Shown in pieces: positions 1 to 64,000 of a stretch of 64,000 nucleotides of DNA. A program made the translations under genes and the position numbers. The stretch lies in NCBI GenBank assembly GCA_963743635.1, contig CAVUQO010000002.1, forward strand, positions 32,001 through 96,000. Direction: 5' to 3'. The notes under the pieces were generated by a model. The model had not been told where the DNA came from, did no database searches, and was given only the letters and a program-made list of their open reading frames with translations. The DNA comes from Candidatus Babeliales bacterium. Lineage in GTDB: Bacteria > Babelota > Babeliae > Babelales > Vermiphilaceae. Position 1 is the stretch's first letter; every line of letters begins with the position of its first letter.

Positions 1-1019
1 ATCTTAAATTACCAACGCAAAAAAAGAGCGCCAAAGGCACCAGTTATTCAACCGATCAGGAAGTGCTCATGGCGCTTTCGGACATGCATATTGTGCCGGC
101 GCTCATTGTGCAGCATCGTGAATTATCGAAACTAAAAAGTACCTATATTGATGCGCTGCCAACCTACGTCAATCCCGTTACCAAGCGCATTCATACCACA
201 TTCCGCCAAACGGGTGTAGCAACTGGACGACTTGCAAGTAGTGATCCGAATTTGCAAAACATTCCTGCGGATGTATCTGGTTTTGGCATTGAAGTGCGCG
301 CTGCATTCGTTCCAGAAAAGGGACACGTATTTCTTTCGGCCGATTATTCGCAAATCGAGTTGCGCGTTCTTGCATACTTTTCAAAAGATACCGCACTGGT
401 AAACGCTTTTTTGAATGGTCATGATATTCACGCCGAAACGGCATCACGTCTTTTCGACGTTGCGCTCGACCAAGTGACGCAAGATCAGCGGCAAATTGGT
501 AAGCGCATTAACTTTAGTATTTTATACGGACTCACACCGTACGGACTTTCAAAAGATTTGGGCATTCCGTTTAAAGATGCAAAAATCTATATCGATAAAT
601 ATTTTGCACAATATCCGAGCGTTTCAGCGTGGATGGAATCGGTAATCGAAGAAACGAAAACGCATGGCTACGTTGAAACCTTATGGGGCAGGCGTCGTTA
701 TATTCCGGCGATTTATGAAAAAAATAAACCGCTCTATGAAGAAGCGCGCCGCGTTGCGATCAATACCAAAGCGCAAGGAACGGCCGCTGAATTGATGAAA
801 CGCGGTATGTTAGCGCTTGATGCGGCATTCAAAAGCAAGAAATTAGATGGACACATATTGCTGCAAATTCATGACGAACTTTTAATCTCCGTTCCTGAAA
901 ATGAAAAAACTATCGTTGAAGCAATTGTAAAAAAAGAGCTTGAGTCGGTCGTTGATTGGGAGGTGCCGTTGGTGGTCACCACACGCTTTGGCGCAAACTG
1001 GAAAGAGGTTACGAAGTGA
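1..1019 (+). CDS. polA: DNA polymerase I, C-terminal polymerase domain (5' part lies upstream of the window)
   Basis: Family A motifs TGRLASSDPNLQNIP, ADYSQIELR, KRINFSILYG, QIHDEL. Confidence 0.97.
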   Translation, partial: LKLPTQKKSAKGTSYSTDQEVLMALSDMHIVPALIVQHRELSKLKSTYIDALPTYVNPVTKRIHTTFRQTGVATGRLASSDPNLQNIPADVSGFGIEVRAAFVPEKGHVFLSADYSQIELRVLAYFSKDTALVNAFLNGHDIHAETASRLFDVALDQVTQDQRQIGKRINFSILYGLTPYGLSKDLGIPFKDAKIYIDKYFAQYPSVSAWMESVIEETKTHGYVETLWGRRRYIPAIYEKNKPLYEEARRVAINTKAQGTAAELMKRGMLALDAAFKSKKLDGHILLQIHDELLISVPENEKTIVEAIVKKELESVVDWEVPLVVTTRFGANWKEVTK

Positions 1020-1123
1020 GCAGTGCGTTACGATAGACAAGTTAAAACTTTAGATTATAATTGTGCGTGCTTGCAAGTAGTACATATGAAAAATAACAAA
1101 CCTCATTGTTCAGAAGGATTATT

Positions 1124-1612
1124 ATGAACACAATGACACATCGTATAACAAAAGCATCATTCGTTTTGAGTTTACTGGTTTCTACAACAATCTACTCAAT
1201 GGATCTTAGTGACGAACTACATACAGTTCGTTCAAGACGCAATTCTAATACCGTTCCTGTCGTGCTATTGCATTCACCATATGAACCGTTTGTTGAGAGC
1301 TATACAGCGAAAGAAAAAATAGAAAACAGTTTGATTTCCTTTGCCTTGGGTGCTGGTATTGCAGCGGCTGCTAATCAAGTCGGAGTACTAAAACCGCTTA
1401 TTTCCGATGGTAAAGACGGATATGGCACTATGGGTAAATTAGCAGGATTAGCTGTGGCTAGTTCAGCAATTTGTTTTGGCCGTGTAGTTCGCGAATCTCT
1501 CGTGGGCAAAAAACCAGAGGATCCTTTGGATGTTGCACTGAATGTAGGCTCAGGTTTGGGTGGAGTATACACCTTCGTGAAAGCATTTGTTGAAAAAGAG
1601 GCAACGAAATAA
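1124..1612 (+). CDS. Hypothetical secreted/membrane protein
   Basis: Signal-like N-terminus ending IYS-MD, several Gly/Ala-rich hydrophobic segments, terminator downstream. Confidence 0.7.
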   Translation: MNTMTHRITKASFVLSLLVSTTIYSMDLSDELHTVRSRRNSNTVPVVLLHSPYEPFVESYTAKEKIENSLISFALGAGIAAAANQVGVLKPLISDGKDGYGTMGKLAGLAVASSAICFGRVVRESLVGKKPEDPLDVALNVGSGLGGVYTFVKAFVEKEATK

Positions 1613-1639
1613 TCAGAAGATTATTTTCTATAATGTGTG

Positions 1640-1681
1640 TGAGTTGGGGCATTACAATATTGCTCCAACTCATTTTTTTTA
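1640..1681 (+). terminator. Intrinsic terminator
   Basis: tgagttggggc/gctccaactca stem followed by a T run. Confidence 0.7.
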
Positions 1682-1772
1682 ACTTCTTTTGTCAATACTA
1701 GTAAAAAAGAGAATTGCTCCGATACACTATGCCACTGGTAATAATACATATTTTTTTTCCGGGAGGAATATT

Positions 1773-2264
1773 ATGAAAACACTGCTTCTCGCCAGCTTAT
1801 TGGCGTTGCCTGCATATGCTGATGGGGTGCATCGCGATCAAGGATCTGTTGATGCCACAGCGGCGAACGAATCATCTCAATCTGCAGCGTCAACACCTGT
1901 TGAGACAACAACACCATCGGTAACCGCTCCATCAAATGGATGTCCATTCTTGCCTGCATGCGCTAACTCATGCCTAACGAGCATTACCGATTGTGCGCAG
2001 CCATTAGTAGCGCACACAAGCCCATTCGTACGCGGCATGGTGGGCGGCCTTGCGCTTGCGTGTCTTCAAACAAAAGTAGTGGATCCATTATTTGCATTGT
2101 GCAGCGATGAATTTGTAGTGAGTTTAGAAGCTCTTGGTTTTGCGAGCGCGTTGACAGCAGCATATGTGCATCGCGAAACATCAACAGTAGGCGAGCTTAA
2201 AAAACCAGCAACACTCGTTGGGGTGCTTGCAGGATTAGTGGCGTGGTACAGCTTTTGTGGATGA
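1773..2264 (+). CDS. Hypothetical secreted/membrane protein
   Basis: GGAGG RBS, MKTLLLASLLALPAYA signal, Ser/Thr/Pro linker, Cys cluster, C-terminal hydrophobic helices. Confidence 0.7.
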   Translation: MKTLLLASLLALPAYADGVHRDQGSVDATAANESSQSAASTPVETTTPSVTAPSNGCPFLPACANSCLTSITDCAQPLVAHTSPFVRGMVGGLALACLQTKVVDPLFALCSDEFVVSLEALGFASALTAAYVHRETSTVGELKKPATLVGVLAGLVAWYSFCG

Positions 2265-2430
2265 AGGGTTAGGAATACGGAGTTGTCCGAAGTGTCTTTA
2301 GAGCGTAACAGAATTAACTCTCGCCAATTTCATATGATTCAGGGATATCAAGGGGCTCTTGCTTGCAAGGGCCCTTAATAGTCATTAAACTTTATACACG
2401 TTATTTATATTACCAGTAAGGGATTATCAT

Positions 2431-2892
2431 ATGTACTCATTTAAAAAATCATTCATGGCTCTAGCGTGCGGACTTTTAATGGCCACCATGCCGGCAGCGC
2501 ATGCCAATGCGAATAATGTGCAAATGGTGCTTGTGCCCTCAGTAACAGGACTTACATCCGGATATATTTACGGCTCTCTCATAAAGAGTAATAAATGGTT
2601 GGCACTTGTGCTTTCTAACTTGTTAATAAGCCGCTGCAAGGATTATATTTTCAAAAATTTTGATACCAAGCATGGCGCAAATGCTAAAGGTTCTGCGAAT
2701 GATAATGGACTGCTTTCCGGTTTATCATTAACGTGCGAATCACAAACTGATAATGGCGGTGTCCAGCGATTGACCTACGCGCTCAATGTGCGTGACGACA
2801 ATAAAGAAGATACTGAAAATCAGTATAATAAGATGTCTGAATATGATGATTTGGTGACTATCGCTACTGTTTTGGTAATGCTCACCTGTTAA
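2431..2892 (+). CDS. Hypothetical protein, paralog of 3185..3673
   Basis: MYSFKKSFMA signal; shares the PxxTGxxSxxIY and LVT(I/L)A blocks with the next gene. Confidence 0.7.
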   Translation: MYSFKKSFMALACGLLMATMPAAHANANNVQMVLVPSVTGLTSGYIYGSLIKSNKWLALVLSNLLISRCKDYIFKNFDTKHGANAKGSANDNGLLSGLSLTCESQTDNGGVQRLTYALNVRDDNKEDTENQYNKMSEYDDLVTIATVLVMLTC

Positions 2893-2999
2893 CCATACGT
2901 AATGCGAATTCGATATCCCTTCACTATAGTTCCCTGCTACGCTATTCAGAGCGCCCTATAGATTTTGATACGCCCACTCTATAAAAATAAAAAAACATA

Positions 3000-3025
3000 A
3001 GGGTCCCTGGTTTCAGGGGCCCTTT
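3000..3025 (+). terminator. Hairpin/terminator
   Basis: agggtccctg/caggggccct stem plus ttt; similar hairpin at 2351-2376. Confidence 0.5.
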
Positions 3026-3184
3026 GTCATGTCAAAATTAAGAGCCAGCGGGGGTATTTGGCGTAAATAAAGGCTTTTTTGGCCTATTGTATGATGAAAA
3101 TAATTGTGCATCCTTGAAAAGCATGTTACTATTATTCTGATAATTTTCATCCATTCAGTATTATTACATAAGGGTAATAGGGAT

Positions 3185-3673
3185 ATGTACTCATACAAAA
3201 AATCAATTATGGCTGTTATTGCGGCCTATTCATTAGTGACTCTTTCAGCGGTTTACGCTGCTCCAGAACCAAAATCAGCCTCAGCGACCCCTGCCTCGTC
3301 AACATCTTCTTCTAGCCAAGCTGCGGCTCAAAAAGCATCAAGAGAGCAGTATTTGCCCGTTCTTACCGGGGTTGCTTCCGCGATCATTTATAGCGCGACG
3401 CTCAAAAAACCATTGGATCTTTTCTGTGATAATTTTACGAAAGAAAAGATTGCACAGGACGGCTATAGCAAGCCTTTAATGTATGGAGCGGTTGCTGCAG
3501 TAGTTTTTGGTGTTGTTCAATCAATAATCGCTCCGGTTAAGAAAACTATTTTTGACAATGAATGTTCTCCAACGCTTGAGCGTAAAAAGAATGAAAACAT
3601 GACATCTATCGATACCTTGGTAACGTTGGCTGGTTCAGTTCTTTTGATATATGGCTCAGCTCTCTTATCATAA
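3185..3673 (+). CDS. Hypothetical protein, paralog of 2431..2892
   Basis: MYSYKKSIMA signal, hydrophobic segments. Confidence 0.7.
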   Translation: MYSYKKSIMAVIAAYSLVTLSAVYAAPEPKSASATPASSTSSSSQAAAQKASREQYLPVLTGVASAIIYSATLKKPLDLFCDNFTKEKIAQDGYSKPLMYGAVAAVVFGVVQSIIAPVKKTIFDNECSPTLERKKNENMTSIDTLVTLAGSVLLIYGSALLS

Positions 3674-3757
3674 ATTGTTTGTATTCAAAATAAAACTCGC
3701 GGCATTATTGAGCGAGTCTCTGTTTTTCCTCCTATTTTATTCAAGGGAATATAATCC

Positions 3758-4552
3758 ATGCTAAAAAAAACAAATCTGATTTCTGTATTATTAGTATCGC
3801 TTTGTGCGCAATCTGTTTCTGCAAAACTGTCATCGTTTGAAGAAGGTATGATAGATGCATTGAGAGCTGTTTTGCCAGTTCGTCGCGCACAAAAAGAACA
3901 GAGTGCAGAGCTCAATAAAACTCAAACTAATAATGCGACAGCACAAACACCTGCCCTATTAATCAAAAAGCCATCTTTGTCGCTTGCATCTTTGTCGCTT
4001 GCGTCTTTGTTCAGTGGAGAAATCAATCGTACTGGAAGCGATCGTATTATTCATATCGATCCTTCATATAATTTTTCAAAGTTTGTAAAAAATTATAATT
4101 TTACTTCAAAAGAGCAGTTAGAAGTGATCAATAACGCGAAGCTATACGCCGAGCATGAGGGATCTTCGTCTATTGAGGCAGAGCATTATGAGCGCGCAGC
4201 CGAAAGCATGCAGCGAAAAAAAGAGAGAGAAAAAGAAAATGAAAAGCATAAATCTGTAATCAATAATGAAAAAAAGAGCTACTTTGGCGGGTTTAAGGCT
4301 CCAATTCTTGATATATTCTCGGGCAGGGGTGGCGAAACGCCGTCAAATAATGCGGGGGCTCAGGTTAAGAAGCAAGATTCGGCAGAAAAAATCGAAGAGG
4401 ATTCTTTTGCGAAAGGCAAGAAGATGATCGCCACTCAGGCTGCACGTGCTTCAGCTCTGATCGCTGTTCAGGCCTCACGCCTAGGGAAATACGCAAAAGA
4501 TAATATAAAGGATACGAACATTAGCTTTGGGGATATTGTTCCAGGCTACTGA
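3758..4552 (+). CDS. Hypothetical secreted protein with an AAA+ lid-like segment
   Basis: Signal peptide; FTSKEQLEVINNAKLYAEHEGSSSIEAEHYERAAESM; internal 15-bp tandem repeat near 3972-4010. Confidence 0.65.
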   Translation: MLKKTNLISVLLVSLCAQSVSAKLSSFEEGMIDALRAVLPVRRAQKEQSAELNKTQTNNATAQTPALLIKKPSLSLASLSLASLFSGEINRTGSDRIIHIDPSYNFSKFVKNYNFTSKEQLEVINNAKLYAEHEGSSSIEAEHYERAAESMQRKKEREKENEKHKSVINNEKKSYFGGFKAPILDIFSGRGGETPSNNAGAQVKKQDSAEKIEEDSFAKGKKMIATQAARASALIAVQASRLGKYAKDNIKDTNISFGDIVPGY

Positions 4553-4750
4553 TTTATAAGATTTTGGCCCTGAAAGGCCCTTGCCAGCGAGGCAGGGGGG
4601 ATAATCAGCTTTTATAGCTGTAGTTATTGACTTTTGAGGCTGATATCGCCATAATAATAAATGTGCCGTATAGTTCTTATACGGCTTCAATCAGGTCTAA
4701 AAAATAAGTAAAATATAGTCACAATATCGATCTTTTCTTAAAGGATAACG

Positions 4751-5008
4751 ATGGCAACGAGTAAAACCGGTGGGTCCACAAGTAACGGCCGTGATAGTCA
4801 TAGTAAGCGGCTTGGTGTAAAAATTTTTGATGGTCATAAGGTAACTGGCGGCGAAATTATTGTTCGTCAACGCGGGAACCGTGTATATCCAGGGACTTTG
4901 GTGGGTCAAGGTACCGATCATACACTCTATGCAAAGGGTGTAGGCGTGATCAAGTTTCACTATGGAGCTAAGGGTCGTAAGTACGTCTCTGTTGTTCAAC
5001 CTTCATAA
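4751..5008 (+). CDS. rpmA: 50S ribosomal protein L27
   Basis: [24 protein letters not shown]...IIVRQRG. Confidence 0.98.
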
Positions 5009-5017
5009 ATTGAAATA

Positions 5018-5220
5018 CCCAGACTTGCGTCTGTGCTCCGGTCTGCCGTCACTTCGTTATGGCGTGACAGGTCATCCTGAGCGTCAGGAAAGGACGTTGT
5101 ACAGGTCGCTTTATAGCCTTTAGTCCTGAGCGAGCATAGCTTAGCGAGGGGCGGTCGGGTTATTCTATTCGTCTATGTTGGCACTAAAGCAAGTGTGATT
5201 TTACGAAAAAGAATAAAAAA
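5018..5220 (-). repeat. Composite palindromic (REP/MITE-like) element
   Basis: Reverse complement reads ttttttattct..ttcg...cgaatagaataacccgac...caagtctggg, matching 48654-48808. Confidence 0.7.
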
Positions 5221-5310
5221 ACTTGCTCAATAGCTCAAATCTTGTTACAAAATCTCTATAAATTATGTCACAAACCCTTTTCATGCAGCTAATGGCTCGG
5301 AGAGTATACT

Positions 5311-6269
5311 ATGGTTGAGTATTCACAATATCCTCAATATCGTTTTGATTTTCTAAAATATCGTCTTTTCGTGGCATTGTTTACTGTGGGATTCGTGGTC
5401 GCGTTCATCGGTATTTATGTGTATCGCAGTGAATCGAGCGTGGGAGAAGCATTTAGTTATAGCGTAGATTTTACGGGCGGAACGCAAGTTCTTTTTAAAT
5501 TTCAGAAGCCAGTATCGGGATCTCAAGTTCGTGAAGTATCTTGAACGCAATGGCTGGAAGAATCCGGTCATGCGAGAATTTACAGCAGGAGAACGAAATT
5601 ATCGTCCGCGTGAAAGAATTTGACAATAATGCGCAAGGGGTCGGCGAACGTATGCAAAAGGCATTCAATGCTGAATTTCCATGATACCGAATTGCTCAGC
5701 ATTGAAGGCGTAGGGGCGGGTGTGGGACGTGAATTGCGCTCAAAATCAATTCGTGCAGTATTGATTGCGCTTCATTATGTTGCTTTACATCGCATTTACC
5801 TTTTGGTCAGCTGCATTTGCAGTTGGTGCAGTTGTAGCATTGTGTCATGATGCATTCTGTAATGGTTGCGCGTAATTCTGTTTCTTGATCACTGAAATTT
5901 CAATCGATGTAATTGGTGCAATTTTGGCGGTTCTCGGTTATTCGATTAACGATACCATCGTGATTTTTGCCCAGATTAGAGATAATTTGGCAAAAATGCG
6001 GGGCAAATCGATGGCAAGAAATAGTAAACGCAAGTTTGAATCAAACGCTTCGTCGCACTTTTTTAACCAGCTTTTCAACGGCGTTAACGGTTGGTGCAAT
6101 GTTTTTCTTTGGTGGCGAAGGATTAAGAGATTTCTCCCTCACCTTGTTGGTAGGTATCATATTTGGTACATACTCATCAATTTACATCGCAAGCCCTATT
6201 ATGATGATGCTCTATAAAGAGCGGCATAAGAATCACATATATAAGCATTTAAATGCATGGTGCAGATAA
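5311..6269 (+). CDS. secF: Protein translocase subunit SecF (frameshifted in this sequence)
   Basis: VDFTGGT, GYSINDTIVIF, SLNQTLRRT, GTYSSIYIASP motifs spread over several frames. Confidence 0.92.
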
Positions 6270-6479
6270 TGCTTCATAAACAAATATCAGTATTCCATTC
6301 TGAAGATGTTGAGTCAGTAGATCAAATAATCTATGAGACCTGTGGAAACATCTGAAGGAGCATGAGAGTTCTATAGTTTGCATTATGAAGTCTACTCTTT
6401 AAGGGAATATGCGATACGCATGTTAATTCCATGCTATCATTCTCATATAATTATTTCTGTTCGTAGGAGGAAATGAACG

Positions 6480-8174
6480 ATGGCTCAAGATAAGCCAGTA
6501 AAGCAAACGAATACTCGTTCGTTGCAAGAAAATGAATCTCAAGATATCGAACGATTTGAGGCACATACCGATACCATGTCTGAGAATTAATGGATCAGCC
6601 AGGTTTTATCGCTCAAGAACAATCGGGTCCTGAGCAACGAGATCACCGACAACAACGTGATCGTCATCAAGATTATAAGTCCCGCGCTCGGGGCCAAGGT
6701 CAACAACGCCAGATCGTCAAGATCGTCAAGCCCAAAGACGAAACGAGAACTCATGAACAAAAACGTCAGTCAAGTACGCGTATTAAATCTATGGGCAATG
6801 GTGATGGCGAGATGAATCACGGCCGGCTGTAGAATTTCAAAAAATACCCGTCGACGAAATGTCGTTGACTGAATTAAATATGTATGCACGTCGCTTGGGT
6901 ATTATTGGCGCAAGTCTGATGAATAAAACAAGAGTTATTGAGCGTATTAAATATGTTGAAGCTCATCCTGAACTTGAAAATGAAGTTGAAGGGGTACTTG
7001 AAAAATTGCCTGATGGATTTGGATTCTTGCGTTCAGCAAAATATGATTATGTTTCTGGCCCGGATGATGTCTATGTTTCGCCATCGCAAATTCGACGATT
7101 TAATTTACGAACTGGTGATATTGGTTACCGGCGTAATTCGTAAACCAAAAGAAGGTGAAAAATATTTTGCGTTGCTTAAAGTTACCAAAGTTAATTATGA
7201 AGATCCGGCTTTCTATGCAGCTGATCGTCATCATTTTGATCGTCTTATCACCATTACATCCAAATAAAAAATTTAATCTTGAATATGATCCTACGCGTGT
7301 ATTTCAACGCGTATCATGGATCTGTTTACACCAGTTGGTAAAGGGCAACGTGGATTAATTGTTGCGCCACCAAAAGTGGGTAAAACAATGCTTGCTTAAA
7401 GAGATTACGCAAGCAATTATTGCCAATCATCCTGAAGCGATCTTATTATTTTGCTGGTTGATGAGCGGCCTGAAGAAGTTGCTGATATGAAGCGTACAGT
7501 GCGAGGTTCATCTGCTGAAGTGATCAGTTCAACTTTTGATGAATCGGCTGATCGGCATGTGCAAGTTGCTGAAATTGTTCTTGAAAAAGCAAAACGATTG
7601 GTTGAAGCGGGCAAGGATGTGGTTATTATTCTTGATTCTATTACTCGTTTTGCTCGTGCATATAATACGATTGCTCCAGCATCAGGTAAAATCTTAACCG
7701 GTGGTATTGATGCGAATGCATTGACAGCGTCCAAAACGATTCTTTGGTGCTGCGCGTAATACTGAAGAAGGTGGTTCATTAACTATTATTGCATCTGCGT
7801 TGGTTGAAACCGGTTCTCGTATGGATGAAGTGATTTACGAAGAATTTAAAGGTACGGGTAATATGGAAATGCATATGACGCGTAAACTTTCAAATCGTCG
7901 TATTTATCCATCATTTGATCTATTAATGTCCGGTACTCGCCGTGAAGATCTCTTGCTTCCTGAAGAAGATTTGAATAAAGTTTGGGTATTGCAGAAATTC
8001 TTGGCTACCATGAATACCATTGAAGGTATGGAATTCTTGATTGATAAGATGAAGAAATCCAAAACCAATCGTGAATTCTTGGAATCAATCAATAAGAAAA
8101 CAACGGCGACCGTCAGCAATGGCAATGGTCACGGTAGTGATAGTGGTAGCCACAGCAGAAGTTCTCACGAGTAA
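6480..8174 (+). CDS. rho: Transcription termination factor Rho with N-terminal polar insertion (frameshifted in this sequence)
   Basis: [74 protein letters not shown] before ATG 6480. Confidence 0.95.
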
Positions 8175-8213
8175 TTCCTCGAGACGTTCATCATTCCGCT
8201 AATTTGATATAAC

Positions 8214-8251
8214 AAAAAGCGCCTGTGTATTTGTTTACACAGGCGCTTTTT
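8214..8251 (+). terminator. Intrinsic terminator after rho
   Basis: aaaaagcgcctgtgta/tacacaggcgcttttt. Confidence 0.85.
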
Positions 8252-8260
8252 ACTTTAAAA

Positions 8261-8371
8261 TAATGCGAACTCCATCTAAGGAGTTCATATTACTATTTAA
8301 AATTAGCTTCGCTTAGATCGAGTTCGCGTTATTTAGTATAATATTAGCTTTCTTAGATCGGGTTCGCGTTA
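8261..8371. repeat. Three copies of a 20-bp motif CTTAGATCGAGTTCGCGTTA (one inverted, two direct)
   Basis: 8261-8280 (inverted), 8312-8331, 8352-8371. Confidence 0.75.
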
Positions 8372-8453
8372 AAATATGGAAATTGTCCGCGCGTCTGTGT
8401 ATCTTCAGAGTCTGTGTGAAAAAAGAATATTTACTATCAGGGGAGCAAGAATA

Positions 8454-8861
8454 ATGAAGATGAGATGTTTGGTCCTACTTTTAACAAGCGCGGCAAGCTC
8501 AGTGTATGGCATGCAAGGTGAGCCCAAGAAGGCCTTAGAAATGTGGACTCAAAATGGTTATATCAAAGTGCCTCAGTCGGTAGTAAAAGCGTCGCCAATA
8601 TTAACTAATATTCAAAACATGGACAAGAATGATTTCTTTAGAAAGTCATTATTGAGCGACCAACAGAGGATTGTTGTTGAAAGCCTTATTAATGATCAAG
8701 AATGGATTCTGGCAGGAAGTTCGGGCAATAATGAAGATGAAAAATCTAATCCCTATAGAAGCATGGCAGACATGCATCACTATCTTGCGGTAGCAAAAAG
8801 GCTCAAGTTATGCAGGCTTTATGAGGCCTATGTAGCTATTGTGAATAACACCAAGCACTAA
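8454..8861 (+). CDS. Hypothetical secreted protein
   Basis: MKMRCLVLLLTSAASSVYG-MQ signal. Confidence 0.65.
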   Translation: MKMRCLVLLLTSAASSVYGMQGEPKKALEMWTQNGYIKVPQSVVKASPILTNIQNMDKNDFFRKSLLSDQQRIVVESLINDQEWILAGSSGNNEDEKSNPYRSMADMHHYLAVAKRLKLCRLYEAYVAIVNNTKH

Positions 8862-9884
8862 TTACTCAAATACATCAAGCTCGAGCGTCGAGAATTTCCC
8901 TTGCTGAGCCTTATAATTGCCGACCAGGGCGATCATGGCGGCATTATCGGTGCAATATTGCGGTGCCGGAGAAAAGAAAGCCTTGCCTCGTTTTTCAGCA
9001 AGAGTGCGCAGGCGTTCTTTGATGTATTTATTGCAGGCAACGCCACCAACGAAGGTAAATGCTTTAATCTCAGGATACTGCGCGAGTGCGCGCGTTAATT
9101 TTTGTTCGAAAATATCGGCAATACAAACGAGTAATGAACTAGAGACTTCTTTTTTGAGTTGTTCATTATGTGGTTGCGTGAATTTCTTTTCTTCCATTGA
9201 ATAGGCATTGCGTTTGACTAAATCGTACAGTACTGCCGTTTTCAGACCAGAAAAACTGAAATCAAGACCGATATCTTTATTGCGCGGATAATTGAAGAAA
9301 TCTTTAAAATCCATTTCACGCGCCAATTTTTCAATCACTGGGCCGCCGGGATAGGGCAGCTTAATTAATTTAGCCACCTTATCAAATGCTTCGCCAGCAG
9401 CATCATCGAGCGTTTGGCCAATCACTTCATAATCCCCAAAACCACGCACCAAATATAATGCGGTGTGTCCGCCTGATGCCGTTAAACAAATATGAGGAAA
9501 GGGAATATCATTTTCAAGAAATGCAGAAAATGCATGACCTTCAAGATGATTGATGCCAATCAGTTTCTTGCCTTGCGCATATGCAATGCCTTTAGCAAAA
9601 CATAATCCGACCAAAAGTGAGCCCGCGAGGCCAGGATTGCTCGTGACGGCGATAACATCGATATCCGCGAGCGTTACCTGCGCAGCTTCGAGTGCTTCCT
9701 GCACGATGAGATTAATTTTTTCCAGATGTGATCGGGATGCCACTTCGGGGACTACGCCGCCATAGACTCGATGGAGATCGATTTGAGAAAACAATTTATT
9801 AGAAAGGATGCCGCGCTCTGAATGGTATACGGCCGCTGCGGTTTCGTCGCATGAGGTTTCGATGCCAAGAGTGAGGTAGGCCAT
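8862..9884 (-). CDS. tsaD: tRNA N6-adenosine threonylcarbamoyltransferase
   Basis: LGIETSCDET, GGVVPEVASRSH, NHLEGH, SGGHT, DDAAGEAFDK, CTDNAAMIA. Confidence 0.98.
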   Translation of the reverse strand: MAYLTLGIETSCDETAAAVYHSERGILSNKLFSQIDLHRVYGGVVPEVASRSHLEKINLIVQEALEAAQVTLADIDVIAVTSNPGLAGSLLVGLCFAKGIAYAQGKKLIGINHLEGHAFSAFLENDIPFPHICLTASGGHTALYLVRGFGDYEVIGQTLDDAAGEAFDKVAKLIKLPYPGGPVIEKLAREMDFKDFFNYPRNKDIGLDFSFSGLKTAVLYDLVKRNAYSMEEKKFTQPHNEQLKKEVSSSLLVCIADIFEQKLTRALAQYPEIKAFTFVGGVACNKYIKERLRTLAEKRGKAFFSPAPQYCTDNAAMIALVGNYKAQQGKFSTLELDVFE

Positions 9885-9897
9885 GATTATTTCCGAG

Positions 9898-10620
9898 TTA
9901 CGTTGTGGTAATAGTTAAACGGCTTGCATCAGGATGCCGTGTAACAACACATTCGCAGCTTGCATGAATTGTGCGGCAATCAAGAGCAGAAAGAATATAA
10001 CGCGTTGAAATATCTTGGAGATTTTGTTCTGACCCGACAAGCTGCAAAATGTTAGGAGATATGACCATTTTTGGAAGTTCTACACTTGAACCGCCTTCCA
10101 AGTGATCAATAAATTTTGGATCATAGATCACAACCAGCGTGTTGTCCGGAATTTTTCCGGTTACCTCATCGACCGTTTCTTCATGAATGATCCAGAAGTA
10201 GGGAGATTTTTCTTCGCTATTGAACTTAATGCCACCAACTGTTTTTGATTCCATCAGCGGAGTGTTATTTTTATGCATTAATTCTAAAGACCAGAGCTTA
10301 TAGCTATCGGTCGGTTTGATTTTAAGATACTTAATCGTATTGTCTTCAGATTCAAATGAATTTTTTTCTACCACCAGGAGATACAATTTGCGCATGCTGC
10401 GTTCGGTAGAAATAGTGAAAAGCACGCGATGCAAATCATTATCTTCTTCACCGCTTATTTTGTATCCGCCAAAAAAACCTTGGATATTGGGTACTTGCTG
10501 AATATCGTTAGGAAATTGAATGCTTGCTACATAGATGGTGCTACTTCGTGGGCGTTCGGCTAAAGCGGGGCTCGCCAGAGTGATCATAAGGAGGGCGGCG
10601 TGAAGTGTTTTTTTGAACAT
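9898..10620 (-). CDS. Hypothetical exported protein
   Basis: 240-aa ORF with signal peptide (ASPALA), 13 bp upstream of tsaD. Confidence 0.75.
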   Translation of the reverse strand: MFKKTLHAALLMITLASPALAERPRSSTIYVASIQFPNDIQQVPNIQGFFGGYKISGEEDNDLHRVLFTISTERSMRKLYLLVVEKNSFESEDNTIKYLKIKPTDSYKLWSLELMHKNNTPLMESKTVGGIKFNSEEKSPYFWIIHEETVDEVTGKIPDNTLVVIYDPKFIDHLEGGSSVELPKMVISPNILQLVGSEQNLQDISTRYILSALDCRTIHASCECVVTRHPDASRLTITTT

Positions 10621-10790
10621 ATTTAACCCTTATATACACTGAAAAACAGTATTTTACATCACACCAATAATAGCGTAGAGTGATATAAATAGCAAAAGTC
10701 AGTAGATAAAAGGGGTTAAGGTTAAAAACCTCAGTTATTCACGTCCGATTTCAATTATTAAGAACCATATCCAACGGTGATACCAAGACG

Positions 10791-11240
10791 ATGATAAATC
10801 GATTTAAGGCGGCATGCCTCCGTATTTTAAAAACCGAGCGTTCTCTTGGCACGCTGACGGCTTCATGCTGTGTTGGTATTTTTATGGCATTTTGCCCTTT
10901 TTTGGGCAAAACCTTGCTCATTCTTGGGGCGTCTCCCTTATTGGGCTTGAATGCGCCGGTTGTCCTTATTACCTGCACGTTCATTTATAATCCTTGGAGT
11001 GCAGTTCCTGTGTATCTTTTTGGGTATTGGTTTGGCCAATGGCTGCTGACTGGCATGGATGTGGCTGCGTGGGATCCGTCCTGGTTGAGTTCATTTACGC
11101 AATCTTTAGGTCTGAGCAACGTCAACTTGCTGCCCTTATTGGTTGGCTGCAATGGGTTAGGCATCTTGTTAGCCTGTGCCTTTTACCCCCTCATTCGCTG
11201 GGGCTTTGGGCGTTATTTCGAACGCGATAGCGCGCTATAG
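10791..11240 (+). CDS. DUF2062-like membrane protein
   Basis: GIFMAFCPFLG and YNPWSAVPVY pattern, hydrophobic. Confidence 0.7.
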   Translation: MINRFKAACLRILKTERSLGTLTASCCVGIFMAFCPFLGKTLLILGASPLLGLNAPVVLITCTFIYNPWSAVPVYLFGYWFGQWLLTGMDVAAWDPSWLSSFTQSLGLSNVNLLPLLVGCNGLGILLACAFYPLIRWGFGRYFERDSAL

Positions 11241-11342
11241 TCTGCGCAGCAATCTAGGCGTTCGCGATGTTTTTTGATACACTAGATTAGTGCTATTGAG
11301 TTACTAAGTGCGGTTAATTCCTAATTAAGAGTGTGCGATATC

Positions 11343-11792
11343 GTGAAGATTTTGGCCCAAAATAAAAAAGCTTTTCATGACTACGAAATCCTTGAGAAAC
11401 TCGAGGTAGGAATTGTGTTGCGTGGGGATGAGGTTAAATCTCTTCGTGCCGGCAGCGCATCCCTTATTGGCGCTTTTGCAACCATTCATAACGGCGAACT
11501 CTTTATGATTAATGCCAATGTTCCCGTCTATGAACGCGCATATTCCAAAGATGCTGATCCTACGCGTACCCGTAAATTATTATTGCATAAGCGGCAGTTG
11601 AACCGCTTAATTGGCGACATTTCCCGCAAAGGCATTACGGTCGTACCATTACGCATGTATCTCAATGATAAGGGTAAAATCAAGGTAGAGCTTGGCATCT
11701 GTAAAGCCAAAAAAGCAGCAGGTAAAAAGCAGGAATTGCGCGAACGGGATATCAATCGCCAAACGCAACGGGAGCTCAAAGGGGGCTATTAG
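11343..11792 (+). CDS. smpB: SsrA-binding protein
   Basis: NKKAFHDYEILEKLEVGIVLRGDEVKSLR, RTRKLLLHK. Confidence 0.98.
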   Translation: MKILAQNKKAFHDYEILEKLEVGIVLRGDEVKSLRAGSASLIGAFATIHNGELFMINANVPVYERAYSKDADPTRTRKLLLHKRQLNRLIGDISRKGITVVPLRMYLNDKGKIKVELGICKAKKAAGKKQELRERDINRQTQRELKGGY

Positions 11793-11899
11793 AGGTGTAA
11801 CCTGCTCTTATTTAGCGCCTTATTGATCGATCTCAACCCGAATGGTTACAAATAATGAGATTTCTGGTACAATAAGGTTACTTATCTTTGAAGTTTTAC

Positions 11900-12261
11900 G
11901 GGGGCGTACTGGTTTCGACGTGTTAAAGAGAGCACGGAGAGCATGCCGAGCGTTGATTGAGTGCTCGTTAAACAATCTATCAAAAACAATAAGTGCAAAC
12001 GATACGTTTGTACCAGCTTTCGCGTAAGCGCTAGCTAGTCTTGTTTAGCACAACGTTTCTATCCGTTAGCTAAACTCGTATTACCCTAGATAGACCTGCC
12101 GTTGCCAGGATTTTTGGTAGCGTAGCGCGGCAGTATTACGAAACTGACCTATTGATAACGTTGGGTTTCCGGAGCAGTCAATTTGTATAAACGGAAAATA
12201 AGCGTGTAGTTGCTTTGTGCCTGCTATAATGCGGACATGGGTTCGATTCCCATCGCCTCCA
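11900..12261 (+). ncRNA. ssrA: tmRNA; tag (A)NDTFVPAFA* encoded at 11995-12027; CCA not encoded
   Basis: 5' GGGGGCGTACTGGTTTCGAC, 3' GGTTCGATTCCCATCGCCTCCA acceptor/T-arm, directly after smpB. Confidence 0.96.
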
Positions 12262-12610
12262 TTCATTTTTCAATCCTCGTAAGTTGAGAGCTTTCGTCGC
12301 AGCCGATAAAAATGAATGGCTGCGCCGCTTCTGATCAGAAAAACTTTAATAGTAAAAAAGACAGATCGGTGCCTGTTCTTCGTAGAACGAAGAGCCTAGT
12401 AGAACCACCTCTTCCAAAGAATTTACATGAATAAAATACCTGCAGTAGGCGCGCAAGCCTGATGTAGCTGGAAGCGTAGACAGGTAAATAAACCTTCTCT
12501 GGATCCAGCTTTTATCTGTTTGTTACGCGATTTGTCCTATTTCCTTAAAGTTCATTTTCTAGTATTATTGATACATGCATGGTTGTAAGACAAATGAATA
12601 AGGTATATCG

Positions 12611-13732
12611 ATGAATTTTGGCAAAAAGCTCCTGCTTTTTGGATTGCTTTTCTCTTCTATTGCGGCGGATCATGATTGGGTTGTACCCGATATCGAGGTG
12701 CCGACGGTGCCTATGGCGGCTCATGAGTGGGTATTGCCTGAAAATATCGATGTGCCGACTGTCTACTTCCCTGGTATTTCCTCTTCCTTTTTTACCCAAA
12801 TCGCGCGCTATACCGGAAAAGAAGGGTTTGTAACCCTCAATGGTGAGCATGTCTACTGCACAAAAGGCATTCACACAATCAAAAATCCTTGTCTTCTTGA
12901 GGCTGAGCCGGATGATGTAGAGCATCTCAAGCCCCTGAGGCTTTCTTGGTTTGCATTCTGTGATCCTCGAGTGAGTCTCAAGGTTTTGTGGAAGAAGCTC
13001 TATTTTCTGTCAACCGATTTAGATCGACGGAAATATGGCGTTAAGGTTGAAAACATATCGCCAGAAGAAAGTGTTCGCGCCCATTATGCCTCTTTTGCGA
13101 CGGTCAATTTTGCTCAAGATCGAGACATTCAAAATCATAAACGTAAATTTGATGTATGCGCTGAAGCTCATCCAGACGCCCCCAAGATTCTTTATGGGGT
13201 ATCGCGTGGTGCAGCCACTACGTTCCGCGCCTGCGCTCAGCATGCCGATGCATATCAAAATGTGCGGCTTGTAATTCTGGAAGGGTGTTTTGATGATATT
13301 CCGCATACCTTAAAAGCCCGCTTTCCAAACTTCTGTTCATTGCCGGGGATGCATAGCCTTTTGCATAATGTTCTTACCACAATAACCAGCTATAAAAAGA
13401 ATCACGGTTCTCCATTGGGTGACGTGGATCGTTTCCCCAAAGATTTGCCGGTCGTCTTTATCACCTCCGAGGCGGATGCAGTGGTGCCCTCAGAATGCAC
13501 CAAAAAATTGGTCACAGCGCTCGTTAATGCCGGCCACAAGCAAGTCTATCTCTTGACCTTGAAAGCTTCGTCTCATTCGAAATATATGATGGATAATGGG
13601 GAAGATGCTACCGCCTATCAAAATTTCATTCATGCCTTATATAAAAAGTATGATTTGCCCTATATTGCGGCTCATGCTGAGCAGGGCGAGGGGCTCGTCG
13701 AAGCCGCCTTGGTAATCGCGCCCGCAGCATAA
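12611..13732 (+). CDS. Secreted alpha/beta hydrolase
   Basis: Signal peptide; GVSRG nucleophile elbow, DAVVP Asp, SSHS His. Confidence 0.75.
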   Translation: MNFGKKLLLFGLLFSSIAADHDWVVPDIEVPTVPMAAHEWVLPENIDVPTVYFPGISSSFFTQIARYTGKEGFVTLNGEHVYCTKGIHTIKNPCLLEAEPDDVEHLKPLRLSWFAFCDPRVSLKVLWKKLYFLSTDLDRRKYGVKVENISPEESVRAHYASFATVNFAQDRDIQNHKRKFDVCAEAHPDAPKILYGVSRGAATTFRACAQHADAYQNVRLVILEGCFDDIPHTLKARFPNFCSLPGMHSLLHNVLTTITSYKKNHGSPLGDVDRFPKDLPVVFITSEADAVVPSECTKKLVTALVNAGHKQVYLLTLKASSHSKYMMDNGEDATAYQNFIHALYKKYDLPYIAAHAEQGEGLVEAALVIAPAA

Positions 13733-13857
13733 TCATTTCACTGGGAGTGATTCCACCTCGAATTGTTTACGTCTTCAAAACTATGGACATACGTGTTCCG
13801 CTTGCGGCATAGTCTTGAAAAGTATGAATGTAAAAAATAGTGAAAAGGAAAGAAAGT

Positions 13858-14418
13858 ATGATCAAAAAAATAATAATTATAATCATCATTCTGGTTTGTA
13901 TTGCGGGCGTATTGTGGTTCGTGCGTAAACATACTGGTCTGCGAGGGTTGGCGCCAAAAGCAGTAGCTACTACGAGCACCACATTGAGTAATTTACCTCA
14001 CTTTGCACCCTTAAATGCGGGGCGCATGGGGCGATCTGCTCAGCGCACACCGAGTAAATGTGGTTGGGGTACTTTGACGGTATATGTTAACGGGGCTCCC
14101 ACAGAATTTAAAGATGTTAAAATATGGGTTGGGCATAAGGACGCGCAGGTCAAGACATGGGATTGGGGGCTGACCAACACGCGTCATGTACCAGGGATTC
14201 AGATCGCTGATTTGCAGGAATTCATTGACCAGGTGGACGAAGTGATTCTTACTCGTGGGGTTGAATCAGTTTTGCAGGTTCCTCAAGAAACGATCGACTA
14301 TGTGCAGTCTCAGGGGAAGATATGCCATGTGGGCACAACCCCGGAGATGGTCGAGCTCTATAATCAGCTCGTGGATGCAGGCAAAAAGGTGGGTGGCGTA
14401 TTTCACTCTACCTGTTAA
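13858..14418 (+). CDS. Mth938/AAMDC-like protein with N-terminal membrane anchor
   Basis: WDW..TRHVPGIQ, YNQL, VGGVFHSTC C-terminus; IIIIIIILVCIAGVLWF anchor. Confidence 0.8.
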   Translation: MIKKIIIIIIILVCIAGVLWFVRKHTGLRGLAPKAVATTSTTLSNLPHFAPLNAGRMGRSAQRTPSKCGWGTLTVYVNGAPTEFKDVKIWVGHKDAQVKTWDWGLTNTRHVPGIQIADLQEFIDQVDEVILTRGVESVLQVPQETIDYVQSQGKICHVGTTPEMVELYNQLVDAGKKVGGVFHSTC

Positions 14419-14478
14419 ATCAGGGTAAAATTCAGGTCATAAGGGGCTGAAAAAATAGCTATAGCTCAGAGTAATTAC

Positions 14479-14518
14479 GGGCGAGGAAATACACATTTTC
14501 CTCGCCCATACGTTTTTT
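14479..14518 (+). terminator. Intrinsic terminator
   Basis: gggcgaggaaa/tttcctcgccc stem, T run. Confidence 0.65.
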
Positions 14519-14675
14519 AAGGCCACTTTTATAGCTTCATTGTCGCAATAGCACGTCTGAATGCGGGCGTTTGTGGCTACTACTGTTTTAAGGCATACTT
14601 AAAGCTATATATGAATATTTTAATAAAAATAGCTCTAATATGTGTTTGAAGTGTCATAAAATGGAAGGAATTATT

Positions 14676-16142
14676 ATGAAACGTATATTTTTAAAAATTA
14701 TTGCCCTGATAGCCACTTTGGCTGTAGGGAATGCGCAGGCTATGGATATTTCTGGCTGGTATGCTCGGACATCGCAAGCGGTTGTTGATACCTATAATCA
14801 CTATCGATATGGCAGCGAAATATATCAAGATGCTGAAAAAAGACGCGAGGACTCAATGTGGCTTTTAGATCGGTCTTATGCCAAGATTAAAATGCAATAC
14901 TGGAATAATCAGATTACATTAGCTGATCAGGCCATTGCGATTCAGGAGCTCGATCAAAAAAGAATTGATTCATTTAATAAGAACCGTAATGGAATAGGAC
15001 TATCACCTAATGCCGTTATTACTGACGAGCAATATAGGGTCCTTACTAGAAGTAAAGCAGCATCAGAGCAGGAAATTGAGCGTTTAAAAAAAGAAAAAAG
15101 AAATGCAGAGGCGGGAAAGAAATCGTTAAAAGTAGATTTGCTAAAGAAAGATCCTGCGTTCCTTGCATTACATTTAAATGAAAATCAAAAATTATTTTCA
15201 TGGAACAACCTTAGATATACAGTTGCTGCGCAATGGGAATCACTTTTCGGATGGTTTACCACTGATATAGTCGCCTTAGCTACTCAGTATAATCAAGATA
15301 AGCTTAAGTATAACAACCACGCCCTACGCGTTGAACGAAGCTACTACAATGGACTTACTGCGGCTTATGATGAAATGCATCGAGAATTAAGCAAAAAAAT
15401 GATACATTCTCTTGCCATTTGTCATCAAATATCTCAACAATCAAAAGGTACATGTGTAGATGAGATAACACACCTCAACCAATTTTTACACAATGATGTT
15501 AGTAAGTATGCCAATAAATATGCTCAAGAGATTGATCAAGCCAAACAGAGAGTTAATGCGATTACCGCAGAGCGTGAGAAGGATATTGAAATAATAAAAA
15601 CATTAAGAGGCGATGAAGAACCGACTATTTTTGGGGATACTTTTTTGACGACTGGCGATAAAACTGCCATTGCAACTGGTTTGGCGTTGGCCGCGTGTGT
15701 TGTATATCGTCGAAATATAATAAATGCCTTTACAAGATACCTGCCAAAAAGAGGGTTTAAGGGTACTGGAAAGCAAGAATCCGAACCAAAATCGGGTAAA
15801 AAAAACCAGGAAGGATCCAATAATGAAGCGCGCCAAGAGCGTGAACGTGAGCATCAACGTCAGTCAGATGCGTTTCAGGGAGCGCAGAAACAACAGAGCA
15901 GACACAATATGAGTGCTGAGGCTGTGAGTAAACTCGATACTAATGGGTTGTATGAATTATTTGAACTAAACCCTTCCGCAAGTAGCGCGGAGATACGGGC
16001 AAATAAGGAAAGAATTCATACTTTATTTCGTGAATTGTCCAAGCAGTATCATCCAGATGTGAATAACGATGGACACGCGCATGGCGCGATGAAGAAGATC
16101 AATGGTTTTTACCAAGATCTTAAGTCAAGAATGGATAACTAA
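14676..16142 (+). CDS. Secreted coiled-coil protein with a TM helix and C-terminal J (DnaJ) domain
   Basis: NAQA-MD signal; AIATGLALAACVVY TM; LYELFEL...FRELSKQYHPD...MKKINGFY. Confidence 0.8.
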   Translation: MKRIFLKIIALIATLAVGNAQAMDISGWYARTSQAVVDTYNHYRYGSEIYQDAEKRREDSMWLLDRSYAKIKMQYWNNQITLADQAIAIQELDQKRIDSFNKNRNGIGLSPNAVITDEQYRVLTRSKAASEQEIERLKKEKRNAEAGKKSLKVDLLKKDPAFLALHLNENQKLFSWNNLRYTVAAQWESLFGWFTTDIVALATQYNQDKLKYNNHALRVERSYYNGLTAAYDEMHRELSKKMIHSLAICHQISQQSKGTCVDEITHLNQFLHNDVSKYANKYAQEIDQAKQRVNAITAEREKDIEIIKTLRGDEEPTIFGDTFLTTGDKTAIATGLALAACVVYRRNIINAFTRYLPKRGFKGTGKQESEPKSGKKNQEGSNNEARQEREREHQRQSDAFQGAQKQQSRHNMSAEAVSKLDTNGLYELFELNPSASSAEIRANKERIHTLFRELSKQYHPDVNNDGHAHGAMKKINGFYQDLKSRMDN

Positions 16143-16166
16143 GATCTATTCAGCAAAACAAATTTT

Positions 16167-16196
16167 AGGCGAGGGGCAATGCTTCTCGCCTTTTTT
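16167..16196 (+). terminator. Intrinsic terminator
   Basis: aggcgagg/tctcgcct stem plus T run. Confidence 0.7.
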
Positions 16197-16279
16197 ATTT
16201 TGTTCGCCAGAGGCCATATGGTTGAGCAGAGAGAGTTAGGCGAATAAAATAATCCGAAGGAGCTGCGAGCGTAGACGGA

Positions 16280-16531
16280 TTATTGCGCTGAGTGATCATC
16301 TACCGGGCATCCGCAATAAAAACAAGTCTGGTTTTCGCAGTTCTTACAATATCGTTCTTTATTTTCTGTCATAATTCGCTTTAAGTCTTTTTGTGAATAG
16401 GTGCAATTGATCGCTTGCCGATTTACATGTTTGTGGTGCGGGTTATTGCAAGTCGCATGAATTTTGTGTGCTACGTACGGGCTCACCACGAACGAGATAG
16501 TAATGATTGTCCATATATAGAGGTTCTTCAT
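16280..16531 (-). CDS. Small Cys/His-rich exported protein
   Basis: AAGGA RBS, hydrophobic N-terminus, CKNC and CFYCGC motifs. Confidence 0.6.
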   Translation of the reverse strand: MKNLYIWTIITISFVVSPYVAHKIHATCNNPHHKHVNRQAINCTYSQKDLKRIMTENKERYCKNCENQTCFYCGCPVDDHSAQ

Positions 16532-16991
16532 TTTGCTTCCTTTGTCATATTTTGCACTTTAAACTTTTCCCTTTTTATTATTGTATTTCATGATACATGT
16601 TTCAATTTGAATAAGTAAAGAGTTTCATATGATGATATGTTTAAATATTTTTAATACAGCGTTTGTTGCAGTATAATTTCTGCGATTGTCATTTCGCTTG
16701 ATGAAAAAATGACGTAAATCTCATCAATTAAATTAGTTTTTAAATGATATTTTTAATGCTGCAAATATACGCAGTATATGTTTTTAATTTATGCCCGATT
16801 GGGAGCCGCTGTTCTATTTCGTCGAGTTCTATTTTGTCGAGTAGAATAAAAAATAAATAAACTATTGCTTTTTGTATAATGCGGGCGCTACAGTGGTGGC
16901 GTCTATCTGATCTTTGATTGATCCAAAGCGCGGGAGTAAACCTTGAGGGGTTGGTGGGGTTTTTAGGGACAAATGGAGGTTCCACGCTCCC

Positions 16992-17154
16992 GCGCGTCTA
17001 TTCACCTGAGATTATGCACCATAGTTAATAGACATAACTGAATAAGAAAGTCCGGCGTAATTTACCGAGCCGGAAGGCCCGGAACAAATGAAGCCTGGGC
17101 GCGTCTATTCACCTGAGATTATGCCCCATAGTTACTAGACATAACTGAATAAGA
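16992..17154. repeat. 56-bp direct repeat pair flanking a REP-like palindrome
   Basis: 16992-17047 and 17099-17154, 2 mismatches. Confidence 0.9.
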
Positions 17155-17364
17155 CCCTTCGGCCCATTCGCCTCCTTCGTCAGGCTCAGGATGAGCGCCT
17201 TTAGCGCCTTTAGTTCTGAGCGAGTCGAAGAATCAGGGGCAGGATTAACGGGCCTGTCGGCCTAAAATGGCTTAGATAAGACGTTTTTTCATATAATGGA
17301 AATCATAAGCAGGCCTGCCCGACGTAGTTTGCCGAGCCTGAAGGCCCGGACAAACGTAGACGGG
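17155..17364. repeat. Cluster of REP-like palindromes
   Basis: cttcgtcaggctcaggatgagcg; cctttagttctgagcgag (also near 5118); cccgacgtagtttg...caaacgtagacggg. Confidence 0.7.
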
Positions 17365-17441
17365 TTGACTATTTTGATCAGTGTGATATCGTTTTTTTTA
17401 GTTAGATTCATCATTTTTCTATCATGTAAAGGGCACTCCTC

Positions 17442-18068
17442 ATGAATAAAAATATCAAAGCGTTATCACTCGCTCTTCTACTCAGTAATGCGGTTTTAGT
17501 GACTGTGGTTACTCGTGCAGATGCGCCAAAGCAAGTAGATAGTTTCAAAAAAAGTGATGTTAGTAAGCCAGTTGATGCCATCAAAGTTGGCGTAGTATCA
17601 GCAACAGAAATTATGATGGACACTGAAATAGGCAAAAAAGCTTCAGCAGACATTGATGCAACCCGTCAAAAGTACGCACAAGAAATACAGGCTGATGCGC
17701 AAAAGATCGAGAAGAAAGATAAAGATCTTATCGCTAAAGCGCCAACCATGAGCGAATCTTCAAAGCGCACAGCATCATTGGAAATTGAAAACGACAAAAA
17801 AGCTCTTGAACTCAAGAATCAAAATTTGATGAAAGCGTTACAAGCGGATGCTCAAACTGCAATGGAAGATCTGGGCAAAAACTTTGATAAAGCGGTCACC
17901 AAAATTGCTCAAGAAACAAAAACTGATATGATTTTCGAAAAAGAATCAGGACGTATTGTTTATGCAAATCCTGAGTTGGACTTGACTAAAAACGTTAAAG
18001 TTTCAATGAACGCTGATTTTAAAGCAACGCAAGTCGCTGCAGCTAAGAAAGATAAAGCAACTGCTTAA
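17442..18068 (+). CDS. skp: Periplasmic chaperone Skp/OmpH family
   Basis: Signal peptide, KVGVVS..EIM, coiled coil, AVTKIAQE..DMIFE....YANPELDLT. Confidence 0.8.
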   Translation: MNKNIKALSLALLLSNAVLVTVVTRADAPKQVDSFKKSDVSKPVDAIKVGVVSATEIMMDTEIGKKASADIDATRQKYAQEIQADAQKIEKKDKDLIAKAPTMSESSKRTASLEIENDKKALELKNQNLMKALQADAQTAMEDLGKNFDKAVTKIAQETKTDMIFEKESGRIVYANPELDLTKNVKVSMNADFKATQVAAAKKDKATA

Positions 18069-18099
18069 TTCAGTCCTTTATCCATAAGACAAGACAAGA

Positions 18100-18138
18100 A
18101 ATAAAATAGGGTTGGCTTAATGCCAGCCCTGTTTTATT
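18100..18138 (+). terminator. Intrinsic terminator
   Basis: aataaaatagggttggc/gccagccctgttttatt. Confidence 0.75.
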
Positions 18139-18164
18139 ATGGGTTAAAAATCTAGATCGAGCGT

Positions 18165-18725
18165 ATGGGGAATTTCATGAAACCCGTTCCATTATCACCA
18201 CTAACCATCAAAGCAATCATTGGTCTGGGTAATCCCGGACCCAAATATCACAATCATCGGCACAATATTGGTTTTCGCGTTCTTGATGCGCTTGCCGAAC
18301 GCCATGGCGGTTCGTGGCAGACGAAAGATAATGCGGAAATTGCGCAGGTGATGATCAATAATCAGCGCGTCTTGCTGATAAAGCCACTAACTTTTATGAA
18401 TGATTCAGGAAGAGTCATTCCCCCACTTTTAAAACAGGGAATTAAAGCCGAAAATATTTTGGTAGTTCACGATGAGCTTGAAAAGCCATTTGGCAACATT
18501 GGCATCCGCATTGGCGGGAGTGCTAAGGGCCATAATGGGCTACGTTCAATTATTGGAGCATGCGGCCCCGATTTTGCCCGCTTGCGATTCGGCATCGGCC
18601 GACCAGACCATAAAGAGGATGTGCCGAATTATGTGCTTTCTAATTTTGTTGAACCGCAGGCAAACCAGGTGCAACACATTCAAGCAGCAGTGGATATGAT
18701 TGACCAGCTATTTGAGAATTTATAA
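18165..18725 (+). CDS. pth: Peptidyl-tRNA hydrolase
   Basis: GLGNPG, RHNIGF, KPLTFMNDSG, VVHDEL, GHNGLRS. Confidence 0.98.
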   Translation: MGNFMKPVPLSPLTIKAIIGLGNPGPKYHNHRHNIGFRVLDALAERHGGSWQTKDNAEIAQVMINNQRVLLIKPLTFMNDSGRVIPPLLKQGIKAENILVVHDELEKPFGNIGIRIGGSAKGHNGLRSIIGACGPDFARLRFGIGRPDHKEDVPNYVLSNFVEPQANQVQHIQAAVDMIDQLFENL

Positions 18726-18740
18726 TTCAATGATTCACAC

Positions 18741-18778
18741 AAAAAGAGCGATGTTTTTTAGGACGCCGCTCTTTTTTT
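18741..18778. terminator. Bidirectional terminator between pth and alaS
   Basis: aaaaagagcg/cgctcttttt. Confidence 0.7.
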
Positions 18779-18810
18779 ACTCTAAATGTCTGTTTTACTT
18801 TACCTGATTG

Positions 18811-19003
18811 TTTTTTACCCACTCGAGAATCTCATCTTTCAAACGAGGCTCAATTTTAGGGCCGCCAGTCTTCGCTAATACTTCGAAGTGCAGCCTCAGG
18901 GAGTGTTTTGCTTCGTCGGGCAGGCTTATCATTTTTTCTCTTGATGTTTTTTTACCCACTCGAGAATCTCATCTTTCAAACGAGGCTCAATTTTAGGGCC
19001 GCC
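18811..19003. repeat. Exact 56-bp duplication of the alaS 3' end flanking a REP-like palindrome
   Basis: 18811-18866 identical to 18948-19003. Confidence 0.92.
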
Positions 19004-21548
19004 GCCTTGTAAGAAGAGCGGGCTGCCTCCACCTCGCAATTTATGCTCCTCGTTCAACCATGCCCCAAAATTTTTTAAATTTAAGGCATCCTTGAACTCA
19101 GGTGCGAGTGATGTGAAGAACGTGGTCCCATGATCGGTCGAAGGATTTGCACTCACCAAGAAGTAAAATCCTGGTTTTTTAGTTTGCAGTTGTGCTGCGA
19201 TGTCGCGTAGCTCATCATTGGCGAACCCATCAAGTTGTACAAAAAGGGTTGGAAGTGCGCCAATAGTGCTTACTTCTTTTTCCAATTGCGGCAGTTGAGA
19301 TTGCCAGAATTGTTTCTTGAGTTGCTTGATCTGAAGTTGTAAATCTTTGATCGATTCTTGTTGTTTGTGTATTGCATGAACAACTTCGTTGCGTTTAACT
19401 TTAAACTCTTGGCTTAAGTTTTTAACCGTCTCAAAAGTTTCTTGGAAAAGGTCGACTGCGCGGGACCGGTTACCGCCACAATGCGGCGATGGCCTGCAGA
19501 GAGTGCCGAAATTTCCGTAATTTTAAAGACGCCGATATCGCCCGTTGCGCGCACGTGGGTGCCGCCGCAAAGCTCGGCTGAGAATCCAGGAATTTCAACG
19601 ATACGTACTTGTTCAGGATTATATTTATCGCCAAAAAATGCGATGACGCCTTTGCTGAGTGCGTTTTTCAATGTGGTGTGTTCGATGTTGACCGGAATAT
19701 TTTCTGAATTTTTTCATTGACCAGATCTTCAACCTGTTTGATTTGGGCATGGCGAAAGGTTTTCATGGTAGGTGAAATCGAAGCGTAAATAATCAGGATC
19801 AACGAGCGAGCCTGATTGTTTGATCTGTTTGCCAAAAAGATGAATGAGTGCCGCTTGCAATAAGTGAGTTGCGGTATGATTTTTCATGGCATTGATGCGG
19901 CGTTCTTTGTTGACTATAGATATCACCGGATCGCCGAGCGTGAGATCAACTGGGGTTTCAATCTTAGCGCCGATTGCTTTATTGAAATAGCGCACGTCAT
20001 GTATTGGCTTTTTATCACCGCCAACCGTGAGCCAACCTTGATCAGGAACTTGTCCACCGCCAACGATAAAGAATGGAGACTCTTTGACGATGACCCAACA
20101 TTCTGATCCTGCGGGGACCTCTTCAACCGGTTCGCCATTATTGATAAGACCGATAATGAGCGATGGGTTTCGAGTGATTCATAGCCGGTGAAAATGGTGC
20201 TGACATCATCGCCAAAATCGATATGCATCAATTCATCAGCTGCTTTTTTGCCAGATTGTTCTTTTTGCTGCGCCATTTCTTGTTCAAAGCCACCATATCG
20301 ACGATATAATCACGTTCATGGGCCATGACGTTAATCAGTTCGATCGGAAATCCAAAGGTATCATACAATTTGAATGCTTGTTCACCATTGATGCGTTTAG
20401 TTTCTTTTTGTTCGGTGAAATATTTTTCTAAGATTGCAGTGCCGCGGACAAGATTATCAGCAAATTTTTGAATTTCGCTCTCAAGAATGGATACGATCTG
20501 GTTTTCTTGTTCTTTAAGTGCAGGATAATATTCCCCTAGCTCGGCAACAACCGTACGTGAAAGTTCAGGGAAAATATTTTTATCGGTGAGTTTTTGGGCG
20601 AAAAGTGCTGCGCGGCGAATAATTTTACGCAACACATATCCGCGGCCTTCATTTGAAGGTGCGCCGCCATCGGCGATAATCATAGTTGATGATCGAATAT
20701 GATCGGCAAGTACATGAAATGCTGCCTTTAATGAGCATCTGATTGTTCTGCATATTTTTTGCCGGTTAGTTTTTCAATGCGCGCAATAAGACCGGTGAAA
20801 ATATCAGTTTGATAGACTGAATCTTTATTTTGAACGATGCAAGCAAGGCGCTCAAGGCCCATGCCGGTATCAACCCCGCTATGTTTGAGCGGTTTATCAG
20901 TGCCATCTGGTTGACGATCAAATTGCATGAATACGAAGTTCCAAATTTCTAAAAAGCGATCGCAATCGCATGCAGGGCCGCACGGCTGATCGTCTGCGCA
21001 GCCAAATGCAGCGCCACGATCAATGTGAATTTCGGTGCATGGGCCGCAGGGGCCAGTTTCGCCCATTTGCCAGAAGTTTTCTTCTTCGCCAAGGCGATGA
21101 ATGCGTTCTTTGGGCACTTTAATAGATCGTGCCAAATATCATATGCTTCATCATCCGTTTCATAGACACTGACGTGGAGATTTTCGGTGGGTATATTGAG
21201 TTCTTTGGTCAAAAAATCCCAGGCAAACTGAATAGCTTCTTTTTTGAAATAATCACCGAAGGAGAAGTTGCCCATCATCTCAAAAAAGGTCAGATGGCGT
21301 TTGGTAAAGCCGACGTTATCAAGATCGTTATGCTTACCGCCTGCGCGTACGCATTTTTGGATGCTGACCGCGCGGGTATAACTGCGCTTTTCTTTGCCCA
21401 AGAAATAATCTTTGAATTGATTCATTCCGGCATTGGCAAAAAGGAGCGTTGGATCTTGGGCGGGAATGAGGGATGAGCTTGCAACCTGTTCATGTCCGTT
21501 TTTAATGAAAAAATCAAAAAATTTCTTACGCAGTTCCTGTGATTTCAT
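18929..21548 (-). CDS. alaS: Alanine--tRNA ligase (frameshifted in this sequence)
   Basis: [67 protein letters not shown] across several frames. Confidence 0.97.
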
Positions 21549-21687
21549 TGCCTGTAACCTTACGCTAAAAATGATGGCATGTGTTTAAAAATGCTCATCG
21601 AGCCGGAATAATCATTGCAGTAAAGCATACTCAGATTTTTAAGGTGAGGCAAACAGACTCAAAAAACATGAGGGGCATTAGAAAAAT

Positions 21688-22143
21688 TTAGTAGTCGAGG
21701 TATTGTTTATGAGCATAGTCAGGATTGCAGGCGTGGAAAGTGACTGGATTAGCAAACCCGGGACAGTATTCATCGTCAGCAGGCGGAGCCCACTTGACAT
21801 ATGCCTCAAGATCTTTGCGGTAGTTTTTGTTTTGAGGAGGCGTTTGCTTATTGCACTCATCTTGCGGAGTTTCGTCTGGATTTTGGATTGTAGGTGCAGC
21901 TGGTATGTTCTGTGCTGCGGTCACTGGCCATTGACTGGAGGTCTCTGGTTTAACGAGGGGTAGCGCGAGCGTCTTTGCGAATGCAACGGGTGACTCAGCG
22001 GGTGAAGTTTTTCTGCTATTTGGAAAGAAGAGTGTCCTTAATGATGCAATAGGTGAGCAATCGGGCGATTTTTTTTCCATAGCGTTGAGGTTCATTGAGA
22101 TTATTAACAGGCATGCCAGAGTAGTGTATGTAACAGATTTCAT
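21688..22143 (-). CDS. Hypothetical secreted Ser/Pro-rich protein
   Basis: Signal ending LNA-ME; AAAGGA RBS. Confidence 0.7.
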   Translation of the reverse strand: MKSVTYTTLACLLIISMNLNAMEKKSPDCSPIASLRTLFFPNSRKTSPAESPVAFAKTLALPLVKPETSSQWPVTAAQNIPAAPTIQNPDETPQDECNKQTPPQNKNYRKDLEAYVKWAPPADDEYCPGFANPVTFHACNPDYAHKQYLDY

Positions 22144-22213
22144 CTGAAATCCTTTCGTATTGTAAAACGGGTATGTGGTGAATGAGTAATTAATTATAAC
22201 GGATTATAAGATT

Positions 22214-22705
22214 TTATGAATATTTTGGATCTTCACTAAAACGAACACGCATTGCAGTACGTGCGGTGCTTTCGTTGTTACCATACTTCTTATAGCGTAT
22301 CACGTCAGAATCCTCAGAATCATCTGAAGAAGAGTCGCTATCATCGTTGTTGGAGGAAGGGATTTTTTTAATGTTTACCTTGCGCGTTGATGCCGTACTC
22401 GATTCGGATGATGATGATTCGTCTGATGAAGAATCGTCAAGTGGATTATCCGCTAAATCTCTGAGGTATGCATTATAGTTGAATTTTACTCTTTTATTTG
22501 GATTTTGAGGTGATTTCAGACTAGTGGTTGCCTTTTGTGCTACAAAAAGAGGCGAAGCGATGTTTTTTGTAGGAGCAATTGGTGAAACGTTAGCCGATTC
22601 AGTTTGTTCCTGAGTGTTTTGCTTAATGGGCGCTTTCTCCATGCCGAAAGCGGTGATCGTGCTCAGCAATAGGGAAAAAAGGGGTATTAGGGTGATAAAT
22701 GGCAT
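22214..22705 (-). CDS. Hypothetical secreted disordered protein with two RVxF motifs
   Basis: Signal ending AFG-ME; Ser/Asp tracts; KRVKF and RVRF. Confidence 0.7.
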   Translation of the reverse strand: MPFITLIPLFSLLLSTITAFGMEKAPIKQNTQEQTESANVSPIAPTKNIASPLFVAQKATTSLKSPQNPNKRVKFNYNAYLRDLADNPLDDSSSDESSSSESSTASTRKVNIKKIPSSNNDDSDSSSDDSEDSDVIRYKKYGNNESTARTAMRVRFSEDPKYS

Positions 22706-22929
22706 CAATGTAACCTTTATTAAAGATAGTTTTTTATTGATATGATTATTATTTATAATATGCAAAAATGAAGATTTTCTCAACAACTTATTGAGTAATT
22801 TAGCTAAAAATGTTGGCATAATATGCTTATTGGCTATTTTTTGGATTAAGCCTTGCGCTTGGACAAGCAAAATGTGCCCAGTTTTGATAGGCGCATTGTG
22901 ATGTACTATGAAAAACGTGATGGGCGAAT

Positions 22930-23232
22930 TTAGTATCTACAGTTTTCGCCGGGATAGTAGTTCTCATGATTAATAGGAGAAGTCCATGATTGATCCTGGG
23001 ACTGTTCAGGATATTGGTGAAGGTAGTTACCACAAGGAAAGTATTCACAGTTAGCAGGAAAAGTTGGAGTGTGAGTGGGCGTGCGCAGTCCGTTTAATGC
23101 AGTGGTTACGACACCGATTGATGGGGTAATAGATTTACCAGGCGTTGAGCTTTCTGTTGGTTGTGGCTGCATAGCATGCATGTTCATCGAAGTCATGAAG
23201 ATATATGCAAGAATATATTTAATAGATTTCAT
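22930..23232 (-). CDS. Hypothetical secreted protein, 5' end related to 21688..22143
   Basis: MKSIKY...MHA-MQ; same upstream leader gaaagg..ttcagatgaaatct. Confidence 0.65.
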   Translation of the reverse strand: MKSIKYILAYIFMTSMNMHAMQPQPTESSTPGKSITPSIGVVTTALNGLRTPTHTPTFPANCEYFPCGNYLHQYPEQSQDQSWTSPINHENYYPGENCRY

Positions 23233-23371
23233 CTGAAAACCCTTTCATGGAATGATTTTTGGGGGGATTTTTCTATTTATGATAGAGGGTTTTAGCGTAT
23301 ATTGCAATTTCCCTCACTATGTTTCTTAGCTTTTTGCTCTAAGATGCTTATCTTAAGTATTTTTAATGTCC

Positions 23372-24277
23372 CTATAATATATGTTTGAGTCTCTCCCAAG
23401 AATAGATTTCTCGCCTTCTTTCCTTTGCACTTGGCACATAATTCGCTTTTTGCAGATACTCCTGGAGGGCCTTTTTAGCAAAGTAATTTGCTGAGGGGCG
23501 TTGTGCTGTAATGGATCGAGCGATAGCACGGGGTAAGGTGCGTGTTTTTTCCTTTTCCCAGTAACGCATATATTCCGCGATATGTTCTTGGGTGCAGGTA
23601 GCTATCAGCTTAGAGACATTATCGGGAAGTTGATATCGTTGGTTCACCGCAGCGATGATACTTGGTGTGTAATGTGAGGAAAGGTTCCGGCTATACAGTG
23701 TTTCGTCAGAGCCCCAAATCGTGAGAAGCGATTTTATAAGCTTATATGCATCCGCATTGAGGATTTCAATAACTTCCATATCTATGGTGAGAGCTCTGAG
23801 CGTAGCCTTGTGGACCTCGCGCTCAATTTCGGAAATACAATGTTTTTTTTGTGCTTCCAATATTTGTGCGGTTTCAGGATTATTTTGCGTTAGTTTCGGT
23901 GGGGTCGGCTTTGCATCCCGTGCGGAAAGAACATCATCGTCATCATCATCATTATCATCATTATCAAGATCAAAAATGGAAGGCGCTGACTTTTTAGGTA
24001 TGGAAGGGGCAGGATAGGTCAATTTTCTTCTTTTTGCTGGCCGTTCGGATTCATTTTTTTGGGAAATTTCTTGTTGAGTAATATCCTGTTTTAGTGTGTC
24101 AGAGATTTTATTGAGTCGTTCGCCGTTCACGGTAACAACAACTTTAGGAAGTGGTGGCGGTGGTACCACTCCTTGAATAGTAGGTTTATTTGCACCCATG
24201 CCGTACATGAAAGTCGACGTTACAAGGAGGCTGAGTATGAACAGAGAACGTGAATATTTCCGCTGATTACGCATCAT
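23372..24277 (-). CDS. Hypothetical secreted protein with NLS-like motif
   Basis: Signal ending MYG-MG, poly-Pro, RPAKRRKL, poly-Asp. Confidence 0.7.
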   Translation of the reverse strand: MMRNQRKYSRSLFILSLLVTSTFMYGMGANKPTIQGVVPPPPLPKVVVTVNGERLNKISDTLKQDITQQEISQKNESERPAKRRKLTYPAPSIPKKSAPSIFDLDNDDNDDDDDDVLSARDAKPTPPKLTQNNPETAQILEAQKKHCISEIEREVHKATLRALTIDMEVIEILNADAYKLIKSLLTIWGSDETLYSRNLSSHYTPSIIAAVNQRYQLPDNVSKLIATCTQEHIAEYMRYWEKEKTRTLPRAIARSITAQRPSANYFAKKALQEYLQKANYVPSAKERRREIYSWERLKHIL

Positions 24278-24765
24278 TTGCCATCCTCATGTGCGGCGCC
24301 AGTTACTGCGAACCTTTCCAACATTTGGGCAAGTTCTTGATCGATCGCTTTGGCAAGTGCTTTTTCTGCCTCCAACAGCTCTGGCGTGGGTTCTTGTGGA
24401 TTTTCTTGCGATTTTTGCGAGGAAATTGTTGTATTCTGCGATACAGCGGATGTTGTGATGGCTGCACTCGGTTGTATGCGCACACATGGCTGTCGCCAGA
24501 GTTGCTCAGTAAGTTCCATGCACCTTTTATCAATAGTTGCATCTTGCGCATATTGCGTCCAGCGTGCATATGCTGCTCTCGTTTCACTTTTTTCTTCTTG
24601 AGATCTCTCCTTTATTGTTGCAATAATAAAGGCATTGCTGGGTCTTTCTTTGTTGTGGACTTTTATTTTTTGTTCTGGTGTCGATGAGGATTCGTTTTGC
24701 ATTGCATCTATGGTGCATATGCTTACTATAGAGCTGAGGACGAGAAGAGTGTAGAGCGATTTCAT
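24274..24765 (-). CDS. Hypothetical secreted protein
   Basis: Signal ending IDA-MQ; overlaps next gene start by 4 bp. Confidence 0.7.
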   Translation of the reverse strand: MKSLYTLLVLSSIVSICTIDAMQNESSSTPEQKIKVHNKERPSNAFIIATIKERSQEEKSETRAAYARWTQYAQDATIDKRCMELTEQLWRQPCVRIQPSAAITTSAVSQNTTISSQKSQENPQEPTPELLEAEKALAKAIDQELAQMLERFAVTGAAHEDGK

Positions 24766-24779
24766 GGATACCCCTAACG

Positions 24780-25295
24780 TTAGGAAATTTTGAGCTTTTT
24801 AAACGGTTCAGCAAGCTGCTTATACATTACATTCAAATCGTAGGATACTGCTTTTGTATCTGCAAGGAGGGGCAAAAAGTTGGTGTCTCCAATCCAGCGA
24901 GGCAATACATGCCAGTGAAGATGCGAGGGGATGCCCGCGCCTGCGGCTTTGCCGAGATTGACTCCGACGTTTACGCCATCAGCTTTGAGTGTTTCTTTGA
25001 GAATATCGATACTCTGAGTGATCAATTCCATTAACTCAATGCGCGCTTCAGGAGAAAGATCATGCATATGTTTAACGTGCGCATAGGGAATGATCAACAA
25101 ATGCCCGGCACTATACGGATACAGATTCAGAAGGACGGCATGATGCTGAAAGCGGGCGATTATATAGCTTTTTTCATCATCCTGCGCCGCAAATTTCGCA
25201 CAAAAAACGCATTCATCTGGTTTTGTATCGTCATGTTTGCCGCGTGTAGTATCAGTAGTGTAGTTACTACGCCATGGCGCATATAATTTGTCCAT
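24780..25295 (-). CDS. HIT family nucleotide hydrolase/phosphorylase (Ap4A phosphorylase-like)
   Basis: LYAPWR, CVFC, LNLYPYSAGHLLIIP, AAGAGIPSHLHWHVLPRW. Confidence 0.9.
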   Translation of the reverse strand: MDKLYAPWRSNYTTDTTRGKHDDTKPDECVFCAKFAAQDDEKSYIIARFQHHAVLLNLYPYSAGHLLIIPYAHVKHMHDLSPEARIELMELITQSIDILKETLKADGVNVGVNLGKAAGAGIPSHLHWHVLPRWIGDTNFLPLLADTKAVSYDLNVMYKQLAEPFKKLKIS

Positions 25296-25322
25296 AATTA
25301 TGTCCGTATAATGGGGGATTAT

Positions 25323-26795
25323 TTATCTATTTTTAGGTTGTTCTATAGTATACTGCGTCGGAATTGGTTTTGATAGATGTTTAAAGTGCCAATCTTTCCA
25401 TTGAGATGCCGTGGTAATCTTCATCATTGAGTCGTACGGACATGGCGGCAGGAGTGGAACCGCAGGCGCAGAAAGAACCGTGAATACCATGTTATCCCAC
25501 AATGAGTAATAGCCTTTGTTTTCAACCATATGCTCTTGCATAACGCCATGATGTTGATGTGCACGCACTATTGATTTGATGCGATGTTCTGGGCCTCCAT
25601 CACGATCAAGCAGATGTCGGGTTAATGCTTTGCCATATTTCCAACCTTTGTGCGGCTGGTAGCGCACTATTTCTTGCGGATCTTCAATTAAAAATTCGCC
25701 CCACATATATCCAAAATAATGAGCGGTGGGAGATTTGATTGGGGTGTTAGCGCGTGCTGCTGGAGGCACAATATATGAAACCGCTTCTCTCATCTCATGA
25801 GGGAGCGCATTGATCATTTCGGCACGATTTAATCCTTTAATGGCCATGAATGTTACGTCATCAGATGCGGTAATGAGTGAAGCAGGCGAGACGCCAATTT
25901 CAAGGCCGCCATGGCAACACATGATATATGAACGATTATTACCGCTTCCCGAACCAATGTAGAGTACGGGAATAAAGAGGTCATAAAGGCGATAGAGTTC
26001 TTTTTTGTGACGGAATTGCTTGTAGTTAAGTTCCGCATCAAAACGTATCGTTGAGGTATTTCTATTGATGTATGCGTCTTCATGATTGCCGCGTATCAGA
26101 AATACGTTATCGGGATTTGCCACTTTAAGTCTCATGAGTGTGTAGAGCACCTCGAGCCCATAGCAGCCACGATCTACGCAATCTCCGAGATATACCAGAT
26201 AGGTATTTGGTTTTATTATCTTAAAATTGTCATCGAGATACCCCCATTTTTGTAGTTGCTGTAATGTACGCACGAGCGACTGAATGCAACCATGAGTGTC
26301 GCCCCATGCAAATAGAGTGCTGCCGGTTGGTATGATTACCTTTTGCATGAATGGTTTGAAGGTGGCGGGCGCTGAGATGTTGAAAAAGTGAGCCGTATAT
26401 TCAGATTTGCCGCCCACCCAGCGATCAGCGTGCAGGAACTCTTCTTTTGCGCGGGCAACGAGCTTTTCCAAGTAATACATAATATCATTTTCCTGAATCA
26501 TGCTCGGGTAAAAGGTTGTTGTGTGTTCCGGGCGTGATTCTGCTAAATCGCCGAGTAGGGAAAGTGTGAGCGATTCGGGAGCGCAGTCTTTTTCGGGCAT
26601 GCGCTTAAGGTTGTTATTTTTATACTCACGCTTAAGGCACGTATATTCATGTGCAATTTCAGCATCTTTTTGCTGATAGGTGCGCATAATCTTTTTTATT
26701 TTTTTCTGGTTTGCTTTGCGATCGGTTTCTGCACTGATCAGGGGATGTGTACAGAGGGCAGCGATAATCGATAACATGCATAAATACTGTTGCAT
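25323..26795 (-). CDS. Secreted PPP-family Ser/Thr protein phosphatase (calcineurin-like metallophosphoesterase)
   Basis: GDTHG, GDCVDRG, RGNHE, HGG, RAHQ, FTVLSAP; N-terminal signal. Confidence 0.88.
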   Translation of the reverse strand: MQQYLCMLSIIAALCTHPLISAETDRKANQKKIKKIMRTYQQKDAEIAHEYTCLKREYKNNNLKRMPEKDCAPESLTLSLLGDLAESRPEHTTTFYPSMIQENDIMYYLEKLVARAKEEFLHADRWVGGKSEYTAHFFNISAPATFKPFMQKVIIPTGSTLFAWGDTHGCIQSLVRTLQQLQKWGYLDDNFKIIKPNTYLVYLGDCVDRGCYGLEVLYTLMRLKVANPDNVFLIRGNHEDAYINRNTSTIRFDAELNYKQFRHKKELYRLYDLFIPVLYIGSGSGNNRSYIMCCHGGLEIGVSPASLITASDDVTFMAIKGLNRAEMINALPHEMREAVSYIVPPAARANTPIKSPTAHYFGYMWGEFLIEDPQEIVRYQPHKGWKYGKALTRHLLDRDGGPEHRIKSIVRAHQHHGVMQEHMVENKGYYSLWDNMVFTVLSAPAVPLLPPCPYDSMMKITTASQWKDWHFKHLSKPIPTQYTIEQPKNR

Positions 26796-26930
26796 TAAAG
26801 TTCCTTTTTTTGCTGAAAATATTTTAACACAGAAAGTGTATGAAGATAGTACGCTTTTGGGCAAGAAAAAGAATGAAAGTTGGGAGTTGTGAAATCAAGA
26901 ATTATCTAAAGATAGTGTATAGTATTGTGT

Positions 26931-27075
26931 TTCCGTTACCCATTCGAGACGTTCTTCGTCCCGTTTCACTTGCCTCAGAACCCTCAGGGCGAACGGAAAT
27001 GACATTTTTCCCCGTTCGCCCTGAGGATTTTTCATGAGTGAAGCGAATGAAAAATGTCTCGAATGGGTGCGGGGA
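26931..27075. repeat. Inverted doublet of CCGTTCGCCCTGAG-family palindromic repeat
   Basis: acccattcgagac...ctcagggcgaacgg / ccgttcgccctgag...gtctcgaatgggt. Confidence 0.85.
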
Positions 27076-27114
27076 CTGTAGTAATGAGTGATTAATCATA
27101 AAAAGGAGACGGAT

Positions 27115-28068
27115 ATGTATCCAGCTACTCAGGGACGATGGCTAAGCATAATGAGCATAGCATGCATATTGTTATGCAGCATGAATGGAGCGCAGGCAGC
27201 AAAAAACAGAGCGGCAAAGCGCAACCCCGCACAGCGCAGCGCAGCGGTTCTCGCCATGCAGCGTGCGAGAAAGAATGCCGAGAACGGGAAAGAAAGCGCT
27301 CAAAGTAATAGCAGCCCAAAACGATGTGCAGAAGTGCCAGCTACGATAGTCATTTCTATACCAAAAAGTGGCACAACGCTCATGAGAAAGCTTTTGACCG
27401 ATCTGACCGATAAACAGTGTTTAAGCAGATCAGAGTGTCCCGAATTATATTTGGTGACGCCAAGAGATTTTGAACGAGTTATAAAGCTGCCGGCTGAAAA
27501 ATTTTGGTCAGTTCATCTTTTTTATAATGCCAATTATGCCAAACGATTAAAAGAAGATAAATGCGCTTGCCTCTTTATTTACAGAGATCCGCGTGATCAG
27601 CTTGTTTCATTCATGTATTACATGCTCAAACACAATAAATCATGGCCTGGTGTTAATGGGCATTCGCACGCGGAGATTATTAACGATTTGATCGATACCT
27701 GCGCATTCCAGCGCAATAGTCCGCCGGTAAAGAGTATATTGCAGCTGTATGAATCGTATCTACCATGGCTCAATGAGGAGCATGTGCTCGCGATTCGCTT
27801 TGAAGATATCGTGGGCGAAAAAGGAGGCGGATCCGATGAGACTCAGCTTGCTACGATACGCGCTATAGCGCATCACATGCAGCTGGCGCTTTCAGATGAG
27901 GAGATTGAAGAGATAGCGCGCAATCTCTTTGGCGGCACCGAGACCTTTAGAAAAGGCCAAATCGGCTCTTGGAAAGATCACTTCACGCCACAGCAAAAAG
28001 AACGATTCAAGCAAGTCGCCGGCCAATTGCTGATCGACTTGGGCTATGAAAGCGATTTTAATTGGTGA
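27115..28068 (+). CDS. PAPS-dependent sulfotransferase with signal peptide
   Basis: PKSGTT (5'-PSB), YRDPRD..VS (3'-PB), FRKGQIGSWK. Confidence 0.88.
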   Translation: MYPATQGRWLSIMSIACILLCSMNGAQAAKNRAAKRNPAQRSAAVLAMQRARKNAENGKESAQSNSSPKRCAEVPATIVISIPKSGTTLMRKLLTDLTDKQCLSRSECPELYLVTPRDFERVIKLPAEKFWSVHLFYNANYAKRLKEDKCACLFIYRDPRDQLVSFMYYMLKHNKSWPGVNGHSHAEIINDLIDTCAFQRNSPPVKSILQLYESYLPWLNEEHVLAIRFEDIVGEKGGGSDETQLATIRAIAHHMQLALSDEEIEEIARNLFGGTETFRKGQIGSWKDHFTPQQKERFKQVAGQLLIDLGYESDFNW

Positions 28069-28090
28069 CTCTATGAGGCGATATGAGGGC

Positions 28091-28894
28091 TCAGTCTTTC
28101 CGTGGATAGAATATGTTTAATAGTTGAGTCTGAATATAAATATCATCGCTGAGGCGGAGATTACAAGGATTTTTTATTCTAAAATGAAAGGCATTTAGGT
28201 TCTTTTTTTGCCTATGCCATTCTTGTAAGTTTAGAAAATTAATTCTTGTGTGAAGACTTAAAGGTATTCCTTGCTGTTTTAGAAATTCTCCTATGGCTAC
28301 ATCATCAGGAGTGGTGTTATTGATAAAATGATCTTTATGCTGCACTAAGAGCTCTGCTATATCAGGGGAAATGAGAAAGCCGCAACCAGACCCAATAAAA
28401 CAATTGGGTCCAATGTCTGATCCACAATAAAAATTTTTCTTAGGACATGTTTTTAAAAAATTTAAGAGCCTTGGAAACACATAAAATGAAGATAGGTTAG
28501 TTCTTAATATATAATCAAATTCCTGCTGTATTCGTGGTAAAAAGGCCTCTAGCGATAAAATCGTTTTATTTAATATGCCGGGGGCAAGGCTTTCGGGAGT
28601 CCGTGACCATATTATATCGCCATTAATTTCACAGAGAGATGATAAATCCGGGTCCCCCTTAATAAAATAGGCTTCAATGTGTTCAGGATCATTATGCATA
28701 TAAGAGCGCCATATTTTCTGTAGTTCTGAATAAACTGGCAGATCTTCTGAAGCGATGATAAGCACGAGAACTTTTGGTCTATCTTTTTTAATCTGTTCTA
28801 TGTCTGTTCGAGTATGATGAAGGGGCCTTGCGTTAAGATAGAACGTAGCGTTGAGCATTAACAGTATATTCATGATCAAAATAGTAGTTTTCAT
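28091..28894 (-). CDS. GT31/galactosyltransferase-like glycosyltransferase with signal peptide
   Basis: LNKTI, DYILRTNLSSF, SGCGFLIS, DDVAIG. Confidence 0.6.
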   Translation of the reverse strand: MKTTILIMNILLMLNATFYLNARPLHHTRTDIEQIKKDRPKVLVLIIASEDLPVYSELQKIWRSYMHNDPEHIEAYFIKGDPDLSSLCEINGDIIWSRTPESLAPGILNKTILSLEAFLPRIQQEFDYILRTNLSSFYVFPRLLNFLKTCPKKNFYCGSDIGPNCFIGSGCGFLISPDIAELLVQHKDHFINNTTPDDVAIGEFLKQQGIPLSLHTRINFLNLQEWHRQKKNLNAFHFRIKNPCNLRLSDDIYIQTQLLNIFYPRKD

Positions 28895-29132
28895 TACATC
28901 CCCTTTTTTTAGTATAGGATTGTTTTAACGGATAGGCTCTACAATGAAAGCTCATGAGTCGAAGAAACTCTTGGACATTGTAATCATAAAAATAACCTAC
29001 GGTCAATCGCGTGTTTGGTACTAATTTTGCATATATCGCTTTTATGCCTTTCAAATATTTGATCTTTATATAGGATTTCTAAAAATAGCAGAACACATTA
29101 AAAAAGGGATGGTAGCAATGAAAGATAGGTAT

Positions 29133-30251
29133 ATGAAAACCTTATTTAAGGGATTAATATTTTTTACTTTGTGCCTTCAGTATTTTGATGCGGTGAGTGT
29201 CGCGCAACAAGATAGGTTAAAAGAAAAAACAGTATTGCTGACGGGAGCTGCCGGTTTTATCGGTAGTAACTTTTTGAAATATATGTTTGATAAATATCCA
29301 TCATATCAATTCTTGGTCTTGGATTCTCTTACGTATGCGGGAAATTTAGATAATATTCCTGATTATATCCATGCATCTTCTCGTTTTAAATTTTTCTATG
29401 GATCGGTGACTAACACGCGCTTAGTAGATTTTTTGATGAAACAATCCCATTTAGTAGTCCATTTTGCCGCAGAATCACACGTTGCACGCAGTATCTATGA
29501 TTCTGCGGTTTTTTTTGAAACGGACGTAATAGGCACACGAGTATTAATGGATTCTTTGGTCATACATAAAAATGTGGAACGGTTTATTCATATTTCTACC
29601 TCCGAAGTATGTGGAACGGCAGAAATGGTGCCCATGGATGAAGAGCATCCTATCAAGCCTCGCTCTCCCTATGCTGCGGCAAAGGCCGGCGCTGATAGAT
29701 TAGTATATGCCTATCAATGTACCTATGATATTCCTACTATCATTATCCGACCATTCAATAACTATGGTCCGCGCCAACATTTAGAAAAATTAATTCCTCG
29801 GTTTATTACGAGCGCTTTAAAGCAAGAGTCTTTAACTATTCATGGAAACGGTTTACAAACAAGGGACTGGCTGCATGTAGATGATACCTGCCGTGCTTTG
29901 GATATGGTTTTGCATCACAAACATTTTGAGAATATAAAAAATCAAGTTATCAATATCGGGAGCGGCAAGGAAACCTCAGTTCTAGAGATTGCTCAGCAAG
30001 TACGTGATATTTTTGAACTACCTGATACTGCATTGGAATTTGTTGCTGATAGACCAGGGCAAGTTGCATGTCATATTGCATCGATAACAAAGGCAAAAAT
30101 ATTGTTGGGTTGGGAACCAACTATTTCACTTAAAGAAGGATTACTATCAGTTGCAGATTGGTATAGTATTCATAAAAAATGGTGGAAAAAAAGAGAATTT
30201 ATGCAATATGTTCCCATTGTGTTATCAGATCAAACGGTGGCCTTGCAATAA
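29133..30251 (+). CDS. NAD-dependent nucleotide-sugar dehydratase (RmlB/RfbB-like) with signal-like extension
   Basis: TGAAGFIG, LTYAGN, HFAAESHV, YAAAK, NNYGP, RDWLHVDD; STSEV instead of STDEV. Confidence 0.88.
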   Translation: MKTLFKGLIFFTLCLQYFDAVSVAQQDRLKEKTVLLTGAAGFIGSNFLKYMFDKYPSYQFLVLDSLTYAGNLDNIPDYIHASSRFKFFYGSVTNTRLVDFLMKQSHLVVHFAAESHVARSIYDSAVFFETDVIGTRVLMDSLVIHKNVERFIHISTSEVCGTAEMVPMDEEHPIKPRSPYAAAKAGADRLVYAYQCTYDIPTIIIRPFNNYGPRQHLEKLIPRFITSALKQESLTIHGNGLQTRDWLHVDDTCRALDMVLHHKHFENIKNQVINIGSGKETSVLEIAQQVRDIFELPDTALEFVADRPGQVACHIASITKAKILLGWEPTISLKEGLLSVADWYSIHKKWWKKREFMQYVPIVLSDQTVALQ

Positions 30252-30341
30252 ATTTAGCCCTTGTGGATACAATACATTCAACAATTGGGTATGAGGATAG
30301 ATATCATCATTTGAGATGTAAATGTTCAGGATTTTTTATTA

Positions 30342-31172
30342 TTACCACTCAAAGTCTTTTTCATATCCAAGATCTATGAGGAGTTGCCCTGCATGTTCCT
30401 TAAAGAGTGCTATTTGAGCTGGGGTAAAATACTGTTTCCATGATCCAATTTGGCCTTTGTTGAATGAATAGCTTTTGCCGAAAATACTGCTTCCATAAGC
30501 TATCGCTTCTTCATTATTGATTGATTGGCCTATATGCTTGGCAATTGCAGTTATGGTGCGTAGCTGAGCATCGAGATTTCCGCCACCTTTTGGCCCAATC
30601 AAATCTTCAAAGTGAATAGATAAGACATTAGGAAGCTTTTGCCATGGTAAATAGGCATCGAATACTTTTTTAATACCAAGCGTGCTGATGTGATGGGATG
30701 TTACATGCATACTTTCTCCGCCTTCTATCAAGCGAGTTATGGTCTCTTCCAGTGAAAGTGTTTGAGCGCCGGGCCAGAATTTCTTATCTTTATCTCGTAT
30801 GTACAGTGCGAACGAGACAACCACGTCTCTTGGGTCACGATAAATAAAAATGATGCGATATTTAGGATCTGCTAAGACCAGAGCATATTCTTCAACGTAG
30901 GGAGAATGAGTTGCCCAAAAACTTTTATCTGATAAAGAGCTAAACCTTTTAAAATCGTTAGGAGTTAGATTGATGACATCCTGTTCTCCTGCTTTGGTTT
31001 TGGCAGCTGCATCAGACCCTATAAATGAGAGACCTTTTTTAGTCATTGTTTTTAGAAGTGTGATACCTAAGAATGTTCCTGCTTTCATCATCGATATTTG
31101 CACAACGAGACAAGAGGTATATGGTGCTGATAAAGCAATGATTAATGCAGTGATGAGATATGTTTTTTTCAT
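30342..31172 (-). CDS. PAPS-dependent sulfotransferase, paralog of 27115..28068
   Basis: MKAGT, YRDPRDVVVS, FEDLIG.KGGG, FNKGQIGSWK, LLIDLGYE. Confidence 0.85.
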   Translation of the reverse strand: MKKTYLITALIIALSAPYTSCLVVQISMMKAGTFLGITLLKTMTKKGLSFIGSDAAAKTKAGEQDVINLTPNDFKRFSSLSDKSFWATHSPYVEEYALVLADPKYRIIFIYRDPRDVVVSFALYIRDKDKKFWPGAQTLSLEETITRLIEGGESMHVTSHHISTLGIKKVFDAYLPWQKLPNVLSIHFEDLIGPKGGGNLDAQLRTITAIAKHIGQSINNEEAIAYGSSIFGKSYSFNKGQIGSWKQYFTPAQIALFKEHAGQLLIDLGYEKDFEW

Positions 31173-31368
31173 GCCGTTTTTCCTCCTTTTTGATTTTTTG
31201 GTTCTTTTATCTGAAGCAGTATATTTTTTTTTTATATTAATTGAAGAAGCAATTAATTTAAAAGGGTTAATATCTTGGTGACTAAAACTATAGTTTTTTT
31301 TTACTTTATGGTAGGTATATCAGGGTAGGAATGAGGAAAAAGGTAGCCATATAAAAAGGGTTTCGGTA

Positions 31369-32175
31369 ATGAAAAAGTGTCGATTTTTGGAGAAATATGT
31401 ATGGCTTGTTGTTATCGCCATAGCATTCGCAGGTACGCTTTATTCGCAACCTATAGAAAAAAAGAAATATAGCGTTTCCATCATCACCTCTCTTTATAAA
31501 GGCGATAAATTTATCGGTGGATTCATGAAGGATATCGTTCAGCAAACTATTTTTGATCAATGCGAGTTGATTTTAATTAATGCCAATTCTCCCGGCAATG
31601 AAGAGCAAGTAATACTGCCATATCTAACTAAATATCCGAACATTAAGTATATAAAATTATCCTCTGATCCCGGTTTGTATGCCGTATGGAATATGGCTAT
31701 CAAGATGGCGAAAGCGCCATTTATTACGAATGCAAACGTGGATGATAGGCTTGCCTTTGATTGTCATGAGGTCCATAAAAAAGCATTAGAAGCGAATCCG
31801 CATATTGATCTTGTGTATTCCGATATGTATGTAACGCACGTTCCCAACGAAACTTTTTTGACTACGACTTCAAAAAGGGTGTATGGATTACCTCAGTTTT
31901 CTAAAAAAAATATGCGCATGTGTATTATGGGAAATCATCCAATGTGGCGCAAATCAATACATCAAAAATATGGTTATTTTGATGAAACATATAAATCTTC
32001 CGGTGACTATGAAATGTGGTTGAGAGCTATGCAAGGAGGGTCGCAATTCAGGAGAATTGATGGTATATATGGTTTGTATTATTCCAATCCAGAAGGGCTT
32101 TCAACGCGGCCAGGAAGTATTGGGCGCAAAGAACGTACGAGAATAGTGGCGAAATATCAAAGTCTGTTTAAATGA
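31369..32175 (+). CDS. GT2 glycosyltransferase with N-terminal signal/anchor
   Basis: VSIITSLY, GLYAVWN, NANVDD, GDYEMWLR. Confidence 0.85.
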   Translation: MKKCRFLEKYVWLVVIAIAFAGTLYSQPIEKKKYSVSIITSLYKGDKFIGGFMKDIVQQTIFDQCELILINANSPGNEEQVILPYLTKYPNIKYIKLSSDPGLYAVWNMAIKMAKAPFITNANVDDRLAFDCHEVHKKALEANPHIDLVYSDMYVTHVPNETFLTTTSKRVYGLPQFSKKNMRMCIMGNHPMWRKSIHQKYGYFDETYKSSGDYEMWLRAMQGGSQFRRIDGIYGLYYSNPEGLSTRPGSIGRKERTRIVAKYQSLFK

Positions 32176-32206
32176 GTGGACTTAAAAAATTAATTTAGGA
32201 ATTGCG

Positions 32207-33121
32207 ATGAAAAAAACATTATTTATTTTAAAGATAGCAACATTTATCTCTCTTTTTTCTGCCCCACAAACCTTAGCTCTTCAAGACCATTATTATTGTA
32301 CGGGTGTAGATGAAAACTATTTTCCCCGTGTTGTAAACCTCATTGGCAGCATACATGCAATTGATTTTGACAATTTAGTTGAAATCGCAGTATTTGATTT
32401 GGGTATGAATAAAAATCAAGTCAAGCAGCTTAACAGGATTCAAAAAGTTAAAGTTTACGAAGTCGATATGGTACATCCAGATCTTTTGAAGCCCTTTCTA
32501 ACGAATAAAAGTGGACGAAAAGTAAGGGGATGGTTTGCGTGGAAATCTGTAATTATTAAACAGGCATTAGATATGTTTCCTTATATAGTCTATACGGATG
32601 CGGGCACCACAATTCTAGGGCCGACTGACGACTTGTTTAAACATATTCAACAAAATGGCTATTTCCTTATCGATATCGGGCACAATATAGAAGAAAGAAT
32701 TACAAGGCCAGTGATTGAGCAGGTGGTTTCTAGATTGTCTCCTGAAGATCAAAAAATGATTATGGATAAAAACACTATGGAAATAGATGCTGGCTTTCAA
32801 GGGCTTTCTCGCGCAATGTACCAAGATTACGTGTTGCCTATGTATAATTTAGCGTCCCATTTAGATCTTTTTGCAGATGATGGCTCTGCTCGTTTAGGAT
32901 ATGGCACTGGTCGACACGATCAAATCTTATTTAGTATTTTTGCCAATGTACTCAAACTAAAGTTTGAGACTCAAGGTTGGATGAATTTGTCCATAGATGG
33001 GAAAAGTGTTCCAATGCATTTTCATTGGGATTCTAAGGAAATCAATGAAAAGACAACTATATATAGATCGCGCCACAAGATAAAACCTGCGCGTTTTGAA
33101 AAATGCATTCGGTATAGATAG
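32207..33121 (+). CDS. DUF1647-like putative glycosyltransferase with signal peptide
   Basis: VFDLG, FAWK, YTDAG, RHDQ. Confidence 0.6.
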   Translation: MKKTLFILKIATFISLFSAPQTLALQDHYYCTGVDENYFPRVVNLIGSIHAIDFDNLVEIAVFDLGMNKNQVKQLNRIQKVKVYEVDMVHPDLLKPFLTNKSGRKVRGWFAWKSVIIKQALDMFPYIVYTDAGTTILGPTDDLFKHIQQNGYFLIDIGHNIEERITRPVIEQVVSRLSPEDQKMIMDKNTMEIDAGFQGLSRAMYQDYVLPMYNLASHLDLFADDGSARLGYGTGRHDQILFSIFANVLKLKFETQGWMNLSIDGKSVPMHFHWDSKEINEKTTIYRSRHKIKPARFEKCIRYR

Positions 33122-33324
33122 AAACTATTAAAAGAATTGATTTTTGAGCTCATTTTTTGATTAATCAATCCTAGTGAACTTTTCTATTTACGGAAGTGGG
33201 GCTCTTATTAATCATAATGTGTCTATTAATAAAAATTATTGATATTTCAAATTGATCTAATTTAACATCTCAGAATGATGGGCCAGTGGGGAAGGGTCCT
33301 TTAACTTAATTAGAAGGAGGGGTT

Positions 33325-34651
33325 ATGAAAAGAACCTTATTTTTATTGCTGTGTGCAATATCATTACCTATTAATGCGCTTAGGCTTAGTAGAGTTATTT
33401 TAGCTACGGATGCTAATTCAGATTATATAGAATTCTGGCCGATTGTTGCGAAAGCATGGAAAGAGATAGTCGGCGTTAAACCCACTTTGGCGCTTATAGC
33501 GCATAAAGATGTCTATATAGATGAATCTACTTGGCGACGTCATTCGTTTTGAGCCAATAGAAGGGATTCCTACTTCCTTGCAAGCGCAAGTAATAAGATT
33601 GTTATTGCCTGCGTATTTTGAAAATGATGTGTGTATCTTATCAGATATTGATATGATTCCGTTAAGTAAAAGCTATTTTGTTGATTCTATTGCTAGCGCT
33701 CCAGAGGATTCATTTGTTATTTATAGGGATGCTGCATACGGAAAGAATGATTACAGATATCCTATGTGTTATATGGCAGGAAAAGGAAAAACCTACAAAG
33801 AAATATTTAAAATAGATAACGTGAGTGACATTCCAAATATTATTGTAAATTGGCATGCATTAAATCTTGGTTGGGATACGGATGAGCGGCTGTTGTATAC
33901 TTATTTAAAAGATTGGGAGTCTGATAAAAACAAGTGCATTTGTTTGGGGCATGGCGTTTCAAAAAGAATTGATAGAAGTTCTTGGAAGCATGATGCGAAG
34001 CTTCTCGTAAGTGGACATTATATAGATGCGCATTGTCCAAGGCCTTATAGTAAGTATAAAACAGATATAGAGGATATTGTAACAAAATTAAAAGCTGCAA
34101 TTACTGTGAAAAAGCTTACATCTAGATCGGAGCTCGGTGTTGGTAGTCATATGGCATCGCTTGTTACAATGGTAATGAATACCGATGGTCCTGTATTAGA
34201 AATGGGATCTGGTGATTTTAGTACGCCTCTTTTGCATGCAGTATGTTCAAGAAGTAAGAGATTTTTACTTACCACAGATACAGATAAAAAGTGGCTTAAT
34301 TATTTTATTGATTTAGAAACAGAGTGGCATGCATTTCAGTATATTCCTGTTTATGAAGATGATTGGTCAAGAAATCCTAAGCCACAACAATGGGATCAAG
34401 TTGGAACGGATAGACATTGGTCTGTTGTTTTTGTTGATCATAGGCCGGGGGAAAGAAGGGTCGTAGATATCAAGCGCCTTCGAAATAATACGGATATTTT
34501 TGTAGTTCATGATACTGAAGAACGCTCATATGGTTATGCGCCAGTGTTAAATACCTTTAAGTATATATATGTGGATACTCGTTACAGCACGCAAACCACT
34601 GTGGTGAGTGATACGATAGATATTAGGCAATTTTTTGAACCAGCACATTAA
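33325..34651 (+). CDS. Two-domain protein (DxD-containing domain plus methyltransferase-like domain); one-base frameshift near 33528
   Basis: Signal peptide in the 75-aa ORF continues into the 376-aa ORF; SDIDM; VLEMGSG. Confidence 0.65.
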
Positions 34652-34669
34652 GGGATTTTCAAATCGGGA

Positions 34670-35620
34670 TCAGTGAATTTCTGATCCCCAGGTAATGTCC
34701 CAAATATCGAGCTCTTCAAAAAATGTGATTCCATATTGATCAAACCAGGAAAGGACTTGGTGTTCTCTCCATAGTTCAGGTGCCTGATATATAGTTGGAT
34801 CAAAAAAGGTGTAGTTAGCAAACCATTGGTGTGGCGATTGTAGCGTTCTGATGGTTTGCTCTTTTTTGCTTTCTCCATATATAATATTGATTTCTCTGAT
34901 TGATTTTGATGGGTTACGAATATGCTCAAGACAGCGGTACCATGCTTGCTTTATGAGTAAGTTTCTCCAATTCACGAACTGAAAATGTATGATTCCGTGG
35001 GTATAGTCGTTATCATAATTTTTTAACTTAGTTATTTTGCCTGATAAATTATTAGGTATTCGTGACGTATGTATAAAATCCGATGTATAGGAACACCGTT
35101 GGTCGTCGCAGAAAATAAAGCCAGTGTAATTCCACGTAAAAGGTGACTTGTCTACGCGAAATCTATCCACACTTCGCCATAATTGAATCCATAAAAGATT
35201 TAATTTATCGCCAGGGTTAAGCGAAAGAATTATATTGCGTAGAAAATTATCATCGAGACTATTGGAGGTGATCATTTCATCTACATCAAGCACTATAAAG
35301 TGCGTTCCGCCTATTGCGCGTCCTTCATTAAGTAGTCTATTTCGGTCGCCAGGCTCATCTCTATACCATGTTTCCTTTGTTATGATTTTTTCAATTTTAC
35401 ATTCTGCAGCAATTGATTTAACAATTTCTACGCTATTGTCTTCTGAGGCATCATCGAGATAGACGATGGCATCTACAAAAAGGGAAAGAGCCTTGAGATG
35501 CTGGACAAGAAAGTTGGATTCATTTCTTCCAGGAACAAGTCCAACTATTTTTGCACCATAGGAATGGTTTGCAATAGATAGCATAGACAACAAAGTCATA
35601 AATAATCGTATTTTTTTCAT
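34670..35620 (-). CDS. GT2-like glycosyltransferase with signal peptide
   Basis: RNE, LDDASEDNS, VLDVDE. Confidence 0.78.
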   Translation of the reverse strand: MKKIRLFMTLLSMLSIANHSYGAKIVGLVPGRNESNFLVQHLKALSLFVDAIVYLDDASEDNSVEIVKSIAAECKIEKIITKETWYRDEPGDRNRLLNEGRAIGGTHFIVLDVDEMITSNSLDDNFLRNIILSLNPGDKLNLLWIQLWRSVDRFRVDKSPFTWNYTGFIFCDDQRCSYTSDFIHTSRIPNNLSGKITKLKNYDNDYTHGIIHFQFVNWRNLLIKQAWYRCLEHIRNPSKSIREINIIYGESKKEQTIRTLQSPHQWFANYTFFDPTIYQAPELWREHQVLSWFDQYGITFFEELDIWDITWGSEIH

Positions 35621-35814
35621 TCTTGTTGCTCACTATAAAAAAACATTTCATATCACCTATAGCATAAGGGATATTTTTTTATCTATAGATTTCATATGAA
35701 TATAGTTCATATCGTGTCGTTATTTGGTAATGAAAAAAATATATCCTCAGATACCAGGATTTATAGCCACGCGTTTTCCTGGGCACAATTATTGTATAAA
35801 ACGCGACGGTTCAT

Positions 35815-37104
35815 TTATAGGATTTTCCGTCCTACAAAAAGGTAGAAATAATAAGGCTCATCAATGGTTTCTTCTGTATGTAGTAATTTTGATTTTGCTA
35901 TTTGCATCGCCCAATCGGTATCTTCGCTGAAATTTTTCTCAGGAAAGGTAAATTGCGCGGCTATAGCTCTTCTGATGGGATTTAAGTGGTTTGGTGGCCT
36001 GAAATATACATTATTTTCTTCAAAATACTTTGTATACTGGATGGAATGAATGAAAGATTTAGGTTTAGTTCCATCGAATGTGATAATGCCATTCAGGTTC
36101 ACACAGTCAGGATTGTTAACGAGTCTCGTAGCAATTAATTCTATATATTTATCATGAATATCGTCATCGTCATCAATAAAACTTACATATTTGCCCTTGC
36201 TCTGTTCAAGAAGCACATTGCGTTTATGGCCAACAGTATGCTCGCCTCGCTTGTCTTTAAAATAAAGGATTTCAACATAATCTTGCAAGTCTAAATCACA
36301 TATTTGCATGGCAAGTTTTTCATATAATCTAGTAAAGCTCTGTTCTCTTTCATCCATAGTGCAGATCAATATACTCCATAGTTTTGGAGTTGCACGCTCT
36401 ATTTCTGCTTCTGATAAATCAAAAAAGTTTGCCCGGCGCTGCGTAAAAACATTCTTATCTTCATTTGAGGCTTCTTGTATGGGGTGATTATGCTTCATGA
36501 GTTGTTGATCTACCATTTTTTCTTTTTTAAGTATTCTCGAAACGCTCGTTAGTTCATGCTGGCATATCATAGTTTTATATGCTGGATGATATACGTAATT
36601 GAAACGTCTATAATATTTTCCGCCGATGGCGGGAATAGTGTTGTATAGTCTCTCAATAGTGCCATCATTAATATTCAGGACTCCATCAAAATTGGGGAAT
36701 GCTTCTCTCATATTGTTGAAAATAATAGCATCAAAGTTTTTAACCGCTGGTACCATTTCATCAGATGCAATAAGGAGAAGGTCAAATTCAAAATTATTAA
36801 TATTTCTATTACATGCTTCTACTGTTGATTTATTGCTATTAAAGCTGAATGCCAAGTTGGGATATTTTTTGAGTTTTTTCATGACACTTCTACTATGCAT
36901 AGGTTTATTATTTTCATCACAGGTGATTAAAAATGCAAAAGCAATGGTGTGGGATAGATTTTTGTAATAAGTATCGAGTATTTTGAAAAATTCGTTTGGC
37001 TGCGAGTTGGTATGCATTTTAATTAAAAGATTTGTTTTTATAGCACTGAGATTGAATGCGTTCAAGAGGCCTAGATATAAGAAGATTTTTTTTATATGGT
37101 ACAT
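35815..37104 (-). CDS. Two-domain GT2-like glycosyltransferase, paralog of 42908..44251
   Basis: WSILICT, GHKRN, FIDDDD, NHLNPI, EDTDW. Confidence 0.82.
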   Translation of the reverse strand: MYHIKKIFLYLGLLNAFNLSAIKTNLLIKMHTNSQPNEFFKILDTYYKNLSHTIAFAFLITCDENNKPMHSRSVMKKLKKYPNLAFSFNSNKSTVEACNRNINNFEFDLLLIASDEMVPAVKNFDAIIFNNMREAFPNFDGVLNINDGTIERLYNTIPAIGGKYYRRFNYVYHPAYKTMICQHELTSVSRILKKEKMVDQQLMKHNHPIQEASNEDKNVFTQRRANFFDLSEAEIERATPKLWSILICTMDEREQSFTRLYEKLAMQICDLDLQDYVEILYFKDKRGEHTVGHKRNVLLEQSKGKYVSFIDDDDDIHDKYIELIATRLVNNPDCVNLNGIITFDGTKPKSFIHSIQYTKYFEENNVYFRPPNHLNPIRRAIAAQFTFPEKNFSEDTDWAMQIAKSKLLHTEETIDEPYYFYLFVGRKIL

Positions 37105-37307
37105 GTGAAGGCCTCGCTTTTGATTGAACCTAATTTTTTCAATGAAACTATAATGTAATGACAATATTGTCTAGTAAAGAACTGAATCGGATATGACTTA
37201 ATGCGCTATGTTCTTTCGAAAGGTTTGGGTATTGCAAGGGTGGTCTATATATATTATCTTGTGAAGCAAGTAGTAGATTAATGACTATATTTTATTAAGG
37301 ATTGTGT

Positions 37308-38237
37308 ATGAAAAAAGGATTAATTTTTAGAATTGCAGTTTGGGTATGCCTTTCTATAGGCGCAAAAGCATTTGCTCAACAAGATGGTTACCAGGGTAAT
37401 TATTATTGCACATGCGCAGATGAACGATTTTTCTCACGCCTTGTTAATTTAATTGGTAGTATACATGCGGTTGATTTTGATGATTTAGTTGAAATTGCAG
37501 TGTTTGATCTTGGATTGACTCAAGATCAAGTAAAGCGATTGAAAAGTATGCAAAAAGTTAATGTATATGAGATTGAGAAAGTGCATCCGGATATTTTAAA
37601 GCACTTTAAGACCAGTAATCAAGGAAGGAAGGTTCGAGGTTGGTTTGCGTGGAAGCCGGTTGCCATGAAGCAAGCATTGGATATGTTTCCTTACATATTA
37701 TATCTTGATGCGGGGTTAACAGTGCTAAAACCAACGAGGAACTTGTTTAAACATATTCAGCAAAATGGATATTTTCTTGTAAACAATACGTGCAATATAG
37801 AAGAAAGAATTACACAGCCAGTTATGAAAGCTATTATTTCTTCTTTGCCCATTGAACAGCAAGAAATGATATTAGATAAAAACACTCTAGAATTCGATGC
37901 GGGATTCCAGGGACTTTCTAGAGCAATGTATCAAAATTATATACTGCCTATGTATCGTTTAGCCTCTCGGTTGGAGCTTTTTGCAGACGATGGCTCTGCA
38001 AAATTGGGTTTTGGTGCTGGGCGACATGATCAAGTTTTATTTAGCATTCATGCGTATCTATTAAATCCGAAGCCTAAATTTAACTCGTATGGATGGTCCA
38101 ATCTCAACATAGATGGTCAGTCTCACCCGATTAATGTTCAGTGGGAAGTAAGTAAGGTTACTGATGACACAGTTGTGCTTGTGTCTTGCGATCAGAAAAA
38201 AATGAGTTATTTCGAGCAACGTGTTCGGTATCGATAG
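37308..38237 (+). CDS. DUF1647-like putative glycosyltransferase, paralog of 32207..33121
   Basis: NLIGSIHA, VFDLG, FAWKP, YLDAG, RHDQ. Confidence 0.6.
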   Translation: MKKGLIFRIAVWVCLSIGAKAFAQQDGYQGNYYCTCADERFFSRLVNLIGSIHAVDFDDLVEIAVFDLGLTQDQVKRLKSMQKVNVYEIEKVHPDILKHFKTSNQGRKVRGWFAWKPVAMKQALDMFPYILYLDAGLTVLKPTRNLFKHIQQNGYFLVNNTCNIEERITQPVMKAIISSLPIEQQEMILDKNTLEFDAGFQGLSRAMYQNYILPMYRLASRLELFADDGSAKLGFGAGRHDQVLFSIHAYLLNPKPKFNSYGWSNLNIDGQSHPINVQWEVSKVTDDTVVLVSCDQKKMSYFEQRVRYR

Positions 38238-38258
38238 CAAATTTCTCCACAGTTGTGG

Positions 38259-39224
38259 TTATTTTTTTCTTATCTTGTTTTGTACTGCTCTTATCTGATT
38301 AATCCAGTAATCGGCATGCAATTTATTTAAATTATAAGTCTTCTTTTGCAATTTTCGATACTTCTTTTCAAGAAATTCTTGGGTTACTTGATCCCAATTA
38401 TTAATTAGAAGCACTGGTAATCCCTCAAAAAGAGGATCGAGTGCAGAATGTTTTACAATCGGAATGCAACCAAGAAGCATAGCTTCCCAGGTGCGATAAC
38501 AATCAAGGCCATTACCTTCTGGACTTACAACGTACATAAAGCGCGTCAGATCTTGAATGTAGCTTGCATAGGGTAACCGTGGCGCGTACGTACAAAATGG
38601 TGCATTAATGAACGCCTCATATGCCTTTTTGCGCTCGAGGACATTCGTGTTAATCGTGAAATTCATGTAAAGCAGGTGTTCGCATGAACGCGCTTTTGAA
38701 CGCGGACTCTCGTTGATGGCAGCTTCAAGAATAGCAGTATCACCATATTCAAAGCTTTTATTGGCTATGCCAATTGGAATGGGTATGAATTTCGGGTGAT
38801 TGGTGATGCTCGGATTTTGACCGAACCAGGCAATAATACGCGTATCATCGAGATGTTTAAGATATGGGCCTGGCGCTGGATCATCACTATTATGGGTGAT
38901 TAAAATGTAGGGCGTTGTGATGGTAGGATGTATGTCAGTAAAAAAATGTTTGAGGTAATCCGTTTGTACAAAAATAATATCGCCGAGTTGTAAGGCGGTT
39001 GTATCAAAAGAATCATCATCATCTTCAATAATAAACGTGGCGTATGAGCGAAATGTATCGCCTGAAATATAGGGATAGCTGGAGATATGGGGTTTATCTT
39101 TGGGTGCATTGCAGAAGCGATAGTGAGAATCTGAGCTCTGTGCAGCAGCGCGGGTGGATACCGCATCGCTGATGATCACTATGGTAATGCATATGAGGAT
39201 GTATGTATAATATCCGCATTCCAT
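38259..39224 (-). CDS. Exostosin/GT47-like glycosyltransferase
   Basis: THNSD, PIPIG, SPEGNGLDCYRTWEAMLLGCIPIV. Confidence 0.7.
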   Translation of the reverse strand: MECGYYTYILICITIVIISDAVSTRAAAQSSDSHYRFCNAPKDKPHISSYPYISGDTFRSYATFIIEDDDDSFDTTALQLGDIIFVQTDYLKHFFTDIHPTITTPYILITHNSDDPAPGPYLKHLDDTRIIAWFGQNPSITNHPKFIPIPIGIANKSFEYGDTAILEAAINESPRSKARSCEHLLYMNFTINTNVLERKKAYEAFINAPFCTYAPRLPYASYIQDLTRFMYVVSPEGNGLDCYRTWEAMLLGCIPIVKHSALDPLFEGLPVLLINNWDQVTQEFLEKKYRKLQKKTYNLNKLHADYWINQIRAVQNKIRKK

Positions 39225-39246
39225 CTAGTCTCCTCATCTATTATGT

Positions 39247-39906
39247 TTATTTTTTTACAAACAACACATTACCATAAATCCAGGACGTAGTATCAAGAAA
39301 GTCTTGCGCAATGGCTTTAAAGCCTTGCATTTCGAGCCAACTACGAATCTCTTCGTATTGCGCTTGGCCTTCATAGGCTTCAATAAATTCAACTTCTACA
39401 AATAATGCGCGAACTGTTTTAAGGATGTTTATGCCACCTTTTAATACCGGTAGTGCGAGGCCTTGCAGATCAAGCCACATGAAATCGATATGATCGATGT
39501 TCTGTTGCGTGGCCCAACTATCAAGCGTGATGGTTGGCACCGTGATGGTGCGAGGATAGGTGATAGGGGAATGTTTGAGCCGTTCTTTTGGCTTTAGCAG
39601 TGTGCCCGCTTGAAATGGTTCGCCAGGTCTGCTGGGCTTTTCTGAAATGTAGAGTATTGCCGATCCATTTTGATCGCTGAGCGCGATCTGATGACGCATG
39701 ATGTTCGAGCAGTGCTTGGTTTTTGCTTCGAGGATCGCGAAAATGTCCGCCACTGGCTCAAATGCGTGAATGGTGCCTTGTGGCCACTGAGCGCTCATTT
39801 TCTGCGTGTCAGTACCATCGAAAGCACCGGCTTCCACGATAATTGGATTATCGGGAAGATAGTTGGCAACGTACGAAAGAATCTGATTTTTTTTAATGAT
39901 ATCCAT
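39247..39906 (-). CDS. FkbM-family methyltransferase
   Basis: VEAGAFDG, HAFEP, TLDSW, IDFMWLDLQG, YEGQ. Confidence 0.9.
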   Translation of the reverse strand: MDIIKKNQILSYVANYLPDNPIIVEAGAFDGTDTQKMSAQWPQGTIHAFEPVADIFAILEAKTKHCSNIMRHQIALSDQNGSAILYISEKPSRPGEPFQAGTLLKPKERLKHSPITYPRTITVPTITLDSWATQQNIDHIDFMWLDLQGLALPVLKGGINILKTVRALFVEVEFIEAYEGQAQYEEIRSWLEMQGFKAIAQDFLDTTSWIYGNVLFVKK

Positions 39907-39953
39907 ACAACGAGTATAGCAGATTTATCAAAAGATGCAGAAATGTGTGGGTC

Positions 39954-40688
39954 TTATTTATTTCGTTCAGAGTCACCTGGTTTTGAGACGTAATAATAAA
40001 AATAATAAGGTTCATCAATCGTTTCTTCGGTGCGCAATAACCCTGATCGAGCTATTTGCATAGCCCAATCGGTATCTTCCCCGCGAAATTTTTCAGGGAA
40101 TTTAAATTGTGCGGCTATGGATTTTCTTATTGGATTTAGGTGATTGGGAGGTCTGAAATATGTATTATTTTTTTCAAAATAGCTCTTATATTCAATAGAA
40201 TGAATGAATTTTTTAGCTCTTTTGCCATTGAATGTGATGATACCAATGAGGCTTACGCAATCAGGATTGTTGACTAATTTTTTTGAGATCAGCTCTATAT
40301 AATGATCATGAATATCGTCATCATCATCGATGAAACTGATATATTTACCTTTACTTTGCTCCACAAGGACATTGCGTTTATGGCCAACAGTATGCTCTTT
40401 CCGTTTATCTTTATAATAAAGGACTTCGATATGGTCTTGAAGATTTAGATCGTGTATCTGTTTGGTGAGTTTTTCATATAATGCGTTAAAGGAAGTCTCT
40501 CTTCCTTCAATGGTGCAGATTAAGATGCTCCACAATTTTTGAGGCATCTCTTCTATTTGGGTATTATGCCGGTTGTGAGGATCTTTGGGAATGTCTTGAT
40601 TGGCGAGCATAAAAAAAGGTTGTATGCAGAAGCAATAAATGCTCAATATCAGCATTCGTTCTACATAATTATTTTTAATCATGAGCAC
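39954..40688 (-). CDS. Single-domain GT2 glycosyltransferase (C-terminal domain of the 35815/42908 type)
   Basis: WSILICT, FIDDDD, EDTDW; 3' end highly similar at DNA level to the 42908 gene. Confidence 0.82.
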   Translation of the reverse strand: MLMIKNNYVERMLILSIYCFCIQPFFMLANQDIPKDPHNRHNTQIEEMPQKLWSILICTIEGRETSFNALYEKLTKQIHDLNLQDHIEVLYYKDKRKEHTVGHKRNVLVEQSKGKYISFIDDDDDIHDHYIELISKKLVNNPDCVSLIGIITFNGKRAKKFIHSIEYKSYFEKNNTYFRPPNHLNPIRKSIAAQFKFPEKFRGEDTDWAMQIARSGLLRTEETIDEPYYFYYYVSKPGDSERNK

Positions 40689-40760
40689 TCCTTTATATTA
40701 CTCATAGATAGATATGGGTATATCTTGCCGTGAAAATTTAAATATTGCAAAGCAACTTGC

Positions 40761-41861
40761 CTATCTTAACAATGCCGGTTCTTTATAACCAATTTCTAGC
40801 AAATCTTGAAGCCATGCCCTTATTAAAGCGCTGTCTTTTTCTAAGTAAAATTTATGAGCGACCATAGCGTCTGTTAGTTCAATAACGCGATCAAAAAAGT
40901 TAGTTTGTTTGGACTTCCAATGTTTTAGTAGATTTACTAAGTTGCCCGCGTGAACATACAGATCTATTTCATCAATAAAATCATGCATCAAATTATGCTC
41001 ATTGCGTTCTTGTATAACTGCTGGAGGCATAAAGCAGAGATTGCCGCCTATATCCCATAGTAGCCGTTGCGCCCAATAGCCGCGCCAGATATCGCATACG
41101 CGAAATTTAGGTGTTACGGGAATGAGTAGTCCCCAAAATGCCTGTGAGTGAAAGATGGTAATTTGTGTATTGAAGGGACATAACGTTCCTTCAGGTAGGG
41201 AAATTGGTTGTGCGTGTTGATTGAACACAATAGATCCGATTCCTTGCGTCAAACGAAAAATAGCATCTACGTCAGGATCGAGATCGGCGAGTCCTTGCTG
41301 AATGTAGGGATGTGTTTCATGTTTTAAAATGGGTTTTCTTGATAAAACTTTGTCTAGTGGATAACCACGAGGCCATATTGATGGCTGACCAAAATGAGCA
41401 TAGGCATTCACGACAGGTTCTTTTGTTTCATAGAGTAGGGTTTCTGCCGTTGAGGGAAGATATTCTATGGTATTATGGATTAAAATATTGTCGTCATCCG
41501 TGTCATAAATAATGGTCGCGCCATTTTTTATTGCATATAAATAGCCAATATTTTTTCTGCTGTAATGATTCCAAGGCAACAATTTGGTGATATGAAAACC
41601 GAGCTGCTCTTGTTTTTCAGGGCTTAGATAGTCGCAATTTTCTAAATGCCAATCGATTGGAGTTTTTTTGTCGCCTACAACTACGACACGCCAATCTTTG
41701 AGCGCGGCCAATTTTTCAAGAGCCTTGGTTGGATGGTTGATGGTAGTAACTACAACCCAACGAGAAGCAGGTTTAATGGCATCGCACAATAAAGGTTGAT
41801 GGCAAAAACATACAAAAATGCCGCCGATGATACTTGCTACCAGGTTCAATATTCGTTTCAT
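40761..41861 (-). CDS. STELLO/DUF288-like glycosyltransferase, N-terminal-domain type
   Basis: WVVVTTIN, VVVGDKKTP.DW, RKNIGYLYAI, YDTDDDN, WPRGYPL, DPDVDAIFRL, DIWRGYWAQRLLW. Confidence 0.85.
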   Translation of the reverse strand: MKRILNLVASIIGGIFVCFCHQPLLCDAIKPASRWVVVTTINHPTKALEKLAALKDWRVVVVGDKKTPIDWHLENCDYLSPEKQEQLGFHITKLLPWNHYSRKNIGYLYAIKNGATIIYDTDDDNILIHNTIEYLPSTAETLLYETKEPVVNAYAHFGQPSIWPRGYPLDKVLSRKPILKHETHPYIQQGLADLDPDVDAIFRLTQGIGSIVFNQHAQPISLPEGTLCPFNTQITIFHSQAFWGLLIPVTPKFRVCDIWRGYWAQRLLWDIGGNLCFMPPAVIQERNEHNLMHDFIDEIDLYVHAGNLVNLLKHWKSKQTNFFDRVIELTDAMVAHKFYLEKDSALIRAWLQDLLEIGYKEPALLR

Positions 41862-41872
41862 ATATTTCCTTT

Positions 41873-42742
41873 TTAAGATAATATTTGATTAAAAATTTGA
41901 GTTATCATATCTCTATTTTCTTTTTTGGAAAATTTTATAGGGTGGACCCAGCTGGCATGCCTAGGATAATTTTTTATTGTAAAGTTATGACCCCAACGCC
42001 AATCCATGCGCAATTGCTCCCAATTTTCTATAAGATCTAAAGAACAAAGCATAGTAGGAATGGCGATTTCACAAAAAACTTTTTTTAATAGTTCGCTTAA
42101 TCTTAAGGTAGCATCTCTGAACCTGCCAGGAATATAAAAGAGATCGCACCATATGCCGGGAATATTATCTTCACCAACATTTTTTTGTAAAAAATAGAGC
42201 TCTTGGGTATTAAATTTGGCATGTGCATTCCAGACAGCTTCAAAATAAATTGGCCACCATATCCAAGTTTGATCGCCCGTGCATGTGCCATTTGCATTTC
42301 GGATAGAAAAAAATAGGTTGCGTTGGTTATTGGCTCTGACTGCAAGCCAAATCTTATCAAGGTCATAAGAGAGATAATTCCAAAAATTTAAGATGCAATC
42401 ATCTTGTAAAATGAGATAACCATCATAATTAGGGAACTCAGTGAGAGCGTGTTCTAGCACTTCATGCAGGAAGTATCCAAGGCCAGTATTAACTTTATGT
42501 ACTTGAGGATGCGCCCTTTCTCCATAAAAAACGATATTTTTAAAAATAGGGGAATATAGATTCTTTATGAATTCTATATTGTCATAATATGGATGATTGA
42601 AATTGATTACTAATAAGACATTACGGAATTTTTCTTGATAAATTCTTAGAGGTTCATTGTGAGCAGTAAGATTGCGTGATGATGTAAATAAGCAGAATAT
42701 ACTTAATAAGGCTATGAAATTAACATAGTTTGTTTTGATCAT
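41873..42742 (-). CDS. Protein resembling the C-terminal half of STELLO/DUF288 proteins
   Basis: VLLVINFNHP, GYLILQDDCILNFWN, DLFYIP, EIAIPT, HPIKFS. Confidence 0.6.
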   Translation of the reverse strand: MIKTNYVNFIALLSIFCLFTSSRNLTAHNEPLRIYQEKFRNVLLVINFNHPYYDNIEFIKNLYSPIFKNIVFYGERAHPQVHKVNTGLGYFLHEVLEHALTEFPNYDGYLILQDDCILNFWNYLSYDLDKIWLAVRANNQRNLFFSIRNANGTCTGDQTWIWWPIYFEAVWNAHAKFNTQELYFLQKNVGEDNIPGIWCDLFYIPGRFRDATLRLSELLKKVFCEIAIPTMLCSLDLIENWEQLRMDWRWGHNFTIKNYPRHASWVHPIKFSKKENRDMITQIFNQILS

Positions 42743-42907
42743 TCTTGCTCCTTGTTACTCATTTTTTCATATTTACCAGTTAATGAACTGGTGCCGCCAA
42801 AAAGTGTTGTTATAGCCTCTTTAGTGTGGTCTCATCTAGGTTGACCTCCAGGTGCAATGATTCAGTTGAGCGATGCAACATAAGAATCTGATAGGAATGT
42901 ATGGCCC

Positions 42908-44251
42908 TTATTGGTTCCGTTTAGAATCACCAGGCTTTGAGACGTAGTAATAGAAATAATAAGGTTCATCAATCGTTTCTTCGGTGCGCAATAACCCTGA
43001 TCGGACTATTTGCATGGCCCAGTCAGTATCTTCGCCACGATTTTTTTCAGGAAAAGTAAATTGTACCGCTATGGATCTTCTTATTGGATTTAGGTGATTA
43101 GGGGGTCTGAAATATGTATTATTTTTTTCAAAATAGCTTTTATATTCAATAGAGTGAATAAATTTTTTGGGTCTTTGGTCATTAGACCTGATGATGCCAT
43201 TGAGATTTACGCAGTCAGGATGGTCACCCAATTTTGTAGCTATAAGCTCTATGTATTTATCATGAATATCATCGTCATCATCAATGAAGCTAACATATTT
43301 ACCTTTGCTTTGTTCGAGAAGGACATTGCGTTTGTGGCCTACAGTGTGTTCTCCTCGTTTGTCTTTAAAGTAAAGGACCTCAATATGATCTTGAAGATCT
43401 AGATCTTGTATTTGTTTAGTGAGTTTTTCATATAAAGCAGTAAAGGATGCTTTTCTTTCTTCGATGGTGCAAATTAGTATACTCCATAATTTCGGAGTTG
43501 CCCGCTCTATCTCTTTCTGGGGCAGATCAAAAAAGTTTACGCCTCGCTGTGCAAAGATTATTTTATCTTGGTTATGATACGTTTCATTTTTTTTATACAG
43601 ATTATCTTTGGGTGCAAGATGCCATGTGTGGTGATTATGCTTCATAAGAACTTGATCAACAACCTTTTCCTTTTTGAGTATTTTGGAAACATTAGTGAGT
43701 TCAACATCACATACGAGTGCTTTGTATGCAGGATGATATATGTAGCCAAAACGTTTATAATATTTGCCTCCCAGGATGGGGATGGTATTACATTGTCTGC
43801 CAACTTTGCCATCATTAATATTTAATACGCCATCAAAATCGGGAAATGCTTCTTTCATATTCTGAAACAGGATGGCATCAAAATTTTTCACTACCGGTAC
43901 TATGTCATCCGATGCGACGATGAGCATATCAAAATCAAAATTATTAACATCTTTATTATATGCCTCTACTTTTGAAGTGCAGTTGCCAAAGCTAAAGACT
44001 AAATTGGGATATCTTTTCAACTTTTTGATGACATCCTTATTATTCATACTGGTGTCATCTCGGTCGCACGTGATTAAAAAGGTGAAGGAAAGTGTATGAG
44101 AAAGATTTTCATAATAAGTATCAAGATTTTTAAAAAACTGATCAGGTCTTGAGCGCGTAGGTATTTTGATCAATAATGTGGAGTAGTTAGCAGATATTTC
44201 GAATGAGCTTAACAGTAACATATATAATAAAAATTTTTTGATAAGGTACAT
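42908..44251 (-). CDS. Two-domain GT2-like glycosyltransferase with signal peptide
   Basis: PTRSRP, ASDD, FPDFDG; WSILICT, FIDDDD. Confidence 0.82.
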   Translation of the reverse strand: MYLIKKFLLYMLLLSSFEISANYSTLLIKIPTRSRPDQFFKNLDTYYENLSHTLSFTFLITCDRDDTSMNNKDVIKKLKRYPNLVFSFGNCTSKVEAYNKDVNNFDFDMLIVASDDIVPVVKNFDAILFQNMKEAFPDFDGVLNINDGKVGRQCNTIPILGGKYYKRFGYIYHPAYKALVCDVELTNVSKILKKEKVVDQVLMKHNHHTWHLAPKDNLYKKNETYHNQDKIIFAQRGVNFFDLPQKEIERATPKLWSILICTIEERKASFTALYEKLTKQIQDLDLQDHIEVLYFKDKRGEHTVGHKRNVLLEQSKGKYVSFIDDDDDIHDKYIELIATKLGDHPDCVNLNGIIRSNDQRPKKFIHSIEYKSYFEKNNTYFRPPNHLNPIRRSIAVQFTFPEKNRGEDTDWAMQIVRSGLLRTEETIDEPYYFYYYVSKPGDSKRNQ

Positions 44252-44395
44252 AGAAGCATTCCCATTTTTGTAAAAAGTTCATTACAGAGATCAACGATAT
44301 TTTTTTCAAAAACAATATAGCGTAATTATTATATTGTCTACTAAAAGCTATTGACAAAGCTCTTCGCTAGTTAGACTTTTTTTAATCTTCTTTTC

Positions 44396-45955
44396 TTACT
44401 TCCCACCACGTGCTAATGATTCAACGAGATCCACCAATAAGCGGACGCCGAAGGCGGGGGCGGAATGGCCTGTATATTCGCGCACTGTTTTTGCGCCAGC
44501 GATGTCGATATGCAGCCATGGGGTGTCCTCCACAAATTGTTGTAAGAAGCATCCTGCCATTTGTGTTTGTGCGGTGCGACTATGGAGCGGTGCGTTGCGC
44601 AGATCGGCGATGTCTGATTGCAGGCGGGCAGTATACTCATTATTGAGTGGCATTTGCCAAACGAGTTCTCCAGTGCGGGCGGCTGATTGCTCTGCGCATT
44701 CGATCAACGCAGTGTCATTGCTCATGATTGCCGCATAACAACCGCCAAAGGTTTGTTTGCATGCATCAGTGAGTGTAGCGATATCAATAATGTAGTCTGG
44801 ATTATGGCGCGTGATTGCATACGTAATTGCGTCTGCAAGAATCAAATTACCTATTACTTTACCGTCTGTTATTTCGACTATGCTTTCATTAGACATGCTG
44901 ATAAGATCGCCAGTTTTGAGTGCAGATTCATTCATGCTTTGTTGCACGAGTGGGGCAATTACGAGGATGTTAGCCGGTATATTGCGATACGCGAAAACGT
45001 TGAGTGCCGTGAATACTGCAGCAGCGCCTGATGCATCTATGCTCGGTTCGTTGACGTTATGCGTAATGCCACTGCCAATGAGTGCAATGGTAGGAACATT
45101 CGGACGTCGTGATTTGAGGTAGTGTGTTACCAATGCGCAGGGTTCATCAGATCCTTGTGAAGCGCCAATTAAACCACCCATTCCCATGCGTGCTATGTCT
45201 GCTTTTTCAAAAATGATCGTTTCAATTTTGGCGATATAGGGAAGAATATACTGCGCTGAGGTTGCGGCAAGTTTGGTGGGGCTCAGCGTATGCGCGGGCG
45301 TATTAATCCAATCGCGCGCTTGGCATATTGAAATGCCTAAATTCGATCCGATACGCAGACCGATATTGACGTCTTTAAAATCATTAGGTGTCTGCATGTG
45401 TGCGTGAACACAGACTCGTTTAACGGCAGGCGCAATTTTTACGTTTTTGACTGCGTTATATTCATAGAGACTAATGTAGGTGATGGTGGCAATCTCTTGA
45501 GCAATTTCTTTCATCGTAGCATCTACGCAGGAAGGAAGGGCTATATGCACGGTGTCGATGCCCCTTTTTGAGGCTTCTTGCAGTGCGCGTCCAAGGCAGC
45601 GTCGAAAAGCTTCTATAGTAATTGGTCCATTGAGCGTTGAGCCAAGGCTGCTTGCAATAATGGTATGGTGAGAATCAGAAAAAAATGCCGTTTCTGCTGC
45701 ATCGGCGCTAAAATCGTTCTCTTCGAGAAGCGAGGGCAGCTGGTTGTACAGCTCGGGTAACTGAGCGGCAAACCCACCGCTGATCTCTCGATCATTGTCG
45801 GCCGCTTGATAGACAGGGACAATGAGGGCCTCATTATTATATTGTTCTGTGTCTGCGGTGGAATCATGAATATCGAATATAAAATCGCGGTCTGCATTGA
45901 TGATAAGAGTGATTGAGAGAGAGAGCAAAAGACTGGTGATGAGAGCTTTTTTCAT
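44396..45955 (-). CDS. M17 leucyl aminopeptidase homolog, catalytic residues degenerate, signal peptide
   Basis: ARDWINTP, MGG, GAAAV, LILADAI, IDIATLT, GELVWQMPL, SDIADLRN, WLHIDIAG. Confidence 0.88.
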   Translation of the reverse strand: MKKALITSLLLSLSITLIINADRDFIFDIHDSTADTEQYNNEALIVPVYQAADNDREISGGFAAQLPELYNQLPSLLEENDFSADAAETAFFSDSHHTIIASSLGSTLNGPITIEAFRRCLGRALQEASKRGIDTVHIALPSCVDATMKEIAQEIATITYISLYEYNAVKNVKIAPAVKRVCVHAHMQTPNDFKDVNIGLRIGSNLGISICQARDWINTPAHTLSPTKLAATSAQYILPYIAKIETIIFEKADIARMGMGGLIGASQGSDEPCALVTHYLKSRRPNVPTIALIGSGITHNVNEPSIDASGAAAVFTALNVFAYRNIPANILVIAPLVQQSMNESALKTGDLISMSNESIVEITDGKVIGNLILADAITYAITRHNPDYIIDIATLTDACKQTFGGCYAAIMSNDTALIECAEQSAARTGELVWQMPLNNEYTARLQSDIADLRNAPLHSRTAQTQMAGCFLQQFVEDTPWLHIDIAGAKTVREYTGHSAPAFGVRLLVDLVESLARGGK

Positions 45956-46135
45956 GGTAAAATCTTTCCTTTTTTAAAACTAATTCTGGCTGTTTTTAGG
46001 ATTATCATAGGATGGATGTGTATAGCAAGGGAAGGGAGAAAATCCGTCTAAAATGAAGCCTTCGACCAGGAAGGGTTGACTAAATTATCCAGTGCTTCAT
46101 GCTTAATATAAAGCACTTTTTTAAGGATTTAAGAT

Positions 46136-46870
46136 ATGAAATTAGGCATTGTTATTCCCGCCTATAATGAAGAAAAACGTATTGGTGATACCTTACAGGC
46201 GTATTCTAAATTTTTTGCAGAACGGGCAGCCCAAGAAGGCTTTGAGTATGAGTTTATTGTGGTACTCAATGGCTGCAGGGATAATACCCTTCAGGTAGTG
46301 GAACAAGCAGCTGAGAAATTGGGTTCAATCCATGCGGTAAACCTTAAAGAGGCCGGCAAGGGGCTCGCTGTAAAAGAGGGATTTGCGCAGGCATTGGATC
46401 GTGGGCATACCCTTATTGGGTTCTTGGACGCTGATATGTCCACCGAGCCTGAGCATTTTTATGATCTGATCGCTCATGCGCATCGCAATGATGGGGCTAT
46501 TGCCAGCCGTTATTTACCGACTTCTAAGGTTTTTCCACCGCGTCCGGCAATGAAAACCTGGGGACGAAAAATTTTCTATAACGGGTTAACCCGTCTACTC
46601 TTTGGCCTACGTTTTGCAGATTATCAATGCGGCGCCAAGCTATTCAAACGGCCGGTTATTGCGGCCATAACGCCCCAACTTATGGTCAAACAGTGGGCGT
46701 TCGATGTCGAAGTTCTCTATTTGGCCAAAAAACATGGATTTATCATTCATGAAGAGCCGACCGTATGGACTGATAAAGCAGGGAGCAAGCTCCAGCCCTT
46801 TCGCGCTGGGATGTATATGCTCTGGTCTTTAATGGAACTGCGCTTCAAGCATTCACCGTTCAGCAGGTAA
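46136..46870 (+). CDS. GT2 polyprenol-phosphate glycosyltransferase (Alg5/DPM-like)
   Basis: VIPAYNEE, GKGLAV, FLDADM, DYQCGAKLF, WAFDVE. Confidence 0.88.
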   Translation: MKLGIVIPAYNEEKRIGDTLQAYSKFFAERAAQEGFEYEFIVVLNGCRDNTLQVVEQAAEKLGSIHAVNLKEAGKGLAVKEGFAQALDRGHTLIGFLDADMSTEPEHFYDLIAHAHRNDGAIASRYLPTSKVFPPRPAMKTWGRKIFYNGLTRLLFGLRFADYQCGAKLFKRPVIAAITPQLMVKQWAFDVEVLYLAKKHGFIIHEEPTVWTDKAGSKLQPFRAGMYMLWSLMELRFKHSPFSR

Positions 46871-47052
46871 TCCGGACAGGTTTGGTACCCCATATCCCCG
46901 CCTTCAGGGGCTCATGTGGGGAAAACAGGGAGCTTGACTAAGGTTATGGGAAAAACCCCACCGATAAGCCGATCTGGAGGGGGCGGTTTATTTTGTTGCC
47001 TTCTATGCTATAATCTATATTAGAATTAATATAAGATTTTTAAGGAGTTTAT

Positions 47053-47658
47053 ATGAAGAAAATAATCTTAAGTTTACTATTGCTCCCCGGTATCGCCTTG
47101 GGGAATCAGCCGGCAGAACAAACAAATGATGAGCTTTCTGAGGTTACAACGAGCACAGTTTGCCGCCAAGCGGATGAGCCAAAAATAGTCGATTTGGTTC
47201 AACAATTATGGGATGCTCAATTTTATCAAGAAAGAGTATCGCCTGCCCTTGGTGTGGCTGCTGGCATTTCTACTTTTCCTGTTGCATTGTATAAACTGTT
47301 CAAAGTGGCTGAATCTGCATCTAATGTGCCGTGGTATAAGAATCATGTTGTTTTGCATCAATTTGTAACGATACCTTGCGCTGCGGGATGTATTGCTGCG
47401 ACAACCGCTTTTTTATGTTATAAAGCAATTAATAATTTCGTTATCGATGATCCTGCAACGGTAAAAGAGCAAATCAAAAGAAGAATTATTCAGGCAGATG
47501 GCCTTGAGTGTCTCACTGAAACGAGTAAGCAAGGGATTCCTCCACTTAACCGTTTAGGCTCTATGAAATTGTCTATTCTGAAAAGTAGTAAGAATGATGC
47601 AGGTGAATTGCATGCGCTCTTAAAACAGAAAATTTCGTTCCTGACCCCAAAAAAGTAA
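47053..47658 (+). CDS. Hypothetical secreted/membrane protein
   Basis: AAGGAG RBS, signal peptide, two hydrophobic segments. Confidence 0.7.
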   Translation: MKKIILSLLLLPGIALGNQPAEQTNDELSEVTTSTVCRQADEPKIVDLVQQLWDAQFYQERVSPALGVAAGISTFPVALYKLFKVAESASNVPWYKNHVVLHQFVTIPCAAGCIAATTAFLCYKAINNFVIDDPATVKEQIKRRIIQADGLECLTETSKQGIPPLNRLGSMKLSILKSSKNDAGELHALLKQKISFLTPKK

Positions 47659-47676
47659 TATCTTGCAAATAAACGT

Positions 47677-47714
47677 AACGGGTGGTTGTTGTATATCAGC
47701 AACCACCCGTTTTT
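47677..47714 (+). terminator. Intrinsic terminator
   Basis: aacgggtggttg/caaccacccgtt plus T run. Confidence 0.8.
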
Positions 47715-47742
47715 GCGTCAAGAGGTAATGGAAATATAGTTA

Positions 47743-47975
47743 GTGAGCGAATTGTGAAATTCGGGTGACTAAAGATGGCTATGTTATTGTATTCCGTTAT
47801 CCCTCGCCACATTCTTCGCTTCATATTCATTCACCTCAGAACACTCGGGACGAACGGAAATGACAACCTTTCCCCGTTCGCCCTGAGTGATTTTTATTTT
47901 TGTCCGAAGGATAGAATAAAAATAGTGGCGAAGGGTAAGGGGAGCGCAGCGTCTTGAATTTCACAATTCGCTCAC
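47743..47975. mobile_element. MITE-like element with 20-bp perfect terminal inverted repeats enclosing a REP doublet (47792-47944)
   Basis: gtgagcgaattgtgaaattc (47743-47762) and gaatttcacaattcgctcac (47956-47975). Confidence 0.7.
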
Positions 47976-48074
47976 AAGTATAGTTAGTTATAGGCGTTAA
48001 ATAATTGATGTTATGTCATTATCGCTTATACTATACGCGATGTAATTTAATCATATTTCATGATGAGGCTTCAT

Positions 48075-48593
48075 ATGAAAAAAATGTTTTTAGGCTTGTT
48101 GATGGTGCCATGTCTCGCATTTGGTATGGATGATCAAGCGCCGCAGCAACAAGTTGCCGAGAAGCCGGTTCTCGCACTTATCAATAAAATTCGTCAAGCA
48201 AGGCGCGATCGGTATTGGCCGGGGCTAGTGCCTGCGACAGTAGGCTATATTGGCGGGATGCTCTTTGGGGTTGGTGCAGCAATTCAAGGTGACATACGTT
48301 CAGTCGAAGATGCTCAAGTGACCATCTATTCTGGAGTTTATGTTGGGGAAGTTCTGGCGCATATGACGTTGGGTAAGTTATTGGGCGTTAACAAGCTGTA
48401 TGCAACAGAGCAAGAAGCAAAAACCGAGTTATATGAGCGCCTTGAAAGAGAGAAGAATGATGTTGCTGAATTGTGTGAATGTAAACAACTTGTTGATGAC
48501 AATATGAGATGGGATTTGACCTCTTATCATGATGCTTATAAGATCAGCGATGCGCTAGACGTTGCATTAGCAAAAACAGGCAATAATAATTAA
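48075..48593 (+). CDS. Hypothetical secreted/membrane protein, distant paralog of 47053..47658
   Basis: MKKMFLGLLMVPCLAFG-MD; similar architecture and terminator. Confidence 0.7.
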   Translation: MKKMFLGLLMVPCLAFGMDDQAPQQQVAEKPVLALINKIRQARRDRYWPGLVPATVGYIGGMLFGVGAAIQGDIRSVEDAQVTIYSGVYVGEVLAHMTLGKLLGVNKLYATEQEAKTELYERLEREKNDVAELCECKQLVDDNMRWDLTSYHDAYKISDALDVALAKTGNNN

Positions 48594-48619
48594 TTATAAA
48601 ATCCAGGCAAAAATAAACG

Positions 48620-48661
48620 TAACGGATGGTTCTATACCAAGAGCCATCCGTTATTTTTTTT
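48620..48661 (+). terminator. Intrinsic terminator
   Basis: taacggatggttct/agagccatccgtta plus T run. Confidence 0.8.
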
Positions 48662-48808
48662 ATTCTACTTCGCAAAAGACCACATACTTGTAGCATGTCG
48701 ATGGAGGCGAATAGAATAACCCGACGAAGCAAAACACTTCCTGAGGTATTACTTCCGTCTTCGCCCTACGGGCTTCTTCGGACACGTCGAAGTATTGGCG
48801 AAGCTGGG
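48654..48808 (+). repeat. Composite REP-like element with nested insertion
   Basis: cccgacgaagcaaaacacttcctgagg...tcgaagtattggcgaagctggg matches the reverse complement of 18865-18925. Confidence 0.8.
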
Positions 48809-48837
48809 TCAAATTAATTTTGTGCGATACAAGGGTT

Positions 48838-49518
48838 TTAATCCGTTGAGCGCTTCATCACGCTGATCGCGTACAAGGCGCCACAAGGAAGCCATGTCAG
48901 ATAGCATTCAAGTATGCGCATGTTGCTCAAAAAATTTGGGAAGAAATCATAAAATCTCGTGGTTACCATGCCATATTGCTTGAGTAGTCGGCGCAATTTC
49001 CATGGCGCTATGAGCCGTGCATCCTTTTCGTACGGATTTGTTTTGAAGCGATAGACGGTTGCAAGATTGAGTGGATTAAGTTCAAAAATTATGAACGTGC
49101 CGCCCGGCTTTAATACGCGCATGAGTTCAGCGCAATAGGCTGCATGCTCTTCGCGCGGTATGTGGTGAAAAACTTCGGTTGCGTAGATAAGATCGAATGC
49201 GTCATTGGGAAATGTAAGTGAACCGGTGAACGTGGTAAATTGAATTCCTTCATACATATCTTTTGCAAGCGCGATATGCTCGGCAGAGGGATCGATGCCA
49301 TATATCGTTGCATTCACAAATATGTGTTGCACGAATGAGGTCATAAGCCCGTCGCCGCAGCCAAAATCCAGTATCGATAGTTTTTGTGTATGTTTTTCGG
49401 GAAACCATGAGGCTAATTTTTGCGCCTGATATTCGGCAAAAAAGGTAGCCGCGTCTCCGGAGATTGCGCGAGATTTGGCTACGTTTTCTTGGTATGAATG
49501 TTGGTTGTTTTTAATCAA
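48838..49518 (-). CDS. Class I SAM-dependent methyltransferase
   Basis: ILDFGCGDG, GIDPS, FDLI, VFHHIP, RVLKPGG. Confidence 0.9.
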   Translation of the reverse strand: MIKNNQHSYQENVAKSRAISGDAATFFAEYQAQKLASWFPEKHTQKLSILDFGCGDGLMTSFVQHIFVNATIYGIDPSAEHIALAKDMYEGIQFTTFTGSLTFPNDAFDLIYATEVFHHIPREEHAAYCAELMRVLKPGGTFIIFELNPLNLATVYRFKTNPYEKDARLIAPWKLRRLLKQYGMVTTRFYDFFPNFLSNMRILECYLTWLPCGALYAISVMKRSTD

Positions 49519-49520
49519 AC

Positions 49521-50756
49521 TTACAATCCAAGCTTAAAATCATGACACAATCTTTCAACTGCATCCGCACGTCGCTTGATTGCCGTATCATCCGTGTGAT
49601 GCATGAGTATATCATCGATCAGTTGAGCAATTTCTTGTGCTTGCTGAATCATCATGCCGCGCGTGGTAATCGCCGGCGTTCCGATGCGAATGCCACTCGT
49701 AATCCATGGTTTTTCTGTGTCAAAAGGAACACAACTTCGGCTGATGGTGATGCCAGCTTTAGAGAGTGCTACTTCAGCTTGTCGGCCGGTCATATTTTTC
49801 GAGCGAAGATCTAACACAAAAAGATGATTATCGGTGCCATCGCTGACGATGCGATAGCCAAGATCTTTAAACGTATGTGCCATTGCTTGCGCATTAGCGA
49901 TCACTTGACGTTGGTAATCTACAAAATCTGGTTGTTGTGCAAGATGGAAAGCAACTGCTTTTGCGGCAATAACATTCATGAAAGGACCACCTTGTAGCCC
50001 TGGCATAATTGCTTTATCGAGCCGTTCTGCGTGTTCTTGTTTGCACATAACCAGGCCGCCGCGTGGTCCGCGTAATGTTTTATGGGTAGTTGAACTCACA
50101 AAATCGGCATGAGGAAATGGATTAGGATGAAGTTGTGCTGCAATGAGGCCTGCAATGTGAGCGATATCGGCAAGTAAATAAGCGTTCACTCCGTGTGCGA
50201 TTTCAGCCATTCGTTTAAAATCGATGGTGCGTGAATATGCAGATGCCCCAACAACGATCAATTTTGGCTTGTGTTGCGCGGCAAGTAGTTCAATAGCATC
50301 ATAATCCAATCGTTCGGTATCTTTGTGTACGGTGTATTGCACTGCGTGGTAGAAGGTGCCTGAAAAGTTGACTTTATGTCCGTGCGTTAAATGTCCCCCT
50401 TCTGCCAAACTCATCCCCATAATCGTGTCACCTGGTTGTAAAGCCGAGAAATAGACTGCCATATTGGCTTGTGACCCAGCGTGGGGTTGAACATTGACAT
50501 GTTCTGCGCCGAACAATGTTTTGCAGCGTTCAATCGCAAGAAGTTCTGCTTCATCAACAAACTGGCATCCGGCATAGTATCGCTTGCCCGGATAACCTTC
50601 TGCATATTTATTAGTCAATTTTGAGCCTGTTGCTTCCATGACTGCAGCAGGGGCATAATTTTCTGATGCGATAAGATTTATTTCGTGTGCTTGGCGTTGC
50701 CCTTCATGCTCGATAATCTGCGCGATAAGGGGGTCAACTGATAATAATTCTTTCAT
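49521..50756 (-). CDS. glyA: Serine hydroxymethyltransferase
   Basis: LIASEN, NKYAEGYPGKRYY, GGHLTHG, TTHKTLRGPRGG. Confidence 0.98.
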   Translation of the reverse strand: MKELLSVDPLIAQIIEHEGQRQAHEINLIASENYAPAAVMEATGSKLTNKYAEGYPGKRYYAGCQFVDEAELLAIERCKTLFGAEHVNVQPHAGSQANMAVYFSALQPGDTIMGMSLAEGGHLTHGHKVNFSGTFYHAVQYTVHKDTERLDYDAIELLAAQHKPKLIVVGASAYSRTIDFKRMAEIAHGVNAYLLADIAHIAGLIAAQLHPNPFPHADFVSSTTHKTLRGPRGGLVMCKQEHAERLDKAIMPGLQGGPFMNVIAAKAVAFHLAQQPDFVDYQRQVIANAQAMAHTFKDLGYRIVSDGTDNHLFVLDLRSKNMTGRQAEVALSKAGITISRSCVPFDTEKPWITSGIRIGTPAITTRGMMIQQAQEIAQLIDDILMHHTDDTAIKRRADAVERLCHDFKLGL

Positions 50757-50808
50757 TGGTTCCTTTGTGTTCCTCGGTACGGTTGACGCATGGTATCAGC
50801 GTATCTGT

Positions 50809-51849
50809 TTAGTGCATCAGCGCAAGAAGTTCTTCGTTGTTCCATTGATTAATGAGTGCGACGCCATTTTTGCAAATGAATCGATCAACATTATCAAGCA
50901 TAATAAAATTCGGATTTTTGTTTTTGGCAACCTTCTTTTTTTTACCGTGATCAATAATGGAAGCGATATGATCAACGTTGTTATCGCGAGCGCGATATTT
51001 ACGAAAATTATTTTCTAGTTTACCCATGAGCGTGGCGCCGATTGCGCAAATCCAGGCGACGCGGCCATCAGCAATACCAGCAAAATGATTCAGTTGATAC
51101 AGTTGGGCATGTGGCTTATTGTGTACGAGGGATTCTGGACGTAAACGGGTTGACTGTTCATGATCTGCAGCGTGTGGCGGTGTGCACATCACATAGCTCC
51201 AATGATGAAAGGTATATTTATATGAGTCATCAAGGCGATCATTAAAAATAATGAGTCGTTTATTATATTTTCTCATCCATCGCAGGGTCGGCCAATGGCC
51301 GTCATGGGCGTCAGGATTCCACATGGCCTGCGTAAGAATGTATTTGGATACCTGAGGAAGAGTGTTGAGTTCTTCATCGATCATATGCGGGCAGACCAAT
51401 GGATCTCGAATGCTATCAAGAAGCAGTATGACGACCTCTCGAGGATTTGCCTCGAGCCATTGGGCAAAGATATTCATGATCTCAGCAAATGATTCAAAGG
51501 CGCCAATTTTCTGAAATGCATAGAGGCCAGTGCATTGTTGATGGCATAGAAAGAGGGTATCGTTTTTGGCGCCAAGATCGAGCTCAAAGACGCGCACCCC
51601 GTGGGTAAGCTGTTCTTGAAGGTTCCAGGTTTGTTGGGCATATAAAAAGGTGCCCCATCGGGTATTGCATCGACGTGAAATTAATGCGTTATGGGCGCCA
51701 ACAAAATGGACTTGATCAAGCCGTAAGGCATCATGGGGAACGTACCAGCTGGTGATATTCTCGGGTACTATGGGCCCATCGGTATTGATATACCCAAGAC
51801 CTATGATGATACTGGCAGCAAGAAAGGCTGTTGTCGTTGTAATACGCAT
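50809..51849 (-). CDS. Secreted PI-PLC-like phosphodiesterase (PLC X-domain)
   Basis: GAHNA, QL.HGVRVFELD, LCH, WLEANPREVV, WPTL..M, PNFIMLD. Confidence 0.82.
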   Translation of the reverse strand: MRITTTTAFLAASIIIGLGYINTDGPIVPENITSWYVPHDALRLDQVHFVGAHNALISRRCNTRWGTFLYAQQTWNLQEQLTHGVRVFELDLGAKNDTLFLCHQQCTGLYAFQKIGAFESFAEIMNIFAQWLEANPREVVILLLDSIRDPLVCPHMIDEELNTLPQVSKYILTQAMWNPDAHDGHWPTLRWMRKYNKRLIIFNDRLDDSYKYTFHHWSYVMCTPPHAADHEQSTRLRPESLVHNKPHAQLYQLNHFAGIADGRVAWICAIGATLMGKLENNFRKYRARDNNVDHIASIIDHGKKKKVAKNKNPNFIMLDNVDRFICKNGVALINQWNNEELLALMH

Positions 51850-52149
51850 CGGAGTCCCGGGGTTCTAAACTTTTACACTCTATTTTCAGTATAGCCGGAT
51901 GGGTAAAAAAGGGTAGTAGTTGGAGATTTAAGCCCTTTTTGAGTGATTCTATGAGGCTTGTATAGGAGGGACTTTTTGAATTCCGGAGTTTTTCCAATCA
52001 AAGTGAATATTTACGGTTTCATTCATAATGCCGCTCAAAATCAATGGTATTATGAATGAAACTGATAATGAAAGGTCTTGCCGATCATTAATGTAAATCA
52101 AATATAAAGCATTCCCAATAGTTGTCGTCATCAATTTTTTGCGAACGAT

Positions 52150-52770
52150 CTATGCCTGCGTAGAGCAAAAACATTTCCCAGTTTTAAATGCTTTGGTTCG
52201 CTGGTCCAACTTGGCATGTCCTGCCACCAGTGCATAACTGAAGGCTATGTCTTCGCATGCAGTCGGCCTGCCAGCATCATTTCTTGGAGAAAAAATTCTG
52301 TTTTCCTTGAGGCAATGGATAAATTCCATTTCTGCCTTAGATGCTTCTAAAGCCTTTTCATTCACTAGGTCCTTAAGTTTTTCTTTAGTAGTTTGAAAAA
52401 TATATGGCCTTGCATATTGCCCTGCGGTAAGTACTGCAGCAACTTGTCCTACGGTAGTTGTTGGAGCTATCCATGCAGCAACTTCAATAACACCAGCGAC
52501 GACCACACTAGCAACTTGACGTGGCGTGTCGGATAGGAGAATGTGGGGTATGGTTACCAAATGGAAAATTTTTTCGGTTGTCGATAACTTTTGAATATAT
52601 TTCTCGAATGGCGATAACCCTAATTCTTTAATAATAAATTTCTCGATTGGCAGTAACTCGTTCGGTAGAATTTCAAGAGAATATGGGCGATTACAACCGC
52701 AATTTGCTGCTTCACCCCCAGCATACAAATTTGCACTAAACAGCAATGATAGAAGTGTTCTTTTTAACAT
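52150..52770 (-). CDS. Secreted protein, Cys...GxPTAC paralog family
   Basis: Signal; CLKENRIFSPRNDAGRPTACE. Confidence 0.75.
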   Translation of the reverse strand: MLKRTLLSLLFSANLYAGGEAANCGCNRPYSLEILPNELLPIEKFIIKELGLSPFEKYIQKLSTTEKIFHLVTIPHILLSDTPRQVASVVVAGVIEVAAWIAPTTTVGQVAAVLTAGQYARPYIFQTTKEKLKDLVNEKALEASKAEMEFIHCLKENRIFSPRNDAGRPTACEDIAFSYALVAGHAKLDQRTKAFKTGKCFCSTQA

Positions 52771-52773
52771 ATT

Positions 52774-53310
52774 TTAACCCCGATAAGCGTCTTTGAAGGT
52801 GTTTATCATATCATTGCATGCTGCTTTGCCAGCCACTGCAGTAAATGCACTCGCTAGTCCTTCACATGCCGTCGGTATGCCGGCATTGTTTTTTGGCAGC
52901 TGTGCATTTTTCATAAGACAATCTCGAAAGGCATTCTTTGCCTCCCAGATTTTATTGCGTTCGCCAGCTGCCTTTAGGCTAGCCTTTCGCGCCTCACTGG
53001 GATAGCAGTAATCATAGAAGTCTCGTCCCGCAGAGGCAAAGAATACAGCGGCGTAAAGACAGATAGCTATGGATATGCCGGCACTAAGACGATTGCAATA
53101 CAGGGTAACCTTTTTCTGTGTTTCTTCGTCCCATTCTTCTGATGCCTTTATTATGTTTGGAATTATTGCAGCCACTACTAACGTTGCTACCCCAAGCCCT
53201 ATTGCACCATGCGATGATGCAGTGTGGTTAGATAATGTAAAACTTGCTGATTGCGGTGCTGCATGTAAATTTGCACTAAGCAGCAGTAATAAAAATGATT
53301 TTTTTAACAT
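52774..53310 (-). CDS. Secreted/membrane protein, Cys...GxPTAC paralog family
   Basis: Signal; two TM-like helices; CLMKNAQLPKNNAGIPTACE. Confidence 0.75.
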   Translation of the reverse strand: MLKKSFLLLLLSANLHAAPQSASFTLSNHTASSHGAIGLGVATLVVAAIIPNIIKASEEWDEETQKKVTLYCNRLSAGISIAICLYAAVFFASAGRDFYDYCYPSEARKASLKAAGERNKIWEAKNAFRDCLMKNAQLPKNNAGIPTACEGLASAFTAVAGKAACNDMINTFKDAYRG

Positions 53311-53313
53311 ATT

Positions 53314-54006
53314 TTAATCCTGATAAGCGGTTTTGAAGTTTGTTGTCATTTCATTGAGTGCTGCTTTACCAGCGACCAGAGTATACTGGCGCGAAAATTC
53401 ATCACACGCAGTTGGGCGACCCGCCCAATTCCTTGGCGTATGCGCATTTTTTATAAAACAATTTCTTAATCCTTGCTTTGCATCAAGATATTCATTTGTT
53501 TCACGATCTGTTTTGATGCGTGCCTTTGTTTCTTCATCTGGATAATAGCTTCTATATACATCGTTTGCTGTGGAGGCTAGTTGAGATATGCCATAAATAG
53601 CAATACCTGCACCAAGATATTTTAATGCTGGTGCCAATATTTCAGCTGCTTCACGTCCAAGCATCGGAGAGGCTTCTTTAACCTTATCGCCTAAGGTACC
53701 AGCCGCTTGGTTGCCGAGTGTTGGATCAATGTTCTGAGCGCCGTTAGCTATTCCTTCTTTAATCTTCTCCCCTATTTCCTTCGCTCCTTCACTACCTAGC
53801 AATGCAGATACATCCTTCACGCTTTGGGTATGTGTAGTAAGCACTTGATCTATTTCCTGCACCATCGCAACCCCTGCAGCCTTTGGTGGTGAGAATGCCG
53901 CCTTGAATGCGTTCCAAAAATCCTCAACCCTTCCAGCCCTGCTGGAAGTATGCGTAGTAGCAATGATAATGGCTGTGTATAAAAAAAATTTCTTAATATT
54001 GTTCAT
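53314..54006 (-). CDS. Secreted protein, Cys...GxPTAC paralog family
   Basis: Signal; CFIKNAHTPRNWAGRPTACD. Confidence 0.75.
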   Translation of the reverse strand: MNNIKKFFLYTAIIIATTHTSSRAGRVEDFWNAFKAAFSPPKAAGVAMVQEIDQVLTTHTQSVKDVSALLGSEGAKEIGEKIKEGIANGAQNIDPTLGNQAAGTLGDKVKEASPMLGREAAEILAPALKYLGAGIAIYGISQLASTANDVYRSYYPDEETKARIKTDRETNEYLDAKQGLRNCFIKNAHTPRNWAGRPTACDEFSRQYTLVAGKAALNEMTTNFKTAYQD

Positions 54007-54031
54007 AACGTTTCCCTATTGAGCTATATAG

Positions 54032-54550
54032 TTACTTTTGTAAATTTTCAAGTTCAGTGTCTAATGCAATCAATTGTTGAATATGAATTTCATATTTTTT
54101 AACAAGGCTTTTTAGTATTGCTTGCTCAATAGCGTATCGTATTGCATAGAATTTTAATGATTGAAATTCGTCCTCTTGAAACAGACCGTTTACAAGTATT
54201 CCTTCAACGCTTTTTTTGTTTTTGTAAGTCATCAAAGCATTCGTATAAAAGATATCGAGCTCCTTATAAAGCCGAGCTTCTTCCTCCTGTGCTAATGCAT
54301 TGCCATCATTTTTTTGACCCAATGCTCGCATTCTTTTATCGATGATTAGTCTAAAAACATCATGAGATTCTGATTTGAGTGAAGAAAGCAACTTGTCTTT
54401 TTCAGCAATAAGCGCGCCAAGCTTAGAGAGTTCCAGCTGTTTTTGAAAAATATTTTCTTCCATCCGTTGTATGCGCGTATCAACAGTATTCCTGCCCATT
54501 GCTGCAATAGGCACGAAGAGCATTGTTAAAAATATGGTTTTATAGTTCAT
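54032..54550 (-). CDS. Secreted coiled-coil protein
   Basis: Signal, heptad-rich N and C termini. Confidence 0.7.
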   Translation of the reverse strand: MNYKTIFLTMLFVPIAAMGRNTVDTRIQRMEENIFQKQLELSKLGALIAEKDKLLSSLKSESHDVFRLIIDKRMRALGQKNDGNALAQEEEARLYKELDIFYTNALMTYKNKKSVEGILVNGLFQEDEFQSLKFYAIRYAIEQAILKSLVKKYEIHIQQLIALDTELENLQK

Positions 54551-54596
54551 GATAATCCTTGAGTGTTAAGTATTGTTTTGATCGTTATGCAATTGA

Positions 54597-55088
54597 TTAC
54601 CACCACGATGTGGAGAATTGCTTTCTGTATTGATTGTAATTAGTTGTCAGTTTATCTGCCTCTTTCTTTCCCCCAAATATTTTGAGCACGTGTACTATTT
54701 CTCCGCATGCAGAGGGAAGCCCTGATCGCGCTCTTTTGGAAGTGTTCTTGTTTTCCATAAGGCATTGCTTTAATGCCTTTTCTGCGGTAAGCAAACCATA
54801 TTGGTTAGCAACGTCATGAGCCTCTATTTTTTCTTTCTCATTGGGGAAATTAAGAGATTTTATTTCTTGCACTATCAGACATATTCGAACAATAAGGCCA
54901 ATATATGGCTCGGCCTCAGCCCCCTTTTCAACTGCCTTTCCAATGATTGCCTTGAGGCCAGATTTTGCCGTCTCGTTAATTGCTGCATCAGCAGCCTGTT
55001 CAGTCATTGCTTTAAGTTCTGGTTGTGCGAAGGAAACGAAAACGGAATATAAGAATATCCGTTTAATATTTTGCTTGAATAATGTCAT
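54597..55088 (-). CDS. Secreted protein, Cys...GxPSAC paralog family
   Basis: CLMENKNTSKRARSGLPSACG. Confidence 0.7.
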   Translation of the reverse strand: MTLFKQNIKRIFLYSVFVSFAQPELKAMTEQAADAAINETAKSGLKAIIGKAVEKGAEAEPYIGLIVRICLIVQEIKSLNFPNEKEKIEAHDVANQYGLLTAEKALKQCLMENKNTSKRARSGLPSACGEIVHVLKIFGGKKEADKLTTNYNQYRKQFSTSWW

Positions 55089-55188
55089 TGGGGTCCCTTT
55101 CCCACTAGTGTTTATGATCATATGATTGATCAGTGTATTTTATACGTAATTGAAGATGCTTGAGCTATTCAGAAATCCATAATGGATA

Positions 55189-55212
55189 TAAGCCCCGGGC
55201 TTCCGGGGCTTA
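55189..55212 (-). terminator. GC-rich hairpin ending the RHH-precursor-small membrane protein unit
   Basis: taagccccgg/ccggggctta. Confidence 0.7.
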
Positions 55213-55222
55213 TTCTAAATGC

Positions 55223-55432
55223 TTAGATTTTCTTGGAACTGGCATTATAAGTAATATTTTTAAGAACTAATCCCATGAATAAGCCTATAACGCATGCGGG
55301 ATAATAGTTGTATTGCCAAGGCAATGGATCGTTGAATCCTAAGGAGCGCATAATGTATACAACGCTTACCATTACACCAACGATGGTCATTGTTTGATAA
55401 AACTGTTCTACAAAAATATTAAATAATTTCAT
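55223..55432 (-). CDS. Small 2-TM membrane protein (immunity-like)
   Basis: 69 aa, two hydrophobic helices, 9 bp after the precursor gene. Confidence 0.65.
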   Translation of the reverse strand: MKLFNIFVEQFYQTMTIVGVMVSVVYIMRSLGFNDPLPWQYNYYPACVIGLFMGLVLKNITYNASSKKI

Positions 55433-55441
55433 GGTTAACCA

Positions 55442-56104
55442 TTACGGTAATGGTAAGACTAAACCAAGGCCGAACGCACTTACGGATGCTGCTTCAATAA
55501 AAGCCACAAGACCGGTAGTTCCACCAGCAGTTGCTATAGCTCCTGTTGCTAAGCCTGCCGCTGAGGTAGCTGCAGCAGATGTGCCAATAGCAGCGGCTGT
55601 TGCGCCTGCCGCTAAAGTACCAGCGCCGGTTCCAGCGATCGCAACGGTGGTGCCTGCATTAAGAGCGGCGCCAACCGCAACGCCCGCAGTTCCACCGCTT
55701 GCCACTGTGGCAGCCGCTACTGTAGCAGCTCCTGCGGTGGCTGCAGCGCCAACACCGCCCCAACAAAGAGATTTGGTTATCCAATACAAAGCATTCGCGG
55801 TAACTGGACCACCGCCATTAAGACGACCGCCAAGGCGAAGCGCGTAGTCATTACTATTTTCCATCTTATTGAGCTTTAAATAAGCACCAGTTGTAGTAAG
55901 TTGTGCAAGCCGTTCTTCTGATATGCCTCTCAGCTCTTTATCGATGAAAGCGCGTTGAATTTTAGTTGATGTGTTTTCTGTTTCCACAAAGAAGTCATTG
56001 CCTTTGTGGGTGAGTCGCATTGCATTCATTCCTGAGAATGCAAGCATAGATAAGGCTAGAAAGCCTGTCCTGACACAGGAAGGGCCTTTCTTGATTTGTA
56101 ACAT
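55442..56104 (-). CDS. Precursor-like protein: signal, pro-domain, LRLGGRLNGG, Gly/Ala/Thr-rich hydrophobic C-terminus
   Basis: Translation in ORF track. Confidence 0.75.
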   Translation of the reverse strand: MLQIKKGPSCVRTGFLALSMLAFSGMNAMRLTHKGNDFFVETENTSTKIQRAFIDKELRGISEERLAQLTTTGAYLKLNKMENSNDYALRLGGRLNGGGPVTANALYWITKSLCWGGVGAAATAGAATVAAATVASGGTAGVAVGAALNAGTTVAIAGTGAGTLAAGATAAAIGTSAAATSAAGLATGAIATAGGTTGLVAFIEAASVSAFGLGLVLPLP

Positions 56105-56133
56105 ATGTTAGTCCGATATGATTAAACGTACTG

Positions 56134-56313
56134 CTAAACGTCCAATTCATTGGGTAATTTCGTACTCAACGATTGAACTTTTCCTTCAATCGCTTCAATT
56201 ACTAGATCTCTCATACTTTTTTCGACCATTACACTTTTGATTTTCAGCTTCTTGTGCAACTCTAGAGGCAAAGCAATAGTGAGACGAGTCGATTCCTTCT
56301 TGCGTTCCATCAT
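56134..56313 (-). CDS. Ribbon-helix-helix (ParG/CopG-like) DNA-binding protein, 59 aa, not in ORF track
   Basis: Manual translation MMERKKESTRLTIALPLELHKKLKIKSVMVEKSMRDLVIEAIEGKVQSLSTKLPNELDV*; AAAGGGGAG RBS. Confidence 0.8.
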   Translation of the reverse strand: MMERKKESTRLTIALPLELHKKLKIKSVMVEKSMRDLVIEAIEGKVQSLSTKLPNELDV

Positions 56314-56549
56314 TACTCCCCTTTTATGTAATCACGATTATTAGCATATACGTAAATAAATAAGCCGCAAGCAATAAATAAGACTGGATTTTCTTAGTAA
56401 TTTTATAGGTTCGGTTTTTAATCATGTGTGACGCATTGTCTCATAGAGAACGATTTATAAGAGATAATACTCATGGATTGTGTAAGGCCTTATTAATCCA
56501 ATGTTTATAATGCGCTAGCTCTATGTATTTAAGCCCTTTTTGAGTGATT

Positions 56550-58892
56550 CTATGGGGTTTGTTGTTTGGGGGCAGCAGGTTTAACTGGTTTTTGCTGCCC
56601 TTGAATGTTGGAGTATTCGATCCATGGGGTATCAGGGCCTGTTTCAAGCCAGATTCGAGTATTTAAAGAGCGCGTTTGAGGATTGAATGAGAGCTTTATC
56701 CCTTTAAGATCATAGTCTTTCAGTGATTCAATATATTTCTTAATATTCGCGTGGGAATAATTTTTGTTGTACACGCCCGTTGTATCCTTTTCTATGTGAT
56801 CGAGGGCGTCAACAAGGATACTGGTGGCTATATATGCCTCAAGTGAAAAAGTATCGTAATCATATTGATTGACATCCATTTGTTCACGATACTCTTGTAC
56901 GATGGGAAGGTTGCTTAAGCGAGGATTGGGTACAATGGCAGTCAATAAAATAGTGATTCCCTGACGTTTTGCGAAATGACGAATGGATTTTTCTCCCAAA
57001 AATGAATCGCTAAAAATAATCATATCGGTTAGATTTGCAGTGCCCAATTGCTGTATGAATTCTCGTGCTGGTATGGGGCTGGCAAAGAATCCGATAGCCT
57101 GAATACCTTCTTGTTTTAGAGCCTCTACTTGTTTCTTAAAATCTAAGGTTCCTGGTAAATAAGGCAAACCCAAGCATTTTGAGATTCCCTTTTTTTGCAG
57201 ATATGCGCGTGAAGTTTCAAAGCTTATGCGTCCGAATTCAGTATCTTGATAGAAGAAAGCAAATTTATTCATCATTTTTTGATTAATAATGTGATCAAGA
57301 AGAACATTTACTTCATCTTCGTAGGATGGACGGTAATTGATCAGGCCGTGCAATTCTGGTTTGAAAAATTCTTCTCCTCCTGTGACTGGAAAGAGGGTAA
57401 GTATTTTATTTTGTTTTATCAAATCAGTATAGGAGTCAAGAGTTAGGGCGCCAATAGGTAATAAAATGACGTCAGCATTATTTTCATTGGTTAGTTCTAT
57501 GACGTTTTTTCGGGCAAGTACAGCGTTATAGTTATCGTTATAAGTGGTGAGAGAAAGATGCAGCGTGGTTAACTCTGTATTACTGGCGTTTGCTTGTTGA
57601 ATGCGTGCGGACATACCGCGCATAACGCATTGACTGATAACGGGAAGTCCACTAATTAATCCTAGGGTGCTACCAATATTAAAATTTTTCTCAAAAGTGT
57701 TTGCACGGGAGAGAATTATACCGGTTAAAAGATTAAATGCTTCATGTTTTTTAAACCCTCGTTGATTTGATATTTGTTGGTTATACAAAACGATGGCGCT
57801 GTCTTGTATAGTTGATCCTACAGTAATAATACCAAATGCATCATAATCAAAACCAAAAAATTTTTGATGAGCCATATTGGGTGATGATAAGATTGACCAA
57901 GCTGTTGTCCCACGATCCTGTTCTAAAAGACCAAGACCAAGTAGGTCACGTGGTTCACCCGAAACGGCGCGCATCTCGTGCATCGAATTTTCAGATTTAA
58001 TAATGACTTCAACTGAGACTTTTTGGCTTGATGCTTTTTTTTGCGTAATGTCATGGTAGGTTAAGGTATCTCTGGGGGGCTTATCCCAAAAAGATCCATA
58101 TGCATCTTCATTGAGTTCGGGAGAATCAAAGCCTTCAGCTGAAATGCGAATGAAGGTATGCGGACTTTTGAGTGTACTGATATAGAATGCAAGAGGAAGT
58201 GTATTAAAAAAAGCATCAATCGATGCATTTAAGGGAATTTCGCCTGTCATGGGTTCGCCTAAGCGGGTTAAAAGTTCTCGTTTGAGTCCGTAATCCAGCC
58301 ATTTATTATTATCTTCACTGAGGCCGCGCACCCAGATCATTTGGTCGGGATTGCGATACAAAAGAGTCATGAGCGTTGTCAGCATTTCTAAGGTATATGC
58401 AGATCGGTTGAGTGTGTCTCCATACACAACGAATAAATAGTCTTTTTTTATGATTTCGAAATTGTTGTTCAGGATGCCCTGCTGCTCGAGCCACGTGAGA
58501 TCGCGCGTGAAAGAATGTAGACATCCTTCAAGATTTCCGCAGATCACAATATGAGTTGGATAGGAGAGCTGCAGCAGTGCAACCTTGCGCCCGGATAAGT
58601 CAGCTTTTTTTCGTTGTTCTATAACCTCCTGGAGTCTTTTTTTGAATAATGCGATATCCCAGAGGGGTTGCGGACTGAGGCCCCACGAGCGAAGGGTTTT
58701 GGTGAGCATATTGGGCTTAAGGCTTGCCTGATATGACGTATAGTCAGGATCATTCCAATCTTCATCATCACTGTGTGGTGCTTCGGTGTGTTGAGCTACA
58801 TAGTTTTGAAGATCACTGAGGGTGTTAAACGGCATAAGCGTTATATTGCAACAAAGGAGGAGTGTAGAAAAAATATATTTTGCATTGAGCAT
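56550..58892 (-). CDS. Fusion of a degenerate PPP-phosphatase domain and a LivJ-type periplasmic binding domain
   Basis: GNLEG/GDTLNRS/RGLSE align with GDTHG/GDCVDRG/RGNHE; IGSTLGL, NDNYN, FFYQDTEFG, SLEAYIA. Confidence 0.8.
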   Translation of the reverse strand: MLNAKYIFSTLLLCCNITLMPFNTLSDLQNYVAQHTEAPHSDDEDWNDPDYTSYQASLKPNMLTKTLRSWGLSPQPLWDIALFKKRLQEVIEQRKKADLSGRKVALLQLSYPTHIVICGNLEGCLHSFTRDLTWLEQQGILNNNFEIIKKDYLFVVYGDTLNRSAYTLEMLTTLMTLLYRNPDQMIWVRGLSEDNNKWLDYGLKRELLTRLGEPMTGEIPLNASIDAFFNTLPLAFYISTLKSPHTFIRISAEGFDSPELNEDAYGSFWDKPPRDTLTYHDITQKKASSQKVSVEVIIKSENSMHEMRAVSGEPRDLLGLGLLEQDRGTTAWSILSSPNMAHQKFFGFDYDAFGIITVGSTIQDSAIVLYNQQISNQRGFKKHEAFNLLTGIILSRANTFEKNFNIGSTLGLISGLPVISQCVMRGMSARIQQANASNTELTTLHLSLTTYNDNYNAVLARKNVIELTNENNADVILLPIGALTLDSYTDLIKQNKILTLFPVTGGEEFFKPELHGLINYRPSYEDEVNVLLDHIINQKMMNKFAFFYQDTEFGRISFETSRAYLQKKGISKCLGLPYLPGTLDFKKQVEALKQEGIQAIGFFASPIPAREFIQQLGTANLTDMIIFSDSFLGEKSIRHFAKRQGITILLTAIVPNPRLSNLPIVQEYREQMDVNQYDYDTFSLEAYIATSILVDALDHIEKDTTGVYNKNYSHANIKKYIESLKDYDLKGIKLSFNPQTRSLNTRIWLETGPDTPWIEYSNIQGQQKPVKPAAPKQQTP

Positions 58893-58909
58893 TAACTATT
58901 CCTTGCATG

Positions 58910-59962
58910 TTACATGAATAAAAAATAAGTACTAAAACTATTAAGTAGAAGGTAAAAAGTAACGAGTAATATGGTTTTTGCGGTGCGACTCATGGTGGTG
59001 AGCTGATATGTGGTGATGATAAAAATAATTAATGCAAGACCAGTTAGAATAAGAATAAGGAAAAAGATGTAATCCGATGTCATGAAATAAGCAACACTAG
59101 GAGATAAATGGTCAATAACAAAACGATAACCCAATAAGCCAGTAACACTTCCGGTAGCATTGCGCAGAGCCGTTGCATCATCAAGCGAAAAACCAAAGAG
59201 AGTTATATAAAAAATCAGCAATAAAGGGAGTAAAATACTCATGACCAAACGGTATCCAATGCCATCATAATCGATGATAAACATGGCTGCCGGATTATAG
59301 ATGTCATCCCGTTTATCATAGGCATCGATTGAAGATTTTATATATCCAGTGCTTGTATCTTGCGCAACTTGATGCCATCCACGCGAGGAGAGATCCGGCT
59401 TGACGATGAAATCTCGTACGCTCGAATCCAAAAGGACTTCTTCGGGAGAAAAATACTTAAGAAGAAAGGTAATGCGCAGTCGGTGATCATCAAAGGGAAA
59501 ATTTTTGTAGTTAAGAGGAGAGGAAAATTTTGCTTTAATGTGAAAAGTGACGAGCATTTGGCCATCTGCGAGCTTAACGTCCGCTGGAGAGCGTTCAATG
59601 ATATCGCCCTGAAGTAGTGAAAATTGTTCTAAATGTTGCATTAAAAGGGCGCCCGTAGGATATCTGAACCAGAGGTAACCGGAAAAGATAAAGAGATTAT
59701 TGGTAATATCAAAAGTATGAAATTGATCGATATAGAGCCCGATCGTAACAAACGTTGCAAATCCGCCTAATTGCCGATATATGGGTGGGGTAACAACAAT
59801 AATGTCAGTGGCGCTAGGTTCAGTTGGCTGAAAAGCCTCAAGGCTTTTATGTATTACATATCCCATCCATACTATGCTGATAATCATACAGAGCATTTGA
59901 AAGTAAACAGGAACTCTGTTGCTTTTAGGCTCTTCATGGCTTAAAGGTGCTGTCTCACTCAT
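58910..59962 (-). CDS. Pentameric ligand-gated ion channel (Pro-loop/Cys-loop superfamily) subunit
   Basis: VTIGLYI..F..FD, GYLWFR, Pro-loop YKNFPFDDH, GW, ILLPL (M1), P...Y...D (M2-M3), 4 C-terminal TM helices. Confidence 0.82.
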   Translation of the reverse strand: MSETAPLSHEEPKSNRVPVYFQMLCMIISIVWMGYVIHKSLEAFQPTEPSATDIIVVTPPIYRQLGGFATFVTIGLYIDQFHTFDITNNLFIFSGYLWFRYPTGALLMQHLEQFSLLQGDIIERSPADVKLADGQMLVTFHIKAKFSSPLNYKNFPFDDHRLRITFLLKYFSPEEVLLDSSVRDFIVKPDLSSRGWHQVAQDTSTGYIKSSIDAYDKRDDIYNPAAMFIIDYDGIGYRLVMSILLPLLLIFYITLFGFSLDDATALRNATGSVTGLLGYRFVIDHLSPSVAYFMTSDYIFFLILILTGLALIIFIITTYQLTTMSRTAKTILLVTFYLLLNSFSTYFLFM

Positions 59963-60153
59963 GATATTTCTCCTTATATAATATTAGGACTACCTTAAAA
60001 AGGTTGGGGGGGCAGAGTCAATGATATCTCAATCAAGGGCCCTATAGACACGATTATTATCGTTCGTTTCGTGTAAAAATTGCTTTTTTTGTAAACTTTT
60101 TTACACTTAGAAATGATCCCTACTTCTATTTCCACGATATGAAAGGTACGCTT

Positions 60154-60720
60154 GTGATAGCAACGTCTGATTTTCGAAAAGGCGCAAAGATTCTTTTTCG
60201 CAATGAACCCTATATAATTGTTGATTTTCAGCATGTAAAGCCTGGTAAGGGTGGCGCATATGTTCGCACCAAGATGCGCAACATGATAACAGGGCTTATT
60301 CTGGAAGAAACCTTCCGATCAGGTGAAAAATTTGACAGTCCAGATTTGGCATACCGCGATATGCTCTTTCTCTATCAAGAGGGAGATTTTTACCACTTCA
60401 TGGATCAAGAGAGCTATGACCAAGTAGCCCTCAGCAAAAAGAATATTGCTGACATTCTTGATTATCTCAAGGAACAAACAGCCTATACAATTCTCTATTT
60501 TGATGAAAAGCCGATTGCAGTGACGGCACCCACCTTTATGGAACTCAAGGTTACTGAAACACCTCCGGGGGTACGTGGTGATACGGCGCAAGGTGGTGGC
60601 TCTAAACCAGCAACCCTTGAAACGGGCTTGGTTATTCAAGTACCATTATTCGTCAATGAGGGAGATATTCTCAAGGTCGATACTCGTGATAACAATTATA
60701 TTGAGCGCGTAAAGAAATAA
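60154..60720 (+). CDS. efp: Elongation factor P
   Basis: HVKPGKGGAYVRTK, PGVRGDT, KPATLETG. Confidence 0.98.
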   Translation: MIATSDFRKGAKILFRNEPYIIVDFQHVKPGKGGAYVRTKMRNMITGLILEETFRSGEKFDSPDLAYRDMLFLYQEGDFYHFMDQESYDQVALSKKNIADILDYLKEQTAYTILYFDEKPIAVTAPTFMELKVTETPPGVRGDTAQGGGSKPATLETGLVIQVPLFVNEGDILKVDTRDNNYIERVKK

Positions 60721-60729
60721 GGTATATCA

Positions 60730-61248
60730 ATGGGACATGACGAAAATCCAGAAATCTGTGGTTTAACGACCACTAACAATAACGACAACGAGCAGTATGA
60801 ACCAGGGCAACTTTCCTATGATGATTTAAAATCACGCGATACGCGTGCGCTTATCTTTCATCTGCTTTACGCAATGGACTGCCTTGATTATACGGTTTCA
60901 CTCGACTCAATTGTAGATAACTTTAATCGTGGGTTTGATTTGCAAATTCCTCGCGACAGCAAAGTATTTGCGATAGCTCAGGCGGTTATAGATAATCGAG
61001 AAGCGCTTGATACTATGATTCATCCGTTACTCGTCAATTGGCGTTTTGAACGCATCGGTGTTTGCACGAAGCTTATTTTACGGTTTGCCCTTTGGGAATT
61101 AACTGAAATTAAGACCGTTCATAGCATCGTAATTAACGAGGCTATTGAATTAGCAAAATGTTTTGCAGAACATGATGCTTATAAATTCGTGAACGGCGTA
61201 CTTGATGAGGCGGTTAAGAAAATGGGACTGCAAGCTCCATCTTTGTAA
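60730..61248 (+). CDS. nusB: Transcription antitermination factor NusB
   Basis: NWRFERI, ILRFALWEL, VINEAIELAKCF, FVNGVLD. Confidence 0.93.
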   Translation: MGHDENPEICGLTTTNNNDNEQYEPGQLSYDDLKSRDTRALIFHLLYAMDCLDYTVSLDSIVDNFNRGFDLQIPRDSKVFAIAQAVIDNREALDTMIHPLLVNWRFERIGVCTKLILRFALWELTEIKTVHSIVINEAIELAKCFAEHDAYKFVNGVLDEAVKKMGLQAPSL

Positions 61249-61298
61249 ATTTTATTGAATTCTCTATCAATATTGGTCTAATGCGAGATATCCATTCC

Positions 61299-61353
61299 CC
61301 GTTCGCCCAGAGGTTTTTTCAACCGTAGGGAGAAAAATAGCGAGTGGGTACGG
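61299..61353 (+). repeat. CCGTTCGCCC-family palindromic repeat, copy left of GIY-YIG gene
   Basis: ccgttcgcccagaggttttttcaaccgtagggagaaaaatagcgagtgggtacgg. Confidence 0.9.
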
Positions 61354-61365
61354 GGATAGATAACT

Positions 61366-61668
61366 ATGCAAGATTTTTATGTTTACATTCTCCTGTGTAG
61401 TGATGGTTCATTTTATATAGGACATACGGATAATATGGAAGTACGATTATCCGCACATGAACAGAAACTGTTTCCTCGTTGCTATACTGCAAAACGGCTA
61501 CCCGTTAAATTAGTATTTGTAGAAGCTGCTGCTAGTCGCTATGAAGCATTAGTGGCGGAAAGACAAATGAAAAACTGGAGCCGCTTAAAAAAACAAGCAC
61601 TCATTGATGGTGATTTAGAATTGCTTAGAAAATTAGCAAAGAGAAGAACGCCTTCTATTAAAACCTAA
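61366..61668 (+). CDS. Stand-alone GIY-YIG nuclease (UPF0213/YhbQ-like)
   Basis: YVYIL.C.DGSFYIGHT, RL..H, YT..RLPV.L, A...E.Q.K.WSR.KK. Confidence 0.92.
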   Translation: MQDFYVYILLCSDGSFYIGHTDNMEVRLSAHEQKLFPRCYTAKRLPVKLVFVEAAASRYEALVAERQMKNWSRLKKQALIDGDLELLRKLAKRRTPSIKT

Positions 61669-61706
61669 TCTCATTTATAAGAAATTATGTGTGCGAACTT
61701 TGGTTT

Positions 61707-61759
61707 GCACCCCTCGCTATTTTTCTCCCTACGGTCGGAAAAAACCTCTGGGCGAACGG
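61707..61759 (-). repeat. Inverted copy of the repeat, right of GIY-YIG gene
   Basis: gcacccctcgctatttttctccctacggtcggaaaaaacctctgggcgaacgg. Confidence 0.9.
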
Positions 61760-61877
61760 TGAGAGGGCTATGTTTTTCAAAGATGGGAGTTGGAAGAAAT
61801 AAGTGAGAATGCATTGTTCTTCGCGTAATGCAAAATATTATCAGATTTCCAAATGTTAAAACACAGGATACCCATTC

Positions 61878-61931
61878 CCGTTCGCCCAGAGGGTTTTTAG
61901 ACCGTAGGGAGAAAAATAGCGAGGGGTACGG
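61878..61931 (+). repeat. Third copy of the repeat
   Basis: ccgttcgcccagagggtttttagaccgtagggagaaaaatagcgaggggtacgg. Confidence 0.9.
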
Positions 61932-61956
61932 GAATAAATCAGCTTGTGATGGTATT

Positions 61957-62778
61957 TTAAATCGAATCGGCTGTATTCAACTCATTACCTTGTTGTCTTC
62001 TAAATAATGCGAGCATATGTTCCTGTATGCTCCGATCCTTTTCAAGCAATGCCTCCCGCTCAACATCGAGCGTGTATCTTGGCTTTGCAACATCAAAAAA
62101 ATCAATTAAGCCCGGAACATGAAATGCAAAAACCGGACTGCATTCATGCTTCATGAGCATGCTATGTAAGTTCGGTATCCAGCGCGCGAGTACCGGATGA
62201 TGAATGCTATAATGATCAGGTTCTTTGCCGTTGATTAATATTCTGATATTCGCAATGCGATCATGGGTAGGATATGTGCGATGACAGTACCCCAAAATTG
62301 GTTGCACGATATCCTTGAATGAAAATAAATTGTAATAATAATCAATTACGTCCATATCGGGCATGTATAGTGTGCGGTCGACCGGCGTTCCAAGGGCATA
62401 GAGTATTTTTATGCGATGATGATTATGTTCTTGTCTGCCCAATTCTTGTGAGGCCACAATCGCGACATTGCTGCCATGACTGTGCGCTACTATATAAAAT
62501 TCTGTGGTTGATGGATAACTGCGTATGAGTTTGGCCAGTGCCTTGCCCGCATTAGCGCGATGCATGGGATCAAGATAGCCAGACCAACTGAAATTGATGG
62601 TGGCGTGCCCCAGGCGTTGCGCATTTTTTTCTAAGGTGTCAAAAAAATCTCCCCCTGGAATATTCCACGAGGATGCTGTTCCCCAGGTGCCGTGCACTAC
62701 AATAAATACACCGCTCATCCTTATCGACGAGTGAGCGAGGAGTGCAAGCGCGCATAAGTAATATTTTTTTATCTTCAT
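61957..62778 (-). CDS. Exported alpha/beta hydrolase-fold protein
   Basis: VVHGTW, FSWSG, VAHSHGSNV, LGTPV, D.VQ. Confidence 0.75.
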   Translation of the reverse strand: MKIKKYYLCALALLAHSSIRMSGVFIVVHGTWGTASSWNIPGGDFFDTLEKNAQRLGHATINFSWSGYLDPMHRANAGKALAKLIRSYPSTTEFYIVAHSHGSNVAIVASQELGRQEHNHHRIKILYALGTPVDRTLYMPDMDVIDYYYNLFSFKDIVQPILGYCHRTYPTHDRIANIRILINGKEPDHYSIHHPVLARWIPNLHSMLMKHECSPVFAFHVPGLIDFFDVAKPRYTLDVEREALLEKDRSIQEHMLALFRRQQGNELNTADSI

Positions 62779-62971
62779 GGGTATAGACATAACGCTCTGT
62801 GTTTGATTTTTACAATATTTAAAAAAAATGGCCTGCATTTTGTGCTTCTGAATATGAATGTTCTCAAGAAAAAGAGGTTTGCTTTGACAATTGAGATGCG
62901 CTACTTTTAATATGTTCAGCGCTGAGTACTACAAGATGGACATTAGAAAAACGGTTAGAGGGAGTTATTCT

Positions 62972-64000
62972 ATGAAAACAGCATTGTTGAGTATGGCGTT
63001 ATTGAGTTATGGCACTTTAATGCAGGCCATGGATCTAACATTGAGTCCATTCATCCGCACTTCGCAGGCATCTCCGCAGTTGAATGGTGGAGCGGGTTCA
63101 GAAATGAATAGCGCAGTATCATCCGGATCAGGGATATCAAAAAAGTCTAAAATTCCATCTCTACAACTCAATGCAAGCTCCAAAGCGTTTTCGTTGGAAG
63201 AAGGAACAGCTGGTGTAGTTGATGAAAAAGCAGAGCAAAAGAAAAGTGCGATAAGTGAGTCGCTTGAGTTGGTACTTGCCGGTGAGAATTATTATTATGG
63301 TAACTCGGGCAAGCAACAGGATTATCTTGTGGCATATGCCCTATTTGATAGAGCCTTGCAGCGATCAGATGATCAACGAGCGGTGGCATGGGGTAACTTC
63401 TATAAAGGCACTATGCTTGCTATGGGCCATGGAGTGTCGCATGATTTTGATGGGGCAAATAACTCGCTTAAAGCGGCAGCGCGGCAAAAAGTTGACGGTC
63501 TTGTAGTATCAAAGGCAGCCTTGGCGCTTGGACGGTTATATGATAATACTGGAACAACAGAGAATGCGCGTGATCATAAATTACTGTCATCAGCCCACTC
63601 ATGTTTCTTGTACGTAATTGCCAACCCACCCGATGATGATGGATTGGCGGAAGCTCATTTTATGGTTGGTATGCAATATGAGCATGGTGATGGTGCATCT
63701 CAGAGCAATCATGATGCGCTTACACATTATCAAAAATCCGCAGCGGTGAGCCAGAGCTTCGGATATTCATCAGCAGCACGCCTTTGTATGTGCGATTTTG
63801 CCTATTCCGGCAAGGTTATACCAAAAAATAACAAATACGCGTTAAGCTTATGCGAGCAGGTTATTAAGCATACACAAGATCCTCTATATAGAATAAAGGC
63901 GAAGTTGCGACGCGGCGTGCTGTACGTTGAAGGCGATTATGGAATAAAGCCCAATATAGATCTTGCGCGTAAGGATTTGACTGAGGTCATACAGCAAGTA
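62972..64000 (+). CDS. Secreted Sel1-like repeat protein (runs off window end)
   Basis: Manual translation MKTALLSMALLSYGTLMQA-MD...; GENYYYG, AHFMVGMQYEHGDGASQSNHDALTHYQKSA. Confidence 0.8.
   Translation, partial: MKTALLSMALLSYGTLMQAMDLTLSPFIRTSQASPQLNGGAGSEMNSAVSSGSGISKKSKIPSLQLNASSKAFSLEEGTAGVVDEKAEQKKSAISESLELVLAGENYYYGNSGKQQDYLVAYALFDRALQRSDDQRAVAWGNFYKGTMLAMGHGVSHDFDGANNSLKAAARQKVDGLVVSKAALALGRLYDNTGTTENARDHKLLSSAHSCFLYVIANPPDDDGLAEAHFMVGMQYEHGDGASQSNHDALTHYQKSAAVSQSFGYSSAARLCMCDFAYSGKVIPKNNKYALSLCEQVIKHTQDPLYRIKAKLRRGVLYVEGDYGIKPNIDLARKDLTEVIQQV

Follow-up and report, generated by a model that had tools for sequence, protein, structure and literature searches.

Where do the enzymes of a glycan-building gene island act when nearly every one of them begins with a signal-peptide-like leader? 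The question is raised by 16 consecutive open reading frames (ORFs) at positions 27088-44251 of the window, the 64,000-nucleotide stretch of contig analysed here. The source genome (G000) is a Babeliales (Dependentiae) assembly of ~1.5 Mb with a completeness of 85%, and genes missing from it are therefore described as not found rather than absent.

Gene content of the island

A sequence-only reading had described 16 consecutive genes in alternating orientations that are more AT-rich than their surroundings. The ORF list and its mixed orientations agree with this, and the GC content of the island is 0.372, versus 0.422 for the remainder of the window and 0.420 for the whole genome. The island encodes roughly ten glycosyltransferase domains, which are GT2, GT8-like, STELLO-like and possibly GT31-like, together with two PAPS-type sulfotransferases, an RmlB-like NDP-sugar enzyme and methyltransferases. 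Pfam matches were found at E≤0.01 in 12 of the 16 proteins and above the curated cut-off in 10. They confirm the two sulfotransferases (Sulfotransfer_1), the RmlB-like SDR, the GT2 domains (p05, p09, p13 and p16, with p08 below cut-off), the FkbM protein and the STELLO-like proteins named in that reading. The features are as follows.

p01, 27115..28068, + strand: PAPS-type sulfotransferase (Sulfotransfer_1, 5.5e-21)
p02, 28091..28894, - strand: possible GT31/Fringe-like transferase with leader (called by rule)
p03, 29118..30251, + strand: RmlB-like NDP-sugar 4,6-dehydratase-type SDR (Pfam), N-terminal leader of ~35 aa
p04, 30342..31172, - strand: sulfotransferase, paralog of p01 (Sulfotransfer_1, 3.5e-13)
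p05, 31369..32175, + strand: GT2 with leader (Glycos_transf_2, 3.2e-13, domain from residue 37)
p06, 32207..33121, + strand: GT8-like GT-A glycosyltransferase with leader, paralog of p10
p07 N-terminal fragment, 33325..33552, + strand: leader MKRTLFLLLCAISLPINA and domain start, stop after frameshift
p07 body, 33521..34651, + strand: in another frame than its leader, probably a glycosyltransferase-plus-methyltransferase fusion
p08, 34670..35620, - strand: GT2-like (Glyco_tranf_2_4, below cut-off) with leader
p09, 35815..37104, - strand: two domains (unnamed N-domain and GT2 C-domain) with a single leader; start set at the ATG of codon 20
p10, 37308..38237, + strand: GT8-like, paralog of p06; leader called by rule, ending AFA|QQ
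p11, 38259..39224, - strand: weak RXYLT1_C/GT47-like protein; N-terminus very hydrophobic, without basic residue
p12, 39247..39906, - strand: FkbM methyltransferase without leader (Methyltransf_21, 1.1e-22)
p13, 39954..40682, - strand: stand-alone GT2 C-domain as in p09 and p16, with its own leader (Pfam GT2)
p14, 40761..41861, - strand: STELLO-like glycosyltransferase with leader (STELLO, 1.5e-19)
p15, 41873..42742, - strand: second STELLO-like protein with leader (STELLO, 2.7e-7; 30.2 bits, cut-off 27.8)
p16, 42908..44251, - strand: two-domain paralog of p09 with leader (Pfam GT2 in the C-domain)
Adjoining the island, 46136..46870, + strand: leaderless GT2 (Glycos_transf_2, 4.2e-20, from residue 5)

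Paralogy is frequent in the array. Pairwise identity is 41% between p04 and p01, 60% between p10 and p06, 68% between p16 and p09, and 73-83% between p13 and the C-domains of p09 and p16. The PKSGTT and RKGxxGxWK motifs of p01 can be aligned with those of cytosolic SULTs, and p03 matches PDB 6bi4 at 2.3e-74 from ORF residue 41 onwards.

Three earlier family assignments fared less well. The label DUF1647 for the p06/p10 pair is not supported, as Pfam returned no such match even at E≤5 and the pair has a GT8-like GT-A fold; the AlphaFold model of p06 (pLDDT 93.9) has a helix at residues 2-17 apart from a domain beginning at residue 28, and its top Foldseek matches are LgtC, XXYLT1, LARGE1 and glycogenin. 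The GT31-like assignment of p02, which has no Pfam match, survives as a lead from its closest ESM-Atlas clusters (Fringe/Galactosyl_T families from Parabasalia and Nucleocytoviricota; score 0.96). GT47 is likewise a lead for p11, with Exostosin at E=0.097 and RXYLT1_C below cut-off (1.6e-5; 24.8 bits, cut-off 27). The p07 body has no Pfam match, and its closest ESM-Atlas clusters, viral proteins that combine GT8/GT34 with Methyltransf_24 (0.89-0.91), are a weak lead. The frameshifted p07 sequence is identical in contigs of two further runs (X2, X3).

The island occupies one conserved site, at which gene content differs strongly between G000 and the related genomes G010 and G039. Counterparts in G010 include orthologs of p08 (61% identity) and p12 (55%, also leaderless), three p15 homologs (one in G039) and a leaderless GT2 kept beside its island. 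We read the island as a variable glycan-building locus of a Babeliales parasite, a view tied to the export reading below and held with the same evenly balanced confidence.

N-terminal leaders and gene starts

The sequence-only reading had counted leaders on 15 of 16 genes, all except the FkbM gene. Our own hydrophobic-leader rule, applied rather than a dedicated predictor and wrong on 3 of 40 E. coli proteins, called leaders in 13 of the 16 N-termini, and p12 had none. Two more look leader-like by eye, p11, with no basic residue before its hydrophobic run, and p07, whose leader sits on the separate, frame-shifted upstream fragment. A leader is close to the default in this genome, where the rule flags 674 of 1232 ORFs (55%); of the 43 ORFs of the window outside the island it flags 27, versus 9 of 40 in the E. 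coli control. Enrichment in the island is modest (p=0.026 for 13/16; p=0.0009 for 15/16). The leaders gain their meaning from comparison with homologs, being conserved here and missing from viral-contig and RmlB-like relatives.

Gene-calling artefacts, with true starts downstream of the hydrophobic runs, are a very improbable source of these leaders. Downstream in-frame starts are indeed available in p01, p03, p13, p14 and p16, but none of them has a Shine-Dalgarno-like motif, whereas the upstream starts do. The remaining genes, most of the island, have no alternative in-frame start between hydrophobic run and domain. Of the 16 chosen starts, 12 have such a motif upstream, for instance AAGGAG at the p01 ATG of codon 9 and AAGGAGG at p04, and the p07 leader is preceded by AGGAGG. 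Gene calls made independently on hundreds of further contigs also retain the leaders, and viral homologs exemplify a leaderless start. Each polypeptide has a single leader: a stand-alone GT2 domain (p13) brings its own, a fused one (p09, p16) does not, and the N-domain of the p09/p16 type occurs in G010 as a stand-alone protein with a leader.

Leader conservation and leaderless relatives

Among 120 homologs each, leaders are present in 105 for p06 and in at least 102 for the sulfotransferases; in the syntenic G010 island, 21 of the 24 ORFs have one. In the p06 and sulfotransferase homologs, many end in A-x-A a few residues ahead of the first strand. In these homologs the leaders are conserved in property rather than in sequence.

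Their relatives on viral contigs begin at the domain. Seven IMG/VR contigs encode p06 homologs without a leader, six of which form one clade in the tree, and on two of the seven contigs GT2, p08-like, p06-like and STELLO genes follow one another, each without a leader. Viral-contig homologs of p05 (29-31% identity) and p08 (24-25%) are also leaderless. In the STELLO alignment (A2), three bacterial copies have a leader of 20-33 aa and two viral-contig copies begin at the first strand, while TDDD is invariant. We call these contigs giant-virus-like only; an NCLDV capsid was not found on the three searchable fragments. The p03 relatives give a similar picture: among the 124 with a recognisable Rossmann motif in the best 150, 109 begin within 15 aa of that motif and none has a signal-like leader.

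Topology, donors and export machinery

Our preferred reading, to which we give about an even chance, is that the enzymes leave the cytoplasm through Sec and make a sulfated or methylated glycan outside it from donors that the host supplies. The Sec-type leader on nearly every polypeptide would move its catalytic domain across the inner membrane, and the enzymes would act in the periplasm or at the cell surface, or once vesicles or a type II secretion system have released them. Nucleotide sugars and PAPS from the host cytoplasm would serve as donors, and the product would most likely be carried by the parasite's own envelope or secreted proteins. If so, a bacterial parasite of protists builds decorated sugar chains outside its cytoplasm with host building blocks.

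Export, as the sequence-only reading proposed, is supported by comparison: leader conservation, the leaderless viral and RmlB-like homologs, and charge bias in the p06 family, where the N-flank of the leader carries more positive charge than the C-flank in 89% of sequences and less in 3% (n=106; positive-inside rule). In the island itself the bias is N-in/C-out in 9 of 15 leaders, tied in four and reversed in two. The two reversals, in p01 (-4, with five basic residues directly after the hydrophobic run) and p02, weaken the proposal. The test is ambiguous for the sulfotransferase family (49 for N-in/C-out, 24 ties, 29 against).

These reversed, tied and ambiguous cases suit an alternative in which the hydrophobic N-termini are uncleaved anchors, with the domains on the cytoplasmic face in an ordinary membrane-associated pathway using its own donors. 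Each of these enzyme classes normally depends on cofactors from the cytoplasm; as Sec passes unfolded chains, NAD+, SAM and metal ions would otherwise have to be picked up outside. A leaderless GalU-like enzyme in G000 and the leaderless GT2 adjoining the island suggest that sugar chemistry takes place in the cytoplasm too. With leaderless p12 and a Wzx-like gene near the G010 island, they favour anchors and count against the preferred reading. The frameshift in p07 is a further point against the preferred reading. We nevertheless consider anchoring unlikely, given the bias of the p06 family and the many leaders ending in A-x-A. In sulfotransferases, moreover, 2-10 residues separate the end of the leader from the PAPS loop's first strand (in p04 the leader sits immediately before the PSB strand), leaving no room for an anchor and a free domain.

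Donor supply also speaks against anchors. As to whether the genome encodes PAPS synthesis, APS kinase was not found in G000 (85% complete). PAPS synthesis is encoded in 8 of 121 genomes of the order, and the synthase itself has a leader in all six cases inspected. Leaders also occur in 10 of 30 Gmd loci of the order, with some genomes holding both leaderless and leader-bearing Gmd, and on a DegT aminotransferase of a related genome. The earlier proposal of host PAPS and nucleotide sugars gains from the missing APS kinase and loses from the leaderless GalU-like enzyme and the eight PAPS-encoding genomes; export itself, the donor source and the acceptor are what we infer. Signal peptidase I is encoded in G000, as are two secretins and four NTT nucleotide transporters, the last implying that host nucleotides reach the periplasm.

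Acceptor and comparison with known systems

The export evidence would serve equally for enzymes acting as host-directed effectors that modify host proteins, lipids or glycans instead of a parasite coat. Nucleotide sugars and PAPS are synthesised in the eukaryotic cytosol, and secretins are at hand. In the available part of the source on C. destructans, signal peptides are reported on 44% of CDS and on 78% of ankyrin-repeat proteins, the latter read as host-directed. Effectors seem to us a doubtful explanation, however, because sixteen enzymes that include donor-modifying ones and several paralog pairs look more like a pathway that makes a glycan in many steps than like effectors acting in a single step. 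The differing contents of the conserved site in G000, G010 and G039 recall surface-glycan loci, and homologous viral clusters are thought, in the portions of the papers available, to decorate the virion itself (PMC10117803, PMC8456856, PMC9614988).

Those giant-virus clusters (Megavirinae fibril, chlorovirus PBCV-1) share enzyme families and, on the IMG/VR contigs, part of the gene order with the island, and both represent autonomous glycan synthesis by a protist parasite in the host cytoplasm. The accessible text reports PBCV-1 glycosyltransferases without signal peptides (PMC9614988), as in the IMG/VR homologs, whereas each bacterial copy carries an additional leader.

Our literature search found no paper on a leader-tagged glycan or sulfation island. 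Chlamydia trachomatis, going by the part of the report available, is an intracellular bacterium that secretes classically cytoplasmic sugar-polymer (glycogen) enzymes and uses a host nucleotide sugar (UDP-glucose) outside (Gehre et al., 2016; PMC4829429). It differs in its type 3 secretion signals, its one simple polymer and a vacuole that a host transporter supplies; the island has Sec-type leaders on a predicted many-enzyme kit for heteroglycan synthesis, sulfation and methylation. The Neisseria sialyltransferase Lst, located outside the cytoplasm (outer membrane) in the accessible passages, is a Leloir-type enzyme that decorates the bacterium's own surface from a host-derived nucleotide sugar (PMC4324315, PMC10827150). 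Lst is, however, one enzyme adding one sugar to LOS, whereas the island would encode an entire pathway, and its lineage is reported, in the text available, without LPS genes.

The sequence-only reading had set the island apart from O-antigen loci, and that distinction is supported by gene content and by the LPS genes that are reportedly missing in Babeliales. Like Wzx/Wzy-dependent O-antigen or capsule loci, it is a lower-GC variable block of glycosyltransferases, NDP-sugar and modifying enzymes between conserved genes. Unlike them, its glycosyltransferases carry leaders; Pfam found no Wzx, Wzy, Wzz or ABC exporter among the 16 proteins, as that reading had noted, and no Wzx, Wzy_C or priming phosphoglycosyl transferase (Bac_transf) in G000 (85% complete), which has one single Glycos_transf_4.

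Eukaryotic Golgi type II enzymes (UXS1, STELLO, carbohydrate sulfotransferases) have a basic tail, a hydrophobic segment and sometimes a stem, followed by a non-cytosolic catalytic domain. The island proteins have the same layout, including a stem in p01 (leader, ~55-aa basic stem, catalytic domain), and Golgi donors are also supplied from the cytosol. The cell carrying the island differs in that it has no organelle, no nucleotide-sugar transporter in G000 passes the Pfam cut-off, and many island leaders look cleavable rather than like anchors.

Gene content of the island

The island (window positions 27088–44251) comprises 16 ORFs in mixed orientation, p01 to p16, and belongs to a 1.45 Mb Babeliales genome (G000) that is assembled in three contigs and is 85% complete; the window itself is G000:C2:32001–96000. 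The assignment to Babeliales (Dependentiae) is based on homologs whose source is given as Candidatus Dependentiae or Babeliales bacterium, on relatives with genomes between 0.8 and 1.9 Mb, and on the four NTT-type nucleotide transporters of G000. As the sequence-only reading had noticed, the block is more AT-rich than its surroundings, with a GC content of 0.372; the window outside the island has 0.422 and the whole genome 0.420.

Most of the enzyme families named in that reading are recovered by profile searches. The two proposed sulfotransferases, p01 and p04, match the Pfam family Sulfotransfer_1 at 75.5 and 50 bits (cut-off 22). The motifs PKSGTT and RKGQIGSWK of p01, which we take to be the 5′-PSB and 3′-PB motifs, are both aligned in the sulfotransferase comparison, and the PSB loop of p04 is degenerate (MMKAGT). 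The dehydratase p03 is similar over its full length to solved RmlB enzymes (PDB 6bi4, E = 2.3e-74 across residues 41–361), as its RmlB-like label implied, and its SPYAAAKAG aligns with their catalytic Tyr-x3-Lys. The catalytic Thr-Asp-Glu triad is incomplete, p03 having STSEV in place of the STDEV of 6bi4 and so lacking an Asp that presumably takes part in catalysis; its substrate and reaction are therefore not fixed by the RmlB similarity. GT2 domains are found in p05, p09, p13 and p16, while the GT2 assignment of p08 is limited to a Pfam match below the cut-off. Within this set, the paralogs p09 and p16 each have two domains, and p13 is a free-standing copy of the GT2 one; an AlphaFold model of the p09/p16 N-domain, built from a three-sequence alignment, has a pLDDT of just 50.9. 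Pfam identifies p12 as FkbM. Both STELLO-like proteins exceed the PF03385 cut-off (27.8 bits), p15 at 30.2 bits and p14 at 70.6 bits, although the latter match covers only profile positions 1–113 of 387. A scan of the genome contigs with p14 as query found no relative.

Two family labels are not supported by Pfam. The DUF1647 profile matches neither p06 (E ≤ 5) nor p10 (E ≤ 0.01), and p11, earlier called GT47-like, scores 12.4 bits (E = 0.097) with Exostosin_GT47, whose cut-off is 33.4; RXYLT1_C also remains sub-threshold in p11 (24.8 bits, cut-off 27). Pfam returns no match for p02, p06, p07 or p10. The paralogs p06 and p10 share 60% identity, and the model of p06 (pLDDT 93.9) has a GT-A fold whose nearest structures are the GT8 enzymes LgtC, XXYLT1, LARGE1 and glycogenin, with TM scores of 0.44–0.5. 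The Glyco_transf_8 profile matches neither protein, and a p06-family profile searched against PDB gave just 6mw5 (E = 0.11). Given the lack of a Pfam match and the GT8-resembling predicted fold, p06 and p10 are described here as GT8-like GT-A proteins, outside GT8 proper. For p02, Fringe/Galactosyl_T is annotated on 23–87% of the proteins in the closest ESM-Atlas clusters (score 0.96), which is a lead only, Pfam being blank; p07 has a weak ESM-Atlas lead to viral fusions of a glycosyltransferase with a methyltransferase.

N-terminal leaders and their base rate

A leader was scored when a stretch of non-negative net charge was followed by at least eight uncharged residues with a mean Kyte-Doolittle value of at least 2.0, begun within the first 15 residues. 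Starts were picked by Shine-Dalgarno score; an earlier rule that allowed many alternative starts gave a similar genome-wide rate. By this rule 13 of the 16 island proteins are positive, each with a basic n-region and an uncharged hydrophobic core inside the first ~35 residues. By eye, p11 (strongly hydrophobic, with no basic residue) and an upstream fragment of p07 are also leader-like, and the FkbM protein p12 is not. The earlier count of 15 leaders is thus reached only with these two, and the p07 leader is out of frame with the body of the gene. Small residues at −3/−1 and a neutral or acidic mature start are clear in p03, p06, p10 and much of the p06 family, and this pattern is violated by p01 and p02.

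The frameshift that splits p07 lies near 33515–33530. The leader fragment spans 33325–33552, where it meets a stop, and the body, at 33521–34651, is in a different frame. Contigs from two further runs (X2 and X3) are identical over this site, which places the break in the DNA itself and not in an error of this assembly.

Of the 16 chosen starts, 12 have an SD-like motif ahead of them, and the p07 leader is preceded by AGGAGG. Downstream alternative starts are present in p01, p03, p13, p14 and p16, as would be needed if the leaders came from mis-called starts, but none of them has an SD-like motif, and this explanation is very improbable.

Leaders are common throughout the genome. The same rule is positive in 674 of 1232 ORFs genome-wide and in 27 of 43 in the window outside the island; on an annotated E. 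coli stretch it is positive in 9 of 40, three of these falsely. For C. destructans, the account of Deeg et al. gives signal peptides on 44% of CDS. With so high a base rate, the leader enrichment of the island is only modest (p = 0.026 for 13/16, p = 0.0009 for 15/16). The finding is the kinds of enzyme that carry leaders, and not the leader count alone.

Conservation of leaders and leaderless relatives

Several features suggest that the leaders are functional. They are present in 105 of 120 homologs of p06 and in at least 102 of 120 homologs of the sulfotransferases. They vary in sequence, many ending in A-x-A a few residues ahead of the first strand of the domain, and each polypeptide has a single leader irrespective of its domain arrangement. 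Among 106 members of the p06 family, the N-terminal flank is more positively charged than the C-terminal flank in 89% and less positively charged in 3%, a bias that fits a predicted N-in/C-out topology. The leaders could instead be anchors that leave the catalytic domains facing the cytoplasm. The charge bias is reversed in p01 and p02, the charge test is ambiguous for the sulfotransferase family, FkbM has no leader, and a Wzx-like gene is found close to the island of another Babeliales genome (G010), all of which favour such anchors; we consider this arrangement unlikely.

Seven IMG/VR contigs (GC 0.25–0.39) encode p06 homologs with 38–46% identity that begin at the domain itself. On two of the seven, GT2, p08-like, p06-like and STELLO genes are consecutive and none has a leader. 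In an alignment of bacterial and viral-contig STELLO proteins (A2), three bacterial proteins have 20–33 additional N-terminal residues and two contig proteins begin at the first strand. We rejected an origin of the leaders within the catalytic folds, since both the model of p06 and the alignments with viral-contig proteins set them apart as additions to the domain. Among the best p03 relatives with a recognisable Rossmann motif, 109 of 124 start no more than 15 residues from that motif and none of the 124 has a signal-like leader. Six of the seven contig homologs form one clade (support 100/95), in a tree that gives no direction of transfer. Searches of three viral fragments for NCLDV capsid Pfam families found none, and the control also matched nowhere, so the viral assignment of the contigs is that of IMG/VR. 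The glycosyltransferases described in a report on giant-virus glycosylation clusters reportedly have no signal peptides (PMC9614988), as in the IMG/VR contig homologs, whereas the Babeliales copies are leader-bearing.

Donor supply and the classical export route

In textbook bacterial glycan synthesis, nucleotide-sugar and PAPS chemistry is cytoplasmic and lipid-linked products are moved outward. The island is without Wzx or Wzy, as first proposed: neither is found by Pfam among its 16 genes, and Wzx (PF01943) and Wzy_C (PF04932) were not found in G000 as a whole (85% complete). The priming phosphoglycosyl transferase family Bac_transf was not found in G000, and its one Glycos_transf_4 gene is taken to be MraY. 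LPS genes are reportedly missing from Babeliales. APS kinase was likewise not found in G000 (85% complete), consistent with the suggestion that PAPS comes from the host. The genome has one leaderless NTP transferase, which we take from its N-terminal motif to be GalU-like, and a leaderless GT2 gene adjoins the island. Signal peptidase I genes and two secretins are present.

Four NTT-type nucleotide transporters are encoded in G000, from which we infer that host nucleotides similar in size to nucleotide sugars and PAPS already reach the periplasm. No nucleotide-sugar transporter family scores over its cut-off in the genome. Two adjacent proteins (302 and 335 aa; G000:C2:249279–250927) give sub-threshold matches of 19.8 and 18.9 bits (cut-off 27) and are probably general DMT-type carriers. 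Outside the window, two more sulfotransferase-like genes with hydrophobic N-termini lie at C2:475631–476110 and C3:249106–249609.

Related Babeliales genomes

Two sets of loci in other genomes of the order bear on the island:
G010:C1:1206000–1245999 (L005/L006): island of G010, differing in content from that of G000
L039–L044 (G129, G108, G119, G140, G110, G137): ATP-sulfurylase/APS-kinase proteins of 557–587 aa with a hydrophobic leader

G010 represents another genus of the same family. Its island, in the syntenic position, is larger and adjoins the leaderless GT2 and SHMT genes. Leaders are present on 21 of its 24 ORFs, including two GT6 enzymes, a DegT aminotransferase, an epimerase, LicD and FkbM. 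This island also holds an IS-like ORF, and a PF01943 (Wzx-like) gene lies between it and SHMT. Another genome, G039, retains the STELLO pair and encodes a GDP-mannose 4,6-dehydratase (Gmd) with a leader. Among the best 30 Gmd loci of the order (L009–L038), ten have a leader-like extension and 20 are leaderless; two strong matches to Gmd are present in each of G039 and G056.

A true APS kinase is encoded by just 8 of 121 genomes in the order; within the family of G000, one was found neither in G000 itself nor in the nine further members sampled. All six bifunctional PAPS synthases inspected have a leader, and each adjoins leader-bearing sulfotransferases. Judged from these N-termini, the PAPS-making step of the six Babeliales looks as if it were exported.

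Proposed pathway and its significance

The most likely reading, which we hold with evenly balanced confidence, is that the island enzymes leave the cytoplasm through Sec and would act outside it, using nucleotide sugars and PAPS from the host to make a sulfated or methylated glycan that is carried by the parasite's own surface or by proteins it secretes. Partial parallels exist: secreted glycogen enzymes of Chlamydia are described as drawing on host UDP-glucose (PMC4829429), and the outer-membrane Lst of Neisseria as drawing on host CMP-NANA (PMC4324315, PMC10827150). A literature search on such enzymes in Dependentiae and on secreted sulfotransferases of intracellular bacteria returned nothing relevant. 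The enzymes might instead be host-directed effectors, a reading that shares the export step and that we regard as improbable.

A broader and more doubtful reading is that the space outside the Babeliales inner membrane works like a Golgi, with donor-making and donor-using machinery all exported through Sec. Its cargo would be PAPS synthase, NDP-sugar dehydratases and aminotransferases, a dozen glycosyltransferases, sulfotransferases and methyltransferases, and its fuel ATP, sulfate and nucleotide sugars that leak in from the cytoplasm of the host. Giant viruses of the same hosts would share the set of enzymes, the bacterial versions differing mainly by the added export tag.

If extracytoplasmic synthesis is correct, exported RmlB-like, Gmd, DegT, PAPS synthase, Leloir glycosyltransferase and SULT-like enzymes would represent a second solution to glycan synthesis, one that only a parasite surrounded by the metabolites of its host could adopt. 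This would account for the way in which Dependentiae, which lack LPS, might form a coat, would connect their glycan enzymes with those of the giant viruses that share their hosts, and would supply soluble glycosyl- and sulfotransferases already equipped for export as objects of study.

Other features of the window

1124–4552 and 52150–55088: runs of small leader-bearing proteins, about 160–260 aa
4751–5008: intact L27 gene
5311–8174: SecF-like and Rho-like frames (by eye) in several short ORFs, with frame changes
11900–12264: tmRNA gene
25323–26795: leader-bearing calcineurin-like metallophosphoesterase (Pfam, 2.4e-17)
44396–45955: M17 leucyl aminopeptidase-like protein (by eye), 519 aa, with leader MKKALITSLLLSLSITLIINA

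The last two of these flank the island, and the M17-like protein would add to the enzymes that are classically cytoplasmic yet bear an export tag. The runs of small proteins resemble arrays of secreted paralogs. The broken SecF- and Rho-like frames, which the L27 gene adjoins, could reflect degradation or local sequence error. The tmRNA (Rfam, 143.6 bits; ARAGORN) encodes the tag peptide ANDTFVPAFA.

Follow-up and report, generated by a model that had tools for sequence, protein, structure and literature searches.

A three-gene unit on the minus strand of a Candidatus Babeliales genome, studied in a window of 64,000 nucleotides (the whole stretch of DNA that was analyzed), probably encodes a Sec-exported polymorphic membrane toxin, its cognate immunity protein, and a ribbon-helix-helix (RHH) regulator. 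The three open reading frames (ORFs), all on the minus strand like every feature described below, were confirmed in the ORF listing as genes for an RHH-like regulator of 59 aa (56134..56313), a protein of 220 aa (55442-56104), and a small protein of 69 aa (55223..55432), separated by gaps of 29 nt and then 9 nt. A perfect 11-bp hairpin with a 4-nt loop (55188..55213), found by inverted-repeat search, starts 10 nt past the stop of the 69-aa gene and closes the unit; it was not scored as an intrinsic terminator because the terminator scan detected no T-run after it. The sequence-only reading of this DNA, which had described a tight minus-strand unit with a terminal hairpin, was accurate as to this layout. 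Judged by sequence comparison, all three ORFs are genuine genes and not chance ORFs, because the 220-aa and 69-aa proteins have homologs and a 95%-identical version of the RHH gene lies elsewhere in the genome. The locus is also present in DNA runs from peat and soil metagenomes, and no RNA run was listed as containing it.

By its sequence, the 220-aa protein is a member of a large family unnamed in both Pfam and NCBIfam, with 28 homologs in one search and 1230 cluster representatives in another. Neither this protein nor its 69-aa neighbor matched Pfam, NCBIfam, PHROGs, or PADLOC. Pfam run over all 134 family members and NCBIfam over 146 gave single weak hits only, and a PDB sequence profile search returned nothing below an E value of 0.39. 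The best ESM Atlas score (0.77) serves as a lead only, and three matches in Photorhabdus were set aside as chance, lying in a spurious 43-aa ORF (one of the three was inspected). In order, the protein has a signal peptide, a small domain with a predicted beta-barrel fold, a junction at which G-P is invariant, and a Gly/Ala/Thr tail. In line with the leader that had been suspected, residues 1 to 28 (56021..56104) read by eye as a Sec-type signal peptide, and a hydrophobic 12-mer precedes the domain in 109/134 family members.

The head domain (residues 29 to 96; 55817..56020) has five predicted strands and one helix in an OB-like order. AlphaFold2 modeled it with a pLDDT of 93 to 97 across residues 31 to 90 of the full protein, and the domain folded alone (residues 26 to 100) reached 83.7, in the order b-b-b-a-b-b. 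Three of its residues are widely kept, namely, F38 (123/134 members), D55 (111/134), and G73 (118/134). The pro-domain had been expected to drift among homologs; instead, it is a conserved and confidently folded domain. The best fold match had a Z score of 3.4, none of 48,161 chains reached Z 5, and Foldseek gave no match for the domain at an E value of 1e-3 or better. Weak fold matches included cold-shock, SubB, and HIN domains, with no ubiquitin-like chain among the matches listed. That a domain should be conserved and confidently folded, yet without a fold match, was weighed against the toxin reading.

The tail, running from G99 to P220, is 122 aa long, and the translation bears out that it contains just two charged residues, K111 (codon at 55772-55774) and E204 (55493-55495). 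Both are essentially invariant in the family (133/134 and 134/134 members), as is, to a lesser degree, the C-terminal P218 (119/134), the window protein ending in P-L-P. Across the 134 members, the roughly 92 residues between K111 and E204 have a median G+A+T+S+V share of 84%, and 114 members carry 0 to 2 charged residues there. Helices are predicted at residues 99 to 135 and 196 to 216, in blocks with a pLDDT of 73 to 88. We regard residues 101 to 220 (55445..55804), a Gly/Ala/Thr-rich helical stretch, as the candidate membrane toxin module.

Several other readings were considered and set aside. A type IV or Flp pilin would have a short basic leader and a Glu at +5, and neither was seen by eye. 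GlyGly-CTERM/rhombosortase signals have about 25 aa after the glycines, whereas 120 aa follow here. The possible lipobox at C114 has a Leu preceding the Cys. Head-to-tail cyclization, considered because both tail ends are conserved, is a remote idea for which no supporting gene was seen.

The head and tail meet at GGGP (residues 97 to 100; 55805..55816), which is a module junction, a recombination breakpoint, and a candidate maturation site. It had been proposed to test whether an RLxGG-G motif within LRLGGRLNGG (residues 89 to 98; 55811-55840) and a C-terminal LPxP are conserved. The glycines and prolines are indeed kept (G97 in 131/134 members, G98 in 128, G99 in 134, P100 in 125, along with P218), but LRLGG is not: R94 is found in 91/134 members, while positions 89 to 93 and 95 to 96 vary, with A in 63, S in 26, and L in 14 of 134 members at position 91 and G in 49 and V in 40 at position 93. 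One paralog in the same genome reads RLRGGG at the junction.

Comparative evidence supports the earlier suggestion that a hydrophobic cargo is joined at this Gly junction. The window locus and an own-genome paralogous cassette, L002, share 72 to 100% DNA identity from about 56447 to 55820, and identity then drops from 87% to 30 to 50% exactly at the GGGP codons. Upstream of this point, the RHH genes of the two loci are 95% identical; downstream of it, the 69-aa partner and its 59-aa counterpart at L002 have no similarity by blastp (E up to 0.01). Relatives show exchanges in both directions. Two proteins (P0008 and P0009) have heads that are only 27 and 21% identical to that of the window protein and tails that are 66 and 64% identical, while four others (P0007, P0010, P0011, and P0013) have heads that are 82, 73, 72, and 69% identical and tails of another class, which share 41, 30, 34, and 37% identity with the window tail, all of these tail values being inflated by low-complexity composition. 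Moreover, metagenome contigs from four runs break at 55809, where the break corresponds to the own-genome paralog, and at 55819, two positions that bracket GGGP. The head domain and the tail thus recombine exactly at the GGGP codons.

Each tail type also has its own downstream family of small membrane proteins. A hydrophobic ORF on the same strand follows 36 to 39 of 50 family genes, compared to 101 to 197 of 786 control ORFs from the same genome; under a stricter rule, the counts are 25/50 and 34/786, the controls in both cases being raw ORFs and not curated genes. The partners fall into clusters that track the tails. All eight members of a 2-TM cluster of 64 to 76 aa and all five of a 170- to 211-aa cluster lie downstream of long tails, and all eight members of a 43- to 48-aa cluster and five of the six in a 30- to 43-aa "WYWYE" cluster lie downstream of short tails. 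The 69-aa protein has three homologs (72 to 84% identity), two hydrophobic stretches, predicted to be helices, and the C terminus SSKKI. It aligns colinearly with the 2-TM family found downstream of long-tail genes, and its match to an HMM of that family is weak (E 0.008, in a four-sequence test). Position and co-variation with tail type support the earlier assignment of this 2-TM protein as a cognate partner, and we treat it as the candidate immunity protein.

Partner genes also occur apart from intact toxin genes. Members of the partner families were located at 30 places in 25/261 genomes, 14 of them directly downstream of a match to the 220-aa family. Five inspected loci have a partner gene and no family ORF in the flanks examined. 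Remnants were found as well: two loci contain internally deleted copies of 50 and 53 aa, each beside two partner genes, and another (L004) has a 52-aa C-terminal fragment.

Insight into how the tail might be released comes from relatives that carry a self-cleaving pretoxin HINT domain. In one genome (G103), a 282-aa protein consists of a signal peptide, a PT-HINT domain, and the family tail. The domain (PF07591) was detected over its full profile at an E value of 2.2e-13 (51.1 bits, with a cut-off of 27.7) and ends in IHN, the GP of the tail follows immediately, and an overlapping partner gene lies downstream. PF07591 was found in 12 of 26 hits, where HINT replaces the head, ends in HN, and stands directly before the tail; one such relative joins HINT to a short-type tail, and NCBI names one "polymorphic toxin-type HINT domain-containing protein." These relatives retain only G/D-P at the junction, not R-x-x-G-G. 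Because the HINT domain ends where the tail begins, the idea of a maturation site is supported. Release at GGGP in the window protein is argued by analogy, since neither HINT nor any other Pfam domain was detected in that protein; by this analogy, its tail is probably released at the G-P junction, and alternatively, the head domain may stay attached to the tail. A signal peptide combined with HINT corresponds to a Sec-route design in which a releasing peptidase precedes the toxin, as described in the portion of Zhang et al. 2012 drawn on here (PMC3482391).

The steps that we infer (export, cleavage of the 220-aa protein itself, damage to a membrane, a protective role for the partner, the kind of cell targeted, and regulation) would fit together as follows. 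The 220-aa protein would leave the cytoplasm through Sec, with the head domain (residues 29 to 96) serving as a carrier or pre-toxin module. At the G-P junction, where the modules are joined, the tail would probably be freed. The 120-aa tail would be the active part; its weakly hydrophobic helices would form a bundle, insert into the inner membrane of a bacterium from the periplasmic side, and damage it, with K111 and E204 pairing within the membrane or lining a channel. The 69-aa two-helix protein, in the inner membrane of the producer, would neutralize the cognate tail, and the RHH protein would repress the operon.

This arrangement resembles the polymorphic toxins of the Sec/T2SS route, as covered in the part of that literature used here (PMC3482391). 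In both, a signal peptide and a conserved N-terminal part precede a C-terminal module that is swapped at a constant position, the next gene downstream is immunity-like, and other loci contain orphan immunity genes and remnants of toxins; 12 relatives also share the PT-HINT domain right before the module. The window family differs in being very small (about 150 to 340 aa) and without RHS or filamentous repeats, in a candidate toxin that is a nonenzymatic Gly/Ala/Thr helical membrane module with no Pfam model, and in its usual head, which is a small OB-like domain and not a known trafficking or pre-toxin domain. Within the same portion of that source, the listing of polymorphic toxins has one pore-forming module, Tox-WTIP, with motifs unlike the window tail (PMC3482391).

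Other membrane-active systems offer partial parallels. Pore-forming colicins carry their carrier domains first and their membrane-active domain, with a hydrophobic Ala/Gly-rich helical hairpin, last, and colicin immunity is provided by a small inner-membrane protein specific to the type of pore domain; the build of the window protein and its partner can be likened to these. Colicins differ in their far greater size, in their release by lysis proteins, and in having receptor and translocation domains that are known. The likeness is without a sequence or fold match, as whole-model searches gave generic helix pairs only (receptor helices at Z 6 to 6.7 and ATP-synthase c subunits at Z 4.7 to 5.2). 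Class II bacteriocins and microcins likewise have a Gly-Gly before a hydrophobic peptide rich in Gly and Ala, with a gene for a small membrane immunity protein after it. The window family also calls to mind the glycine-zipper contact-dependent bacteriocins CdzC/CdzD of Caulobacter and their immunity protein CdzI, where, in the part of the source considered here (PMC5380434), the toxins are small, very hydrophobic, rich in small residues, and damaging to the inner membrane of the target, and immunity comes from a small inner-membrane protein of the same operon. CdzC (86 aa) and CdzD (84 aa) carry RTX-like secretion signals and depend on a type I secretion system according to the same part of that paper (PMC5380434), while the window family, likened to them by composition only, has a Sec leader, a folded head, and a tail of 60 to 200 aa.

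As far as was searched, the family is limited to Candidatus Dependentiae/Babeliales, bacteria living inside protists. It is present in 85/261 genomes of the phylum (62/189 of those of good quality), with 1 to 10 matches per genome, and the label of one homolog gives a Chlamydiae MAG as its source. Obligate intracellular life, which leaves fewer chances for bacterial rivalry, was weighed against the toxin reading. Two phage contigs also contain a family gene, a partner, and one more small ORF, and the portal and major head genes of these contigs are on the other strand; relatives of the phage-contig capsid occur in 3/261 genomes of the phylum. For the window cassette, one of three family cassettes in its genome, a prophage context was dropped because the neighbors are housekeeping genes (e.g., SHMT, EF-P, and NusB).

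We think it unlikely that the same genes form a nontoxic envelope complex, in which a K/E-paired helical hairpin would anchor the 220-aa protein, the head would be periplasmic, and the small protein would serve as a structural subunit, with possible roles in surface attachment or in the exclusion of superinfecting phages or bacteria. A signal peptide followed by a C-terminal helical hairpin at a pLDDT of 73 to 88 is consistent with such an anchor, as is the invariant K/E pair with a structural salt bridge. Also, the cassette is linked to coiled-coil and other exported proteins, and in two phage contigs it is placed as a moron, a class of gene that often encodes exclusion proteins. However, a pretoxin HINT domain before the tail in 12 relatives suits a released module and not an anchor. 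Orphan partners and deleted remnants of the large gene would be unexpected for a structural pair, and patchy presence (85/261 genomes) together with abrupt module swapping fits such a pair poorly.

It is rather improbable that the polymorphic tail is directed at the host, inserting into the vacuolar, mitochondrial, or plasma membrane of a protist while the partner protects or chaperones it in the producer. In its favor, the two-lobed hydrophobic region recalls chlamydial inclusion-membrane proteins, one homolog bears a Chlamydiae label, and these organisms live in protists and export via Sec many proteins annotated without function. Outer-membrane vesicles, which would count for it too, were seen in one isolate, as given in the part of Deeg et al. 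2019 consulted here (PMC6561590). Nevertheless, tail-specific membrane partners, orphan partners, and swapping follow the pattern of toxins used between bacteria, with protection of kin, and no dedicated injection system was linked to the cassette in the loci inspected.

A holin-like role in lysis or release is very improbable. In such a module, the small protein would correspond to a class II-type holin, and the tail would act like a signal-arrest-release (SAR) segment that leaves the membrane on depolarization. The partner is indeed small, with two hydrophobic helices and a basic C terminus, the composition of the tail resembles weakly hydrophobic SAR segments, and the cassette occurs in phage contigs. 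Also, a 174-aa protein encoded nearby has faint endolysin (E 0.03) and SleB (E 0.012) matches, far below cut-off. On the other hand, searches of Pfam, NCBIfam, and PHROGs gave no holin, endolysin, or spanin family match, the 220-aa protein is without a muralytic domain, the cassette and the late genes are on different strands in the phage contigs, and the window neighbors have housekeeping functions.

The idea that had been raised from the window sequence, a ubiquitin-like pro-domain from which cleavage at RLxGG, by a ubiquitin-type protease of the host or a double-glycine peptidase, frees a bacteriocin-like peptide, is hardly credible. It draws on real features: G97 to G99 are nearly invariant and R94 is common, RLRGGG is found in one paralog from the same genome, a cargo follows a domain of about 70 aa with R-x-x-G-G at its end as in ubiquitin (LRLRGG) and its fusion precursors, and the HINT-type relatives suggest, by analogy, that release is likely to occur at the junction. 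The likeness to ubiquitin was not supported by comparison, because the motif varies beyond the glycines, only G/D-P is left of it in HINT-type relatives, and the head has the order b-b-b-a-b-b, with a best Z of 3.4 and no ubiquitin-like chain among the matches listed, compared to b-b-a-b-b-b in ubiquitin. A host ubiquitin-type protease also finds no support, since a protein with a Sec-type leader would leave the bacterial cytoplasm by the general export route, its meeting with a host deubiquitinase being unexplained, and since Pro follows the glycines in 125/134 members and a Pro beside the scissile bond hinders deubiquitinases. The double-glycine bacteriocin route is not supported either: such leaders are 15 to 30 aa long, while the part before GG is here 98 aa and comprises a Sec leader and a folded domain, and the family conserves three glycines and a proline, unlike the leader consensus. 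The absence of a C39 peptidase noted in the island extends to the whole 1.45-Mb, 85%-complete assembly, which had no match to PF03412 or to a C39 peptidase/ABC exporter in a search that was positive in 7/14 control genomes.

A bolder form of the preferred reading, in which the toxin is exported, released, and countered by its partner, can be put forward only tentatively. It would make these cassettes possibly the first bacterial-warfare system to be described in the Dependentiae, with a new class of charge-free tail toxin, release by HINT or at G-P, specific immunity, and spread by phages. The toxin would be a Gly/Ala/Thr helical module of 60 to 200 aa in which a single Lys and a single Glu are buried, freed in the periplasm by HINT self-cleavage or, in the common form, cut at the invariant G-P that follows a small OB-like carrier domain, and phages would bear the toxin-immunity pair as a weapon for lysogens and thereby spread it. 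The portion of the Chromulinavorax paper drawn on here reports many Sec-exported proteins of unknown function and no such toxin-immunity system (PMC6561590).

Dependentiae are widespread and almost unstudied, and competition or defense inside a shared host cell is the question that such a system addresses. If the proposal is true, a function would be given to a family of more than 1000 protein clusters without a Pfam or NCBIfam name, and the polymorphic-toxin repertoire would gain a second, very different membrane-active module. Phage carriage in an intracellular bacterium would parallel other phages that arm their hosts. The compact design (a leader, a carrier or self-cleaving domain, and a toxin) is tractable in E. 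coli, and the Lys/Glu pair, invariant in a tail that otherwise has no charge, offers mutagenesis a clear target.

The cassette may belong to a larger system, since it is repeatedly linked to two further families. In the window, a linked block of five genes (52150..55121) lies downstream, encoding proteins of 174 aa (54597-55121), 172 aa with a coiled coil (54032-54550), 230 aa (53314-54006), 178 aa (52774-53310), and 206 aa (52150-52770), none of which received a family assignment from Pfam, NCBIfam, PHROGs, or PADLOC. In the same genome, all five genes of the 174-aa family adjoin two of the three cassettes, and two of three genes of the coiled-coil family are no more than about 1 kb away from a family gene. 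In other genomes (loci L005, L013, L023, L024, L026, and L027), members of both families again neighbor family genes.

Finally, the 59-aa protein supports the earlier proposal of an RHH-type regulator upstream of the 220-aa gene, the assignment coming from weak matches that are all below curated cut-offs: an Arc-like repressor PHROG (E 6e-4), ORF E73 (PDB 4aai; E 0.012), the Pfam family RH3_dom (E 0.013), and HicB (E 0.045). The region ahead of the gene (56314..56420), in which no promoter consensus was found, shares 72 to 90% DNA identity with L002 and is the likely promoter/operator. The 95%-identical copy of the RHH gene lies upstream of the cassette at L002, and at another locus (L006), a 51-aa ORF that appears RHH-like by eye likewise precedes the cassette.

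The unit consists of three closely packed minus-strand ORFs. A 59-aa ORF (56134-56313) lies 29 nt upstream of a 220-aa ORF (55442-56104), which is followed after 9 nt by a 69-aa ORF (55223-55432). The unit also has a perfect inverted repeat of 11 bp with a 4-nt loop (55188-55213), which a consensus terminator scan left unscored because no T-run follows it. The sequence-only reading had placed a ribbon-helix-helix (RHH) gene at the head of the unit; the ORF is indeed there, and its assignment comes from weak matches (E 6e-4 to 0.013), namely, to an Arc-like repressor PHROG (E 6e-4), PDB 4aai ORF E73 (E 0.012), and Pfam RH3_dom (E 0.013, below the cut-off). ORF translation confirmed the same reading's description of the 220-aa product, which has a basic and hydrophobic leader (residues 1-28), a polar stretch (29-96), the motif LRLGGRLNGG (89-98), and a 122-aa tail (99-220) in which K111 and E204 alone are charged. 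A 138-aa Ala/Pro/Val-rich ORF on the plus strand (55431-55847), antisense to the tail-coding region, is a shadow of GC-rich Gly/Ala/Thr codons; the GC content here is 0.48 to 0.52 versus ~0.37 to 0.40 alongside.

The 220-aa protein, from an assembly of 3 contigs (1.45 Mb, completeness 85%), has no match in Pfam, NCBIfam, PHROG, or PADLOC, and neither a Pfam match common to 134 family members nor an NCBIfam match common to 146 was found. A profile of 28 homologs retrieved 1,230 cluster representatives at an E value of ≤1e-3 (940 at 1e-10 and 218 at 1e-30), and the named homologs are labeled Candidatus Babeliales or Candidatus Dependentiae. Among 261 genomes of the phylum, the family occurs in 85 (62 of the 189 of good quality; 54 of 145 genera), with 1 to 10 matches per genome, frequently in tandem. 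One 182-aa member, P0200, which lacks a leader as called, is labeled Chlamydiae bacterium (MAG); this may reflect incorrect binning or a wrongly called start, or the gene may have passed between lineages with common protist hosts.

In an alignment of 134 members, numbered on the window protein, G99 and E204 are invariant, and K111 (133 members), Y107 (132), G97 (131), G98 (128), P100 (125), F38 (123), P218 (119), G73 (118), T110 (117), and D55 (111) are nearly so. The sequence-only reading had proposed a ubiquitin-like RLxGG site and a C-terminal LPxP. Of these, the glycines at 97 to 99 and the proline at 218 are kept, but LRLGG (positions 89 to 93) is not; position 91 is A, S, or L in 63, 26, and 14 members, respectively, and position 93 is G or V in 49 and 40. 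K111 and E204 lie a median of 92 residues apart, with no charged residue between them in 50 members, one in 46, and two in 18, and this stretch has a median G+A+T+S+V share of 84%, whereas 27% of head-domain residues are charged. In a 146-member alignment covering the short-tail forms as well, the K and the E are still retained by at least 90% of sequences.

An AlphaFold2 model fed the 134-row alignment predicts a confident head domain (ten-residue block pLDDT of 93 to 97 for residues 31 to 90) with strands at 30-34, 37-41, and 46-48, a helix at 63-71, and strands at 74-80 and 87-93. In the tail, residues 99-135 are modeled as one long helix and residues 196-216 as the last one (block pLDDT of 73 to 88 for both), and the middle is helical at low confidence. 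When residues 26 to 100 were folded separately (pLDDT 83.7), the order was b-b-b-a-b-b, which is that of an OB-type barrel; ubiquitin has b-b-a-b-b-b. The head model had no match at Z 5 among 48,161 solved chains (top Z 3.4) and none by Foldseek at an E value of 1e-3 or better. Its weak fold matches include cold-shock domains, the SubB toxin subunit, and a HIN domain, and ubiquitin-like chains are absent from the matches listed. These searches fall short of proving a new fold, and the suggested beta-grasp pro-domain gains no support from the models.

Comparative analyses indicate that the head forms one module and the tail another, with G-P as the joint. Two further cassettes occur in the window's genome, of which one, L002 on contig 3, shares 72 to 100% DNA identity with the window from ~56447 through the RHH gene (90 to 100% in the gene itself; the proteins are 95% identical). 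Identity is 75 to 87% across the head-domain codons, dips in the signal-peptide codons, where there is a 21-nt indel, and drops to 30 to 50% at ~55820-55790, which corresponds to the GGGP codons (55805-55816). The small proteins downstream show no similarity by blastp at E values up to 0.01. Metagenome contigs break on the locus at 55809, which is the own-genome paralog, and at 55819. Identities of head and tail to the window protein are likewise discordant among homologs, being 27 and 66% for P0008 and 21 and 64% for P0009 but, with the other tail class, 82 and 41% for P0007, 73 and 30% for P0010, 72 and 34% for P0011, and 69 and 37% for P0013, a contrast that is clear even though low-complexity composition inflates the tail figures. 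Variant architectures include tandem head domains (L037 and L009), an insertion of ~40 aa within the head with extra polar ends on the tail (L036), and, in L055, a tail with nothing ahead of it but a leader and 45 unrelated residues.

Relatives offer a route by which the tail might be released. In a 282-aa protein of genome G103, a signal peptide is followed by a Pretoxin HINT domain (PF07591; E 2.2e-13, 51.1 bits versus a cut-off of 27.7; residues 46 to 171, covering profile positions 1 to 136 of 137) and then by a family tail. The HINT domain ends in I-H-N, directly followed by G-P and a tail with a Y-W-x-T-K motif; in a second such protein, from G105, the junction reads H-N-D-P. PF07591 is present in 12 of 26 database matches to the G103 protein, one of which NCBI names [quoted passage not shown] One HINT-type relative carries a short-type tail, and P0188, which has an OB head, shares a nearly identical tail end with the HINT proteins. 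In intein/HINT chemistry, the scissile bond follows the terminal Asn. Because the HINT domain directly adjoins the leader, this is the only bond open to it, and cleavage there would free a tail beginning G-P. Zhang et al. 2012 (PMC3482391) describe Sec-route polymorphic toxins as having a signal peptide and HINT, the releasing peptidase being placed immediately ahead of the toxin. The predicted cleavage point aligns with G99 of the window protein, and therefore the proposed "122-aa cargo" holds as an evolutionary module, its release being suggested by analogy. The window's own 220-aa protein has no HINT domain.

Hydrophobic downstream ORFs are far commoner after family genes than after control ORFs. 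With two duplicate loci and family ORFs of <140 aa left out, a hydrophobic same-strand ORF came next after 36 to 39 of 50 family genes under two wide rules (101 to 197 of 786 raw control ORFs of the window's genome) and after 25 of 50 under a strict rule (34 of 786). The partner clusters track tail type: the 2-TM cluster (64 to 76 aa; 8/8 members) and a cluster of 2-TM plus soluble domain (170 to 211 aa; 5/5) follow long tails, while the "MTQNEH" (43 to 48 aa; 8/8) and "WYWYE" (30 to 43 aa; 5/6) clusters follow short ones. At L003, L008, L012, L015, and L033 to L035, short-tail genes (ending A-T-G-P-V) precede a ~35-aa "WYWYE" ORF and a ~45-aa "MTQNEH" ORF, each with one helix; the pair may take the place that a single two-helix partner has after long-tail genes. 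At L021, L022, L032, and L037, the small partner of long-tail genes is replaced by the 170- to 211-aa protein, which has a pair of helices at its N terminus and a conserved soluble domain at its C terminus.

The window's 69-aa protein has just three close homologs (72 to 84% identity) and is colinear with the 2-TM family, with a weak profile match (E 0.008). That family occupies 30 places in 25 of the 261 genomes; as judged by eye from coordinates, 14 are directly downstream of a family match, 5 are within ~2 kb, and 11 have no family match listed on the contig. In five of seven loci inspected (G104, G107, G108, G109, and G234), the partner is an orphan, with no family ORF in its flanks. Two loci of G250 (L052 and L053) hold remnants of the large gene (50 and 53 aa) in which an internal deletion connects its start directly to its final residues, each beside two intact partner genes. 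A partner that outlasts a decaying large gene is what a protective role would predict.

Two related IMG/VR contigs (10.8 and 34.7 kb; L041/L042 and L043) carry the cassette as a long-tail gene (293/290 aa), a 2-TM partner (67/69 aa), and a small exported hydrophobic ORF (95 or 108 aa), between portal and scaffold/major head genes and on the opposite strand. PHROG scores are from the first contig only (portal phrog_156, E 1.4e-17; head phrog_1357, E 1.3e-20), the second contig's capsid and layout being judged by likeness. Next to these cassettes are small ORFs rich in lysine and a conserved ORF of 193 to 201 aa. Capsid relatives with 56 to 61% identity occur in 3 of the 261 genomes (L044 to L047; G021, G006, and G198), some split or with in-frame stops, as in decaying prophages. 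Phages infecting this phylum thus carry the cassette with them as a moron.

The cassette is also linked to two more exported families, neither of which has a family match. In the window's genome, all five genes of one, the 174-aa family, adjoin two of the three cassettes, and two of three genes of the other, a coiled-coil family, are within ~1 kb of a family gene; both recur beside the cassette in several other genomes. In the window, four 174-aa-family paralogs (174, 230, 178, and 206 aa; 52150-55121, minus) share a ~70-aa C-terminal domain that contains two Cys and often follows a hydrophobic stretch rich in Gly/Ala/Val, and a 172-aa leader-plus-coiled-coil protein sits among them.

We consider the unit to be probably a toxin-immunity cassette of the polymorphic kind, with a candidate membrane-active helical module as its toxin, because a fixed junction joins recombining modules with a releasing peptidase in relatives; because downstream partners are type specific, with orphans and remnants; and because the distribution is patchy, multicopy, and phage borne. 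The target would be the bacterial inner membrane, entered from the periplasm, since the partner would reside in the producer's inner membrane. Pore-forming colicins likewise attack this membrane from the periplasm, as does the Cdz system (PMC5380434). The toxin reading is weakened by a head domain that is conserved and well folded yet without explanation and by the linkage to two exported families. It is also weakened in that rivalry between bacteria is less obvious in obligate intracellular organisms. A non-toxic envelope or exclusion complex, set against the orphan partners and gene remnants, is unlikely but the best placed of the alternatives. An effector acting on host membranes, set against the partner's predicted place in the producer, seems less likely still. 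A holin-like module, with phage carriage on one side and the housekeeping genes that flank the window's own cassette on the other, is improbable, and a ubiquitin or double-glycine precursor, with its glycines kept but the rest of its motif not, and with a different predicted fold order, is very improbable.

A topic search of main texts on Dependentiae/Babeliales effectors and glycine-zipper bacteriocins found no description of the family, nor does the accessible part of the Chromulinavorax paper (PMC6561590) describe it. The kind of system is already known; the novelty lies in the host lineage, in the toxin module, in a head that is small and OB-like, and in a leader-HINT-toxin form that is very compact. 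Elsewhere on the minus strand, a 780-aa exported protein (56550-58892) has a clear Peripla_BP_6 periplasmic binding protein domain (E 1e-24) and a weak calcineurin-like phosphoesterase signal (E 0.027, below the cut-off), an unusual pairing.
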